In this document: positions 1-64,000 of the stretch, piece after piece
How positions within the stretch are numbered: the stretch's first letter is position 1
Layout: every line of letters begins with the position of its first letter
Source of the DNA: Carpediemonas membranifera BICM
Lineage: Eukaryota > Protista > Fornicata
DNA: 64,000 nucleotides
Assembly: GCA_019828565.1 (NCBI GenBank)
Contig: JAHDYR010000012.1
Location: 1 to 64,000 of the forward strand
Reading direction: 5' to 3'
Notes under the pieces: generated by a model
Databases searched by the model: none
The model's input: only the letters and a program-made list of their open reading frames with translations
What the model was told of the DNA's origin: nothing
Translations under genes and position numbers: made by a program

Positions 1-3000
1 CTGACGTGACGATGCGGCGTTTGCGAGAGCGTCCTCTCTCATTGCCTGAATTCCTAGCCTTCGCTAGCTGGATGGCTTGGCCAGCCGCCGCGCGTCTGTC
101 CTGTATTCTGGCGCTAGTCGAGTGGGTGCAGATGATGATCTCGTTCGGGATCCTGATGTTGACACCTAGTATGATCTCGGATGGTGAGAGGTGAGTGGGT
201 ATCCTGGGCGTCGAATTGACGATAAATTGTGCGACAGGTAAGTGCTTGACCCAGTCCGCGTCCCGGAAATGGAACTTTCTGGCCTTCAAGATTTTTGAGA
301 ACTCCACTGTTGGCCCGTTCGACGATGCCATTAGATTGCGGGTGATGTGGAGTCGTAACATGGGTGTGGAAACCCATCTCGTCGGCCAGGGACTTCATGA
401 GCTGATTGTTAAACTCGGGCCCGCCGTCAGTCTGTAAGACCTCGGGGCAGCCATAGCGTAAGACCCAGTTATTAACGAACGCCGTAACTGCGGCTTGCGC
501 AGTCGTACCTGTAACTGGAACCAACTCGGTCCACCTACTACACATATCTATGATGACGGAGATGTGCGTGAACCCCTGCGACTTGGGGAACGGACCTAAG
601 GTGTCGATGGCTACTCGCTTAAACGGTTCATCAACGGCGGTATGCAGACCATCCGGTGTATCGACGTGGGGTCTCTCGAGGACTTGGCACACCGGGCAAG
701 CTGCAATCACCTGGTCGACTGCGGCTCTCGACACCGACAACCCTTCGGCTCTAAGCTTCTCGGTCGTTAGTCGTCGAGATAGATGGGCGCCGGCGGTGGT
801 GTGTGCTTCTTCAATCTCATCGGTCGTAGCTTTGCGAGTGAACATAGTAAACACACGGGACAGACCATCTGCGGCTCCATTGTCCAGGCCGGCGACGTGC
901 TTAATCTCAAAGTCCAAGTCGGAAATGGCATCGGCCCACCTCCTGACTTTCGGGTTGATGCTACGGTACATGAAGGTAAGGTTTCGGTGGTCAGTGAGTA
1001 TGGAGAAAGGTCCCCAGGCAAGGAACTTGCGCCAGCGCTGCAAGGCCGCCACAATGGCGTACGCCTCCTTCTCAATCGTTGACCAACGAGACTGCGTGGC
1101 GTTGAAGGCCTTCGACATGTAACAGACAGGCTTGCCCTCTTGCAATAGGACTGCGCCGTACCCCACTCCCGAGGCGTCGGTCATTATAGAATGCTCCTTC
1201 GTGGCGTCGAAAATTGCTAGGGCGTCAGCGGAGGTAAGGCTCTGCTTGAGCTTATCGAGGGCCTCCTGCTGGGCGGTCAGGCCGAGACTTGTGTGACCGG
1301 ACATAGCTTTGATTAACGGGTGTCCGATTTCCGCAAAATGGGGGATGTGATCCCGGAAATAGTTGAGGAATCCTACTAGGCCCTGCATGCCCTTGATGGA
1401 TGTCGGCATCTGGAGATTTGCGATGTCGTCTACACGGCTGGGTGCGATTCTCACCCTGCCCATCATTGACAACCCAACCTAAGAACTCGACCTCCTGCCT
1501 GCCGAATTGGCATTTCTCGCGATTGAGCTGGAGCTTGACCTTACGCGCACGGTCCAGGACTCTTTCGAGGTTCGCGAGATATTCGGCCTCGTCGCTGCCG
1601 AAGACAATAATATCGTCGATGTAAATGTAACATGAGCTGCCCACGAGCCCGGCGAAGGCGCGCTCCATGGCCTTCTGGAAGTGAGCTCCTGCGTTGCGCA
1701 GCCCGAAAGGCATCCGTCGGTATTGATACTGCCCCTAGTACGGTGGTAAATGCAGTCAGGGGTCTTGATCGTTCTGTCAAAGGGATCTGGTGGTACCCGG
1801 ACGACAGGTCTAGAGTCGCGAAGATCTTCTGTCCTGCGAGCTGTGACAGCACCTCGTCGATACGAGGGATGGGGTAGTCGAACGGCTCAGTAAGCTCGTT
1901 AATACGGCGGAAATCGACTACGAAACGCGACTTGCCTCCCTTCTTAGGCACAGTCATAGCTGGGGAAGCGTATTGTGACTGGCAGGCCTCGATATATTTC
2001 TTGGCTAGCAGCGTGTCGATGTGCTCTCTCACGACGTGTATCTTCGCTGGGGGTACATAGTAAGGTCTGGCGTTCACGACCCGATCGTCCTTCAGAACGA
2101 GGTCGTACGGCTCTAGCCTGCTAGGTTCGTCCCGGTCTTGGAATAGATCGGAGAACCTCTTGATCAGTTCGGCTTGACTCTTGGTCGACTGGTCGGATAG
2201 ACTAAAGATGGCAGCGTTGTGCTTGAAAGCTTCGGGGACCTGGACTTCGTCCGAGTCTTCCCCTGACTCTACGTTCACGTCGGGGAGGATTCCCAGCTCG
2301 ACAAGGTGGGGGTACCCCAGGACGACGTCGAACTCAGTATCTAGCACAATCAACTCCGGCTTGAAGGACACTGCCTTAGGTGTAAAGGCTGACGGCATGA
2401 GTTTGATGTTCCCTTGCACGGAACCTTGGGACTGTATAGTTCCCTTGGCTGTACGCACGCTTCGCTCTTCATCTGATATTCGCGTCATACCCTTGGTCAG
2501 CTTGGGGGATATAGTGGAGCAGTTGGCTCCCCGAATCAATCAAGGCAACGACGTCTCGACCCTCGACCTTAACTTTGCACAGAGGTAGGCTATCTTTGCG
2601 TTTGTGTGAAGTCATCGAGAACAAGGACAAGTACTGTGGGGATTTACAGAACCTGTCAAGGTGTCCGCTCTTCCCGCACTTCTGACACTTGTTCTTGGGC
2701 TTCTTACACTCGTAGACGGCGTGACCCTTACCACCACAGTTATAGCAAGTGAACTGTGAATGATCACGTCTGCCCTTCTTGTCGATAGGCTTAGTCGACG
2801 CGTGTTCAGGTCTGGTAGCATGCGAACGGTCTTCGGTGGGACGTGACTGAGGCTTGCGATCGTTGCGTAGGTGGGAGTTACGGCTCGTGTGGTGGTGCTC
2901 GGCGTTGGACGGCTTGTCCTGGAACGCGTTGGCGATCGCGGTGCTCTCTTGGACTGTTCTGGATAGGGCTAGAACGCGCGGCATGGCATCTTCTAGCGAC

Positions 3001-3179
3001 ATGTCCTGGATCACCTCCTTGATGCGGTACATCGTCTGGTTGGATCCGAACTTGAAACAACGAACGTATATGTCGCGTAGTGTCTCGAGGGGGAACTCGG
3101 GTTGGACGACTGCCATGGTAATACGGAACTTCTTGTTGACTCGAGCAACTTCGATAGGGGAGAAGTCCTTGGCGGTGAT
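1..3179 (-). mobile_element. Ty3/Gypsy element A, 3' part (gag C-half with CCHC knuckles, protease, RT, RNase H, integrase); frameshifted; runs off the window
   Basis: Motifs CYNCGGKGHAVYEC/CQKCGKSGHLDRFC, ALIDSG, LDLSSGYHQ, YIDD, TDASG...EKEAYAI...TDHRNL, IDTLGP...QTDGGPEF...GIVERAN spread over ORFs 2469-3218, 1541-2539, 1252-1713, 114-1472. Confidence 0.95.
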
Positions 3180-3201
3180 CATGCTGTCTGGAGGGGGTGT
3201 A
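3180..3201 (+). repeat. Left TIR, copy 1
   Basis: Identical to 33079-33100; reverse complement of 15241-15262 and 50557-50578. Confidence 0.95.
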
Positions 3202-4037
3202 TGGGTGGCAGTATACACCTACGGAACAGAGGGGCTCTGTCAAAAATGTCCGATTTAGAACGTCTTACTCTGGCACCATGTAGCCCCCTTCCTGATGCAC
3301 CTTTGAGCACGTGCTTGGCCTGCGATAATTACTTGGCGTCCCGTAAAGCCCAAAAATTAATCAAATCGTCATCAAATGCGAATTAAAGATGCTGATATTG
3401 CTCATGAAACGACTCTGCTGATCAGCTGGGACTCTACGCGGCGATATGGCATGGCAAGTCTCTACACTTTGGAGACAATTCGGTCCCATGGTTCCTACCT
3501 TGACCCACGTTGTCTCGCGCGCGCGAGGACTCACTAAAAGGATATATCAACACTGGGAGCAGAAAAAAGGCACGGCGAGATGCAGGCGCTGTTGCTGAGC
3601 TCATTTTCCGGATAAGACCCGTTTTTGTCACCTCAACCCATTCATATTGGCGGCTGTTGCTTCGTTTTTGATCAAATCAAATGGAAACCAAAACGAGATC
3701 CGGGAAACGAGGATGATTGGGAGAGATAGACACATCATAAGGTCTTTAATATAGTAATGCACCGTCAATGAGAAGTTCTTGGTTCCTGAAATGGATTATT
3801 GATCCCAAACGCTTTTCTTTGAGGATAACGCACTTATAGCGGTGATTTCCACACAATTCATCCAAATACTGATCAAAACATCAGAACTGCAAGTAAAATG
3901 GGTATAGATCGTTTATCCACGGAGAAATCAATTGCTCCCAATCCCAGCTTACAAGAAAAAAAGTTAAGGGGCTGTATTGGGGCTTGCACTGATATCTCTA
4001 TATATGCCGACACAGTCACTGGGCTGCCCATCACTGA

Positions 4038-4101
4038 ACAGCTCTAGCCCAATACAAAAACATGAGGGCTCGAAGTTTTGGCCTTCTCGGAAAAGGGTGG
4101 C
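4038..4101 (+). repeat. Subterminal direct repeat shared by the left and right arms of the TIR transposon
   Basis: acagctctagcccaa...gagggctcgaagttttggccttctc...ggtggc recurs near 15140-15203, 33940-34003 and 50456-50519. Confidence 0.8.
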
Positions 4102-4376
4102 GGAACGCTGCAACACTACAATGCTAATGGACAGAGGGGAGGAAGTGGTCCACAGGTATGTCCTATGGGTCGCTTCTTCCCCTCTGTCCATTTTTTACAC
4201 GATATCGATTTGCCGGATTTGACACATGTTGTGCGATCTTTAACTCCTCGCGTCCAAGCACCTCTCCCAAACGATCTGCAAGATCGACCAGCCCTGGATC
4301 ACTTGGGCCTGCCTCCGTGCCCGGCCTGTTGCGATCAATGATGGTGATTACTTGCAACGAACGCGATCACCGGAAA

Positions 4377-4396
4377 TTACCTTACCTTACCTTACC
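4377..4396 (+). repeat. (TTACC)4 tract at a rearrangement junction; second copy at 12975-12994
   Basis: ttaccttaccttaccttacc begins exactly where copy 1 stops matching copy 2, at the transposase ATG. Confidence 0.85.
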
Positions 4397-4513
4397 TGCA
4401 GGTACCATGGGTGTTCGTTTTCGTCTCCAAACGCCATGGTGTAAGAGCATAAAGTGCATTTTCTGTTTACTGTGCCGTTGGGGATTGATGGCGCTGGCGT
4501 AGGGGTGCTGTGT

Positions 4514-6230
4514 GGGCGCCAGGGATGACGGCGCCAGGGATGAGACGCCAGGGATGAGGGAGCCAAGATGAGGGCGCCAGGGATGAGGCGCCAGGGATGA
4601 CGGCGCCAGGATGAGGCGCCAGGGATGAGGCGCCAGGATGAGGGAGCCAAGATGAGGGCGCCAGGGATGAGGCGCCAGGGATGAGGCGCCAGGGATGAGG
4701 CGCCAGGATGAGGGAGCCAAGATGAGGGCGCCAGGGATGAGGCGCCAGGGATGACGGCGCCAGGATGAGGGAGCCAAGATGAGGGCGCCAGGGATGAGGC
4801 GCCAGGGATGAGGCGCCAGGGATGAGGCGCCAGGATGAGGGAGCCAAGATGAGGGCGCCAGGATGAGGCGCCAGGGATGACGGCGCCAGGGATGAGACGC
4901 CAGGGATGAGGGAGCCAAGATGAGGGCGCCAGGGATGAGGCGCCAGGGATGAGGCGCCAGGATGAGGGAGCCAAGATGAGGGCGCCAGGATGAGGCGCCA
5001 GGGATGACGGCGCCAGGGATGAGGCGCCAGGGATGACGGCGCCAGGATGAGGCGCCAGGATGAGGCGCCAGGGATGAGGCGCCAGGATGAGGGAGCCAAG
5101 ATGAGGGCGCCAGGGATGAGGCGCCAGGGATGAGGCGCCAGGGATGAGGCGCCAGGGATGAGGGAGCCAAGATGAGGGCGCCAGGGATGAGGCGCCAGGG
5201 ATGAGGGAGCCAAGATGAGGGCGCCAGGGATGAGGCGCCAGGGATGAGGCGCCAGGGATGAGGCGCCAGGATGAGGGAGCCAAGATGAGGGCGCCAGGGA
5301 TGAGGCGCCAGGGATGAGGCGCCAGGGATGAGGGAGCCAAGATGAGGGCGCCAGGGATGAGGCGCCAGGGATGAGGCGCCAGGGATGAGGCGCCAGGGAT
5401 GAGGCGCCAGGGATGAGGCGCCAGGGATGAGGGAGCCAAGATGAGGGCGCCAGGGATGAGGCGCCAGGGATGAGGCGCCAGGGATGAGGCGCCAGGGATG
5501 AGGGCGCCAGGGATGAGGCGCCAGGGATGAGGGAGCCAAGATGAGGGCGCCAGGGATGAGGCGCCAGGGATGAGGGAGCCAAGATGAGGGCGCCAGGGAT
5601 GAGGCGCCAGGGATGAGGCGCCAGGATGAGGGAGCCAAGATGAGGGCGCCAGGGATGAGGCGCCAGGGATGAGGCGCCAGGGATGAGGGAGCCAGGATGA
5701 GGGAGCCAAGATGAGGGCGCCAGGGATGAGGCGCCAGGGATGAGGCGCCAGGATGAGGGAGCCAAGATGAGGGCGCCAGGGATGAGGCGCCAGGGATGAC
5801 GGCGCCAGGATGAGGGCGCCAGGGATGAGGGCGCCAGGGATGACGGCGCCAGGATGAGGGCGCCAGGGATGAGGCGCCAGGGATGAGGCGCCAGGGATGA
5901 GGCGCCAGGATGAGGGAGCCAAGATGAGGGCGCCAGGGATGAGGCGCCAGGGATGAGGCGCCAGGGATGAGGCGCCAGGGATGAGGGCGCCAGGATGAGG
6001 GCGCCAGGGATGAGGCGCCAGGGATGACGGCGCCAGGGATGAGACGCCAGGGATGAGGGAGCCAAGATGAGGGCGCCAGGGATGAGGCGCCAGGGATGAG
6101 GGAGCCAAGATGAGGGCGCCAGGGATGAGGCGCCAGGGATGACGGCGCCAGGATGAGGGCGCCAGGGATGAGGCGCCAGGGATGAGGCGCCAGGGATGAC
6201 GGCGCCAGGATGAGGGCGCCAGGGATGAGG
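4514..6230 (+). repeat. Minisatellite of 13-15 bp units (GGCGCCAGGGATGA, GGCGCCAGGATGA, GGGAGCCAAGATGAG) with higher-order pattern
   Basis: Directly visible tandem array; short version at 13112-13269. Confidence 0.98.
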
Positions 6231-6242
6231 AGTACAGTATTT

Positions 6243-6586
6243 GAACCCCGAAAACGCCATATTACCAACACCAATGAGCTTTATCAACGAAGATGCGCTC
6301 ACTGGTGCCGGTTATGGCGTTTTCGGGGTTCGTCGATCATTCTGCTCCCAAATCTGCACCTGTATTTTCTGGAGCATACCCGGGAGCTGGGCCAGACGAG
6401 TGGTGCCACAGGGACTAAGCTCCGCTGCTCAGCCTCTGCCAGGCGACACTCGTCTGAATTCTGCACGAAAAATTCAGACAACGAAAGATGGGCAAGGGCC
6501 CCGAAAACGCTGAAGTACCAGCGCAAGTAGAGCGGTTTGCAATAAAATAGCTTACTTGCGCTGGTGCTGGCGTTTTCGGGGCCCTG
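6243..6586. repeat. Two inverted-repeat pairs built on the motif CCCCGAAAACGC
   Basis: gaaccccgaaaacgccat / atggcgttttcggggttc (about 6244-6331); gggccccgaaaacgc...accagcgcaagta / tacttgcgctggt...gcgttttcggggccc (about 6496-6585). Confidence 0.8.
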
Positions 6587-6590
6587 GTCT

Positions 6591-6915
6591 TCCCCCGGGC
6601 GCTCTCCCGGGCTTCTCTCCCGGGCTCTTCTCCCCGGGCGCTCTCCCGGGCTCTCTCCCCGGGCTCCTCTCCCGGGCTCTCTCCCGGGCTCCTCTCTCCC
6701 GGGCGCTCTCCCGGGCTTCTCTCCCGGGCTCTCTCCCGGGCTCTCTCCCCGGGCTCTCTCCCGGGCTCCTCTCTCCCGGGCTTCTCTCCCGGGCGCTCTC
6801 CCGGGCTCTCTCCCCGGGCTCTCTCCCCGGGGCTCTCCCCGCGCTCTTCTCCCCCGGGCGCTCTCCCGGGCTCCTCTCCCCGGGCTCCTCTCTCCCGGGC
6901 TCTATCCTCCGGGGC
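6591..6915 (+). repeat. Pyrimidine-rich minisatellite (CCCGGGCTCTCT-like units)
   Basis: Directly visible tandem array. Confidence 0.95.
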
Positions 6916-7418
6916 TCCTGTCCCCAGCGCTGTTTCCCAGGCGCTCTGCTCTCTCCAGCGTCCTCACTCGTAAATGTACGTTGCTGTCTTGTCTGCTTGA
7001 TCTGATTTCATTTAGTGTGCACTTTAGGGGATAGTTTCATTGCAACGCCAAAATGGCGAGTTCAGGTTGTAGCAATGATCTGATGCGCGGAATGTACTAG
7101 AAAACATTGCAATTACAACGCAAAGCAGCGAAAAGCGGAGAAATCAACATCAATAACAACATCAACACCAAAAAGAACAGTATCCCAAAGAGTTGTGGGC
7201 GTTGCTGCGCCAAAGAGCAATAAATGACCACAAAGCATTCGCTTATGCACAATTAGCTGCCAGAAAGAACACTACACCGTTACTTTGGATCATCCCAGTT
7301 CGCCGGAGATGACGCAGGTCCAGAACGCTGCCTTGGAGGGCTGGTGAAGCGGTTGTGTAGCGCTTACTCGCCTGGCCTTTGGGGCTCTCTCAACATCCTT
7401 CCAGACTACTGCATTGTC

Positions 7419-7965
7419 ATTCACCGGAGGAGCAGGCCAGAGTCACTTGCCATCTGGCGCATCATGAGGAGATATTGGAATGTGATGATGTGTTTATTGA
7501 CTAAATGAGCTGGAATTAGGCGGGTTTGATGTTGCTTACATGTTCTGTGGCATGCCTGATGTCCAAAGATGTATTTTGGCACAGTGATGTTGTTTAGTGT
7601 GCTCATTGCTGACCGCGTAGTTATCTGACTTCAATGTGTCGTGTTGGTGCCAAGAAATCGATGGTAGCTCGCACGTTTGAGGTAGTTGCTTGTTGCATCG
7701 ATGCAACGCACTTTAAGGATTAAAAAGCTGTACCCCATTGCCGTTTCCTAAGGCCAAATGCGGCCCTCTCTAGCGTATATACACGCGTGAATTGGGACTA
7801 GATGGGACTAGATGCAGTGTTGTGGCATGCCCGGTCTAGCTGAATCCACAAATGTGGATCGGCTCGGGCTGCCGGTTGGATAGGTGGCCTGCTCTGGACT
7901 TATGGCTGGAGATACAGTTGGCAGGTAGTTGACTCGTACATGCTCATATGGACAACCGACGGCCA
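7419..7965 (-). repeat. Core of inter-cassette repeat R (inverted copy); another inverted copy at about 12458-12869
   Basis: Reverse complement of about 46916-47465 and 37790-38328. Confidence 0.9.
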
Positions 7966-7966
7966 T

Positions 7967-9355
7967 TTACTTCTGATGCTTTTCCTGCTCTCTCTTCTCC
8001 ATCACGTCGTCATACTCGGCCCTCGTCAGCCTCACAGTTGTCATCCCGGCATCACGGATGTGCTCAAAGGCCTCAATGGGCAGCTTCGGCATCTCGTCGT
8101 CGCTGTCGCTGCTGCTGCCCAAGTCTGACTCGCTCTCGTGATAGCGGAAAAGGCGAATGCGTCTGCTGGGCTCCCTGGTCTTCATAGAGTCATAGAGCGG
8201 AGCGAGCCCACTTCCATTGGCCCCGCTACGGACACCCTCATCGGTATCTCTCTCAGACATATCACACTCAACCTGTTGTGACTGAACAAATGACAGGTTA
8301 TCGACGAGGCTATCCTCGGCATCGCTGTCTGAACTCTCCTCATCCTCCCACTCTCCTTCCAGCATCTCCAACCCGGCCTCATCGTCAGACTCGCCCTCCA
8401 CCGCGGTCTCCGGCATCTCTGCCTCGCCAGCTGTCTCGTCAAACAGCGCCTCATCGTCAGACTCCCCCTCCCCCGTGTCGTCCCCCTCGGGCTTACGCTG
8501 GTCGTGGAGCTGGACCATCCTAATCCTGAGCTTGTTGTAAAGCCAGTCATCGAGCGTCGGCGGCACCAGGTCAGCAGAGCTTCGGATCTCCGGGTTGAGA
8601 TCGAGGATCGTTGGGCGTCGCGTGGTCGTTAAGTGACTGGACGCCAACTGGCGCCTGAACTGCTCATCGGTCAGGCTGATGCGCTTGTCCTTAATGACCT
8701 TACGAACCTTGGTCGGATCCCTGGGCCTGCCCGTCCGTCTCTGTGTCTCAATCACCCGCTTCTTGAGCTGATTGAGATCGACATGCACAGTGGGCGCATA
8801 GCGAAGCTGGTTAACACTCAGCCCGACCGACTTGAGAGCCTGCGAGAAGGTGCTAGGCATCACAGCGGACATCGCAGATGGTGCCCCGGTGAATAGCAAC
8901 CAGTCAGAGAGTTCCGGGGGAATCTGGAGCTCGCTCACATCAATATCGCGGGCTGATGTGGCAGTCATGCCCGTGTGGCTGATGATAAGAGCCAGCGCAT
9001 TGTAGGGGAAGACTAGTCGGACAATAGCTTCCGATGCGACAGGCTCAAACTGCCCAAGCGGCTTGACATTGTCTCTGCCGGAGTTTCGGAATGAGTTGAC
9101 GGCACTGAGAGTGACAGCAGCGGTTGCCTTGCTCAATGATGCAGCAAAACCGGGCACAAGCGATCTAACCTCCTCGGACCGGATCACGGAGAGCGCTTCG
9201 TCCTCGGTACTCCCTCGCTCACGTTGTACGAATTGAACGAATCGCGAAAGGTTGCTTGCAGCCGCTTTCCGGGAAGATTTCTTGCTGATGGTGCACAACC
9301 AAGCATTCTTCACGTCTTGCATGCTTGTTTCCATCTCCCGCGGGCTTCCTTCCAT
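7967..9355 (-). CDS. Transposon cargo protein (462 aa): degenerate tyrosine-recombinase-like N-half, AT-hook-like GRP motif, acidic tail
   Basis: Intact ORF homologous to 41410-42771; LIISHTGMT and GLSVNQLRY resemble YR box I and box II without the catalytic residues; RRTGRPR. The ORF is well supported, the YR call is weak. Confidence 0.6.
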   Translation of the reverse strand: MEGSPREMETSMQDVKNAWLCTISKKSSRKAAASNLSRFVQFVQRERGSTEDEALSVIRSEEVRSLVPGFAASLSKATAAVTLSAVNSFRNSGRDNVKPLGQFEPVASEAIVRLVFPYNALALIISHTGMTATSARDIDVSELQIPPELSDWLLFTGAPSAMSAVMPSTFSQALKSVGLSVNQLRYAPTVHVDLNQLKKRVIETQRRTGRPRDPTKVRKVIKDKRISLTDEQFRRQLASSHLTTTRRPTILDLNPEIRSSADLVPPTLDDWLYNKLRIRMVQLHDQRKPEGDDTGEGESDDEALFDETAGEAEMPETAVEGESDDEAGLEMLEGEWEDEESSDSDAEDSLVDNLSFVQSQQVECDMSERDTDEGVRSGANGSGLAPLYDSMKTREPSRRIRLFRYHESESDLGSSSDSDDEMPKLPIEAFEHIRDAGMTTVRLTRAEYDDVMEKREQEKHQK

Positions 9356-10590
9356 CGATATACGGATTTCAGACTTTCGTCATGCACAAAAATTCGAATC
9401 TCTCCAAATGCCCAAAACAGTGGTCAAACCGTGTTCAGGGGTACAAAAGAGTGCCATAGGCACGTTCTTGCATTTCAAAATATTCTAGAGGTCGTTCATA
9501 AATTCTCAGATGGCCAACAGTACGAAAGTCTGAAATCCATTTATCATGAGACCCGACAAATTTGAAATCCATTTATCGGGTGGATACATCACTGTAGAGG
9601 GTATTCATGGATATAGGTGCCTTTTCGGTGCCGAGGGGAGTCAACATTTGAGGTCGTGCAGGCAGAAAGTCTGAAATCCGTTTATCTCACCACTGCTTAG
9701 TGTTCATGGCAGACAACGCCTTCCTGGCGACGTCTGGGGTGTAAGGATTCGCTTGCCTCTGTGTTGTCGCATCAGCTTCGCTGAAAACGGGTGAACTGAC
9801 CCGCGCATTCGCGCACTTTATGCTCGCAACGAGACCGAAATGACGAACTGAAGAATAGGAAGAATACTGGCGGCTTTAACGATACAGGCATGCACATATC
9901 ACTAAGAAACATCAGTATGCGGGCGCAGAGCATCATTAAAGCAACAATTATCTCTAAACAACATCAAGTACCAAAAGTCCATCAGGACCATACAATATGA
10001 ACTATAAATAAACCACAGAGCAGTATAGATGATTTGAGAGTACCAGGCATGGCCAGAATACCGCAATTATCGTCCGTTCATCCACGTGACCTCCATCTTG
10101 GTCGGTATCCAGAGAACGCCCGTCAGACGCTTGCAACGGAACATTTAGGGGGTGCATCCTAAATGGGTCCAGATTTGAGGCACCCTTGGTCTGACATGCC
10201 ATGACCGAGCACTCTAGGGGCCTCCACAGTGCGTCCCGAGGTACGTTAGAGCACCACAGACCTTCCCCCAAAAGCTGACTCCTGGACACCTTGGCCGGAG
10301 CTCGCCCGAAGCGTGCCTCGGCTTGAACTAACGGCAAGAGAGCATAAAATCAGCCCTTTCGAACCGTGTTTTATGCTCTGCTGCCGTTATAGAATTATTC
10401 AAAGGGCCCTCTCTTTGCGCTTTTTTTCTGGTTCGTGGGACGAAGTAGGGACGGACAAAAAAGCACATACGGAAGGTATTGGAGGTACTGAGGCCGCCTA
10501 GGTACATAGTTGCCATGTGGATGGTTTCAGTTTATTACTTTTGGCACTCTATGTCCATTTTTTTATGCTCTCTTGCTGATAGTGCCGAAC

Positions 10591-12341
10591 ATGGACTTGC
10601 TAAAGTGGATTGAGAGCGCTAGCAAGGAACAGTACGATGCGATATTGGCTGCATACACCAAGGCAACCACCAATCATGCCAAATGTGCTGTCCTTCGCGC
10701 GGTTTTGCTGGATGAACGGAAACTGCTCGATCTAGTCATCAGGAAGCGTTTGTAGTCATAGCAATGCTTATATAGGAATCAACCTGAACCATATCACCAC
10801 GAAATTCCGCCTCACGAAGGACGAGAAGGAGGAGCTCCATGATAAGTTGAAGAAGCAGTTTATGGCACTCGCCGGACCAAGAAGTTCCAAGAAGCTCGGC
10901 GCGCTGGCGAAGTGGGTTGACGACAACCAGGCTGATATCGTGTATAGCCAGGAGAAGCGCAAGGCGCGTAAGGCCATTATTGAGGCCATTGACGCCGAGG
11001 AGAAGGACAAGGGCAAGGGCAAGGCCGAGAGCGCTAAGAAAGAACCCGTCGACGATGAGAGTGGCGTGGACAGTGGTGAAGAGAGCGGCGTCGACGATTC
11101 TGAGTTGTGCGACAGTGAGAGTGAGGTGGACTTTGACAACGAGTCCGACGATGAGATTAGAACGCGCGATCAAGCGCCGGCGCGAGAGAAAGATCGCCCA
11201 GAAGCTCAAGGAGTGGGAGGACAATAACGCTCGCAACTACGTCCTGTGGCATAGAGTCCAGAAGGAGGTGCACGGCGAGCTTCGCATTCGCGCCTCTCGA
11301 GAGTCAGCTTCGGTTGCTGGGGACAACCACGTCGACGTCCAGTTCGACAGATACCTTCGCGTATCCAAGCTGCTCGAAATGAAGGACTGGATTCACAAAG
11401 ACCTCCCATCTCTTCCGATGGAGGCACGAGTGCTCCATCACAAGGCGCAGAAGAGAGTACTCGAGCTGGAGGAGACCGTCACGAGGCTGCTGCAAGACGT
11501 GGGGTACGCAGCTGACATCTCCATGGGTGCCAGCCCGACACCCGCGCCGTTTCGCCGCGACCTACCCCAGTCGGGCACACACCAAGCACGAACGAGTACC
11601 CCCCGCCGTACGGGAAAGAGCGACACAATCCACATGAAGCGCAAGGCCCTCATGACAATCCCTCAGAAGATCGCTGATGTCGATAGCAACTCAGAGGAGT
11701 CAGACGAGGAGGAGATGGTGACAGAGGAGAAGAAGCGCGAGGCACACGAGGAGGTGGTGACAGAGGAGAGGAAGGGTGAGTCACATGAGGAGGACGTGAC
11801 CAAATGCGACGCCTGCATCCAGACTGAGCCGGAGACTCAGACTCGCATCACCTCTGAGGCCGCGGTGCAGACGTGCATCAACGCGGAGGCTCTCACGGCT
11901 GGCTGTACCGCGATTCATGTCAAGAGTGACGGCAACTGCGTTGCATATTGTCTCCAAGCCATTGAGTTGGGTGGCAGAGTTGATGGCGACTTCGAAAGGT
12001 GGCAGCGTGGCCTCTGCCAGTCAGTGAAGGCCAAGTACTGGTCTAAGAAGAATTTCACGGAGCGTAGCCTGACAGATCCGGACTCCGGCTACTATAACTC
12101 GAACGCCATCCGAGTCTGGGCGAGGAAACAGAAGCGGAACATCCTTGTTGTCCAGTCATACGACGGATACAACGGCATGCAAGGCATCTCCGCCATCTTA
12201 TACCTGTTTGATGGCACCACCATGCTTGCACCTGATGCAGACTTGTGGGGGTTGACAGATAATTTCGCTATTGTCATCGAAGGCGATCCGGCTCACGCCA
12301 AGCTGTACCAGAAGAAGTGCGAGGTCGTTGAGATTGAATAA
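10591..12341 (+). pseudogene. Transposon cargo: coiled-coil protein with C-terminal OTU-like cysteine protease domain (frameshifted)
   Basis: HVKSDGNCVAYCL (Cys codon 11937-11939) and distal GDPAHA (His codon 12294-12296); pieces in ORFs 10510-10755, 10847-11227 and 10917-12341 align with 38444-40175. Confidence 0.7.
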
Positions 12342-12869
12342 AGATTTGGATATGCCCGTGTAGCCAGCGGTTCATGACCTGCAGCAGACATTTGGACGTA
12401 CAGCGGGATACCACATCAATTAGGTCACTTGCGGGCTAAGATTGTCGTTGTCGATCGTCATTCACCGGAGGAGCAGGCCAGAGTCACTTGCCATCTGGCG
12501 CATCATGAGGAGATATTGGAATGTGATGATGTGTTTATTGACTAAATGAGCTGGAATTAGGCGGGTTTGATGTTGCTTACATGTTCTGTGGCATGCCTGA
12601 TGTCCAAAGATGTATTTTGGCACAGTGATGTTGTTTAGTGTGCTCATTGCTGACCGCGTAGTTATCTGACTTCAATGTGTCGTGTTGGTGCCAAGAAATC
12701 GATGGTAGCTCGCACGTTTGAGGTAGTTGCTTGTTGCATCGATGCAACGCACTTTAAGGATTAAAAAGCTGTACCCCATAGCCGTTTCCTAAGGCCAAAT
12801 GCGGCCCTCTCTAGCGTATATACACGCGTGAATTGGGACTAGATGGGACTAGATGCAGTGTTGTGGCAT

Positions 12870-13552
12870 GATCTGCAAGATCGACCAGCCCCTGGATCAC
12901 TTGGGCCTGCCTCCGTGCCCGGCCTGTTGCGATCAATGATGGTGATTACTTGCAACGAACGCGATCACCGGAAATTACCTTACCTTACCTTACCTGCAGG
13001 TACCATGGGTGTTCGTTTTCGTCTCCAAACGCCATGGTGTAAGAGCATAAAGTGCATTTTCTGTTTACTGTGCCGTTGGGGATTGATGGCGCTGGCGTAG
13101 GGGTGCTGTGTGGGCGCCAGGGAAGACGGCGCCAGGGATGAGACGCCAGGGATGAGGGAGCCAAGATGAGGGCGCCAGGGATGAGGCGCCAGGGATGAGG
13201 CGCCAGGGATGAGGCGCCAGGATGAGGCGCCAGGATGAGGGAGCCAAGATGAGGGCGCCAGGGATGAGGAGTACAGTATTTGAACCCCGAAAACGCCATA
13301 TTACCAGCACCAATGAGCTTCATCAACGAAGATGCGCTCACTGGTGCCGGTTATGGCGTTTTCGGGGTTCGTCGATCATTCTGCTCCCAAATCTGCACCT
13401 GAATTTTCTGGAGCATACCCGGGAGCTGGGCCAGACGAGTGGTGCCACAGGGACTAAGCTCCGCTGCTCAGCCTCTGCCAGGCGACACTCGTCTGAATTC
13501 TGCACGAAAAAATTCAGACGACGAATGATGGGCAAAGGGCCGCGAAAACGCT
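12870..13552 (+). repeat. Duplicate of the satellite module (4273-6512) with a contracted array
   Basis: Flanks nearly identical; array about 160 bp versus about 1720 bp. Confidence 0.9.
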
Positions 13553-14459
13553 GATATCAGTCTCACAGCCTCCCTTCATGCGTATAGTCTGCTTCTCAGC
13601 GTTTGAACAGAGCTCACAGACGGTGAACGTCTTGTCATTGTTGTTCTTGTCCTTGCGAGTGACCGTCGAAAAGCTATCATCCTCTGTGTCGGAACTAGCC
13701 CCGCGACACCTCACAGATTCTGTGGACGAACCTGTGGCAGAAGTCGCACTCTAAGACAGTTTCGTCTGTTCTACCGTCAACGAAGAAGAGGCCACGTAAG
13801 TCTGCGCAGTAAGGGCAACACTTGCGGAGGCTGTTCTTCCACATCTTGGCAGTGCTGCCCATGAAGTATTCCGCGTCGGAAGCGCCTGGGTTCGTGTTCC
13901 TAAACTGCTCAGTCATGTGGTTCATGGCCTCAATCATCTCAGCGACGTTGGCACCGTTGACTGACGAAGCTTGCATTGCACGCGTGGAGTCAACGGACAT
14001 AGTGGGCTGCTCAGCGGTCTGAACAGTGGGGTGGGGGGTGGGGACGGCAGGATTGCGGCGCGGCTGGCACACCCGGAAGGCTCTTTGGGAGCTGTCGAGC
14101 TTGGAATTTCGCAAATGATCAATTTCAGCGTCAGTGAGGGTTACAAGCTGGCTGAGTCCGGCTATCAATGCGGCACGCCCTGTATCTGTCGCGTGAATTC
14201 CTTGGTAGATGCCCTTCGTGTTAGGAGAGAGTTTGCGGCCAGCAAGGTTCTCGATAGCCTTGGGTACTGACCTCATGAAGTCCTACTTGCGCGGCATGCG
14301 CTCTAGAATAGTTTTTGGGAGGATTGCAAGGATTGCATCCGCGATGGAGCGACAATCGCATTTCGTGCTTCTCTCTTCCCAACGATAGCATGTTGCGATG
14401 ATTGTGTGCACAATATCACGCACAGTATCTCTTGAAAGCCGCTCCTGGTCTTCTACCAT
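13553..14459 (-). pseudogene. Disrupted copy of the PHD-finger cargo gene
   Basis: Near-identical to 48896-49774, with a nonsense change at 14283-14285, a 28-bp insertion at 13685-13712 and a 3' truncation. Confidence 0.9.
13685..13708 (-). mobile_element. 24-bp internally deleted solo LTR of family H
   Basis: Reverse complement TGTCGCGGGGC-TAGTTCCGACACA equals the two ends of LTR 62554-62628; CCTC TSD at 13681-13684 and 13709-13712; absent from copy 2. Confidence 0.85.
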
Positions 14460-14512
14460 ACTGCCCCACTTTTGTGGGGGTGTAAAAAACTGAGTGCAGT
14501 TTTAAGTTGGAA

Positions 14513-14728
14513 ATGGAATCCTACAGGTATAGAGACTATTACGAAGAGATAGGAACCGTTATAGCTGCAATTGATGCAATATTAGCACATCCAGAACTGT
14601 GGGCGGTAGCAGAGCGTGTTGGAATGGATAGATTAGCAAGAGCGAAGGACTTACTCAATATAGAGCAAGAAAGGGCCAAATGCGGGATTCCGCCATCAAG
14701 TTCAGAAGAGTACAGTGATTCACAGTAA
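14513..14728 (+). CDS. Small hypothetical cargo protein (71 aa), divergent from the PHD gene; identical copy at 49828-50043
   Basis: ATG ORF about 53 bp from the PHD gene start, with natural-looking helical composition. Confidence 0.45.
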   Translation: MESYRYRDYYEEIGTVIAAIDAILAHPELWAVAERVGMDRLARAKDLLNIEQERAKCGIPPSSSEEYSDSQ

Positions 14729-15240
14729 ACCGTAGCGATCTATTGAGTTATATTCAGTTCTGGCCATGTTCGGCTTTTCCGGAATGTCAAAAATTTGACA
14801 CGTCCATTTCTCCAAATTGCTGATTGCCAACGCTAGACCAGACATGCCAGGCTGTAGTACACGTGCTATACTACAACGTGGTGGTTCTGGTTTGCCGTTG
14901 GCAATCAGCAATTTCGAGAACAGACAAACTTCTTTTGCGATTTTTGCAACTTCTGGAGCATATATCATTTGGTACAGACCCAGCCACGCAATAAAAACGC
15001 ATAGCGTGGCTTACCATGGTCGGAACTATCTTAGAAAAGTTTGCGGTAAATATTGAGTAAATATTTAATATAGATCTCGAGATTTAACGTCCCTTAGGTA
15101 GCCCTTGGATGCAAACATCCGCCCAGTAAATTTCGCTGTACAGCTCTAGCCCAAGACAAAAATATGAGGGCTCGAAGTTTTGGCCTTCTCAGAAAAAGGT
15201 GGCAGTATACTGCTACTTTTCTTTGCTTGAGTAGCTGTAT

Positions 15241-15262
15241 TACACCCCCTCCAGACAGCATG
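15241..15262 (-). repeat. Right TIR, copy 1
   Basis: tacaccccctccagacagcatg. Confidence 0.95.
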
Positions 15263-15717
15263 ATTCTAAAGAGACGGAGCTTGTTGACTTCTTGAGTAGG
15301 TCTGAGAGCGCGTCCTAGGCGCTTGATGATCTTGAGGTCCTTCTGGGCTCTGGAGCGAGCGGCACGATGATGTTGATTAAGGAGGAGAGGGATCTCTTCC
15401 TCCGCGTCGTCAAGATCGTCCGCTGGTAGGATTGCTGTCACCATCTCCCGAACCTCGCTGTCGATTAGCTTCTCAATGTCTCGCTTGCCCCCTAAGGCGC
15501 GGTAATCGTTGAACTTGTCCACAAAGATGAACAGTTCGTTCAGATCTGGCGACTTCAGCAACGGGGGATCGGATTTCTTCAGCATTTGAGGGGAATTAAC
15601 GTTAATGTGCCTCGCTAATGCGGAGAATGCTTTTATAGGGAAAGAAGAAGAGAAAACCCTTGTGCCAATAAATGGCTTAAACTGTATAAATGATTAGTGT
15701 GGTCTATGACCACCACA
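15263..15717 (-). mobile_element. Element A, 5' part: gag N-terminus (15263-15585) and 5' LTR (about 15606-15717)
   Basis: PPLLK...DYRALGG...KRLGRALRP matches gag 29596-30618; TGT...ACA-bounded 112-bp segment; outer LTR end inferred because the partner LTR is outside the window. Confidence 0.85.
15595..15606. promoter_or_regulatory. Palindrome at the PBS position of element A (ATTAACGTTAAT)
   Basis: Perfect 12-bp palindrome between the LTR end and the gag ATG. Confidence 0.8.
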
Positions 15718-16649
15718 TGGCCGCTGTGGTCCATGCACGCTGCTGAATCTGCTGGAGGTGCTGTTAGTATTTGTATGTTGCTGTTTGCTTTGGTCTCTGC
15801 ATACCTTTGAGGCATATCTGCATTTGGTCTCAGGATGTTCGTCGATGCACTGTCTCTGAAAGCTTCCCGGATGGTCTATGTTGGTCATATGGTTGCTTAC
15901 TATAAATATGTTCGTTATCTGCGGTCACTGTTTGTTTCTCTGTAATTCTCTGATACTTTTGCTGCGATTCTTCGTTGCCATTTTCGCCTGCATGAAAAAA
16001 AGTTGGCTAATGTATCGTCCTGAAAATCGGTCAGCGTGGCCTTGTGCGGCTCCTGCAACTGTGTAGGGGTCTCAGTTTTCTTCTTTTTCTCTGGTTCGGC
16101 CGTAAACTGCGTTACGGCGAAATGGCGCACTGTCCAAAAATGCACGCTGATTTTCTCGCTGGGTGGTCTCGGGATTTTTAGGACTGACTTCACTCCAGGT
16201 AGTGCCTACATGAGGGCTATCTTTGGTCTCTGTGCCTCTGCTTGATCACTCCTCCTTCACCGCGAACATGCCAAAAACCAAAAGTGGTCGCGGCTTCTCG
16301 GTGTTCTCTGTGGGTTTCCCTGCTTTCTCTGTTAAATCTCTGTTCATTATCCTCTTATAGTGTCTCTGTGTTGGGCGTGGAGCTCCCACTCGCGCCCGGC
16401 GGAGATCCATGAATGCACCTTTGAGTTTGGCGGACAGGAAGCTGAGGCCGCTCCTAGCAAAAGTCCACAAACACCACGAGAAGCAACCAGCGGAAGATGA
16501 TCCTCAAGCATATCGAGGAGGGTCACCTCGTCTTCGTTATCAAGATGGCTGCTCTCCGGTCTTACTACAGATCGCACGCAGATCGCAAGAAAGATAACTA
16601 CTGGGAAGCCGCCTGGAATATTGAGTATGAGTAAAAGTCACATGATGAT

Positions 16650-16934
16650 TTAATCGGGTTCTGGGGTTTGCTTAGCAGACTGGATCATGCAGAACATCAT
16701 GATCGTCTCGTAGATCTTGCAACGAATGGCATCGCGCCGCTCCGCCTCCACACGCTTTTTATCGCCCGGATCCTCGAGAGAGTTGATGAAGGATTGGACA
16801 AGGTCCAATGCAGCCATAGAGATCTTGCGCTGCTTCTTCGACACGTTCAACTGCTTCTGGTTGCGAGCACCAAGCTTCCTTCTCTGCGCGTTAGGCCTTT
16901 TCGGCACTCTTGCCTTCGGATTACTCCTTGCCAT
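16650..16934 (-). CDS. Small basic hypothetical protein (94 aa)
   Basis: ATG ORF immediately downstream of the kinase; K/R-rich N-terminus. Confidence 0.35.
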   Translation of the reverse strand: MARSNPKARVPKRPNAQRRKLGARNQKQLNVSKKQRKISMAALDLVQSFINSLEDPGDKKRVEAERRDAIRCKIYETIMMFCMIQSAKQTPEPD

Positions 16935-16944
16935 GATTGTTTCC

Positions 16945-18219
16945 TTAAAATGCGCGTGAAATCTCAGTGAAATTTTGCACTTTAGGGAAACAACTGCGAA
17001 ACATCAGGGCAAAGTGATGATGAAGAACAAGTAACCCCCGTTGGCAGCAGTCGACCATTCTCTTTCGCTGATCTACAGAGAGTAAGACCTGTTCAGTATC
17101 ATCCAAGAGGAGCGGACTGGTCTTGGCGACGCATTCATGCACGCGCATGATGACCTTGAGCTTTTCAAGACATTCGGCAGTAGTGGGACGCTTCGTTGGG
17201 TCGAAGTGGAGCATCTGCATTGCCAGGTCGTACATTCCGAGGCAAGTGGGTGGCGTTGTGCCGCGAATCGGTAGTGCAGAGTTCACGTTCACGAATTTGA
17301 GACAATCTCTGAGCGGTTCGAGTGTCTTACGTGACAACTGCAACTGCCCACCATAGAAGTGGCACCAGTTCAGCAAGCTACCAAGCTTCAGCATCTTCTT
17401 CTTCTTCTTGTTGTCGATCTGCGCCATGTTTGCACCCATTTCAGTCACCTTCGCGGCAAAGGGGGACTTGGGGAGACCGTAAAAGAGCATCAAAATGACT
17501 ACACCGCACGAGTAAATGTCGGAGGCAGGTGTGACGACATAAGAACAGGCGGGAAGAGCCGATGCAGTCATTCACGTGAGCTTGGAGGTCTCGTATGGCG
17601 CTCGTTGAACTTCCGGAATGACCGAACGCGTAGCGAGACACTCTTTGAACATCTCTGGGGGAAAATACCCATGCGTGCCGCGATATTCGGATGCCGATTT
17701 CAGTTGTATGGCCCAGTTCTCGTCGCTACAAGCCGGCTTCGTCATAACAGAACCAAAGTCAATGAGGTATCCCTTCTGGTCTGTGCTGAAAAGAAAGTTG
17801 TCGGGCTTAATATCGCAATGAACAACTCCGTGGTCATGCATGAAGCATACAGACTGCAGTAGATGCGAAACGAAGCGGAACTGGAGGCTGGGCTCGGCCT
17901 TACAGATGTCGACGAAGGAGATTTGGTCGACATGAGGAGTCATGAAGGCTGGGACATGGTCTACAAAGCCTGTATCGACGACGGGGAGGACATGCGGACT
18001 TTTCTTGAGCGCTAGCAGGGTGGGGACTTCCATATCGTAGTGCTCATCAATCTTGATCACGACCTTCAGCTTGTCAGCTCCAAAAGGTAATGGTCCTGCC
18101 ATGCGGCGAGGAAGGAAGCTAAGCGGAGACCGGCAGCAATGCCGACAAGCATCGTGAGGCCCCGACTGTGAAAGGGAATGGTATGCCCTAGGCCGGGAAC
18201 TAAGGGAATACAGGCACAA
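16945..18219 (-). pseudogene. Ser/Thr protein kinase (non-RD, loosely Cdc7-like) with an in-frame TGA at 17572-17574
   Basis: VVIK, VHCDIKPDNFLF, LIDFGS, GTHGYFPPE, DIYSCGV, FDPTKRPT; the two ORFs abut in one frame; true start uncertain. Confidence 0.88.
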
Positions 18220-18489
18220 GCCTGCCCAAAAGGAAACGACTGCTCGGTTAGAGGCCTCAGCAACCCACCAAAAGGTACGCCCAAAAGGGAATGTCTACAA
18301 AGAGCAGATTAGTGCGCGCAGGGTAACTCCCGCAGTTTATGTCAGAACAACCTGAATGAGAATAATATCGCTAAACAGCGAAGGGCACCTAGCGGGCGCA
18401 AACGATTACAGCGGATCCATAGCCTTATCCATCCACAAGAGGATAAGGACTGATGCGATCCTCCAGGAAACCAAGCGGTACGGTAACAC

Positions 18490-19265
18490 TGTGCCCTTAA
18501 CCTGCGGAATTCATAAACAGTCTTTATCATATTTCTGGGCCCTAGCACGGCACAGTATCGATACTGCCGATTCAAATGAAGACTCTTACAATTGACACCC
18601 CGTTCGCCGTCGAGAGAGCGCTCCAGGAGTACCTCTCGGCGATGCCCCACGAGAAGAATCCAATTTCGTTCATTAGGGCATTGTCCCCCGAGACAACAGA
18701 AAAACTTCGCGCCCAGTGGCGCCCAACCACTCTTTTTGACACTTTCGAGGACCTGCAACGAACCGTTCTGTCCGATTCCGATGCTCGCCGCGCGGCGAAC
18801 ACAAGCTCTGCCAGTACTGCGGCGCGAGCCCGTACAACGAAGACCGACAACCTCACCGCCATCTGGGTAGAGGAGGTACAGAAGACCATAAGAAAAGCCA
18901 CGTTCGCCGCCTGTAGCGAGTGTGCAGCTAAGCACAAGGACCCCACCCTGACAGCAATGACCCGGGAGTGCCTTGAAGCTCAACATCCCCAGATACTGAC
19001 TGACTGCGGCAAGAAGGCCCGCGACTTCTTCACCCAGCTGACCGACGACCACGACATCGCAAACGTCGAGACAGTCGCACGGCCTGGCAACCTGACCGGC
19101 CCGGACGGCGAAGACGTCTCGGTGGCGTTCGTGTACATGCCCCCAGTGCCCGAGGAGACCAAGCCCGCCCCCTCTTCGGCGGCTTGGCCAGTCTTCGATG
19201 TCGGAGACGTCTACGCTTTCCTCGCCAAGGAGGCGACCTCCATCGCCCCCTACCTCGCATATACC
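18490..19265 (+). mobile_element. Gypsy element I, 5' fragment: LTR ending at 18554 and gag from 18576, truncated
   Basis: gag RPTTLFDTFEDL resembles element G gag IPTTRFPTFEDF; LTR start uncertain (18340 or 18490). Confidence 0.65.
18553..18566. promoter_or_regulatory. Palindrome at the PBS position of element I (CAGTATCGATACTG)
   Basis: Perfect 14-bp palindrome overlapping the terminal CA of ...GGCACA, 10 nt before the gag ATG. Confidence 0.75.
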
Positions 19266-19622
19266 CTCTTGACTAGTAGCATCCGTGATATTCTTGTCGA
19301 GTTGTCTCTCGACGGCATCGATAGAAGCTTCGTCGAGGAACACACGGTAGTTTGCGGCTGGGAAGAATACTCGCAGGCGATCGACGTCCTGGCGGTAAGT
19401 CTTCACGGCGGAGCGGGTGAGCTCCGTGAGCTTGGGGAAATTGCTTTGCGTGATGTTGGCGAACATGGACTAGTTAATTAACTGTGCCGGGCCTTTGGGG
19501 CGGTGCTAGCAAAAAGTGAGGTGAAAGTATTTAAGATACGATACGGCCCTGCCGCGGGCCGGGGGAGACCAAATCGGATCGGCTAAATATATCATGATGT
19601 GTTAACATCATGATATGTAACA
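19266..19622 (-). mobile_element. Gypsy element B, 5' fragment: LTR about 19483-19622 and about 67 codons of gag from 19466
   Basis: FPKLTELT...VFFPAANYRVFLD resembles element C gag PKLALQELS...IFYPAATYAAFLD; palindrome AGTTAATTAACT at 19472-19483. Confidence 0.75.
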
Positions 19623-19899
19623 TGTAAATGAAAGGCCGAGCCCGGAGTGGTCACCAGGGCCGTCAGGTCCTGACAGCTGTGAGGTGGGCTTCTACCTGCC
19701 CCCAGTCCCAGTCTGGGTTGTCTCTCATCCAGAACGCTGTTGCTAGTCTGGTGTAGAATATGCAGACATCTGCTAGGGCACAGTGGCAGTGGTGGGGTGC
19801 GTGCTTGTGGTAGGGGCACACCACTTTTGCCTCCGGGCGCTGTTGGTACCTTCTGGTCCAGGTCCGGCCCAGTTCGGACTGGGTTCGGGAGGGGAGGCC

Positions 19900-22800
19900 T
19901 GTTCGTTTCGCAGACGAAACGGGGGGTGAAGCTTTACAAGCAAAACGAAAAGACGATTCGGGACCCTGCCCGGGGATCGGATCGGATCATCAATCAAATA
20001 AATATTTGATTGAAGTGCCGCGCTGACACTTCCCTCCCAGTGGTAACGACCACGAGTAACGGGCGCGGCGGCGAGGACTGGTCTATGATATTTCATCCAA
20101 AACCCATCAAATGCGATGGTTTGATTAGATAGTTGAGCGTGAAGACGAACAACTCCATTGAAGGAGGTTATTGAGCTAAAGAGCTCCTGCCGGTGCTGAA
20201 AATGACCTCCATTGGCCTCAATAGGCCCTCGTTGGCGAGATACGAGAACTTTCACGAAAGCTTCGGATCTTCGACGGGATTCTTCCTCGCAAGCGGTCCA
20301 TTAGTCTCAATTAAGCAACATCAAGCTTCTCAGACAGCAGTTTATAGTTTAGGACGTGCTAAGGTCCCGATCAGATGGGGATCATCATCGCCAGCGGCGA
20401 CGACGAGCCAGCGTCTCGAGGGGTGCCACAGCCGTCGGGTGATCCAGTAGATAGGCGTCCAGGGCTTGCAGGCGGTAGTTCTCCTGGTTTAGCGGGATCT
20501 AGGAGTCCTCCTCGGGCTCATAGCCCTTCCAGCGGACACGGAGACGGCGACCCTTCATGTCGAGGTCCTTGACGGACTCGACCTCAAACTCACGGTCTTG
20601 GCGGGCTACGAGTGCCCGAAGTTCTGCGAGTGACTGGCCTCGGCGGCGGTGGAAAGGCCGGAGGCGCTCTGACGCGACGGTGAACTGGTCGGCGTCGTCG
20701 GTGAGGGACTGAATGATGACCGATCCCTTGACCTTCCCCTCCTGTATGACGCGGAACGGGCCGCGCCACTTCATGGCCAGCTTCATCGGCTTGATGGGGG
20801 CCAGCAGTACGAGGCTCCCGCTGGTATAAGCTCGGTAGGTCGTGGACGCAACACGGCCGAGCTTCTTGGCATGGTCGCGGGAGACAGAGTTCCTGGCTCG
20901 TGTGTAGCGCTCCTCCCGACTCTGAGTATCCTTGTGGAAGCCGTCGTGACCAAAGAGGAGGGTCAACGGGGACTGATGGGTCACGGGGTGTACTCGCGAG
21001 TTGAGTATGAGGGCCACTTGCGGGAGCATGTCGCTCCAAGCGGCTTCGTGTTCATCTACGAGCGTCCTCATGTGACGGGCGATCTCAGCATTCATGCGTT
21101 CGACCTTTCCGTTTGCTTGGGGGTGGTACGGCGTAGAGAAGCGGTGTTCGATCGTGAGGCTTCTTGTGAGCTCTTCGATTAAACTGTTCTTGTACTGCGA
21201 GCCTTGGTCCGTCTGTATGAACTCCGGCACGCCGAACGCGGCGCAGAACTTGTAGATTGCGTCGGCGGCGTCTTTTGCTGACGTAGTGTGCGTCGGGAAT
21301 AGAGAAACGTGTCGAGAGAACGCGTCTACGATCACGACGACGTACTTCTGGCCGTGTTCGTCCTGGGCAAACGGGCCCAGGGTGTCGACCTGGACGGACT
21401 GGAAGGGTATTGTCCGCAGGTCTGGGTGTTGGGGGACCGGCAAGCGCTGGCCTGGGCGGACACGCTGGCACTCGGTGCACGTTGTGAAGAAAAAAAGCTC
21501 GGGCATCCTCCCACATGCCGGGCCACTGGACGCCCGCCTTTCGCAGACGGCGTATCATCTCGGGGGGGCCCACATGACCAACCGCGGTGTTGTGCACCTT
21601 GGTGAGCTCAGCTTGTGGGTCGATCATGACGAAGTCCTCGCCTCTCCCGTTCACGTGCACAGCGTAGACAGTGTCGACGTTGAGGTCGGGGAGGACACGA
21701 GATAGGGCGTCTGCTACCGTGTTAGCCTCGCCAGCGACATGTTCGAGAGTAAACGTGAATTCGTTCATCGTAATGCGCCAGCGAGCGATCTTCGCGTTCT
21801 GAGGGTACCTCTTCCGGATAAATACCAGGTTACGGTGATCGGTGTGGACGTGGAGCTTGGGATGGCACTTCAGGAGCGGCGTCAACTCGGAGGAGGAGAG
21901 GGCGTGTAGGATTCCATATAACTCCTGCCTCATATGTGGACCATGCCTTCTGTGTGGTCGTGAAGCTCTTGGCGAAGAATGCCACTACTTCAGCGTCCGG
22001 CGCGTCGGGTCGGCCTTGGATAAGTACACCGCCTACTCCCCTGCGTTGAGGCGTCGGTGAACAGATGCCACTCCTTCGACAGGTCGGGATAGGCCAGGGT
22101 GACCCGGGAGCGGACCTGCTCTTTAAGGCAGGTGAGGGCATGCTCGTGGCGAGCCTCCCAGGTGATGGTGACCGTCTTGCTGCGGTTCTTGGAGCCTGCC
22201 TTTGCGGGGACGCCAGCCAAGAGCTCCGACAGCGTCGCGAGGTGTTTCTGAGCTTGGGGGAGGTGTCGGGCCACATAGTTGAACTTACCCAGCACCATGC
22301 GCAGCTCCTTCAGGTTGCAAGGGCTACGGAGCTCCGTGAGAGCCTTGATGCGGTCTTCGGTCACTCTGATGCCCTGTTTGTCCATGATAAACCCAACAGA
22401 AGTGATCTCTGAGGCACCGAGCGTGCATTTGGCGGCTCCGAGGCGGAGGCGGGCCTTCCGGAGGAGCTCGAAGACGCAGCCAAGGATCGTCATGAATTCC
22501 TTGGGAGACCTAGCATAGATGAGGACGTCGTCTAGGTATACTTCCACGCCACGGTGGAGCACGGGTGCTAGTACCGTTTGCATGATGCGTTGGAAATAGG
22601 ACGGGGCACGGGTGAGGCCGAAGGGGACCCGGCGGTACTGGAAGTATCCGTCGGGTGTGACAAAGGCTGACAGCGGAAGGTCTTCCTCTCGAAGTGGGGC
22701 CTGGTGATAGCCTTGCTTGAGGTCTAGCGAGGCAAACACCGTGCAGCCTGCGGCTGCGCGAAGGAACTCCCGGATGTTAGGTAGCGGGAAGTTGTCTGGC

Positions 22801-24730
22801 GGCGTCAGGCGGTTGATCTGCGTGTAATCAACGCACAGTCTCATGCGTCCGTCCTTCTTTCCGACCACAACAATGGGGCTGGCCCAAGGGCCTTGGCTCG
22901 GCTCGATGATGCCGGCCTGAAGGAGACGCTCGCATTCAGCATCGACTGCGTCTCTGGCCTGCGGGGCAAGACGGCGCGGTGCAGACTGGACTAGAGGGGC
23001 ATCTTCCGCGATGGGGATGTGCATCGGCGGCACATTGGCGCCCTCTGGGGGAATATCGCTGAAGAGCTCGGCGTATTGATTCACGAGCTCAACTATCTCC
23101 GGGCGGAGGTCGTCGTTCGGGATCTGAATGAGCGATAGCGGGTCCTCGGTGGCTGGAGCGATGGAGAACACAGGTAGCGGGATATCGTCATCCTTGGGGT
23201 TGTCGGGCTGGGCGCTGAGCTTCAGGAATAGCTCGTCCTTACACAGGACTCCCAGGCTCCGTAGCGTGTCGGTCCCAATCAGAACCTTCTGAGATTGTCC
23301 GGGAATGACGGCGGCGATGATCGTGGTGTGGACCGGGCTACCGACTAGGGTGGCAGTGAGGGAGGTCTCGATGAACTCATCCACAGATAGGGTACTGCCG
23401 AAGGCCGGGGTGGCCGTGATGGGCTCTCGGGCGACGAGTTTGGCGCTCTTGGCCTCAAGAAGCATGTGCGCGAGAGGCTCGGTGATACACGTGACGGAAG
23501 CACAGGTATCGATGATGGCGCGCATAGAAATGTCACCGATCGCGGCTTCCACGGTAAGAGGTCCCGTGGACGCGGAGGTATCACCGTCTAAGAGGAAAAC
23601 CTCATGATCTTCGACCTGTTCTCCATTATCGAGGGTGTTCACCACGCGAGGGGCACTTTGGCGAGCGGTGTTGCCTCTGGCGGGGCGAAGGGATCCATTC
23701 TCTCGGTTCCATGCTCTGCGGCCTGCGCGATAATCGGGAGCCCAGAAATTTCCAGGGGATTCGCGTGGCTGGGCGAAGGTCTGGCGTCTCTGGTCGGGAT
23801 TATTCCGCGGCTGATCCTGGCGGCCCGGGTTGGGTCCGGTCAGCGGCTTGGGACGATAGGGGGTTATGAGGCCCTGACGCTGAGGCCCAGTGGGGGCATG
23901 GCCCCGACCCGCGTAGTATCCGAAGCGCTGGGCCTTCTCGCGGGCCTCGTCATCTTCATCCGCGATCTTGAGAGTTAGCTGGATGAGGTCCTGCAGAGAG
24001 GACGGACGTTCTACACGTTGGGCATAGTCAACGGCATCTCTGAAGGCGGCGGGCCTCAAGCCCTGCGCAAAGATGCGCTGATGAGCCCGAGAGGCCGACG
24101 TGGTCTCGCTGGCGGCCGGAACGGTGGTATCGGCCGGGGGCTCTGGTTCGGTGCCGTCAGTGTTCCCGGCGAGGATGGATTCGTCCGCCTCAGGGGTAGC
24201 TGGCGGGGTGGCCATGAACTCCGCAGAGCCCAGGACATCTGTAAACGCACGAGCATAAGCTCGGATAAGGTTGGCGCGCGACACGGCGTGGTTCGCATCC
24301 ACCTGGCACTTCACGGCCTCCAGACGGAGACGGAGGTCTTGAGGGTCTCGGGGCGCCAAGAGCTGGTTAACCCAGCGGATTACGTCGTCGTCGGACTGGG
24401 AGGCCAGCGAAACGTTGTGCTGGACCTCTAGGGCACCTTGGAGTTCAGCGTCTAGGAAGGCAGCGTATGTGGCTGCGGGGTAGAAGATTTTGAACTGGAT
24501 CATCGTTCTCTTGAAGTTGGCCCAGGTCTTTGGGCTCAATTCTTGTAGTGCTAGTTTAGGAACCGGCACAGGAACGTTCTGCATCAAACTAGTATTAATA
24601 CTGTTTGTTTCGCAGACGAAACGGGGGGTGAAGCTTTACAAGCAAAACAAAAAGACGATTCGGGACCCTGCCCGGGGATCGGATCGGATCATCAATCAAA
24701 TAAATATTTGATTGAAGTGCCGCGCTGACA
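19900..24730 (-). mobile_element. Full-length Ty3/Gypsy element C (4.8 kb) with chromodomain integrase
   Basis: 129-bp LTRs at 19900-20028 and 24602-24730 (2 mismatches); GGCC TSD; PPT at 20029-20040; palindrome AGTATTAATACT at 24591-24602. Confidence 0.97.
20440..24587 (-). pseudogene. gag-pol polyprotein of element C (gag-PR-RT-RH in one ORF, then frameshifts; integrase plus chromodomain)
   Basis: IIDTCAS, LDLKQGYHQ, YLDD, FTDAS, TDHRNL, VDTLGP...QTDQGSQY...GKVER, FEVESV...VRWKGY; 3' end approximate. Confidence 0.92.
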
Positions 24731-25565
24731 GGCCGGTGAGGCTCTTCTCCCCCCTTTTGGGGTAGAACCAGGTCAGCGCGTCGAGGATGTCGGGGAAGAT
24801 CGCGTTGAGGTCAGTCTCGTCCATGAGGCGTAAGCTTAGCCAGGTGCTGTGGTTCAATGGGTGTTGAACTTTTTACTGAGGAGAAGACTCGACACAAGGG
24901 TGTCGAGGAGAAACTCCTTGACTATTAAATATAACGTAAATCTGTGTAACTTTGGGTAGGACCCACAACACTGCCCCTCCATGCCTGGTATAGGCATGAC
25001 AGAGAGACTTGACGTCAGCATTTCACCAAAGGCCTGGACGGTGCCACCCGACCGCCAACGGTGACTCATAGGGCTGGCAACCCCATGGCCTGAGTGCTTT
25101 CGCATCTAGCTGAACGAAATCAAAATGATGGTATCATGATCTAACTGCGGTACCGCTATGTGAGCTCTGTTTCAAAAATGGTGAAACGTGACGGAGAGGC
25201 TTACCACTGCCCCTCCACGGCCTTCCTAGGCCGTCTTCACAAACCTTATACGTGTTATATGCCATTCCATGTAATTCGAAGGCCAAGAACGATTGCTCTA
25301 GCAAACACTGCCAATGCTGAGCCCTTATCGCTCATAATCACACAGACGCCGAAAAACGTACTTAGAAGCTCCAATTCGGCTCCGTTGAGGAGTTCTGAGG
25401 CTTCTAATTTTCTGCGTCCAACTGTACTTGAATAACAACATCAAACTGACCGGAAGGAGCACTAGGAAGCTCCTAATGCCTTATTACCGACAATAAATGC
25501 ATGCTTGAAGACTAAGATGACCTTGTTAGTTGTTCCTTCGACCGTTTCCGAGAAAAGTGCAGGAT

Positions 25566-26671
25566 ATGTCGCCGTCAACTCATTTGATGTCGGACAACAC
25601 AGCCGTAGAGGCCGTTCTGAAGGAAATTCGTGCCAAAATCACCGAACTTGGTGATGACGATCTGGCTAGGCCACTTATTGTTGCCCATACGTCCGTTTGT
25701 CGTTCCCTTCGCGCTCAGAAGTATCGTGGACGCAAGCGCATGGTCACCGACAATCTGTAAGTAACAAACATCAACCGTGAGGTTATATAGTCACCGCGTG
25801 CAAGCCTCAGAACGCATCACTCGCACCCTGACGATGACGACTCTGATGCCCCACGACATCAAGGCCGAGGTTGCCCGACGCCTGGAAGGTTACACCAACT
25901 CCATCGAGCTGCCGCTCCAGCGAATCTTTGACGCTATTGAGCAAGGTCGTCTGAACGACGCAGCCGTAGTGCAGGACGTGAAGCTGACCCAGCAGGTCTT
26001 GGCTCTCGTGGCTCACTGCCAGGTCGCGCTTGCCGGTGTGAGGGCCCACCTCAAGCTCGGCAGGAAGCGCTTGACCGATGGCGACATCGTGTCGGCCGCG
26101 ATCCGGGGCCGCGACATCACGCTGGGTGGGTCTTCGCCCGGTAATGGTCACTACTCTGCAGCTCTCGTGGCGGCTGTGCGGACTGCCGGCGGGGTCAAGT
26201 CGGACACTACAGCGCGCGGATATCTTAACCGCCTGTTGGTCCTCGTCCTCGCACCGGACTACTTCCGTGTCGCTGTCTACGGCATCAGCCGGCGCATCCC
26301 GGCTCCCAACGACTTCTGGGCAACCCTGGTCAGCCGCTTGTGCCACGACGGCTACCTGCCCGCCATTGGCGATGAGGCTCACTGGGAGCCGCTTCAGGTC
26401 TCTGATCCGGACCGCTACTACACTGTCACGTGCGTAGTCCGTCACGAGTATCTGAAGACGACTTGTGGTCCCGGGTCTTTTTGTGTTGATCCTGCAGTAT
26501 GACGGATACTCGGGACTCAGCATCGTGTCCCTCAACGCTGATCTCTGCCTTGTCCGGTGTGTGCGAGAGTACTTGGCTGAGAACGCCCTTGAGCGCCACG
26601 CTGACCCGACTTGGTTGGTCGAGCTGACGGACACGGAGGAGACGGAAGACGAGGAATCTAGCTCTGAATAA
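25566..26671 (+). CDS. Antisense accessory gene inside element D, probably spliced; function unknown
   Basis: Three consecutive + ORFs; a GTAAGT...TATAG 34-nt intron (25757-25790) joins ORF1 to ORF2 in frame; a possible second intron 26434-26497 (GT...CTGCAG) joins ORF3 in frame. Confidence 0.55.
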
Positions 26672-26713
26672 ATCGTTTGTTCCTCGAGGATACAGCTTCG
26701 ATGTTGAGAAGTT

Positions 26714-29599
26714 TTACAGACCGTCACGCTTGGCTTGGTCAGACTTCAAATATGTATCGAGGGCTTCCAAATCTTTGACGTGCGAATAAGGTTCGAATGA
26801 AGCCTCTGAATCCTCGAATCCGACCCAGTGTACGAGGTACTCGCGCCTTGACTTGGGGCCCGAGCCTCTAGAGCGTGAGATGCGCTCGACATGCCACTCA
26901 TCGACGGAAGCGGCTGCGAGGTCATAGATCTGTTGCTCCGAGAGCTTGCCTGGGTCAAATCTTCGCACACGTGCCGCGTCTACCTTGATAGTTGGACCGT
27001 CCGCTGACTGACTGAGGTCTTGGACCTCATATGCGACGACAACACCATCACGTTTGACGGCTGCGACACGCCTCATGGGGCCGCGCCAGCCCGGGGCTAG
27101 CTTGCTCGGTGGTCTTGGGTAGTATTTGACCAGCACGAAACGGCTCAATATCTCGCTTCTCGATGAGGTTGCCTTTGCGAGAGCGTCTTCGCGCATGGCT
27201 CTAATCCTTGCTTTGGCGAGTTGGATGGCGGCATCGGCTGCGGCTAGCTTCGACTGTGGCGGACCAGCCGAGGCGGCATCCGTGATATAGATCGATGACG
27301 GTATTGATAAATTGGCGCCAAACATGATCTCGGCCGGAGTCAACCGGGTCGGGATCCTGGGCATTGAGTTGACCAAGAATTGGGCGACTGGTAGGTGTGC
27401 TACCCAATCGTTATTCCTTAACTCCAGCTTCCTGGCTCTGAGGATGCGTTCGACCTCCTTGTTCGCGCGTTCGACGACACCGTTGCTCTGGGGATGGTAT
27501 GCTGTCGTTATGTGGACGTCGAACCCCATCTCTTCGGAGAGGCGTTTGAACAGAGCGTTTTTGAACTCTGAGCCCCCATCCGATTGGACGACTTCGGGGC
27601 ATCCGTATCGTAGAATCCAGGTGTTGACCAATGCGTTGGTAAGGTAAGGTAACCAGCGGGAGCACATGTCGATCATTACTGTCACGTAGGACAGGCCGTT
27701 GACCGTCGGTAGCGGACCCATGGTGTCAATGGCCACACGCCGGAACGGGAGGTCTACAGCTGTATGCAGGCCGTCGGGCGTATCAACAGGAGGGCGGGCC
27801 AAGACTTGGCACTCTGGACACGCGGTAATCACGTCGTCTACGACTTGACGGGAGACAGACAAACCGTCGGCCCTAAGTTGCTCGGTTGTCATCCGGCGAG
27901 ACAGATGAGCTCCTGCTGTGAGATGAGCGCGGGATACCTGATCCCTCGACGCCTGTTGCATGGAGAATACTCTCGAGAGACCGTCGGCTCCACCGTTGTC
28001 CAGACCGGCGATGTGCTGTAGGGTGAAATCTAAATCGGCGATCGAATCAGCCCACCGGCGGACCTTGGCGTTGGTGGACCGGTACATATAGAGTAGGTTC
28101 CGGTGATCCGTGAGAATAGTAAAGCTCTCCCAGCACAGGAACTTGCGCCATCGTTGTAACGCTGCCACGATAGCGTAGGCTTCTTTCTCACCGGTACACC
28201 AGCGTGACTGGACGTCGTTGAACGCACGCGACATATAGCAAACTGGTCGGCCCTCTTGGAGTAAGACTGCTCCGTACCCGACATCGGATGCGTCAGTCAT
28301 GACGGTGTGAGGCTTAGTCGCGTCGAACATGGCTAGAGCGTCGGCCGAACATAAAGCTTGTTTCAGATCGTCCAGCGACTTCTGAAGAACGTCTCGAGGG
28401 GGTCTGCCGACCGGACATGGCGTCTAGCAGAGGCTTAGCTCGGACCGCGAAGTTGGGTATGTAATCGCGGAAATAGTTGAGGAATCCGTTGAGACCCTGC
28501 ATGCCCTTCGTGGATGAAGACAGCTTGAGGTTCGCGATATCTTCGGTCCGCTGGGGTGAGATCTTCACGCTGCCTTGGGATATGATCCACCCGAGGAACT
28601 CGACCTCTTGCCGACCGAACTGGCACTTATCTCGGCCGAGCTGAAGGTTAAGCTTGTCAACGCGTTGCATGACTTTTTCGAGGTTTCCCAGGTACTCGTC
28701 CTCATCCGCACCCATGACGATGATGTCATCAATGTATATGACACAGGCGGAGCCCACCAGACCCTTGAACCCGTCTTCCATCGCCCTCTGGAAGTACGCT
28801 CCGGCGTTACGTAAGCCGAAGGGCATCCGTGTATATTGGTATTGACCAAAAACAGTACGGAAGGCGGTTAGGTGACGGCACCGTTCAGTAAGAGGGATCT
28901 GATGGTATCCTGCTGACAAGTCTAGGGTAGCGAACACAGACTTTCCGGACAGTTGAGTGAGAACTTCGTCTATGCGAGGATGGGGTAGTCGAATGGTTCC
29001 GTTAGTTGATTGATCTCGCGGAAGTCGACGACAAAACGCGTCTTTCCCCCCTTCTTTGGAACTATGATGGTAGGGCTCGCGTATTGAGACTGGCATGCCT
29101 CGATGTAGCGCTTTGCCAGGAGCGTATTAATGTGCTCTTGAATGATCGGGACTTTCGGCGGGGGAACATAGTACGGCCGAATGTGTACGACTCTGTCGCC
29201 CTTGAGGACCAAATCATACGGTTCGAGCCGGCTTGGCTCGGTACGGTCCACGAATGTCCGGGCGTAACGCTTGAGGATGTCGGCCTGCCTCTGAGAAAAG
29301 GAAGAGGACATGGCTCTGGCTTGCGCGACGTACTTCTCGAATGTAGGTGGTTCGTCGCTGGCTGCGAGCTCGCTGGTAGGCTCAGACAACGAAGGGAGAA
29401 GGCCGATCTCCACCATCTGAGGGTAACCCAGGCATACATCGAAAGCGGTCGACAGGACGTAGGCCTTAATAGTGATAGAGCATCCGCGCGGAGTGAATGG
29501 CGAGGGCGCTAAGACGAGGCGGAAGGATACCTGACCATCGGCCTCTCTGACGCCGCCCACTGTCTCGATAAGTGTCTTCTCGTGTGAGATCCACTTCAC
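26714..29599 (-). pseudogene. pol of element D (RT, RNase H, integrase, chromodomain), frameshifted
   Basis: LDLSAGYHQ, YIDD, TDASD, IDTMGP...QSDGGSEF...GVVER, WHVERI...YLVHWVGF. Confidence 0.93.
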
Positions 29600-30618
29600 T
29601 GCCTTGCCTTGGCAGAGCTTGGGTCAATGGTTGCGCAGTCAGCGCCCGAGTCGAACAGGACGGACACGACTTGCTTAAGAATGCTAGCCTTGACGGAGGG
29701 GAGGACACTCTGACGGGAACCGAGAGAAAACACACAACGAGCTGAATTTACCTCAGAACGGCAGAATTCAGCTCGGTGGCCCGGCTTCTGGCACTTGGAA
29801 CAGGTTGTCTTCGGAGCAGGGCATCGGCGAGCGGAGTGACCGACCTTACCGCAGTTGAAGCACACGAATGGCTTCTTCTCGTGCTTGGGCTTGTCGATCG
29901 GCTTGCCTTTTGAGGGGGCTACGTTCGTGCGGTCAGGCTCGCGTCGATGAGGGTTCTTCGGACCGCTCCCCGTGTGCCGTGTATGGGAGGGCGTGGTGTT
30001 GGTACGCTGTGAGTCGGAGACCCCCGCAGCGCCGAAGGAAGCGATCATCTCCTTGGACTCCTTGAGGTCGCGTGACATGACGAGGACATCAGCCATTGCG
30101 TCCTTGAGATCCTTGCGCTCCGTTGATTCTCTGACTCGATACATGATGCGACTGTTGTTGGGGAACTTGAAGCAGCGGCTGTACGTCTCCTTCAAGACGT
30201 CCTCGGGATCTTCGGGTTGAACGAGCTTCAAGAGCAGATTGAATCGGCGGTTCACTCGAGCAACCTCATCAGGCTCGAAGGACTTGGCGGGGACTCGGAA
30301 GAGCTGTAGACGCATGCTCGGGCGAGAAGGTCGAAGGGCAGCACCGAGGCGCTTGAGGACTCGTTCATCTTGGGCTGCGACACGACGTTTCTTACGGAGC
30401 TTCGCGGAGAGCAGGAGAGGAGTGTCTTCAACCTCTTCGTCGTCGTTAAGGCCTGCTAGCTCTGCTATGCTAGGCTCGATGAGGTCAATAACATCATCGC
30501 GGCCGCCTAAGGCGCGATGATCGTGGAGGTTATCCGCAAAGTCCAAAAGAGCGTCCATGGAGGACTTCTTCAGGAGAGGCGGATTCTTCTTCAGGCTTCT
30601 GTAAGTTTCCGTACCCAT
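29596..30618 (-). CDS. gag (two CCHC knuckles) plus protease start of element D
   Basis: CFNCGKVGHSARRC, CSKCQKPGHRAEFC, LFDSGA. Confidence 0.92.
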   Translation of the reverse strand: MGTETYRSLKKNPPLLKKSSMDALLDFADNLHDHRALGGRDDVIDLIEPSIAELAGLNDDEEVEDTPLLLSAKLRKKRRVAAQDERVLKRLGAALRPSRPSMRLQLFRVPAKSFEPDEVARVNRRFNLLLKLVQPEDPEDVLKETYSRCFKFPNNSRIMYRVRESTERKDLKDAMADVLVMSRDLKESKEMIASFGAAGVSDSQRTNTTPSHTRHTGSGPKNPHRREPDRTNVAPSKGKPIDKPKHEKKPFVCFNCGKVGHSARRCPAPKTTCSKCQKPGHRAEFCRSEVNSARCVFSLGSRQSVLPSVKASILKQVVSVLFDSGADCATIDPSSAKARQ

Positions 30619-31436
30619 ATGTTTTGGTAGTACTAGTACTGTGGTTCAATGGGTGTTGAACTTTTTACTGAGGAGAAGACTCGACACAAGGGTGTCGAGG
30701 AGAAACTCCTTGACTATTAAATATAACGTAAATCTGTGTAACTTTGGGTAGGACCCACAACAGTGCGGAGGTTCCCGTCTGGGACGAACTTCTCACTGGT
30801 CAGGATGCTTCTCTCGGCCTCGACTCCCTTAGCCACGATGTGGACGTGGGTCTTCTGTGGCCCCGAGTCGTCTTCCAGTCTTCTCAGCTCTGTACATACT
30901 GGTTTTCACGAAGGAACGGTTCCCCTTTAAAGTGGAACCGTTCCCCATTTCAGACATTTTTTTCACAACAAGGCTGAGTAGAATCTTCTAAGTGGTATAC
31001 ATGCACTCCCCTACCAGTAAGAAGCATGCATACCAACTTTCAAATTCTAAATCCTGCTAGAAAAAAGTAACATAGGGACAAATATTCCTTGGGAGTTCAG
31101 ACTCAAAAATCGGGCAGGGGGGAGGAAATGGTCCATAAGTACGCCTTATGGGTCGCTTCCTCCCCTCTGCCCTATTTTTATTGACTTCTGATTTGCCAGA
31201 TTTGACACATGTTCGAGGTGAGTCTTAGATTACTCAATATGGCCTCCTGATTCAGTAGATAGACTCCAAAATGTCCAACTCGTACTCAAAACCAATTTAA
31301 ACAGACGTCTGTTGCAAAATCTGCCAAAAACGCACTTTAAAGTCATTTTTGCAACAGACGTCTGTGGAAATGGTCTTTAAGCTCTCTGCTGCCGATTTGA
31401 CACAACTACACAAGACTAACTACAGTAATACGTACA

Positions 31437-32347
31437 TTGCCGACATTAGCGGTACTGAACTGTATGACACTTCGCCTGACACATGAAAAGACGATACTTC
31501 AGGCAATGAAAAGCCCATTTATTGTCACAATCGTCGATGAGGGCTTTGTTGACAGCGATCAAGCGTTTGCCACTCCCTTTGTTGACCACATGTCGTGGCG
31601 AGACGTTCTGGCACTACCAGTACCGGATCAATGTCGCTACTTGCGGCACTTACTGTTAGCTCTCAGCCATGTGCATGAGAACGGATTCATCCACGGCGAC
31701 GTCAAGCCCGACAACTACCTTTTCAACCTAGAAGACGGTGGATTACTCATTGACTTCGGCTCTGCCATCAAAATAGAGGCTCCTACTGGGATTAACAGGT
31801 ATATGGGACAAGACATGAGAGGGACACCTGGTTTTATCCCCCCCGAGCTTCGGTGCCGACGAGCTCAGTCGGAAATCGAAGCATTGTACAGTAGCTATGC
31901 GGGAACCACAGAATTTGAACCCCTTACAGGCTTCCAGGAACACCACAACCAAAAACACCAACATGCACACAGTTGATGCGGCATACGACATCTTTTCCTG
32001 CGGCGTTATCGTCCTCACAATGGCATTGAGACTGGATAAGTCTCCATTTCGATCTGTGCGAGTGGATGGTGGCAAGCCAAGTAACCCAGACGAGCATATT
32101 GGCGCTCTATATAACATGGCGTACTTCTATGGCCGCGGAATCAAGATACACAACAAGAAGAAGAATGCAGCCCGTGGTTTGATGGTCAATCCGACTCTCT
32201 GCACGAGAGGAAGCCCTCCGATACCGTATAGGAGCCTTTACGACCTTGCAATGGGGATGCTCAGCTATAATCCGGAGGATAGACCCATAGCTTTGATGTG
32301 CGCTGAACATCTCAACGATATCGCCGCCCTAGCAGTAACGTTCGCAT
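31437..32347 (+). pseudogene. Ser/Thr protein kinase, paralog of 16945-18219; frameshifted and cut by LTR E
   Basis: IHGDVKPDNYLF, LIDFGS, GTPGFIPPE, DIFSCGV, YNPEDRP. Confidence 0.88.
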
Positions 32348-33078
32348 TGTTGTGGGTCCTACCCAAAGTTAAACAGATTTACGTTATATTTAATAGTCAA
32401 GGAGTTTCTCCTCGACACCCTTGTGTCGAGCTCTCTTCTCCTGTAAAAGTTATTCGGTCCTAAACGACCACAGTACTAGTACTACCCTGTTTGGAACGAA
32501 TACTTTCAAGGATAGAAAGCCTCCGCTGCTCAAAAGATCATCCATGGATGCCCTACTCGAGTTCGCGGATCACCTACAAGATCATCGGGCCCTTGGCGGC
32601 CGCGACAATATCACTGACCTAGTGGAGCCCAGCATTGCAGAGCTCGCAGGCTTGCACACCAACGACAGTGAAGAGGAGCAGGATTACATCCCCCTATTGG
32701 TGTCTACGTCCCGCCGAAAAAAGCAACGCATCGCTGCCCAGGACGATCGCGTCCTCAAGCGTCTAGGTTCCGCGCTCCGCCCTTCTCGTCCCAGCATGCG
32801 CCTTCAACTCTTCCGAATGCAGGCAAGAACCTTCGAACCTGACGAGGTAGCCCGCATCAACCGCCGCTTCAAGCTACTGCTTCGCCTTTTCCAGCCAGAT
32901 GATCCTGACGACGTCTTGAAGGAAGCCTACTGCCGCGCCTTCAAGTTCCAGTCGAACAATCGCATTATGTATCGCCTCAAGGAGGCTGCCGAGCGCAAAG
33001 ACCTGAAAGAAGCTATGGCTGACACCCTCATCATGGCCCGCGACCTTCATGAGTCGAAGGACATGCTAGCTTCCTTTG
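32348..33078 (+). mobile_element. Gypsy element E (relative of D): 5' LTR 32348-32472 and gag truncated by the TIR transposon
   Basis: First ~90 nt of the LTR nearly identical to the D LTR; palindrome AGTACTAGTACT at 32472-32483; gag closely similar to 29596-30618. Confidence 0.92.
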
Positions 33079-34279
33079 CATGCTGTCTGGAGGGGGTGTA
33101 TGGGTGGCAGTATACACCTACGGAACAGAGGGGCTCTGTCAAAAATGTCCGATTTAGAACGTCTTACTCTGGCACCATGTAGCCCCCTTCCTGATGCACC
33201 TTTGAGCACGTGCTTGGCCTGCGATAATTACTTGGCGTCCCGTAAAGCCCAAAAATTAATCAAATCGTCATCAAATGCGAATTAAAGATGCTGATATTGC
33301 TCATGAAACGACTCTGCTGATTAGCTGGGACTCTACGCGGCGATATGGCATGGCAAGTCTCTACACTTTGGAGACAATTCGGTCCCATGGTTCCTACCTT
33401 GACCTACGTTGTCTCGCGCGCGGGAGGTACTCACTGAAAGGATATATCAACACTGGGGAGCAGAAAAAAAGGCACAGCGAGATGCAGGCGCTGTTGCTGA
33501 GCTCATTTTCCGGATAAGACCCGTTTTTGTCACCTCAACCCATTCATATTGGCGGCTGTTGCTTCGTTTTTGATCAAATCAAATGGAAACCAAAACGAGA
33601 TCCGGGAAACGAGGATGATTGGGAGAGATAGACACATCATAAGGTCTTTAATATAGTAATGCACCGTCAATGAGAAGTTCTTGGTTCCTGAAATGGATTA
33701 TTGATTCCAATCGCTTTTCTTTGAGGATAACGCATTTATAGCGGTGATTTCCACACAATTCATCCAAATACTGATCAAACCACCAGAACTGCAAGTAAAA
33801 TTGGTATAGATCGTTTATCCACGGAGATAGCAAATGCTCCCAATCCCAGCTTACAAGAAAAAAAGTTAAGGGGCTGTATTGGGGCTTGCACTGATATCTC
33901 TATATATGCCGACACAGTCACTGGGCTGCCCATCACTGAACAGCTCTAGCCCAATACAAAAACATGAGGGCTCGAAGTTTTGGCCTTCTCGGAAAAGGGT
34001 GGCGGAACGCTGCAACACTGCAATGCTAATGGACAGAGGGGAGGAAGTGGTCCACAGGTATGTCCTATGGGTCGCTTCTTCCCCTCTGTCCATTTTTTTA
34101 CACGATATCGATTTGCCGGATTTGACACATGTTGTGCGATCTTTAACTCCTCGCGTCCAAGCACCTCTCCCAAACGATCTGCAAGATCGACCAGCCCCTG
34201 GATCACTTGGGCCTGCCTCCGTGCCCGGCCTGTTGCGATCAATCATGTTGATTAATTGCAACGAACGCGATCACCGGAA

Positions 34280-36997
34280 ATGGCGACTTTGGCTTCCGAG
34301 ACGGAGATTATTAATACAGTGCATGGCATTGTCATGTATTCAGGCGCATGCTCGCTCAAGGTTCTCTTGGCGGTGCTGGAAGCGAAGATTGTTACCAAAT
34401 GTACAGTTTCCGGCCGTCCGCGTCTCGATGAGGCGTCTGTTCAAAGATTTTTGGACGTTTCGTTGGCTGTTTCTCGGAATCCGCGCTTCATTCTTACTCC
34501 TGCTCTTGAAACCGCTTTGGAGGCGAGAAATTTTCGTGGCGTCCAAAGATTTCTAAGCACAAAAAATGTTGACCTCACTCTTGCAGCTTTCATCCCCAGT
34601 TCCCTCCAGTCAACGACAGTCACAGAGTTCTTGGAGGCATTTGCTGCGATAGCTTCGGTCGACTTAGGCGCCAATAAGTATGACCGCCTGCGTCGCGTTT
34701 ATAATCACCTTTCACAGGCGATGAACGTCGCCGATCGAGTTCCACAACTCCCACCGGCGAATCCCCTCAAGGATATTGGCCCGAGTCTTCTTGATTACGG
34801 CCCACTGAACCGAAATCTCCGCGATCCAGCCTTGGTCACTGATATGGCAGCATACACACCGGCCAGCCTTATCTTTGACGGATTTAGCGGCTTGTCTATG
34901 GTCAACCCTGATACTGCTGCGTTTTCTGGTCTCCCTGTGACTGTTGCGTCAGACAACAGCATAAAAATCGCTTGTCAGCAGGAGCAGACGACTTCCATCC
35001 TCAGCCTCTTCCGCACTGACGAATATTTGGTCTCTGAGCATGTTTTCCACCACGAGAAGTTCTCAGTAGGGGGTTCAGGTGTCCTTATTCTGTCGCCATA
35101 CGAGGGTCAAATTGACGCAGTCTGCCAGCGTCTCTCAGCGAACGACGTCGTGTTCCGCCGGTATCATAACAGTCGCCATGAGTATGCATCTAGCCTGACA
35201 TACAACCTTCGGAAATGGATCATATTCGCTCTCGACAATCCCGCTTCAGTCGAACGTGCCAAAAACAGCTTCACTGTCGCGAAGACGGCAATGCGAAACT
35301 CGGTAGATTCCTCTTCTGCGAGTGCGAAGACGATCCAGCTATTTGTCTGGATTGACGGTTACCGCAAGGCCTCCACGGCGGTCAAGGTCAGACTCTATGA
35401 CTCCTCCGGCAAAGTTCTCCCGCAGCTGATCACTCCTCCCTATACGATTTATCAGTACAGTGGAGATGAGGGTGACCTCCACAAACACTCAGCCGTCATC
35501 GAGAATCTCATCCGCCAGGCGACGACAATCTCTTACGATAAGTGTTTCATGATGCCCAACTGTACAGTTAAGGTGGAACTTACTGCGATACTGGCAGACC
35601 ACAAGGCCATGCAGATCATCTGCGGGGTGAGCAAGGGCGGATACAGCAGGTCGCCGTTCTCGGCAATTGAATTTCCCCTTCTGCCAAGAAACCCGTACGA
35701 TGCGTTCTGTAGCCGGCTGACTCTGGGACAGACCGTGCAGGGCCGAACCACCTTACTCAATGGTGAACACCAGACGACCCTGTTTCATAGTCTGGATAAT
35801 GGCCAGGTCCAGACACCACTATTCTGCCACTACGATAACGACACGAGACAATTTTACGTCAATTCTCCCAGTCTGAGTCAAGTCATCGTCTGCCCTCCAG
35901 TGATGCACGTCAGCCACGAGCTCATGAGGCAGATGTGGGTTCTACTGGAACGATTCACTCCAGCTGTTCGCGGCAACCACCTGCAGACCCATATCGATGC
36001 TGCCTTCACCCGCACGACGGGATGCAACGAACAGAGTTGGAATAGACACCGTCTTGCCGTTCTGTCCAACGATTACCTCCACAGCTTTGATGAAACTCTC
36101 CGCCCCTTCATTCTGATCATCAGTCATCTCCAGGCTCTGCTCTACTCCAAGGCGCCCGTGACGGATTATACTGTTCGCAAGCTGTTTTTCATGGGGATGG
36201 TTACTTTCTACTTCTTCCATGTCTCGACCCTGGTCTTACCGACTGCCCAGCAGCCTCGGAACCGCAACAACCATGACGCCCAGGAACCTGAAGCCGGTAG
36301 AGATGTTCGGCAGAAGCCCTACCTCCGCTACGACACGGGCGATTTTGCAGGGTCGTTATACATGCACGACCTGATTGCAGTTTTGCCAGAAGTGTGCCAC
36401 AGGCTGCGCATTCCACTCTTCAATCTCCTGGAGGAGTACTTCGAGCGAGACTTTTTGCTCGACGCAATTGTTCACAGAGAGAAGCATCGTGTGAGAACGC
36501 TGCTGTACAACTGTCAGAAGCTGCAGGTCAGGCGGTTGACAGCCTTTATCACTGGCGTTCGGACGTCTCGAAAGCACACAGACGTTGCGCCACTGCAGAC
36601 TCACGTCAACCGGATTCGTCTTCACAAATGTCTGTGGGATGCCAGTTCTGCATTCAGCTGGCGAAACCGCATGTTTGGGACTTCCAAAGAGGTGAATGAC
36701 AATTTCAAAGGTTCCGTTCAGGACACTCTAGCAGCTTTACGTGACGGTCTTCAGCAGCATCTCAACAATGCCGTCCCTGACTCGTTTATAACTGATGGTG
36801 ACTATCTCACATGCGTTGTAGGAGACCACCATGATGAGAACTCTACTTGTACAGTCTGTATCTGCCAACGTCCATCTGATCCTGGGGTGCGGCCCGACGC
36901 ACGGCAGTCACGCCAACAGCAAGCCGACCTTGATCAACGTCGCGCGTTGATTTCAGACGATGAGATCCAATTTCAGCAGCGGAGGGCACGGATGTAG
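34280..36997 (+). CDS. DDE transposase, Transib/RAG1/CMC-like (905 aa)
   Basis: Ordered motifs FVWIDGY (D, 35354), LADHKAMQIICG (D, 35597), PPVMH (35906), LYMHDL...P (36365), LLEEYFE (E, 36443) parallel RAG1-core SCDG / GYDEK...G / DALH / NYFHK...P / SEGNE; intact ORF next to the left TIR. Confidence 0.75.
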   Translation: MATLASETEIINTVHGIVMYSGACSLKVLLAVLEAKIVTKCTVSGRPRLDEASVQRFLDVSLAVSRNPRFILTPALETALEARNFRGVQRFLSTKNVDLTLAAFIPSSLQSTTVTEFLEAFAAIASVDLGANKYDRLRRVYNHLSQAMNVADRVPQLPPANPLKDIGPSLLDYGPLNRNLRDPALVTDMAAYTPASLIFDGFSGLSMVNPDTAAFSGLPVTVASDNSIKIACQQEQTTSILSLFRTDEYLVSEHVFHHEKFSVGGSGVLILSPYEGQIDAVCQRLSANDVVFRRYHNSRHEYASSLTYNLRKWIIFALDNPASVERAKNSFTVAKTAMRNSVDSSSASAKTIQLFVWIDGYRKASTAVKVRLYDSSGKVLPQLITPPYTIYQYSGDEGDLHKHSAVIENLIRQATTISYDKCFMMPNCTVKVELTAILADHKAMQIICGVSKGGYSRSPFSAIEFPLLPRNPYDAFCSRLTLGQTVQGRTTLLNGEHQTTLFHSLDNGQVQTPLFCHYDNDTRQFYVNSPSLSQVIVCPPVMHVSHELMRQMWVLLERFTPAVRGNHLQTHIDAAFTRTTGCNEQSWNRHRLAVLSNDYLHSFDETLRPFILIISHLQALLYSKAPVTDYTVRKLFFMGMVTFYFFHVSTLVLPTAQQPRNRNNHDAQEPEAGRDVRQKPYLRYDTGDFAGSLYMHDLIAVLPEVCHRLRIPLFNLLEEYFERDFLLDAIVHREKHRVRTLLYNCQKLQVRRLTAFITGVRTSRKHTDVAPLQTHVNRIRLHKCLWDASSAFSWRNRMFGTSKEVNDNFKGSVQDTLAALRDGLQQHLNNAVPDSFITDGDYLTCVVGDHHDENSTCTVCICQRPSDPGVRPDARQSRQQQADLDQRRALISDDEIQFQQRRARM

Positions 36998-37123
36998 TAT
37001 TTCTATCCAGTCCAGAGGGTGAGAACGAAGTAAAAGTTTGATTGACACGAAAATGCACGTATCCCGAACCACGAAGATGTAGTATGGTGACCTTTTAACG
37101 CACAGAGTAGACTGAAACTTCCC

Positions 37124-38328
37124 ACTTGGCGCAGCTGGCCACAAATTGTTCTGATTTCATTTAGTGTGCACTTTAGGGGATAGTTTCATTGCAACGCCAA
37201 AATGGCGAGTTCAGGTTGTAGCAATGATCTGATGCGCGGAATGTACTAGAAAACATTGCAATTACAACGCAAAGCAGCGAAAAGCGGAGAAATCAACATC
37301 AATAACAACATCAACACCAAAAGAACAGTATCCCAAAGAGTTGTGGGCGTTGCTGCGCCAAAGAGCAATAAATGACCACAAAGCATTCGCTTATGCACAA
37401 TTAGCTGCCAGAAAGAACACTACACCGTTACTTTGGATCATTCCAGTTCGCCGGAGATGACGCAGGTCCAGAACGCTGCCTTGGAGGGCTGGTGAAGCGG
37501 TAGTGTAGCGCTTACTCGCCAAGCGGGCGATGGTCTCGACGGGACGGTTGACGGTCTCAAGGTGGCCCTGCTCTTCGACGTACCAGGCGGACATGCCGAT
37601 GACGGAGCGGCGCTGACCCTGGCGGACGTTATCCTCGCCCTGGGTGAAGCTGTTCTTGCCGCAGTACACGTCGATACCGATGGTGAGGCAGGGCTGTTGC
37701 ATGGAGGCCGAGAAACCATAAACTGCACGGATCCACAAACGTGGATTGGCCTGAACGACAGCGCTGATGCCCAGACAGGCATACCGTCGGTTGTCCATAG
37801 CACGTAGCAGTCAACTACCTGCCAATTGTATCAGTCTCCAGCCATAAGTTCAAAGCATGGCCACCTATACGGCAGCCAGAGCCGATCCACATTTGTGGAT
37901 TCAGCTAGACCGGGCATGCCACAACACTGCATCTAGTCCCATCTAGTCCCAATACACGCGTGTATATACGCTAGAGAGGGCCGCATTTGGCCTTAGGAAA
38001 CGGCTATGGGGTACAGCTTTTTAATCCTTAAAGTGCGTTGCATCGATGCAACAAGCAACTACCTCAAACGTGCGAGCTACCATCGATTTCTTGGCACCAA
38101 CACGACACATTGAAGTAAGATAACTACGCGGTCAGCTATGAGCACACTAAACAACATCACTGTGCCAAAATACATCTTTGGACATCAGGCATGCCACAGA
38201 ACATGTAAGCAACATCAAACCCGCCTAATTCCAGCTCATTTAGTCAATAAACACATCAACACATTCCAATATCTCCTCATGATGCGCCAGATGGCAAGTG
38301 ACTCTGGCCTGCTCCTCCGGTGAATGAC
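37124..38328 (+). repeat. Inter-cassette repeat R1 (about 1.2 kb); contains a 135-aa minus-strand ORF at 37391-37798
   Basis: Nearly identical direct repeat at 42825-44030. Confidence 0.95.
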
Positions 38329-38443
38329 GATCGACAACGACAATCTTAGCCCGCAAGTGACCTAATTGATGTGGTATCCCGCTGTACGTCCAAATGTCTG
38401 CTGCAGGTCATGAACCGCTGGCTACACGGGCATATCCAAATCT

Positions 38444-40175
38444 TTATTCAATCTCAACGACCTCGCACTTCTTCTGGTACAGCGTGGCGTGAGCCGGATC
38501 GCCTTCGATGACAATAGCGAAATTATCTGTCAATCCCCACAAGTCTGCATCAGGTGCAAGCATGGTGGTGCCATCAAACAGGTATAAGATGGCGGAGATG
38601 CCTTGCATGCCGTTGTATCCGTCGTATGACTGGACAACAAGGATGTTCCGCTTCTGCTTCCTTGCCCAGACTCGGATGGCGTTCGAGTTATAGTAGCCGG
38701 AGTCCGGATCTGTCAGGCTACGCTCCGTGACATTCTTCTTAGACCAGTACTTGGCCTTCACTGACTGGCAGAGGCCACGCTGCCACTTTTCGAAGTCGCC
38801 ATCAACTCGGCCACCCAACTCAATGGCTTGGAGACAATATGCAACGCAGTTGCCGTTACTCTTGACATGAATCGCGGTACAGCCAGCCGTGAGCCTCCGC
38901 GTTGATGCACGTCTGCACCGCGGCCTCAGAGGTGATGCGAGTCTGAGTCTCCGGCTCAGTCTGGATGCAGGCGTCGCATGTGTTCACCGCCTCCTCTTCT
39001 GCCTCACCCCTCTTCTCCTTCGCCTCCTCCTGCTTCTCATCTGACTCCTCCTCCTCTGACTCCTCCTCCGAGTCCTCAGGCCTGGCCTTCTCGGGCGTGA
39101 TGATGAGGGCCTTGCGCTTCACAGACATGGAGGCCTCGGGCTCGTTCGTAGCGCGTCGGGGGCAGGAAGTCCTGGAGAGCGTGCCAGACTGTGGCGGGAT
39201 GGGGCTGGCGGCGAACGAAACATCGCAGGAAGCAAGGTACCCAACGTCATGCTCATGATGGATACGCCTGCACTCAAGAAAGTGGTCTCTTCTCTCGTCA
39301 GTCACCTGCTTCGTCAGCCGCTCGACCTGCTCCTTGAGAGATTGGATCTCCGTCTTCTGAGCAGAGATCAGACTGGCTGTCACGCGACGTACGACTCGAG
39401 CTTCAGCAGGGAGTCTCGTGGTCAACGTCTTCTCGCCAGTAAGCGCCTGAGTATCGATCTGGTCGGCCCAGAGATAGCGCTGAAGCACGTGGTCGGCGTG
39501 ATCCTCGCCGGGACAGGGGGCGTTATCCTTGCGGGCCCGCACACGACGAGTACCGCAGATCTCATCGTACACTCGCTCCCATACCACGTCATACTTGGAC
39601 TCGCGCGTGTATTCCATCTCCTTTTCCAACTCCTTTCGGTCTTCCTCATCGGCCAGCTTCATCATCTGAACCCGAGTACAATCCCTGATGTCCTCGTCCT
39701 CCTCCTTCGCGAGTTCACACTCAAGCCTAGCGTTTGTCTTCATTCTAGCCTCACGAATGCTCTTCTTCACCCGAATACGCGCGCTCTCCACCTCGCCGTC
39801 GTACAGGTGCGTGAAGGTATCCCCGCCGAGGACCTGCTTCAGTGTTTTCTTGTGTTCCCCTGTGACCCTTTCACCCTCATTCAATTTCATCGTCGCCATA
39901 AACTGCGCCTTAAGGTCCTTCTTCATATCTTCCGTCTCCTGGCGCGTGAGGCGGAAGAACGTGGCAATACGCTTGAGATTAACACCTGTGTAAACAATTT
40001 CGCTCAGTAACGTACGTTCCTTGATCACAGTAGCGAGTAAATCGCGCCTAGGCAGCAAAAGCGCGCGAAGGACGTCGCATTTGCCTTTAGCGCTTGCAGC
40101 TGCATTGATCTTGGTCATTAGCTCCTTCTTATCGAACTCAGTGGCTTCTTCCAGCCAAGTGAACAAGTCTAGCAT
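38444..40175 (-). pseudogene. Cargo: coiled-coil plus OTU-like protein (one frameshift near 38893)
   Basis: C-terminal part nearly identical to about 11805-12341 (here KSNGNC); N-terminal part a diverged homolog. Confidence 0.7.
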
Positions 40176-41409
40176 CGTATATCGCCAAGAGACGTTAAAT
40201 GGTTACTAAAAGTTTATGTATATCGCCTGCGGCTTGTAAGCACTCACACCGTGACTACCACCAGCCGTCATCACACCCCTAGCCCTACCCACACGTCCAT
40301 TCTCGCCGATGCTGATTAAATCGTCCGGCCAGCGAGCCGGGGCCTTTCGCAAATTTAATATGGCCAAGAGACGTTATCTGCGGCTGAAAAGAGCCCCATA
40401 TAACCCCCTATGACGTTATACGGAGAAATCATCGCCGATTTTCACGTTTCGGCGAGCTCCGGCCAAGGGGTCCAGGAGTCAGCTTTTGGGGGAAGGTCTG
40501 TGGTGCTCTAACGTACCTCGGGACGCACTGTGGAGGCCCCTAGAGTACTCGGTCATGACATGTCAGACCAAGGGTCCCTCAAATCTGGCCCCATTCAGGA
40601 TGCACCCCCTAAATGTTCCGTTGCAAGCGTCTGACGGAGGTTCTCTGGATACCGACTAAGATGGAGGTCACGTGGATCAACGGACGAGTATTGCGGTATT
40701 CTGGCCATGCCTGGTACTTTCAAATCATCTGTACTAATCAGTGCTCCATTTATAGTTCATATCGTATGGTCCTGGTGGACTTATAGTTGTTGATGTTGTT
40801 TAGGGATAATTGTTGCTTTAATGATGCTCTGCGCCCGCATACTGATGTTTCTTAGTGATATGTGCATGCCTGTATCGTTAAAGCCGCCAGTATTCTTTCT
40901 ATTCTTAAGATCCTCATTTCAGTCTCGTTGCGAGCATAAAGTGCACATTGTGAAAGGAAAGTGGGTGGTTATCAAATGGATACAGGGCAGGAAAAGGTAC
41001 ACGAATGCCGTCCTGAGGTTTGGCATGGGATACTGATCTCATACGTCAAAAATGGGCGGTGGTATTCGAATTTCAGAATTTCGACATGTCCGAATTCCGA
41101 GGCAAGCGGGTAGGGTTTACAAAACCTGGCCTGGGTCCCTACTGGAGCTAATAGATAACAGTATCACCGTGTATTCGGTTTTCAGAAATATAACTTGTGT
41201 TGGTATTGCAATTTCAGAATTACTTCCAGTACCGGAGATTGTCTTAGAATTTGGATGTTCATGACTACTTTAAAATTTTAAAAAGTTCCCATGAACCCAC
41301 TCTAGCTCAGGATTGCGGATCTGAGCCAAGTTTAGGTCGAATCCAAGTATTTGATAATTTTGTATGTACGAAATTCTGAAATTGCAATACCAACAGAAAA
41401 ACTCGTGAT

Positions 41410-42771
41410 ATGGAGGTTCTAGCTGCAAATAACGACGATATTGTTAAGCGCTGGTCTGATAGAGTTTCAGTGAAGACGCGTAGTGTGTACAAGAAGCACC
41501 TGGAGGACGTTTTGGCCAGCATTTGCCAGGAAACAGGCGCTGAAATGCAGAAGGGCATCGAGATTGTCCGAAGCGACAACGTTACGACTTATTTGGCGCA
41601 TTATTTCGCTACAAAGACGCCTGCTATGGCTAAGAGGATCGTTTCGGCTGTTCAGTCTTTCCGGAACTTCGACTTGCCACACCCCGCGAAGCCGTTGTCC
41701 TGGAAAGAGGAGGAAGAGGTGTCGTCTGCATCAGTTGAGAGTCTCCCCAGCCCGTATGGCGCCATTGCCATTCTGCTCAACCAGACGGGCTGGGAGTATT
41801 CGTATCTCCAAGGTAATCTCCCCGATGCGATAGACCTTACCTCGTGCCCGAGCTGGATGGGCTTTGGCACGCTCAAATCGGGATTCCCGCAGGCCAGTGC
41901 TGTATCGGAGGCGCTCAAGGTTCAGGGGTTGACGGTTCGCATGCTTCGCTTGTCGCAGCGGATCGACGTGTCCACCGATAGGATGCAGTCTATCGGCACG
42001 CTAGAGCGCCGCGGGAGACCGCAGGAGAAGCCTCAGAAGGTCATTAAGGACAAGCGCATCAGCCTGACCGATGAGCAGTTCAGGCACCAGTTGGCGTCCA
42101 GTCACTTAACGACCACGCGGCGCCCAACGATCCTCGATCTCAACCCGGAGATCCGAAGCTCTGCCGACCTGGTGCCGCCGACGCTCGATAACTGGCTTTA
42201 CAACAAGCTCAGGATGAGGATGGTCCAGCTCCACGACCAGCGTAAGCCCGAGGGGGGCGACACGGGGGAGGGTGAGTCTGACGATGAGGCGCTGTTTGAC
42301 GAGACAGCTGGCGAGGCAGAGATGCCGGAGACCGCAGTGGAGGGCGAGTTTGACGAGACAGCCGGGTTGGAGATGCTGGAAGGAGAGTGGGAGGATGAGG
42401 TGAGTTCAGACAGCGATGCCGAGGATAGCCTCGTCGATAACCTGTCATTTGTTCTGTCACAACAGGTTGAGTGTGATATGTCTGAGAGAGATACCGATGA
42501 GGGTGTCCTGAGCGGGGCCAATGGAAGTGGGCTCGCTCCGCTCTATGACGCTATGAAGACCAGGGAGCCCAGCAGACGCATTCGCCTTCGCCGCTATCAC
42601 GAGAGCGAGTCAGACTTGGGCAGCAGCAGCGACAGCGACGACGAGATGCCGAAGCTGCCCATTGAGGCCTTTGAGCACATCCGTGATGCAGGAATGACAA
42701 CTGTGAGGCTGACGAGGGCCGAGTATGACGACCTGATGGAGAAGAGAGAGCAGGAAAAGCATCAGAAGTAA
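41410..42771 (+). CDS. Cargo protein (453 aa): degenerate YR-like N-half, GRP motif, acidic tail
   Basis: Homolog of 7967-9355; SVKTRSVY...SAVQSF, LLNQTGW, GLTVRMLRL. Confidence 0.6.
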   Translation: MEVLAANNDDIVKRWSDRVSVKTRSVYKKHLEDVLASICQETGAEMQKGIEIVRSDNVTTYLAHYFATKTPAMAKRIVSAVQSFRNFDLPHPAKPLSWKEEEEVSSASVESLPSPYGAIAILLNQTGWEYSYLQGNLPDAIDLTSCPSWMGFGTLKSGFPQASAVSEALKVQGLTVRMLRLSQRIDVSTDRMQSIGTLERRGRPQEKPQKVIKDKRISLTDEQFRHQLASSHLTTTRRPTILDLNPEIRSSADLVPPTLDNWLYNKLRMRMVQLHDQRKPEGGDTGEGESDDEALFDETAGEAEMPETAVEGEFDETAGLEMLEGEWEDEVSSDSDAEDSLVDNLSFVLSQQVECDMSERDTDEGVLSGANGSGLAPLYDAMKTREPSRRIRLRRYHESESDLGSSSDSDDEMPKLPIEAFEHIRDAGMTTVRLTRAEYDDLMEKREQEKHQK

Positions 42772-42824
42772 ATGAACGAAGTAAATAAGTCGTGGGAATG
42801 ACTCAAACACTGACTAAGCCATCG

Positions 42825-44156
42825 ACTTGGCGCAGCTGACCACAAATTGTTCTGATTTCATTTAGTGTGCACTTTAGGGGATAGTTTCATTGCAACGCCA
42901 AAATGGCGAGTTCAGGTTGTAGCAATGATCTGATGCGCGGAATGTACTAGAAAACATTGCAATTACAACGCAAAGCAGCGAAAAGCGGAGAAATCAACAT
43001 CAATAACAACATCAACACCAAAAGAACAGTATCCCAAAGAGTTGTGGGCGTTGCTGCGCCAAAGAGCAATAAATGACCACAAAGCATTCGCTTATGCACA
43101 ATTAGCTGCCAGAAAGAACACTACACCGTTACTTTGGATCATTCCAGTTCGCCGGAGATGACGCAGGTCCAGAACGCTGCCTTGGAGGGCTGGTGAAGCG
43201 GTAGTGTAGCGCTTACTCGCCAAGCGGGCGATGGTCTCGACGGGACGGTTGACGGTCTCAAGGTGGCCCTGCTCTTCGACGTACCAGGCGGACATGCCGA
43301 TGACGGAGCGGCGCTGACCCTGGCGGACGTTATCCTCGCCCTGGGTGAAGCTGTTCTTGCCGCAGTACACGTCGATACCGATGGTGAGGCAGTGCTGTTG
43401 CATGGAGGCCGAGAAACCATAAACTGCACGGATCCACAAACGTGGATTGGCCTGAACGACAGCGCTGATGCCCAGACAGGCATACCGTCGGTTGTCCATA
43501 GCACGTAGCAGTCAACTACCTGCCAATTGTATCAGTCTCCAGCCATAAGTTCAAAGCATGGCCACCTATACGGCAGCCAGAGCCGATCCACATTTGTGGA
43601 TTCAGCTAAACCGGGCATGCCACAACACTGCATCTAGTCCCATCTAGTCCCAATACACGCGTGTATATACGCTAGAGAGGGCCGCATTTGGCCTTAGGAA
43701 ACGGCTATGGGGTACAGCTTTTTAATCCTTAAAGTGCGTTGCATCGATGCAACAAGCAACTACCTCAAACGTGCGAGCTACCATCGATTTCTTGGCACCA
43801 ACACGACACATTGAAGTCAAGATAACTACGCGGTCAGCTATGAGCACACTAAACAACATCACTGTGCCAAAATACATCTTTGGACATCAGGCATGCCACA
43901 GAACATGTAAGCAACATCAAACCCGCCTAATTCCAGCTCATTTAGTCAATAAACACATCAACACATTCCAATATCTCCTCATGATGCGCCAGATGGCAAG
44001 TGACTCTGGCCTGCTCCTCCGGTGAATGACAATGCAGAAGTCTGGCTGTGGACTTGAGTCAGTCGGACGTGCCGGCCTGCATGCTTCCTTGCGTTGTATG
44101 TAGATGTGGTCTGTTAGCCTGTTGCTCGGGTGGTTAACAAGGGTGAGTGAATAAAA
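42825..44156 (+). repeat. Inter-cassette repeat R2
   Basis: Matches R1 to 44030 and R3 to 44156. Confidence 0.95.
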
Positions 44157-44239
44157 CTGGTTCTGAAGTCTGAGTAGCATGTTGAGAGAGCCCCAAAGGC
44201 CAGAGCCTTGACAGAGCTCATGAATCTACTATGATGCTT

Positions 44240-45085
44240 TTACTCCAAGTATTCGAGAGCCAAACGACGGGCCTGATCAACATCGAAGATAGTGGAACCC
44301 CGAATCATCAGCTCAAATGCTGCAACATCAAGGGGATAATGACGATGCTCTCCTTCCCAATACGAAGGCGCGTATGCCATAGAAAGGAACTCGTAAGGCC
44401 GTGTGTTCCTGATGCATTGAAGGGCAAGAAGAGGAAGCGGCACCGTGTCATCATCGACCTGAACCTGCACCTTAATGCAGCGGACTTGTACATTTGTCAC
44501 GATTGGGTTATCGTTCACCATGTGAATTCCGTGCTTGGTAGGGTCGCCACGAACCATGAACTCACTGGAGCCAAGGGGAAGCTCAAAGTCATGCTGCCCA
44601 ATCTGAAGTTCAGGGGTAATAGCACAGACTTTTCCCGCGTATATACCGACGAAGTCGTTGACATTCATCGCATGTGGGGATACAACCCCGAGGCCGCATG
44701 CATCACCACAGATCGAATGCTGCTCAGTAAGAACAAGCCTCTTGCTGACACTGACACCAATTTCATTCAGTTTCAGTCCAGAATAGTCATAAGACAGCTT
44801 AGACGTGTTCAATGATAGAAATTTGTTCCTGTCTGCTTCATTCAGCTCTGAAAGGTTCATGAACTGATTGTAAACATCCAGCGACCAATAGCGATCACTC
44901 TCAACCTTTGAACTCACGTCTGGTATGGTATAATCAATTGGCATGCTCACGACCAAACTGTGTAAACTGCACGTACAATGAGCAATCATCAGAAACAATT
45001 GTTTGAGCATTACTACAAGCTGTGGTGCATGTTGAATGTAGACAGGATCAAAGCTTTCAACCAAGGAATGGAAAGAGTCCGTCAA
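44240..45085 (-). CDS. Cargo: SET-domain protein (putative lysine methyltransferase)
   Basis: CGLGVVS...NDFVGIYAGKV...HMVND...TN...LALQCIRNTRPYEFLSMAY follows the SET motif order GxG / YxG / NH / ELxxxY; start codon uncertain. Confidence 0.7.
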   Translation of the reverse strand: MTDSFHSLVESFDPVYIQHAPQLVVMLKQLFLMIAHCTCSLHSLVVSMPIDYTIPDVSSKVESDRYWSLDVYNQFMNLSELNEADRNKFLSLNTSKLSYDYSGLKLNEIGVSVSKRLVLTEQHSICGDACGLGVVSPHAMNVNDFVGIYAGKVCAITPELQIGQHDFELPLGSSEFMVRGDPTKHGIHMVNDNPIVTNVQVRCIKVQVQVDDDTVPLPLLALQCIRNTRPYEFLSMAYAPSYWEGEHRHYPLDVAAFELMIRGSTIFDVDQARRLALEYLE

Positions 45086-45541
45086 AATTGCGCGGAAGCG
45101 TTTGCTTCATATTGGCTCACCACTGATCAAGCTAGAACGGTCTTTTTCGCAAAAACTGATGAGCTTCGGGAATCATGGAGTGATGGCATTGTGCACTCGA
45201 CATTTTCAGACATTAGCGATGATGCCATCGATTCTTCAACATCAAAGATTTCCCGTCAGCTCCAGCTGCTACGCTGGAAGAAGGTTGGCCTACGAGTCGG
45301 AAAGAAAGACTTGGCAACCTATATCCATGCTTCCTTCGACTTCGAGGCTTCCCTCTTCGATCGATGGTGTGCCTATGTTTTGGCGACATTCTCGAATGAG
45401 TTTAGCATATGGTTCAAGGCTCTGAGTGAAGATCGCATTAGTGACTCCGAGTTCCACAAATACATCCTCTTTCGCATGAACAACAATTCGGAGAATGAGA
45501 GTGTTCCTCCGCACTGCACTCTTATCTTTAAATTTGACTGA
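45068..45541 (+). CDS. Cargo: hypothetical protein
   Basis: ORF fills the gap between the SET gene and the 428-aa gene; globular-looking composition. Confidence 0.45.
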   Translation: MERVRQNCAEAFASYWLTTDQARTVFFAKTDELRESWSDGIVHSTFSDISDDAIDSSTSKISRQLQLLRWKKVGLRVGKKDLATYIHASFDFEASLFDRWCAYVLATFSNEFSIWFKALSEDRISDSEFHKYILFRMNNNSENESVPPHCTLIFKFD

Positions 45542-45548
45542 TTCTTCT

Positions 45549-46835
45549 TTACTCCAACTGTGCTCGCTTCCCATCATCATCGCCTGACTCCGTCACGTTG
45601 CCTTTCCGCTTGCCAGACCCACTTCTCTCTTCACATTCCGTCTCGGGCGATGGCTTGACATACGTCAGGGAGTTCGTCTCCACAGAAAGCGCAAACATTT
45701 GCTCCATCATCGATAGCCTGTCTGTGTCAGTTACTCCATCCTTCAGTTCCTGCATGAGTGCTGCACGCGTTCCTCCCTCGCTGTTATATGCCATGAAGAA
45801 GCTCTCCAAGACCATGTTTGCCAACTCTCTCGCATCACCCGTGTCCCTGGGAATCAAACCAGCCTCCAGGAACTTGCCGAAGTCGGCGTATGTCAGCAAC
45901 ATCATGCCGATGATGATGTGGCTTCGTTCTATGCTCTTCACACCCATATTCGTGGCATGTTTCTGTACATCATTATAGAAGCTTGACTTGTTAGTCCTGC
46001 GAGTGCGGGTTGTGCAGTAACTCTGGTTACGGCTGATGAACTCGCTGCGTTGTTTTTCGGCCATCTTAGTCAGTTCAGCTGTTGGAGCAATTATCGGGTC
46101 CACAGTAAACTTATCCTTCGCTATATAGTCATACAGAGTTAGGTTATACGCAACGTAAATACGCATCACCGTGAGGTTCTCTTCAGAGAGGCTGTCGGCA
46201 ATATGGTTGAGTGACGCCAGGGAAGTTTGCATGTCCCCCAGCCGATTCACACGCTCGACTGACCTCTCTAGTGAAGGCAATCTAGCTTTGATCGTCTTGA
46301 GATACTTCTGGAGGAACGCACTTCTCTCCACCGGCAAGGCAGCATCATCGGGATGGACAATCTCTGACGGAAAAGTTAGCTTCTGGGTCTTCCTTGCCGA
46401 AAGTAGCCGACGCTTGTGGGCCTTCTTTGTCTTATGCGAGCTTGATGCGCTGGTTACGGGTGGCTCATCCTCTTCTCCGTCGTGCACTTCGACAATCTTC
46501 ATTGTTTCCTCGCGATCGCCCGAATACAATGCATCCATCTTCTCTAGCGCTTCTGGATCCTCGTTGAGCACTTCCCGCTCCAACAAAAGGAAGGACCGCA
46601 AGAACTCGGTGTGAATAGTCTTGGAGTATGCCCTTCCGTGGCGCTCGCCTCTTATGGATTGCGAGGATCCCCGAAGAACATCGACTGCGGCGAGCATTGT
46701 CATGAGATACCGCAAATGCTCAGAGGATGAGTGCTTTCCTGTGAAGACATCCATTTCGTCCATAAACTGCGGCAAAACAAGGTGAAGCATGCTTACGACC
46801 GCGTTGATGTCCATACAGGTGTCAGACTGACCCAC
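45549..46835 (-). CDS. Cargo: hypothetical protein (428 aa)
   Basis: Long intact ORF; no motif recognised; basic NLS-like patches. Confidence 0.7.
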   Translation of the reverse strand: MGQSDTCMDINAVVSMLHLVLPQFMDEMDVFTGKHSSSEHLRYLMTMLAAVDVLRGSSQSIRGERHGRAYSKTIHTEFLRSFLLLEREVLNEDPEALEKMDALYSGDREETMKIVEVHDGEEDEPPVTSASSSHKTKKAHKRRLLSARKTQKLTFPSEIVHPDDAALPVERSAFLQKYLKTIKARLPSLERSVERVNRLGDMQTSLASLNHIADSLSEENLTVMRIYVAYNLTLYDYIAKDKFTVDPIIAPTAELTKMAEKQRSEFISRNQSYCTTRTRRTNKSSFYNDVQKHATNMGVKSIERSHIIIGMMLLTYADFGKFLEAGLIPRDTGDARELANMVLESFFMAYNSEGGTRAALMQELKDGVTDTDRLSMMEQMFALSVETNSLTYVKPSPETECEERSGSGKRKGNVTESGDDDGKRAQLE

Positions 46836-46915
46836 GATTATTGTCTAAGCTCATGCACAGCCCCAAGCCCCAGGGAGCGCCTGTCTGTTGCGAAGCGAGC
46901 CCTGCCAGTGAATGG

Positions 46916-47589
46916 CCGTCGGTTGTCCATATGAGCACGTACCAGTCAACTACCTGCCAATTGTATCAGTCTCCAGCCATAAGTCCAAAGCATGGCCACC
47001 TATACGGCAGCCAGAGCCGATCCACATTTGTGGATTCAGCTAGACCGGGCATGCCACAACACTGCATCTAGTCCCATCTAGTCCCAATACACGCGTGTAT
47101 ATACGCTAGAGAGGGCCGCATTTGGCCTTAGGAAACGGCTATGGGGTACAGCTTTTTAATCCTTAAAGTGCGTTGCATCGATGCAACAAGCAACTACCTC
47201 AAACGTGCGAGCTACCATCGATTTCTTGGCACCAACACGACACATTGAAGTCAGATAACTACGCGGTCAGCTATGAGCACACTAAACAACATCACTGTGC
47301 CAAAATACATCTTTGGACATCAGGCATGCCACAGAACATGTAAGCAACATCAAACCCGCCTAATTCCAGCTCATTTAGTCAATAAACACATCAACACATT
47401 CCAATATCTCCTCATGATGCGCCAGATGGCAAGTGACTCTGGCCTGCTCCTCCGGTGAATGACAATGCAGAAGTCTGGCTGTGGACTTGAGTCAGTCGGA
47501 CGTGCCGGCCTGCATGCTTCCTTGCGTTGTATGTAGATGTGGTCTGTTAGCCTGTTGCTCGGGTGGTTAACAAGGGTGAGTGAATAAAA
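46916..47589 (+). repeat. Inter-cassette repeat R3 (right part of R)
   Basis: Matches about 43485-44156. Confidence 0.92.
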
Positions 47590-48261
47590 GTGTGTTGAGG
47601 AAGTACGATCACGTGCTCGAGAACACCTCCCCCAACATTACCCTTCAGGACGTCGCATCCTTTGCCTACAACGCCTCCCATCTTTATTCAGCTGGGCCAG
47701 CCCCATCAGATTGATGACCCGCCACCCATGGCCATGATGGTCGGCAAGACCCTGCCCCACACTACCGTGAGTTCCCTCTCTACCGCGGCCTCAAGTTCAT
47801 CTAGAGAGTCTCCCGGCCACCATCGGTCCATAACGCAGAGAGCACTACTGCATCATGTAGCGCCCCTTCTCTCGAATCCCTCCTCGCCACGCTCTCCAAG
47901 ATCCCCCCGCTTGAACCAACCGCACAAGTCCTCCTAGATCACGCCCGCTCGATCCTCGCAGACGGACCCCCGCTGTCCATGAACGTCGAGCTCTCGCCTG
48001 GCGATGAGCTCCCGATCGCCATGCACACGCTGAACCAGGGCGCGGTGTGGGCGTGTCTGGTGGGTGGCGGGGCCAACCCGACCTCGAGGACAGAGTGCTG
48101 AAGGAGGCTCAAGAGCAGTGGCCAGGCATAGACGGCATGATCAGCGACGCGTTCACCCCCGAGGCCAAGTGCCTCTGGTTCCTCTGCCGCAAGTTCTTTT
48201 TCACGCTGAACGTCGCAGAGAAGAACGGCGAGAGCTACATCAGTAAGCACTTTAGACTTTA

Positions 48262-48511
48262 GAGAAATCAACATCAATAACAACATCAACACCAAAAGAA
48301 CAGTATCCCAAAGAGTTGTGGGCGTTGCTGCGCCAAAGAGCAATAAATGACCACAAAGCATTCGCTTATGCACAATTAGCTGCCAGAAAGAACACTACAC
48401 CGTTACTTTGGATCATTCCAGTTCGCCGGAGATGACGCAGGTCCAGAACGCTGCCTTGGAGGGCTGGTGAAGCGGTAGTGTAGCGCTTACTCGCCAAACG
48501 GGCGATGGTCT
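48262..48511 (+). repeat. Partial repeat R4 (left part of R)
   Basis: Matches about 37288-37537. Confidence 0.9.
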
Positions 48512-48643
48512 GATCAAGGTTCGGCAAGGGTCTTTGGGTCTCGTTGTTGACATGCGACGGCAAGCCCACTCTGAGGTCTCGCATGAGCCCCCGCACAGTA
48601 TCAAATCTGCGGCATAAACTTACAATATGTCATTCATTGACCT

Positions 48644-49774
48644 TTATTGATTCGAATCACTGTTATCCTCGGCATCAGCTGTATCAAAATGCTTCATCAT
48701 GTCACGGAAGTGCGAGAGATCGAATACCTCCCCTTCCTGATGCAGTGACTTATAGCAAGAAATGCAGATAGGGCCTCTCTCAGAGGGACGACCCATAAGG
48801 TCGGGGCCAGACTCAAACTTATTAAAGGCGATGTGGTCCTTGCAGAAGTATGCATGGCAGTACATGCACATGAAAGAGTTGACACCGTTCGCGGAGATAT
48901 CAGTCTCACAGCCTCCCTTCATGCATATAGTCTGCTTCTCAGCGTTTGAACAGAGCTCACAGACGGTGAACGTCTTGTCATTGTTGTTCTTGTCCTTGCG
49001 AGTGACCGTCGAAAAGCTATCATCCTCACAGATTCTGTGGACGAACCTGTGGCAGAAGTCGCACTCTAAGACAGTTTCGTCTGTTCTACCGTCAACGAAG
49101 AAGAGGCCACGTAAGTCTGCGCAGTAAGGGCAACACTTGCGGAGGCTGTTCTTCCACATCTTGGCAGTGGTGCCCATAAAGTATTCCGCGTCGGAAGCGC
49201 CTGGCTTCGTGTTCCTAAACTGCTCAGTCATGTGGTTCACGGCCTCAATCATCTCAGCGACGTTGGCACCGTTGACTGACGAAGCTTGCATTGCACGCGT
49301 GGAGTCAACGGACATAGTGGGCTGCTCAGCGGTCTGAACAGTGGGGTGGGGGGTGGGGACGGCAGGATTGCGGCGCGGCTGGCACACCCGGAAGGCTCTT
49401 TGGGAGCTGTCGAGCTTGGAATTTCGCAAATGATCAGTTTCAGCGTCAGTGAGAGTTACAAGCTGGCTGAGTCCGGCTATCAATGCGGCACGCCCTGTAT
49501 CTGTCGCGTGAATTCCTTGGTAGATGCCCTTCGTGTTAGGAGAGAGTTTGCGGCCAGCAAGGTTCTCGATAGCCTTGGGTACTGACCTCATGAAGTCCTG
49601 CTTACGCGGCATGCGCTCTAGAACAGTTTTTGGGAGGATTGCAAGGATTGCATCCGCGATGGAGCGACAATCGCATTTCGTGCTTCTCTCTTCCCAACGA
49701 TAGCATGTTGCGATGATTGTGTGCACAATATCACGCACAGTATCTCTTGAAAGCCGCTCCTGGTCTTCTACCAT
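48644..49774 (-). CDS. Cargo: PHD-finger protein with a second C-terminal zinc finger (376 aa)
   Basis: CPYC...LECDFCHRFVHRIC...CELC fits C4HC3; then CMKGGC...CMYCHAYFCKDH...CISC. Confidence 0.8.
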   Translation of the reverse strand: MVEDQERLSRDTVRDIVHTIIATCYRWEERSTKCDCRSIADAILAILPKTVLERMPRKQDFMRSVPKAIENLAGRKLSPNTKGIYQGIHATDTGRAALIAGLSQLVTLTDAETDHLRNSKLDSSQRAFRVCQPRRNPAVPTPHPTVQTAEQPTMSVDSTRAMQASSVNGANVAEMIEAVNHMTEQFRNTKPGASDAEYFMGTTAKMWKNSLRKCCPYCADLRGLFFVDGRTDETVLECDFCHRFVHRICEDDSFSTVTRKDKNNNDKTFTVCELCSNAEKQTICMKGGCETDISANGVNSFMCMYCHAYFCKDHIAFNKFESGPDLMGRPSERGPICISCYKSLHQEGEVFDLSHFRDMMKHFDTADAEDNSDSNQ

Positions 49775-50578
49775 ACTGCCCCACTTTTGTGGGGGTGTAA
49801 AAAACTGAGTGCAGTTTTAAGTTGGAAATGGAATCCTACAGGTATAGAGACTATTACGAAGAGATAGGAACCGTTATAGCTGCAATTGATGCAATATTAG
49901 CACATCCAGAACTGTGGGCGGTAGCAGAGCGTGTTGGAATGGATAGATTAGCAAGAGCGAAGGACTTACTCAATATAGAGCAAGAAAGGGCCAAATGCGG
50001 GATTCCGCCATCAAGTTCAGAAGAGTACAGTGATTCACAGTAAACCGTAGCGATCTATTGAGTTATATTCAGTTCTGGCCATGTTCGGCTTTTCCGGAAT
50101 GTCAAAAATTTGACACGTCCATTTTCTCCAAATTGCTGATTGCCAACGCTAGACCAGACATGCCAGGCTGTAGTACACGTGCTATACTACAACGTGGTGG
50201 TTCTGGTTTGCCGTTGGCAATCAGCAATTTCGAGAACAGACAAACTTCTTTTGCGATTTTTGCAACTTCTGGAGCATATATCATTTGGTACAGACCCAGC
50301 CACGCAATAAAAACGCATAGCGTGGCTTACCATGGTCGGAACTATCTTAGAAAAGTTTGCGGTAAATATTGAGTAAATATTTGATATAGATCTCGAGATT
50401 TAATGTCCCTTAGGTAGCCCTTGGATGCAAACATCCGCCCAGTAAATTTCGCTGTACAGCTCTAGCCCAATACAAAAATATGAGGGCTCGAAGTTTTGGC
50501 CTTCTCAGAAAAAGGTGGCAGTATACTGCTACTTTTCTTTGCTTGAGTAGCTGTATTACACCCCCTCCAGACAGCATG

Positions 50579-53500
50579 ACAACGAACGCGAACGCGAATA
50601 ACGCGCAGATCACGCTCAAAGTACAGAAACAACATCAGTATTAGTGGTTGAGGCCATTAGCCTCAGCTTGACGGTGTGCAGCATCCGCCTGGCGCATGAA
50701 CGCATGGAACACATGAACTTGCTGCCGCATACAGGCCATCATGACCGCGTCGGCAATCTGCCCAACAGTTTCGGCATCAAGGCCCAAAACGTCGCGCATC
50801 TCATCGGTCCATCCTCTCCCATGCACAGCACCAACACCACCACTCTGGCGAACGACCACGGGAATAACCCGGACGTTCCAGTTGGCGTACTGCTCCTTCT
50901 TGCTCCGCATAGATGCAGACGCGTGATTGCTCACCACTACGTCAAGCACAACGGGTTCGGTATGGCCCGGTCTGGTCAAGAGGAGGTCCGCCCGCGCCTT
51001 GACCCGTTTGGTCCGGTCCACAGTCCACTCGCTGCCCCGTCCGAGCCAATGCTCAACTCTTACGCGCCAGGGGTGCCCGCGCAGCAGTTTGGCGAGCGTG
51101 TCGCGAATTTGGTCGTGCCGCTCCGATCCCAGCCCCTCCCTCAGGAAGGGACAGGTAAGAGAATGCTCGGCTGAGCAGGGGACAGACCGGTGATTAACAC
51201 TACGGGCCAGGCATAGCGGACAGACGTCGTGGCCTGTCTCAAAGGCAGGAAGGCCGACATGGTTGCGAAGCATCGGTGCAGCACCCTCGTCACAGGGGTT
51301 ACGACCCATAGCGGCTGGATCAGCCGCGAGTAGAGACCTGATCACGTTTGGCGAGTCGACTGAAACAGTCAGTTGGCTGGAAATGTTATCCTGCAGGAGG
51401 CGTACCAACTTCTTCTGCGTGCTCTCGAGTGAGAGCTTTCTGACATCGCCATATGATGTCGGCCAATCCTTGGGCGTCGCGGCGAGAGCCGGGATGCATG
51501 GCAGTGCGTCTTGGATGAGAGCCTCGGGCCTTTCGACCTTCAGCTCTATGAGTTGTCGTGCGGCACCCAGATAGGCTGGGGCCCACACAACAGAGGGCAT
51601 GGCCAATCCGAGCCCGCCTTGACTGACCGGCAGACAGAGCCTTGCGGCGAAGTCCTTGTCAGTCTCTGCGCTGGACTGGAGCAGCTTCAGGATGGCGGGG
51701 ACCACCTTCTGCTGTTCGAAGTCCAGTTGCGACTCGAACATGTCACCCCCGCCCGGCGAAACATTGCGGAAGAAGTGCTCCCACTTGGTGAGGGCACACA
51801 GTTTCGTCACTAGGAGGGCAGGGGCGACGGCTTCCGCGCCAATGTCAGAGACCATCGATGCAGCAGCGTCAAGCAGCTCCATAACCTTGCGGTTAGCAGA
51901 GCCTAGCTCCCGCATGATGTGCGTGGCGGAGCCGATTGGAACACCAACCAGCTTGGTATCGCGTCTCCGTGGGACGCCACCAGTTGTGTTGCCGTCAACG
52001 ACATCCTTATGGGCTAGCACGCACTTGGCACGGTTGAGGCGGAGGCCAACCTCGTTGAACTTCTGAGCGGCGAGTTCTGTGAGATTGTTGGCCTCACGGC
52101 CGACCCCAGGCGACTGTAGCGGGCGGGTAGTGGTGGCTACAATGTCATCCTGGTAGGCACGGATGCACCACCCAGGGAAAGCCTCGCGCAAGACGTCCAG
52201 AATGGGCTTAACGCCTAAGCTGAAAAGAATTGGCGAGAGCGGGTCCCCTTGGTGAATGCCTTCAGCCGACCTCATGGTGATGCCGGAGGTAGAGAAAAGT
52301 AAGCCCCGTCGGTACATGGTCGACAGGTATGGGATGAGCGCCGGCATGTAGGCCGCCACCACCTTCATGGCGAAGGCCCTCGACAAGCATCCATAGGCGT
52401 TGGAAAGGTCGAGTGTGAGCACTGTACCGCCACTTCGGTAGACTGCACTCACCTCCTCTCCCAACCTCTCCAAGCCGCACTTCTCACCTACTCCGAACTG
52501 GTCCTTCAGGGCACGATCGACGTCAACCAGCCGCTTACGGACGGACCAGGCGAGTGCCTTTGCCGCCACACGGCGAATAGAGTCGCCGATCGCGACCCCT
52601 CGGACCTTCCCTTCACCTTTCGGCACAGGGACGAGAATGCAATGACTGAACACATCAGTGTAAGCTTCTCCGTTCAGGATGTCCTGAACCAGCGGGAGCA
52701 GAGCCTGGACTAGTTCGCGCCTTGATGTCTTGTAGGCGATCTTCAGGTGAAGGAACGATAGCCCGGAGGGCCCCGGGGCCGCCTCAGACTTGAGTGTGTT
52801 GAGGATGGTCTTCAGAGTCTTAGAGGAAACTTCGACACACTGCAGGGGTTCTCGGGGACGTCTCGCATGGGGACGTCGGGACAAAGCCCGTTGAACCCAA
52901 CCTGGAGGTCCCGCAGTTGAGCGTCGATTTCAGTCGGTGTCAGGTCAGTCTCATTGGCTACCATGGACGTGGCGGCCTTCGAGACAAACCCGTGGCGAAT
53001 CAGGTTCAGCGTCCGACGCCACTTGCTCGCGCTAGCGCGTCGTCCGCCTCGGTCCGACGGCGGTGCGTACAGCGTCTTGGGGTAGTCTACAACCTTAAGA
53101 GCCTCAGCCCGCTTGGCGTCGTCACCTGTCGCGTTGTTCACCTCCCTCAATCGTTCAATAAGGCCTCGTGTGAACTTCTCGCGCCCGCGCTTGGGCGGAG
53201 CGATCTTTCCGAGGAACAAGGCCTGACCCGGGGAAGGAAGACATCGGGTCGATGAGCAGGGGTAGTGGGAGGTGCTGATGGCGGGGTTAGGGGAAACCAA
53301 CCGCCGAAACGTGAGCTGCCGTGTCTGCCTGGACCTCTTCGTCAACAGGCTGCGATGACAGACCCTCGTCGTCCGTCGCGATCTCTACTGCAGAGGGAGG
53401 GACATTTGCAGCGGTCTCTGGACGCATAGCGTTGTCTCGTATCGTGCAGGCGATAATCGCAATGGACTTGGGGGCTGTGTTTGCAGAACGCAACGAAGTT

Positions 53501-54017
53501 GCCGTTGGCAGCGCCTGTGTGGTGATGCTGTGGGCCTTAAGGAGGTCCTTGAAGCTGTCAGCAATCGCCTTCAGGGCTTTCACGGTAAAGCGTACGATGT
53601 GTTTGTTCTGGACGTCGCGCATGAGCTCGACAACCGCAGTTTCAGAGCACAATGTGTTGAACACCGTGTCCGTATCACACCACAGTCTGTCAATTAGGCT
53701 TATGTCGACGAACTTCGCGTAGGTGCTATGAACTTCGGTAAGAAGAGCACGAACATCCTCGGCGAAGACGCTTTCGCGCCATACGAGTCTCGTACGTCGT
53801 CGAGTCACCATCTGGCCTCCAGGATCAGCCTGGGGCACAGAAAATGACGACATTTCCATTTCGGGAGGGAGCAAACTTTTATGTAATCAACGACAAACTG
53901 TCTAGCGAGCGGCGAGGCGCAGCCGAGCTTCGCGAGCCTGAGCGCAGCGAAGCAGTTTGAGGCTATGGGGTGCGTCGGGGTCCTCCGTCGCTCCATCCAG
54001 TGAGTCGCTGGCGAGTC
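50579..54017 (-). mobile_element. Non-LTR retrotransposon, CRE-clade (RT plus restriction-like endonuclease), unit 1
   Basis: ORF about 53859 to 50641 with two frameshifts; APGPSG, PVPK...VRGVAIG, QFGVG, LDLSNAY, GIHQGDPLSP, AYQDD, CPLC...H...C, RHD, RADL...LDVVV...KKEQY. Confidence 0.92.
50641..52884 (-). CDS. RT-zinc knuckle-RLE portion of the CRE-like ORF
   Basis: RT, CCHC and RLE motifs listed for unit 1; upstream parts in 52812-53345 and 53287-53859. Confidence 0.9.
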   Translation of the reverse strand: MSRRPHARRPREPLQCVEVSSKTLKTILNTLKSEAAPGPSGLSFLHLKIAYKTSRRELVQALLPLVQDILNGEAYTDVFSHCILVPVPKGEGKVRGVAIGDSIRRVAAKALAWSVRKRLVDVDRALKDQFGVGEKCGLERLGEEVSAVYRSGGTVLTLDLSNAYGCLSRAFAMKVVAAYMPALIPYLSTMYRRGLLFSTSGITMRSAEGIHQGDPLSPILFSLGVKPILDVLREAFPGWCIRAYQDDIVATTTRPLQSPGVGREANNLTELAAQKFNEVGLRLNRAKCVLAHKDVVDGNTTGGVPRRRDTKLVGVPIGSATHIMRELGSANRKVMELLDAAASMVSDIGAEAVAPALLVTKLCALTKWEHFFRNVSPGGGDMFESQLDFEQQKVVPAILKLLQSSAETDKDFAARLCLPVSQGGLGLAMPSVVWAPAYLGAARQLIELKVERPEALIQDALPCIPALAATPKDWPTSYGDVRKLSLESTQKKLVRLLQDNISSQLTVSVDSPNVIRSLLAADPAAMGRNPCDEGAAPMLRNHVGLPAFETGHDVCPLCLARSVNHRSVPCSAEHSLTCPFLREGLGSERHDQIRDTLAKLLRGHPWRVRVEHWLGRGSEWTVDRTKRVKARADLLLTRPGHTEPVVLDVVVSNHASASMRSKKEQYANWNVRVIPVVVRQSGGVGAVHGRGWTDEMRDVLGLDAETVGQIADAVMMACMRQQVHVFHAFMRQADAAHRQAEANGLNH

Positions 54018-54742
54018 AACAAAACCAACAAGAACACTCTGAAGCGCTCTGCACGAGCCGATTGCTACACCAATATCAGAATTGAGCAACAATTAGTGGG
54101 AGAGGCCCAAATCCTCTGCTGCAGCATGTGCTGCGTCGCATTGCTTGATGAACGCTGCATATGTGTGCACTTGCCCTCTCATGCATGCCAAGAAAGCGTT
54201 ATCAGCCATCTCGCGGACCTGCTCAGCCTTAAGACCAAGTTCATCGCGCAAATCGTCCGTCCAGCCCCTTCCGTGCACTCTTCCAACGTCACCGTTGTGA
54301 AGCGTCACCGCGGGTATGAGCTTGACGTCCCAGTTGGAGTACTGGGCGCGCTTGCTCGTCATGGCCTGAGACACGTGGTTGCTGACGACGTTGTCAATGA
54401 CGATTGCCTTCACGCCAGGTTTCGTGAGGAGGATGTCCGCCCGCGCCTTCATAGGCTTGGTCCGGTCAATGGTCCACTCACTGGCCTTGTTCAACCACAC
54501 CTCGGACTGGACTCTCCAGCCATAACCCTTCAGGTCTCTCACCAGCCCGTCCTTGATAGCGTTGTGACGCTCGTCGGAAGGGAGCATCGTTTATTGCCTT
54601 TTGGACGAACTGTATTGCGAGCGGCGAGGCGCAGCCGAGCTTCGCGAGCCTGAGCGCAGCGAAGACGTCACTCTAGTGGTCAGTATGTCGGGTTTGAGGC
54701 ACTGCTCGCTCCGAAATCTCCCTTTCGACTCTCCACTCAGTC
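54018..54742 (-). mobile_element. CRE-like unit 2 (different subfamily), internally deleted: 5' UTR fused to the RLE tail
   Basis: ORF 54093-54587 RHN...RADILL...IDNVV...KRAQY; shares a 48-nt block with the unit 1 5' UTR. Confidence 0.85.
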
Positions 54743-55383
54743 ACAACGAACGCGAACGCGAATAACGCGCAGATCACGCTCAAAGTACAGAAACAACATC
54801 AGTATTAGTGGTTGAGGCCATTAGCCTCAGCTTGACGGTGTGCAGCATCCGCCTGGCGCATGAACGCATGGAACACATGAACTTGCTGCCGCATACAGGC
54901 CATCATGACCGCGTCGGCAATCTGCCCAACAGTTTCGGCATCAAGGCCCAAAACGTCGCGCATCTCATCGGTCCATCCTCTCCCATGCACAGCACCAACA
55001 CCACCACTCTGGCGAACGACCACGGGAATAACCCGGACGTTCCAGTTGGCGTACTGCTCCTTCTTGCTCCGCATAGATGCAGACGCGTGATTGCTCACCA
55101 CTACGTCAAGCACAACGGGTTCGGTATGGCCCGGTCTGGTCAAGAGGAGGTCCGCCCGCGCCTTGACCCGTTTGGTCCGGTCCACAGTCCACTCGCTGCC
55201 CCGTCCGAGCCAATGCTCAACTCTTACGCGCCAGGGGTGCCCGCGCAGCAGTTTGGCGAGCGTGTCGCGAATTTGGTCGTGCCGCTCCGATCCCAGCCCC
55301 TCCCTCAGGAAGGGACAGGTAAGAGAATGCTCGGCTGAGCGGGGGACAGACCGGTGATTAACACTACGGGCCAGGCATAGCGG
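54743..55383 (-). mobile_element. CRE-like unit 3, 3' fragment
   Basis: Nearly identical to 50579-51219. Confidence 0.92.
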
Positions 55384-56300
55384 CTGACATTGCGTCTAAG
55401 TACTCTTCAACCGTAGCAGCGAGGAAATCGTGCGCGTAGGACCTATCATTTACGTCCTTCTTCCGTGACTTGTGGGATTCCTTCTCGGCTTGCTGCATCT
55501 TCTTGGCTTGGGAGAGAGCGGCGCGCATGGTGTTGGCGATGGAGGACTTATCCTCAAAGGTCTTACAGCGTTCACGTAAGCGATCATTGCGGATGCCCTT
55601 CAGGAATTTGGCTACGAGGCTCGACTGCTTCGGGGGTACAGAGGCGCAGTTTTCGAGTGTCCGCTGGTAGATTAACGTGTAGTAGAGCATGGACTCATAA
55701 ACGTTCTTGCTGGCGGTGTCAAAGGTAATCGAGTCAAATCGGTCGAGCGCGTCCTGACGGTCGAGGGGTCCGAAGATGTCGTTCACCATTGAGATAAATC
55801 TTTTGTTGAAGTCGTTAGGGGTCTCGGGTGTGTGAACGGGTAGATGCTCGGACTCGTCGGAGACCGAACTATCAGTGTCAGACTCGGTGTCGTCATCAGT
55901 GTCAGACTCAGGGGGCGCGAGGAACAGAAGGGGGTCCCTAGGCGCAGCGCGGGGTTGCTGTGTGACCTCACGGGCACGAGTAATAAGGTCTTCGAGGTCC
56001 GGGCATTCGAGGAACATGATCTTCAAAACCGTCGCTGCGACGTAATCGAAGATCAGAGGCTTGGAAGCGGCGTTTCGTGCGTAATGGGCAATGAAGGCTT
56101 CCCGGAATGAATACCATGCCTTAGGCTTCGTACTAGTGAGATAGGGTGCCAGGAAAGCTGATAGTTGTTCTACGTTCATCTAGATAGTAATATTACTGTG
56201 GTGGGCACAGAACAACAACAATCAATGCGAAGTGTTTAAATAGGGTCGAACCCTAGTGGTAAATATGGCCTAAATATATACGGGTCAGGTGACCACTACA
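55384..56300 (-). mobile_element. Gypsy element F, 5' fragment: LTR about 56197-56300 and truncated gag from 56179
   Basis: TGT...ACA-bounded 104-bp segment; palindrome AGTAATATTACT at 56186-56197; gag-like LVAKFLKGIRNDRLRE. Confidence 0.75.
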
Positions 56301-56450
56301 ACGTCCCGAGCAAGCGCGTTTTCGCGCCAATCGGACGTTATGGAAACTCTCATCGCCATCTGGCCTCCAGGATCAGCCTGGGGCACAGAAAATGACGACA
56401 TTTCCATCGGAAGGGAGCATCGTTTATTGCCTTTTGGACGAACTGTATTG
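56301..56450 (-). mobile_element. CRE-like 5' fragment
   Basis: 56356-56407 identical to 53808-53859; 56408-56450 identical to about 54575-54617. Confidence 0.8.
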
Positions 56451-56790
56451 GCCAGATTTTGCTGGCCACACAACATATACACTCTTACCCAAGGACCTGC
56501 CGTCCACACAGCTGCTCAATGCTAGCTGACCCAGCGGCTCTTTGCGCGCTGCGGTACCGGGCGTCTCTGTGACTGCTCACCGGTGCGATGGATTTTATGG
56601 GTTGTGGCTTAGTGCTCCAATAGTGTGCGCGCTGTGCGCCGCAATTGCGTGGGATGATTACGCATGGCCTCTCCGATATACGGCCTAAGTGAATTCCCGT
56701 TGGCCCAAGTGCCGAGCTGGAGGAGCGTTTCGACTGGCATGCCGGAGAGGGCGTGTGGTATGGATAGAACAGCTAGCGAAAGAGATTTAA

Positions 56791-59700
56791 TCAATTGATT
56801 GGGACACTACCCCTCTCCTCGAGGTGACGGCGCACGACGGACGTGCGGGCGGCGTCAGAGTTGGGACCCTCCCACGTGGCCTTAGCCTCAGGGAAGCCGA
56901 GCCACTTAATGAGGAGGTCGCCAGTCTCGTCGTCGACCTCTAGGACTTTCTCGACGTAATACTCCTCGTCGTCGGTAGCCGCGATGCGCAACAGTTCGGC
57001 GTCGCTGAGGGGGCCTTGGCAGATGCGGATTAACTGGCTCAGGTGGACCCGGCGGCTCTTGCCGCCAGTGAGCGGCGTGATCTCCGCTGCGTAACCGTCG
57101 GCGGCTGTGATGCGGAATGGGCCGCGGTGGCCGTGTAGCTTCGTGGGGCTCTCGTTCTTACGAAGGACCAGAGTGCCCGGCTCGATCGGGGGCGTCGGCT
57201 CTGCGGTCCTTGTCATTGCCTGCTGGCGGTTGAGGGCCTGGTCGGCGAGGATCTGGAGGTGCTCGGTGAGCGCGTCGATGTAGGAGGCTATGTCGTCCAG
57301 GGGAGTATGAACTCTACCCTCCTCCTTGGGTGCGATCGTGAAGTCGCGAGCGGAGGCATGCTTGCCCATCAAGAGAGCAATGGGTTCTACGCCGGTGACG
57401 GAGTGGACCGTAGTGTTCAGGATGTACTGGACGTATGGGACCACGGAGGCCCAGGCGTCGTAACGGTCAAACATCAGACAGAGCACACGTAAGTGTCGCT
57501 TGACTTCCTGGTTGCGTCTCTCGGCCAGGCCGTTTGACTGAGGGTGGAAAGGGATTGTCCGGTGGTACGTGACCTGCAAGCGATCAAGGAAAGCTTCTAT
57601 CATCCGATTGCGGTACTCGGGGCCGTTGTCCGAAAGGAACTCGCGAGGCACACCGTAGCGTCCGATGATGGACCAAAGTGCCAGCCCGACCGTCGTCGCG
57701 TTGTTGGAAGCTGTGGGGATGAGCTCCGTGAAGCGGGTAAACATGTCGGTTGCCACCAGGATGTATCTGAAACCCTCGGAGTCGACAGGGAAAGGACCCA
57801 TGGTGTCTACAGCGATGGTCTGGAAGGGTCGGTCGCGCAGAGAAGACTGCGTTGTGGTCTTAATGAAAGCGGAGAGGCGTGCCTTAGCGCAGTACACGCA
57901 GGTTGACACGACTGCGTGCACGTCGGAGTGGAGGCCTGGCCAATCGTGCCCAAGCTGGCGGACGTTCCTGATGGTGGCCTGCTCGCCCTCGTGGTATCGG
58001 TGAGCTTCTTGCACGATCTTGCGCTTGGCGTCTTCGTCGAGCTCGGCCTCTGAGACGTTGTTGACCTGCGAGACTGTGGCCTGCGGGTTGTATCGACTGA
58101 GTGCGTCGGCCAGTGTGTTCTGCGCGCCTGCGATGTGTCTGATGACGAACTCGAACTCTTGGATCATAAGCAGCCAGCGGAGGTGCTTACGGTTTTCCTG
58201 GCCAGCCTTGGAGTGCAGGTAGACCAAGTTGCGGTGGTCCGTCCAGATCGTCAGGTCCTGGTGGACTCTAAAGATGGGCGAGAGGTCAGGCCGAGTGAGG
58301 CAGTAGATGATCGCGAACAGCTCCTGGTCGTACGTGCACCAACGCGACTGTGTGTCGTTGAAGACCTTTGAGAAGAATGACACGACGCGCCATGTGTTGT
58401 CCGAGTCAAGCTGCAGTAAGACACCGCCGATGCCTTCGAGAGAGGCGTCGGTCTCGAGGCGCCAGGGCCTGCTCTGGTCCGGATGGGCGAGGACCTCTTC
58501 GTCTGTCACGGCCTGCTTGAGCTGATCAAACAGAGCCTGAAGCGTGTCGTCCCAGTCGTTGAAGGTGTAGGGTGGGACCTTGCTGACCAAGGCCTGGAGC
58601 GGCTTGAGGCGTGTCTGGCAGTCGGGGATATAGTCACTGAGGTATGTGAACATACCGATGATCATGCGTAGGTCCTTGACCGAGTGAGGTGCGGCGAGGT
58701 CCTGCATGGATCTGACACGAGTAGGGCTCATGCGGCGGCCCTTGCCATCGACGATATCGCCGAGGATCTCGATAGACGTCGCCCCGAAGACACACTTGTC
58801 GCCGCGGAGGCGGACGTTGCGTTCCTCTGCGATACAGAGTAGGCGGTCGACGTGGTCTAGAAGCTCCTGAGGTGTCTTGGCTCGACCAAAGATGTCGTCG
58901 ATGTAGTTCTTCGTACCGTCGGCGCGCACAGGGGCAAGGATTGCCTGGATGGCCCGCTGGAACTGTGACGGTAGGTTACGAAGACCAAAGGGTGCAAAGT
59001 TGTACTCTTTGAACCGGCCTGGCAGCGTTATAGCGGTGAGGTACTTGTGGTCTTCGCGTACTGGCATTTGATGAAAACCTGACCGGAGGTCACAAGCGAA
59101 GAAGTACTTGGCACCGATGAAGTCGTTGGTGAAGGTGCGGATATCTGCGAGGGGGAACCTGTCTGGTGTAGTTACCGAGTTAAGCTCGCGGTAGTCGGCG
59201 CAAAGTCGTAACTCGCTTGACTTCTTCACTACGATGACGGCTGCGGATGCCACGTGGCTGTAGGAATCGCGTACGATGCCCTGTCTGTCCATGTCGTCGA
59301 TAATCTCGTGCACTCTTTCGGCGGTGGATGCCGTGAGCGGTCGAGGGGCATGGTTGGGTAGGGGTGCGCCTGGCACGATGTCAATCGTTGCGGCGGCGAT
59401 CTGGGCGCCGTCAGGGTGCAGCTCGCCGAATACCGGTGCGTGCCGGCGGATGACATCAGCCATCTCGGCTTTGAGCGGGAAGTCGCTTGCGATGCGTGTG
59501 CCAAGTGGGCCCGCGTCGTCGCTGACGATGTTGTTGACTGCGTGGAAGTCATCGGTCTGGTCGTCGGGGAGGCCTTCGTCCTCGCCGTCGTGAACTTGCG
59601 GGCGGAGGCGAAGCATGATGCCCTCGTCGGACATGAGGCCTAAGAACCACAATATATCCGAGCCGATGAGGACCTTATCGGCCCTGCCGCTGATGACGTG

Positions 59701-59928
59701 CAGGGGCCAATCGATGATCGTTCGGCGGTCGCCCAAGCGGTCCGCGACCAGCGTTGTCTCGAAGGTGCCGTGTTGCTGGAGACCTTGGTCGTCAGGGCCC
59801 GTCAGCTGGACCATGTCGGGGCCCCTCCTGCCAAACTGGGCGAGTGCGTTGGCGAGGTCCAGCGAGATGGTGGACACTACGGAGCCAGGGTCGACCGTCG
59901 CTGAGATAAGCGTGTCACCTATCGTCAC
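56791..59928 (-). CDS. pol of element G (PR-RT-RH-IN-chromodomain), intact 1045 aa
   Basis: VDPGS, CDLRSGFHQ, YIDD, ETDAS, H...H...CVYC, VDTMGP...SDNGPEY...GLAER, YYVEKV...IKWLGF...TWE. Confidence 0.95.
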   Translation of the reverse strand: MTIGDTLISATVDPGSVVSTISLDLANALAQFGRRGPDMVQLTGPDDQGLQQHGTFETTLVADRLGDRRTIIDWPLHVISGRADKVLIGSDILWFLGLMSDEGIMLRLRPQVHDGEDEGLPDDQTDDFHAVNNIVSDDAGPLGTRIASDFPLKAEMADVIRRHAPVFGELHPDGAQIAAATIDIVPGAPLPNHAPRPLTASTAERVHEIIDDMDRQGIVRDSYSHVASAAVIVVKKSSELRLCADYRELNSVTTPDRFPLADIRTFTNDFIGAKYFFACDLRSGFHQMPVREDHKYLTAITLPGRFKEYNFAPFGLRNLPSQFQRAIQAILAPVRADGTKNYIDDIFGRAKTPQELLDHVDRLLCIAEERNVRLRGDKCVFGATSIEILGDIVDGKGRRMSPTRVRSMQDLAAPHSVKDLRMIIGMFTYLSDYIPDCQTRLKPLQALVSKVPPYTFNDWDDTLQALFDQLKQAVTDEEVLAHPDQSRPWRLETDASLEGIGGVLLQLDSDNTWRVVSFFSKVFNDTQSRWCTYDQELFAIIYCLTRPDLSPIFRVHQDLTIWTDHRNLVYLHSKAGQENRKHLRWLLMIQEFEFVIRHIAGAQNTLADALSRYNPQATVSQVNNVSEAELDEDAKRKIVQEAHRYHEGEQATIRNVRQLGHDWPGLHSDVHAVVSTCVYCAKARLSAFIKTTTQSSLRDRPFQTIAVDTMGPFPVDSEGFRYILVATDMFTRFTELIPTASNNATTVGLALWSIIGRYGVPREFLSDNGPEYRNRMIEAFLDRLQVTYHRTIPFHPQSNGLAERRNQEVKRHLRVLCLMFDRYDAWASVVPYVQYILNTTVHSVTGVEPIALLMGKHASARDFTIAPKEEGRVHTPLDDIASYIDALTEHLQILADQALNRQQAMTRTAEPTPPIEPGTLVLRKNESPTKLHGHRGPFRITAADGYAAEITPLTGGKSRRVHLSQLIRICQGPLSDAELLRIAATDDEEYYVEKVLEVDDETGDLLIKWLGFPEAKATWEGPNSDAARTSVVRRHLEERGSVPIN

Positions 59929-61213
59929 TGGAATCCGGAGAAGCCGGCCCGGCGAGTAAGCGTGCTCGGCATGCTCTACGTTCTGAACGCTGCCTTGTTG
60001 GGGCTTGTTGGGGGGTGTCGGTGTGAATGGTGTGGCCTGCTTGGGGTTCTGCCTGAACTGCCAAGGACCCTTCGACGTCGATGGTTGCTGGGGCTGCTGT
60101 GGTTGTCCAGCGGCCTGTCGTTGGGGACCAACCTGCCTGCGGCTGGCGTGACTGGTTCTGCTGGGCGGCTGAGGCTTGGTGTGGTGTGCGTTGAGAGGCC
60201 TGGCCCTGGCGGGGATCTTGAGGTTGGCGGCCCGCCGGTGTGGCTCTGTTAGCCTGACTCTGGCGCTTCAGCAGCCGGCACTCTTCAGTAGAGTGGCCGC
60301 CGGGACCGTGGACGCGGCAGGTCTTGCGGCCGTTGCCCGGTGTAGCGGGGACCTTGGCGCCTGCCATGGGACCGGAGGTCCTCTGGCAGAAGGACCAAGG
60401 CGTGACGATCGTCCCATCGGAGTTAGTTGGCAAAGCCAGGATGCGGTGCTGGACGTCATCGATGGTGGTGGCGCCGTCGGCGAAATCCTCGAAGGCGAGG
60501 GCGGCTTCGGTGACGTCAAAACCGCGGGTCAGCACGCGGAAAAGCGTGGATATCAGCCTCTTCTCGGTGAGGGGCGTGTAACCGTTTTCTTCTGTCGGGA
60601 ACTTGGGGTTCAGCTGGCGACAGTGCTTGCCGAAAGCTAGGAACATCTTCTGCATAGAGGTGATGTCTCCACCTGTGAGCGTGGTCCTTTCCAGGATCGC
60701 CGCCGCGCGAGCGGCTGGGTTGGCCCGCTGGGCGGGTGTCAGCTCGAAGTACGCGGTGTAGGTGAGCAAGAGGTCCGCCCGCTCGCGGAGCTCCTCCCTC
60801 GAGAGGCGCTCTGAGGCGTTGGTCGAGGTGTCTGGGGCCGTCGGTGGCGGACTGACCGCCTTGAGGGCTGCGGTGATGAAGGCCTGCTTCAGCTCGTCTG
60901 AAGCGATCGAGGCCGCTTGGGTGTCTATATCCTTGAGCTTGGCCAGGAGAGCGCTGAGCTCCTCGGCCGATTTGTCGTCGTCGTTCTTCTCGGGTTCATT
61001 CTGCTCGGAAGGCTTATGAATGGGAGGACGGATCTCTGTCTCAAAGAAGCATTGGAAATCCTCGAATGTTGGGAATCTCGTTGTCGGGATGAACGCCGCG
61101 CGGATTTCGGCTAGTTTCTCGCTCCCGAGGAAAAAGAGGATGCTAGACGGCTGCTTTTTGCTTGCAACGTGAAGACGATACTCGTCTAAACGGCTGTTGC
61201 TGACTAAAACCAT
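59915..61213 (-). CDS. gag of element G
   Basis: ORF directly after the 5' LTR; CRVHGPGGHSTEEC (CHHC knuckle). Confidence 0.88.
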   Translation of the reverse strand: MVLVSNSRLDEYRLHVASKKQPSSILFFLGSEKLAEIRAAFIPTTRFPTFEDFQCFFETEIRPPIHKPSEQNEPEKNDDDKSAEELSALLAKLKDIDTQAASIASDELKQAFITAALKAVSPPPTAPDTSTNASERLSREELRERADLLLTYTAYFELTPAQRANPAARAAAILERTTLTGGDITSMQKMFLAFGKHCRQLNPKFPTEENGYTPLTEKRLISTLFRVLTRGFDVTEAALAFEDFADGATTIDDVQHRILALPTNSDGTIVTPWSFCQRTSGPMAGAKVPATPGNGRKTCRVHGPGGHSTEECRLLKRQSQANRATPAGRQPQDPRQGQASQRTPHQASAAQQNQSRQPQAGWSPTTGRWTTTAAPATIDVEGSLAVQAEPQAGHTIHTDTPQQAPTRQRSERRACRARLLAGPASPDSSDDR

Positions 61214-62553
61214 GACAGTGATCACTGTGGTATGGATAGAACAGCTAGCGAAAGAGATTTAATCAATTGATTGGGACAGGGCGAGCTCCGACGCAGCTCC
61301 CTTGCGGAAACTGTGTAAACCGACGCGGTCGTTGTTGAAGGCGCGTTTCAGCTCGTTTCTCAACGCTCTCATGGTGGCTGGGTGCCTCTTGCTAACTTTT
61401 GTGGAAGCTGTGACGGCCCGCCAGATGCAGGCGTCAGGCGGGAGGGACAGGCCCGCGAGCCACCTCTTAAGAGCAAGGGCGGGATTGAAAGGCCCCAGGA
61501 GAACGTTAGGTAGAGACTTTGTCACTCGTGTCATGGTCTTGGTCCTCCCTAATCTCAGGCGGGCATCACCATTCGCTGCGAACGAGATGTCGGCTGGCGT
61601 GAGGCGGAAGATCTCCGCTCCCCTACTGACTGTGATGTAAGCGAACGCCGCGAACATGGTCGCCTGGTAAGTGGCTATGTCCTTGTTCCTCTCTGCTAGA
61701 GCCCGGATCATGGCCTCCTTGAAGACCGGCGCGGAGCCGCCCGTCATGCCGTCGATGTTGGCGTGTCCTGAGATGCCTCTGCGGATTTGCGAGCAGTACT
61801 GGCCGGCAACCCAGTCAGAGACGAGAGGAGCCAGTTGCTCGATCCAATAGCCCTTCCTCTCGACTGTTGCCGGAGAGAAGTGCTCGGCCTGCTCCTCGAG
61901 GAAGGAGCGGTACTCGTCGGTGTCGTCCTCTTCCGGGTCTCTGGCTGCCAGGAACGCGGTGATGTAGCCCGCTACCGTTCTCTTGGACTCATCTCTTCGC
62001 ATGTGTGCAAGGCTGGGGTGGTTGCGGACGCGCTCGAAAACGTCGGGAAGGCGAGGGCTAGCAGGCGAACTGTGCCGTTCGGGCGCTGCGTGTATTTGAG
62101 AGCAGCCTGGTCCTCGGCGGCGAGCTGACTGTGGTGTACCGAGAAGGTCAACTTGCAGGTTGCTCTGGACTTGAGGAGGCGGAGCTCTGGCGCGACTGTG
62201 TCTGGTACGACGAGGAAAAGTGATGCCGGCCAGGCTCTTGGGGGGAACGTAGTCGGGGTCCCTGGGGTCGACATCAAGCGCTGGCATATCTTCGGGATGA
62301 GGCTCGGGTGTGGGGCAGCGAACATGCGTTTGTCCGTCCAGTCCCTCTCCAGCCCATCGGGCCAACCCTGCTTGGCGAAGCCTGGCAGGGCCAGAGAGCG
62401 GTCTGGGTGTGCAGTCGCATCTGAGTCGACCGGCCCCCACCTCAGCATCATGATCTCCAATATATGGCGTGGTGTGTGGAGGGGCTCTAGCGGCACGCCT
62501 CGTGAGAGCCTGTCGGCCGTAATGTTGAGGTGTCCTGGTGTGTGGCGTGCCTT

Positions 62554-63037
62554 TGTCGCGGGGCTCCAGAATGGTTGTGGCCATTATTGCCACCAAGCAG
62601 GTTTACTCTCTTAAATAGTTCCGACACAAAGTGATCACTTTTCGAAGGAAAGATGGTTAACATCTCTGTTGATGTACCATCACTTGATCCGAAGAAACTT
62701 ACACTACCTGTGCTAAGAGAGTTCAAGCGTAGCGCACGCATTTGGGTTGCTCAGAACGATGACTTCCCTGTTGGCGTCCTACTGCCGGAGTCCCTCCAGA
62801 AAGCTGCCGAGGAGCATTATGACGGTAAGAGCATTGAAGACCTGTCGCTCGATAACATCATCAGTTACCTCCGCAGTGAGGCCATTCCCAAGTCTCTCCC
62901 GGCCCTGAAGGAGGCGATCGATGTAATCGACTGCCCCCTTACGTCGAAGGGACTCAACCGATCAGCCGCAATGCGTGCCTATTGCGCTGACTTCACCGAG
63001 TATGCCGACTTGGTCCTAGAGGTAGCGATGAAAGAAA
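62554..63037 (+). mobile_element. Gypsy element H, 5' fragment: 75-bp LTR 62554-62628 and gag from 62653, truncated
   Basis: LTR ends independently confirmed by the mini solo LTR at 13685-13708; palindrome AAAGTGATCACTTT at 62628-62641; gag resembles element C gag (...MRAYCADFTE versus ...IRAYARAFTD). Confidence 0.85.
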
Positions 63038-64000
63038 CTGCCGATTAAGGTGAATCACTCTGTCCGACCTGAGGACTCTGTGGAAAACGTCCTGAACGCC
63101 ATCACATTGAACCGTAGGCGTCCTCTGTCCTGTAGGTGAAGTAGGTGGGCCAGATCTGAGCTCGAAGCCGGGACGGAGAGACGGAGTTTCCAGGACGTCC
63201 AACTCTTGAGGAGTCTCATCTCCGGCGCTTGAACCTCTGGGTAGAGGAGAAAGACTGCTGAGGTCCAAGACCTCGGGTGTCCAGTCTGAGTCTGAACTCT
63301 CGCTGTCGCTATCTTTTGGACTATGGCTGCCATAGACGAATTGGGGGCCCAGAGGACGCGACATCCAAGCCTTACGTCTACGTCCGTTGAGACTGTCTGG
63401 AATGGACCCACTCCGCGAGGACAGATTCCATGCTGGACTCCAGAGAGGAAGGGAGTCGTGAGAAGTCTCTGGACAGCCGATCTGCTGCCAGGTTGATGAT
63501 GCCCGGAGTGTGTAGTCCACGGAGTGTCAGGTTCCGGTCCTCCGCCTCCTTCTGGATCTGGGCTAGAATGTGCAGGGCCTGAGGTGGAGCCTTCGTACAC
63601 CCCGCCTTGTTGAGCCAGTCCAGAGCTGATGTGTTGTCTGAGAAGATCGATAGCTCGTGTTGGGAACTCTGTCTGCCGATCAGACGGATGCCCTGTAGGA
63701 TTCCCGCGAGCTCCTTCACGTTGATAGATTCTGCTCTTAGTTCTGGAGTGAACGTGCCCGAGGCTGAGGTCCCGTACTCGCCGTGCGCGGCTGCTCCCCA
63801 CTTGACTCCAGATGCGTCTGTCGATACGACGAGGTCTAGGGAGGGGTGAGCGCCCCAAAGCGACTGAAGCTCTCTGATGTCTCGGACTGGGCGCTCTCTT
63901 AGCAGTAGCAGCCACTCTTGCAGTAGCTCCTTGGAGAGTGGGTCCTGTTGAAGGTGTCTCAGCCGGAGGAAAGCCCCGTGGGCGGTTGTAGCGAAGTAAG
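63038..64000 (-). mobile_element. DIRS-type retroelement Y fragment (RNase H and methyltransferase-like region)
   Basis: STDASG...INVKEL...FSDNTSA...HTPGIINLAADRLSR; downstream APEMRLLKSW matches APELRLLKSR of element X. Confidence 0.85.

Follow-up and report, generated by a model that had tools for sequence, protein, structure and literature searches.

The window analysed here covers positions 1 to 64,000 of contig JAHDYR010000012.1 (Carpediemonas membranifera BICM, assembly GCA_019828565.1) and carries nine junctions between a 5′ LTR and gag, named A to I. Read on the element strand (A−, I+, B−, C−, D−, E+, F−, G−, H+), all nine run from a terminal CA through a perfect 10-14 nt palindrome and a further 1-12 nt to an ATG, except that E has no nearby ATG. 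A first-pass annotation had reported nine palindromes, and all were found at the coordinates given there, each after the CA of an LTR; our recount likewise gave 8 distinct sequences, a 10-nt core after the CA in 7 of 9, and none starting with TGG. LTR ends were set blind to the palindrome, from direct repeats, TG..CA termini and a target-site duplication (TSD) of 4-5 bp. Among the nine junctions, the LTR end was independently delimited for C, D and G (by TSD), for A (by a second copy) and for E (by homology to D).

Elements C, D and G are complete, and their Pfam matches give the domain order PR-RT-RH-IN, with a chromodomain additionally in D. Element C (19900-24730, minus strand) is a Ty3/gypsy element of 4831 bp with PR, RT, RH and IN, 129-bp LTRs (19900-20028 and 24602-24730) and the TSD GGCC; its palindrome AGTATTAATACT (24591-24602, minus strand) is at offset -1 from the LTR end, with the ATG 17 nt past the LTR. 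Element D (24848-30762, minus strand) is a chromovirus of 5915 bp with 123-bp LTRs (24848-24970 and 30640-30762), a 4-bp TSD (GTGC on the plus strand), a zinc knuckle in gag, RH, IN and the chromodomain. Its palindrome AGTACTAGTACT (30629-30640, minus strand) recurs at E (32472-32483, plus strand), a decayed copy whose 5′ LTR (32344-32472, plus strand) is homologous to that of D (93%); the palindromes are identical despite a gag identity of only 65-71%. Element G (56754-61278, minus strand), a Ty3/gypsy element of 4525 bp with 53-bp LTRs (56754-56806 and 61226-61278) and the TSD GGGCG, has at least 8 near-identical copies in the genome; its palindrome ACAGTGATCACTGT (61215-61228, minus strand) takes in the last 3 nt of the LTR, and the ATG lies 12 nt past the LTR. 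At A, the palindrome ATTAACGTTAAT (15595-15606, minus strand) has its core TTAACGTTAA directly after the CA of a 112-bp 5′ LTR (15606-15717, minus strand). The end of this LTR was fixed by a second copy (L014), in which similarity stops at the final A, precisely at the palindrome's opening A. The adjoining N-terminal gag fragment (15262-15585, minus strand) is truncated at 15262 and shows 35-40% identity to the gag of D and E.

Junctions B, F, H and I belong to 5′ fragments, and the ORFs downstream of them encode genuine gag N-termini, which lie in open frames of 940-1590 aa at other places in the genome. At I, the palindrome CAGTATCGATACTG (18553-18566, plus strand) has its LTR to the left, with an extent of about 18342-18554 inferred from a high-copy repeat, and is followed by gag residues 1-247 (18576-19316, plus strand), open in 941-1589-aa frames of other copies. 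At B, AGTTAATTAACT (19472-19483, minus strand) has its LTR to the right, and the first ~66 aa of gag run from 19466 down to 19269. The 374-aa minus-strand ORF at 18342-19466 was rejected as B gag, being mostly antisense to I gag, with only those first ~66 aa belonging to B. The palindrome of F, AGTAATATTACT (56186-56197, minus strand), precedes gag at 55364-56179, and full-length copies of F exist elsewhere in the genome; that of H, AAAGTGATCACTTT (62628-62641, plus strand), precedes a gag N-terminus at 62653-63048. A possible tenth junction (31354-31365) was discarded because the ORF that follows it looks like a protein kinase gene rather than gag, which shows that a palindrome with an ATG can occur without an LTR. 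The window also contains a probable tyrosine-recombinase (DIRS-like) retroelement. This element has no palindromic junction, so the original wording, that every LTR retrotransposon here carries the palindrome, holds for the Ty3/gypsy elements but not for this one.

The window and 20 other loci of the same genome yielded a TSD-defined set of 16 elements from 11 families. All 16 have TG..CA ends and 4-5 bp TSDs, as expected of Ty3/gypsy (Metaviridae) elements, and a polypurine tract lies upstream of the 3′ LTR, for example ..GGGAGGGCAG and ..GAGAGGGGTAG, each running up to the TG. The elements are compact (4.4-5.9 kb, with miniature LTRs of 50-129 bp) and many copies are intact and identical to one another; no short non-autonomous derivatives were found in the genome sequence examined. 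The copia RT profile PF07727 had no match in this genome, a control likewise being without a match anywhere.

The palindrome was found at offset -3 to +1 from the 5′ LTR end in 16/16 TSD-defined elements, which extends the observation from the window to all 11 families, and after the 3′ LTR in 0/16, as had been claimed. It overlaps the LTR by 1-3 nt, and in 11 of 18 defined junctions the offset is -1, the sequence being palindromic with the LTR's final A. Where an ATG is present, gag starts 0-22 nt beyond the LTR end, within the limit of about 25 nt given earlier. Palindromes of at least 10 nt are common in the window (83 observed versus 63 ± 8 expected), and the chance of one per junction is ~6 x 4^-5. 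The non-random feature is thus the position of the palindrome.

The same layout was observed in ~24 further elements of assembly PPCM01 (GCA_002919055.1), two of them with TSDs, and on two environmental contigs. In more distant relatives, a classic TGG tRNA primer-binding site (PBS) follows the CA at a distance of 1-3 nt (mostly 2), showing that the pipeline does see normal sites. The palindromic site is therefore restricted to one clade of Ty3/gypsy. Altogether, 33 different palindromes were collected, and their inner 8-mers take 20 different forms; arms such as GTGA..TCAC surround centres of 0, 2 or 4 nt with the symmetry kept. In the RT-RH-IN tree, four sister pairs have palindromes that differ on both arms. 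Within a family, the 28-nt junction of D is unchanged across 30 genomic copies, some with gag only 78-82% identical. The sister pairs support the earlier proposal that the symmetric changes between families are compensatory. We read these elements as a lineage in which a perfect palindrome of 10-16 nt abutting U5 has taken over from the tRNA PBS.

In Ty3/gypsy elements the PBS is usually, not obligatorily, complementary to a tRNA 3′ end and starts with TGG. The palindrome sits at the expected PBS position and no tRNA-type PBS was found, in agreement with the idea that one takes the place of the other: no TGG site follows the LTR, and among 16 distinct tRNAs of the genome (21 of at least 63 genes sampled) 3′-anchored matches did not exceed 2 nt and the best complement did not exceed 7 nt. 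The palindrome occurs exactly once per element, and no second copy that might act as a bipartite or cyclisation partner was found anywhere in the element, which leaves the same site on another molecule as its only partner. In 12/13 families, neither the LTR nor the following 90 nt held a better complement than shuffled sequence did; in the exception, L006, 7 nt of the LTR are complementary (p about 0.02), which is not significant over 13 tests. The site is thus not of the Tf1 type, for lack of a complement in the LTR, nor a fungal GalEa hairpin, for lack of one downstream. As no complement was seen elsewhere in the element or in the tRNAs sampled, pairing would most likely be with the identical site on a second RNA. 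The predicted stability of such a self-duplex is -11 to -22 kcal/mol, and its length is similar to that of the 11-nt primer duplex of Tf1. Snap-back copies (U5-palindrome-inverted U5) of D and G had 0 genomic matches at up to 3 mismatches, compared with 30 for the normal D junction; their absence is weak counter-evidence because such by-products need not integrate.

We propose that two copies of the site anneal, one on a genomic RNA and the other on a second such RNA or a short piece from its 5′ end, to give 10-14 bp of RNA duplex. If this duplex were then cut endonucleolytically at its 3′ edge or close to it, much as RNase H cuts in Tf1 self-priming, a 3′-OH would come to lie beside the partner's U5, and reverse transcriptase would extend it through U5-R into minus-strand strong-stop DNA; dimerisation and priming would then be served by one site. 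That a self-complementary PBS pairs two RNAs had been suggested from the window, and its position, the compensatory change, the lack of a Tf1-type complement and its single occurrence are consistent with this. We infer the pairing in trans from covariation, and propose the cleavage and the priming that would start from it; this combined reading, self-pairing between two genomic RNAs and a cut that supplies the primer, has in our judgement about an even chance. The palindrome overlaps the LTR by a few nucleotides, and in relatives the integrase leaves 1-3 nt, mostly 2, to separate the CA from the PBS; if integrase trims 2 nt here as in relatives, the priming point would lie inside the palindrome. 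A simple cut at the palindrome's 3′ edge may therefore be wrong in detail, and the primer ending exactly at U5 that was first envisaged is uncertain. In MMTV, palindromes inside the PBS are dispensable for dimerisation (PMC8096270), so palindromy at a PBS alone is no proof of a dimer function.

It is possible, if rather unlikely, that the palindrome is only a dimerisation/packaging (or translation-switch) signal, like the retroviral dimer initiation site (DIS) beside U5, and that the real primer is something else, not yet recognised. Perfect self-complementarity is the hallmark of such sites, homodimers are predicted to pair through the palindrome in 12/13 leaders (cofolds pair palindromes by construction), and with the gag ATG only 1-10 nt away pairing could also gate translation. 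However, the 0-22 nt between the LTR and the gag ATG hold no other PBS candidate, neither a TGG site nor a complement in the sampled tRNAs, in the LTR or downstream having been detected. In addition, a DIS is normally additional to the PBS and placed in a hairpin loop (PMC5445492), and it need not be anchored to the LTR end, whereas the palindrome is anchored there to within 5 nt.

A role at the DNA or protein level appears less probable still. The palindrome could be bound symmetrically by a protein dimer (of integrase, Gag or a host factor), could serve as an AT-centred initiator from which gag is transcribed with a short leader, or could fold into a hairpin when an intermediate is single-stranded DNA. 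Dimeric protein sites are typically palindromic DNA, the palindrome centres are mostly AT-rich or 4-nt restriction-like, the ATG is very near, and the LTRs also contain AT-rich palindromes of promoter-like look, such as TTTATAAA. Yet 20 inner 8-mers under strict symmetry, retained through changes in length, are far easier to reconcile with base pairing than with recognition by a protein, whose specificity would have to change from family to family. A loop-less 10-nt palindrome would form only a weak hairpin, and a transcript starting at the palindrome would lack R-U5 and so could not be a genome.

Self-priming in cis of a known type, whether the 5′ end of the transcript folds back as in Tf1 or a Conserved Hairpin Site pairs with a downstream partner as in GalEa, is very improbable. 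These are the two published tRNA-independent layouts (PMC5006619, PMC5445492), and GalEa CHSeq1 is likewise palindromic with the LTR's final A, but the longest complements in the LTR and the 90 nt downstream are at the shuffled level in 12/13 families here and the element has no second palindrome copy. Priming of each family by host small RNAs (tRNA fragments, snRNAs or similar) is more improbable still, even with the tRNA set sampled in part only and with Copia and Ty5 priming on internal tRNA regions, since 33 different sites would require as many host RNAs, no site begins with TGG, the best tRNA complements (at most 7 nt) are not 3′-anchored, and no host primer explains the perfect symmetry.

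Among published cases, the palindromic site comes closest to CHSeq1 of fungal GalEa elements of the Ty1/copia superfamily, 9 bp directly behind the LTR that form a palindrome once the final A of the LTR is counted (Donnart et al. 2017, PMC5445492). Both groups lack a tRNA PBS, are palindromic directly after the 5′ LTR including its final A, and keep palindromy while the sequence varies. GalEa elements, however, are copia elements with IN before RT, whereas those described here are gypsy/chromoviral with the order RT-RH-IN; CHSeq1 is nearly constant, two versions covering 85% of families, against 33 versions here; and CHSeq1 forms a hairpin with a complementary CHSeq2 12-41 nt downstream (PMC5445492), where the present elements have no complement beyond chance. 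The supposition that nothing of the kind had been described must therefore be narrowed, a post-LTR palindrome having been published for GalEa. Tf1/sushi elements (Levin 1995, summarised in PMC5006619 and PMC5445492) are also Ty3/gypsy and tRNA-independent. Their PBS is complementary to the start of the transcript, within the LTR, the short primer duplex of about 11 nt consists of element RNA alone, and the cut proposed here resembles their RNase H cut. The Tf1 PBS is non-palindromic and has an LTR complement, unlike the sites here, so that any pairing of the latter must be between two molecules. HIV DIS, Ty1 PAL and the MMTV PBS palindrome are self-complementary 5′-leader sequences able to join two genomic RNAs, but they are 6 nt long, additional to a tRNA PBS and usually in hairpin loops (PMC8096270, PMC6844567); the palindrome described here is 10-16 nt and replaces the PBS rather than being added to one. 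Skipper of Dictyostelium (PMC5006619) and SM-Tcn1 (PMC2864245) are chromodomain gypsy elements without a TGG site, but their LTRs are followed by pyrimidine tracts (polypyrimidine in Skipper, T-rich in SM-Tcn1), not palindromes. A literature search by phrase for a palindromic PBS returned no match.

To our knowledge, priming of LTR retroelements is thought to depend almost always on host tRNAs, with Tf1-type self-priming as the only proven exception. The clade described here, which comprises dozens of families with recent activity, instead keeps a self-complementary site under strong and visibly compensatory selection. These gypsy-type elements probably use their own RNA, annealed to a second copy, as the primer. 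Dimer-templated priming, in which the cut PBS of one packaged RNA would prime on the identical PBS of its partner, could then be a third priming mode for LTR retroelements, coupling dimerisation, two-genome packaging and initiation in one 10-16 nt site, a generalisation that we hold tentatively, at slightly less than an even chance. If priming on a sister RNA is true, it would explain the packaging of two genomes and would free the element from host tRNAs and from tRNA-fragment-based silencing. In that case the GalEa copia palindrome would reflect the same principle, reached by convergence or dating from very long ago, and reverse transcriptases would have a simple, sequence-programmable primer system.

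The Carpediemonas membranifera genome comprises 24.2 Mb in 69 contigs, and the window, the first 64 kb of one of them, is a nest of retroelements. Pfam matches gave the Ty3/gypsy domain order PR-RT-RH-IN in the complete elements C, D and G, with an additional chromodomain in D. All nine palindromes (9/9) that the first-pass annotation had placed at the 5' LTR/gag junctions of elements A to I were recovered at their given positions. The layout claimed for them, in which the LTR ends in CA on the element strand and is followed by the palindrome, a few nucleotides and an ATG, was common to the 9/9 junctions, the exception being the ATG of E, a decayed copy with none near its palindrome. The LTR of E is homologous to that of D, and the LTR end of A was set by a second LTR copy, similarity ending at the palindrome's opening A. 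In the 5' fragments B, F, H and I, the true gag N-termini lie downstream of the palindrome. The LTRs of G (56754-56806 and 61226-61278) are 53 bp each. A long minus-strand ORF (18342-19466) is for the most part antisense to the gag of I.

Since the window is rich in palindromes of at least 10 nt (83 observed vs 63 ± 8 expected from Markov simulations), LTR ends were defined blind to palindromes: the two copies of a short direct repeat had to lie 3.5-8 kb apart, begin with TG and end with CA, and be bordered by a target duplication of 4-5 bp. The window and 20 other loci of the genome yielded 16 such elements from 11 families, with miniature LTRs (50-129 bp). At the 5' LTR, a perfect palindrome of 10-14 nt began between -3 and +1 relative to the first post-LTR base in 16/16 elements, the chance expectation at a single junction being ~0.006. 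The reported absence of the palindrome beside 3' LTRs held for these target duplication-defined elements, with none of at least 10 nt downstream of the 3' LTR (0/16). An ATG follows the 5' LTR within 0-22 nt, and a purine tract lies upstream of the 3' LTR.

Autonomous gypsy elements (G and loci L001-L020 of the same genome) have LTRs as short as 50-88 bp, the longest reaching 129 bp, and many of the LTR pairs are 100% identical, indicating that the elements were recently active. Each LTR carries an AT-rich, often palindromic motif about 30-45 nt from its end (CAATTG, TTGATTAAA), which is probably an initiator; its counterpart in the related assembly PPCM01 is TTTATAAA.

The window holds further repeats. 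A eukaryote-type tyrosine recombinase ORF (61259-62596, minus strand; weak Phage_integrase hit, very high atlas score) extends into the LTR of G. Together with a reverse transcriptase lacking an integrase (50641-52884, minus strand) and flanking 641-bp direct repeats (50579-51219 and 54743-55383), it probably represents a DIRS-like element that insertion of F and G disrupted. A 16-nt palindrome, GTTGCATCGATGCAAC (five copies: 7692, 12733, 38037, 43738 and 47172), and a 14-nt palindrome, ATACACGCGTGTAT (three copies: 37952, 43653 and 47087), lie inside one repeat family, which includes 1.2-kb direct repeats (37124-38328 and 42825-44030) and 414-bp repeats (7416-7829 and 12457-12870) and whose ORFs gave no Pfam matches. 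The related palindromes AACAGACGTCTGTT and ACAGACGTCTGT, 40 nt apart at 31295-31371 and shortly upstream of an ATG, were rejected as an LTR junction because the downstream ORF resembles a kinase fragment (17563-18021); the pair may be a promoter element. A protein-kinase gene fragment (Pfam Pkinase; 16945-18219, minus strand) lies between A and I. Two arrays were also noted: a G-rich satellite of ~14-bp period (~1.9 kb at 4400-6300, with a short copy at 13109-13270) and a CCCGGGCTCTCT-type array of 12-13 bp (6581-6910).

The nearest proteins from outside the genome (36-61% identity in RT-IN) came from assembly GCA_002919055.1 (PPCM01). All of its ~24 contigs with an intact 5' end have CA and a palindrome ahead of the ATG, with 17 different palindrome sequences; LTRs were defined by target duplications in two of them. 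The layout also occurs in two environmental contigs, L026 (ENA) and L065 (JGI). Distant relatives with a TGG site served as positive controls. In L028 and L029 the LTRs run from TG to CA, target duplications are present and TGG lies 1-2 nt past the CA, and 14 WLWD01 loci have LTRs of roughly 240-420 bp, target duplications in 9/14 and TGG 1-3 nt, mostly 2 nt, past the CA. In an RT-RH-IN tree, with long branches for D and L026, the palindrome-bearing elements (n = 14) grouped apart from eight outgroups, with support (92/95) that is not decisive. The L026 scaffold, a palindrome-type chromovirus relative, was assembled as tandem copies with a 4749-bp period, which may reflect either an array or a circular form. 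The LTR end and palindrome of the I family (18540-18566, ..CACGGCACAGTATCGATACT) are nearly identical in L041 (PPCM01002138.1), which points either to a very conserved U5/PBS or to recent exchange between the two organisms.

Altogether, the palindromes fell into 33 distinct sequences, which had 20 different inner 8-mers. The compensatory change proposed in the first-pass annotation is borne out by four sister pairs in the tree that differ in palindrome yet keep its symmetry. The same arms enclose symmetric centres of differing length (GTGA joined directly to TCAC, GTGA-AT-TCAC and GTGA-TTAA-TCAC). D and E have one palindrome in common despite gag being only 65-71% identical, and the 28-nt junction of D is identical in 30 copies, some with 78-82% gag identity. 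Judged from sequence, symmetric variation together with junction conservation bears the mark of selection for base pairing of one half with the other.

Several partners for such pairing were considered. Complements in the LTR and downstream were each no better than shuffled sequence in 12/13 families, arguing against a Tf1-type and a GalEa CHSeq2-type arrangement, respectively. No element had a second palindrome copy, and among 16 distinct sampled tRNAs complementarity reached at most 7 nt, or 2 nt when 3'-anchored. A 10-nt palindrome without a loop is itself a poor hairpin. With the LTR, a downstream site, a second copy and the sampled tRNAs ruled out, the candidate partner left is the identical site on a second molecule; palindrome self-duplexes were predicted at -11 to -22 kcal/mol, values that are illustrative only.

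Phrase searches of the literature found no description of a palindromic PBS, and no account of Carpediemonas elements turned up. The closest match is the Conserved Hairpin Site of fungal GalEa copia elements: its 9-bp post-LTR sequence is palindromic when the LTR's final A is counted (PMC5445492). The GalEa site is nearly invariant and has a downstream complement, whereas the present sites vary and have no such partner beyond chance. The chromoviruses Skipper (PMC5006619) and SM-Tcn1 (PMC2864245) also lack a tRNA site, with pyrimidine tracts in its place instead of palindromes. In MMTV, PBS palindromes are not needed for dimerisation (PMC8096270).

The interpretation first offered is supported in part: its self-pairing component is well supported by the symmetric variation and by the failure to find another partner. 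Two element RNAs would pair PBS:PBS through the palindrome, and a cut in the paired site would create the primer, by analogy with the RNase H cut of Tf1. As a point of caution, the palindrome shares 1-3 nt with the LTR, whereas TGG-type relatives have a spacer of 1-3 nt, mostly 2, so the priming point may fall inside the palindrome. Snap-back copies of families D and G were looked for in the genome and none was found. The best-supported reading of these sequences is that the palindrome would be a PBS equivalent acting via a duplex of two element RNAs, and we class this layout as a new variant among tRNA-independent priming layouts.
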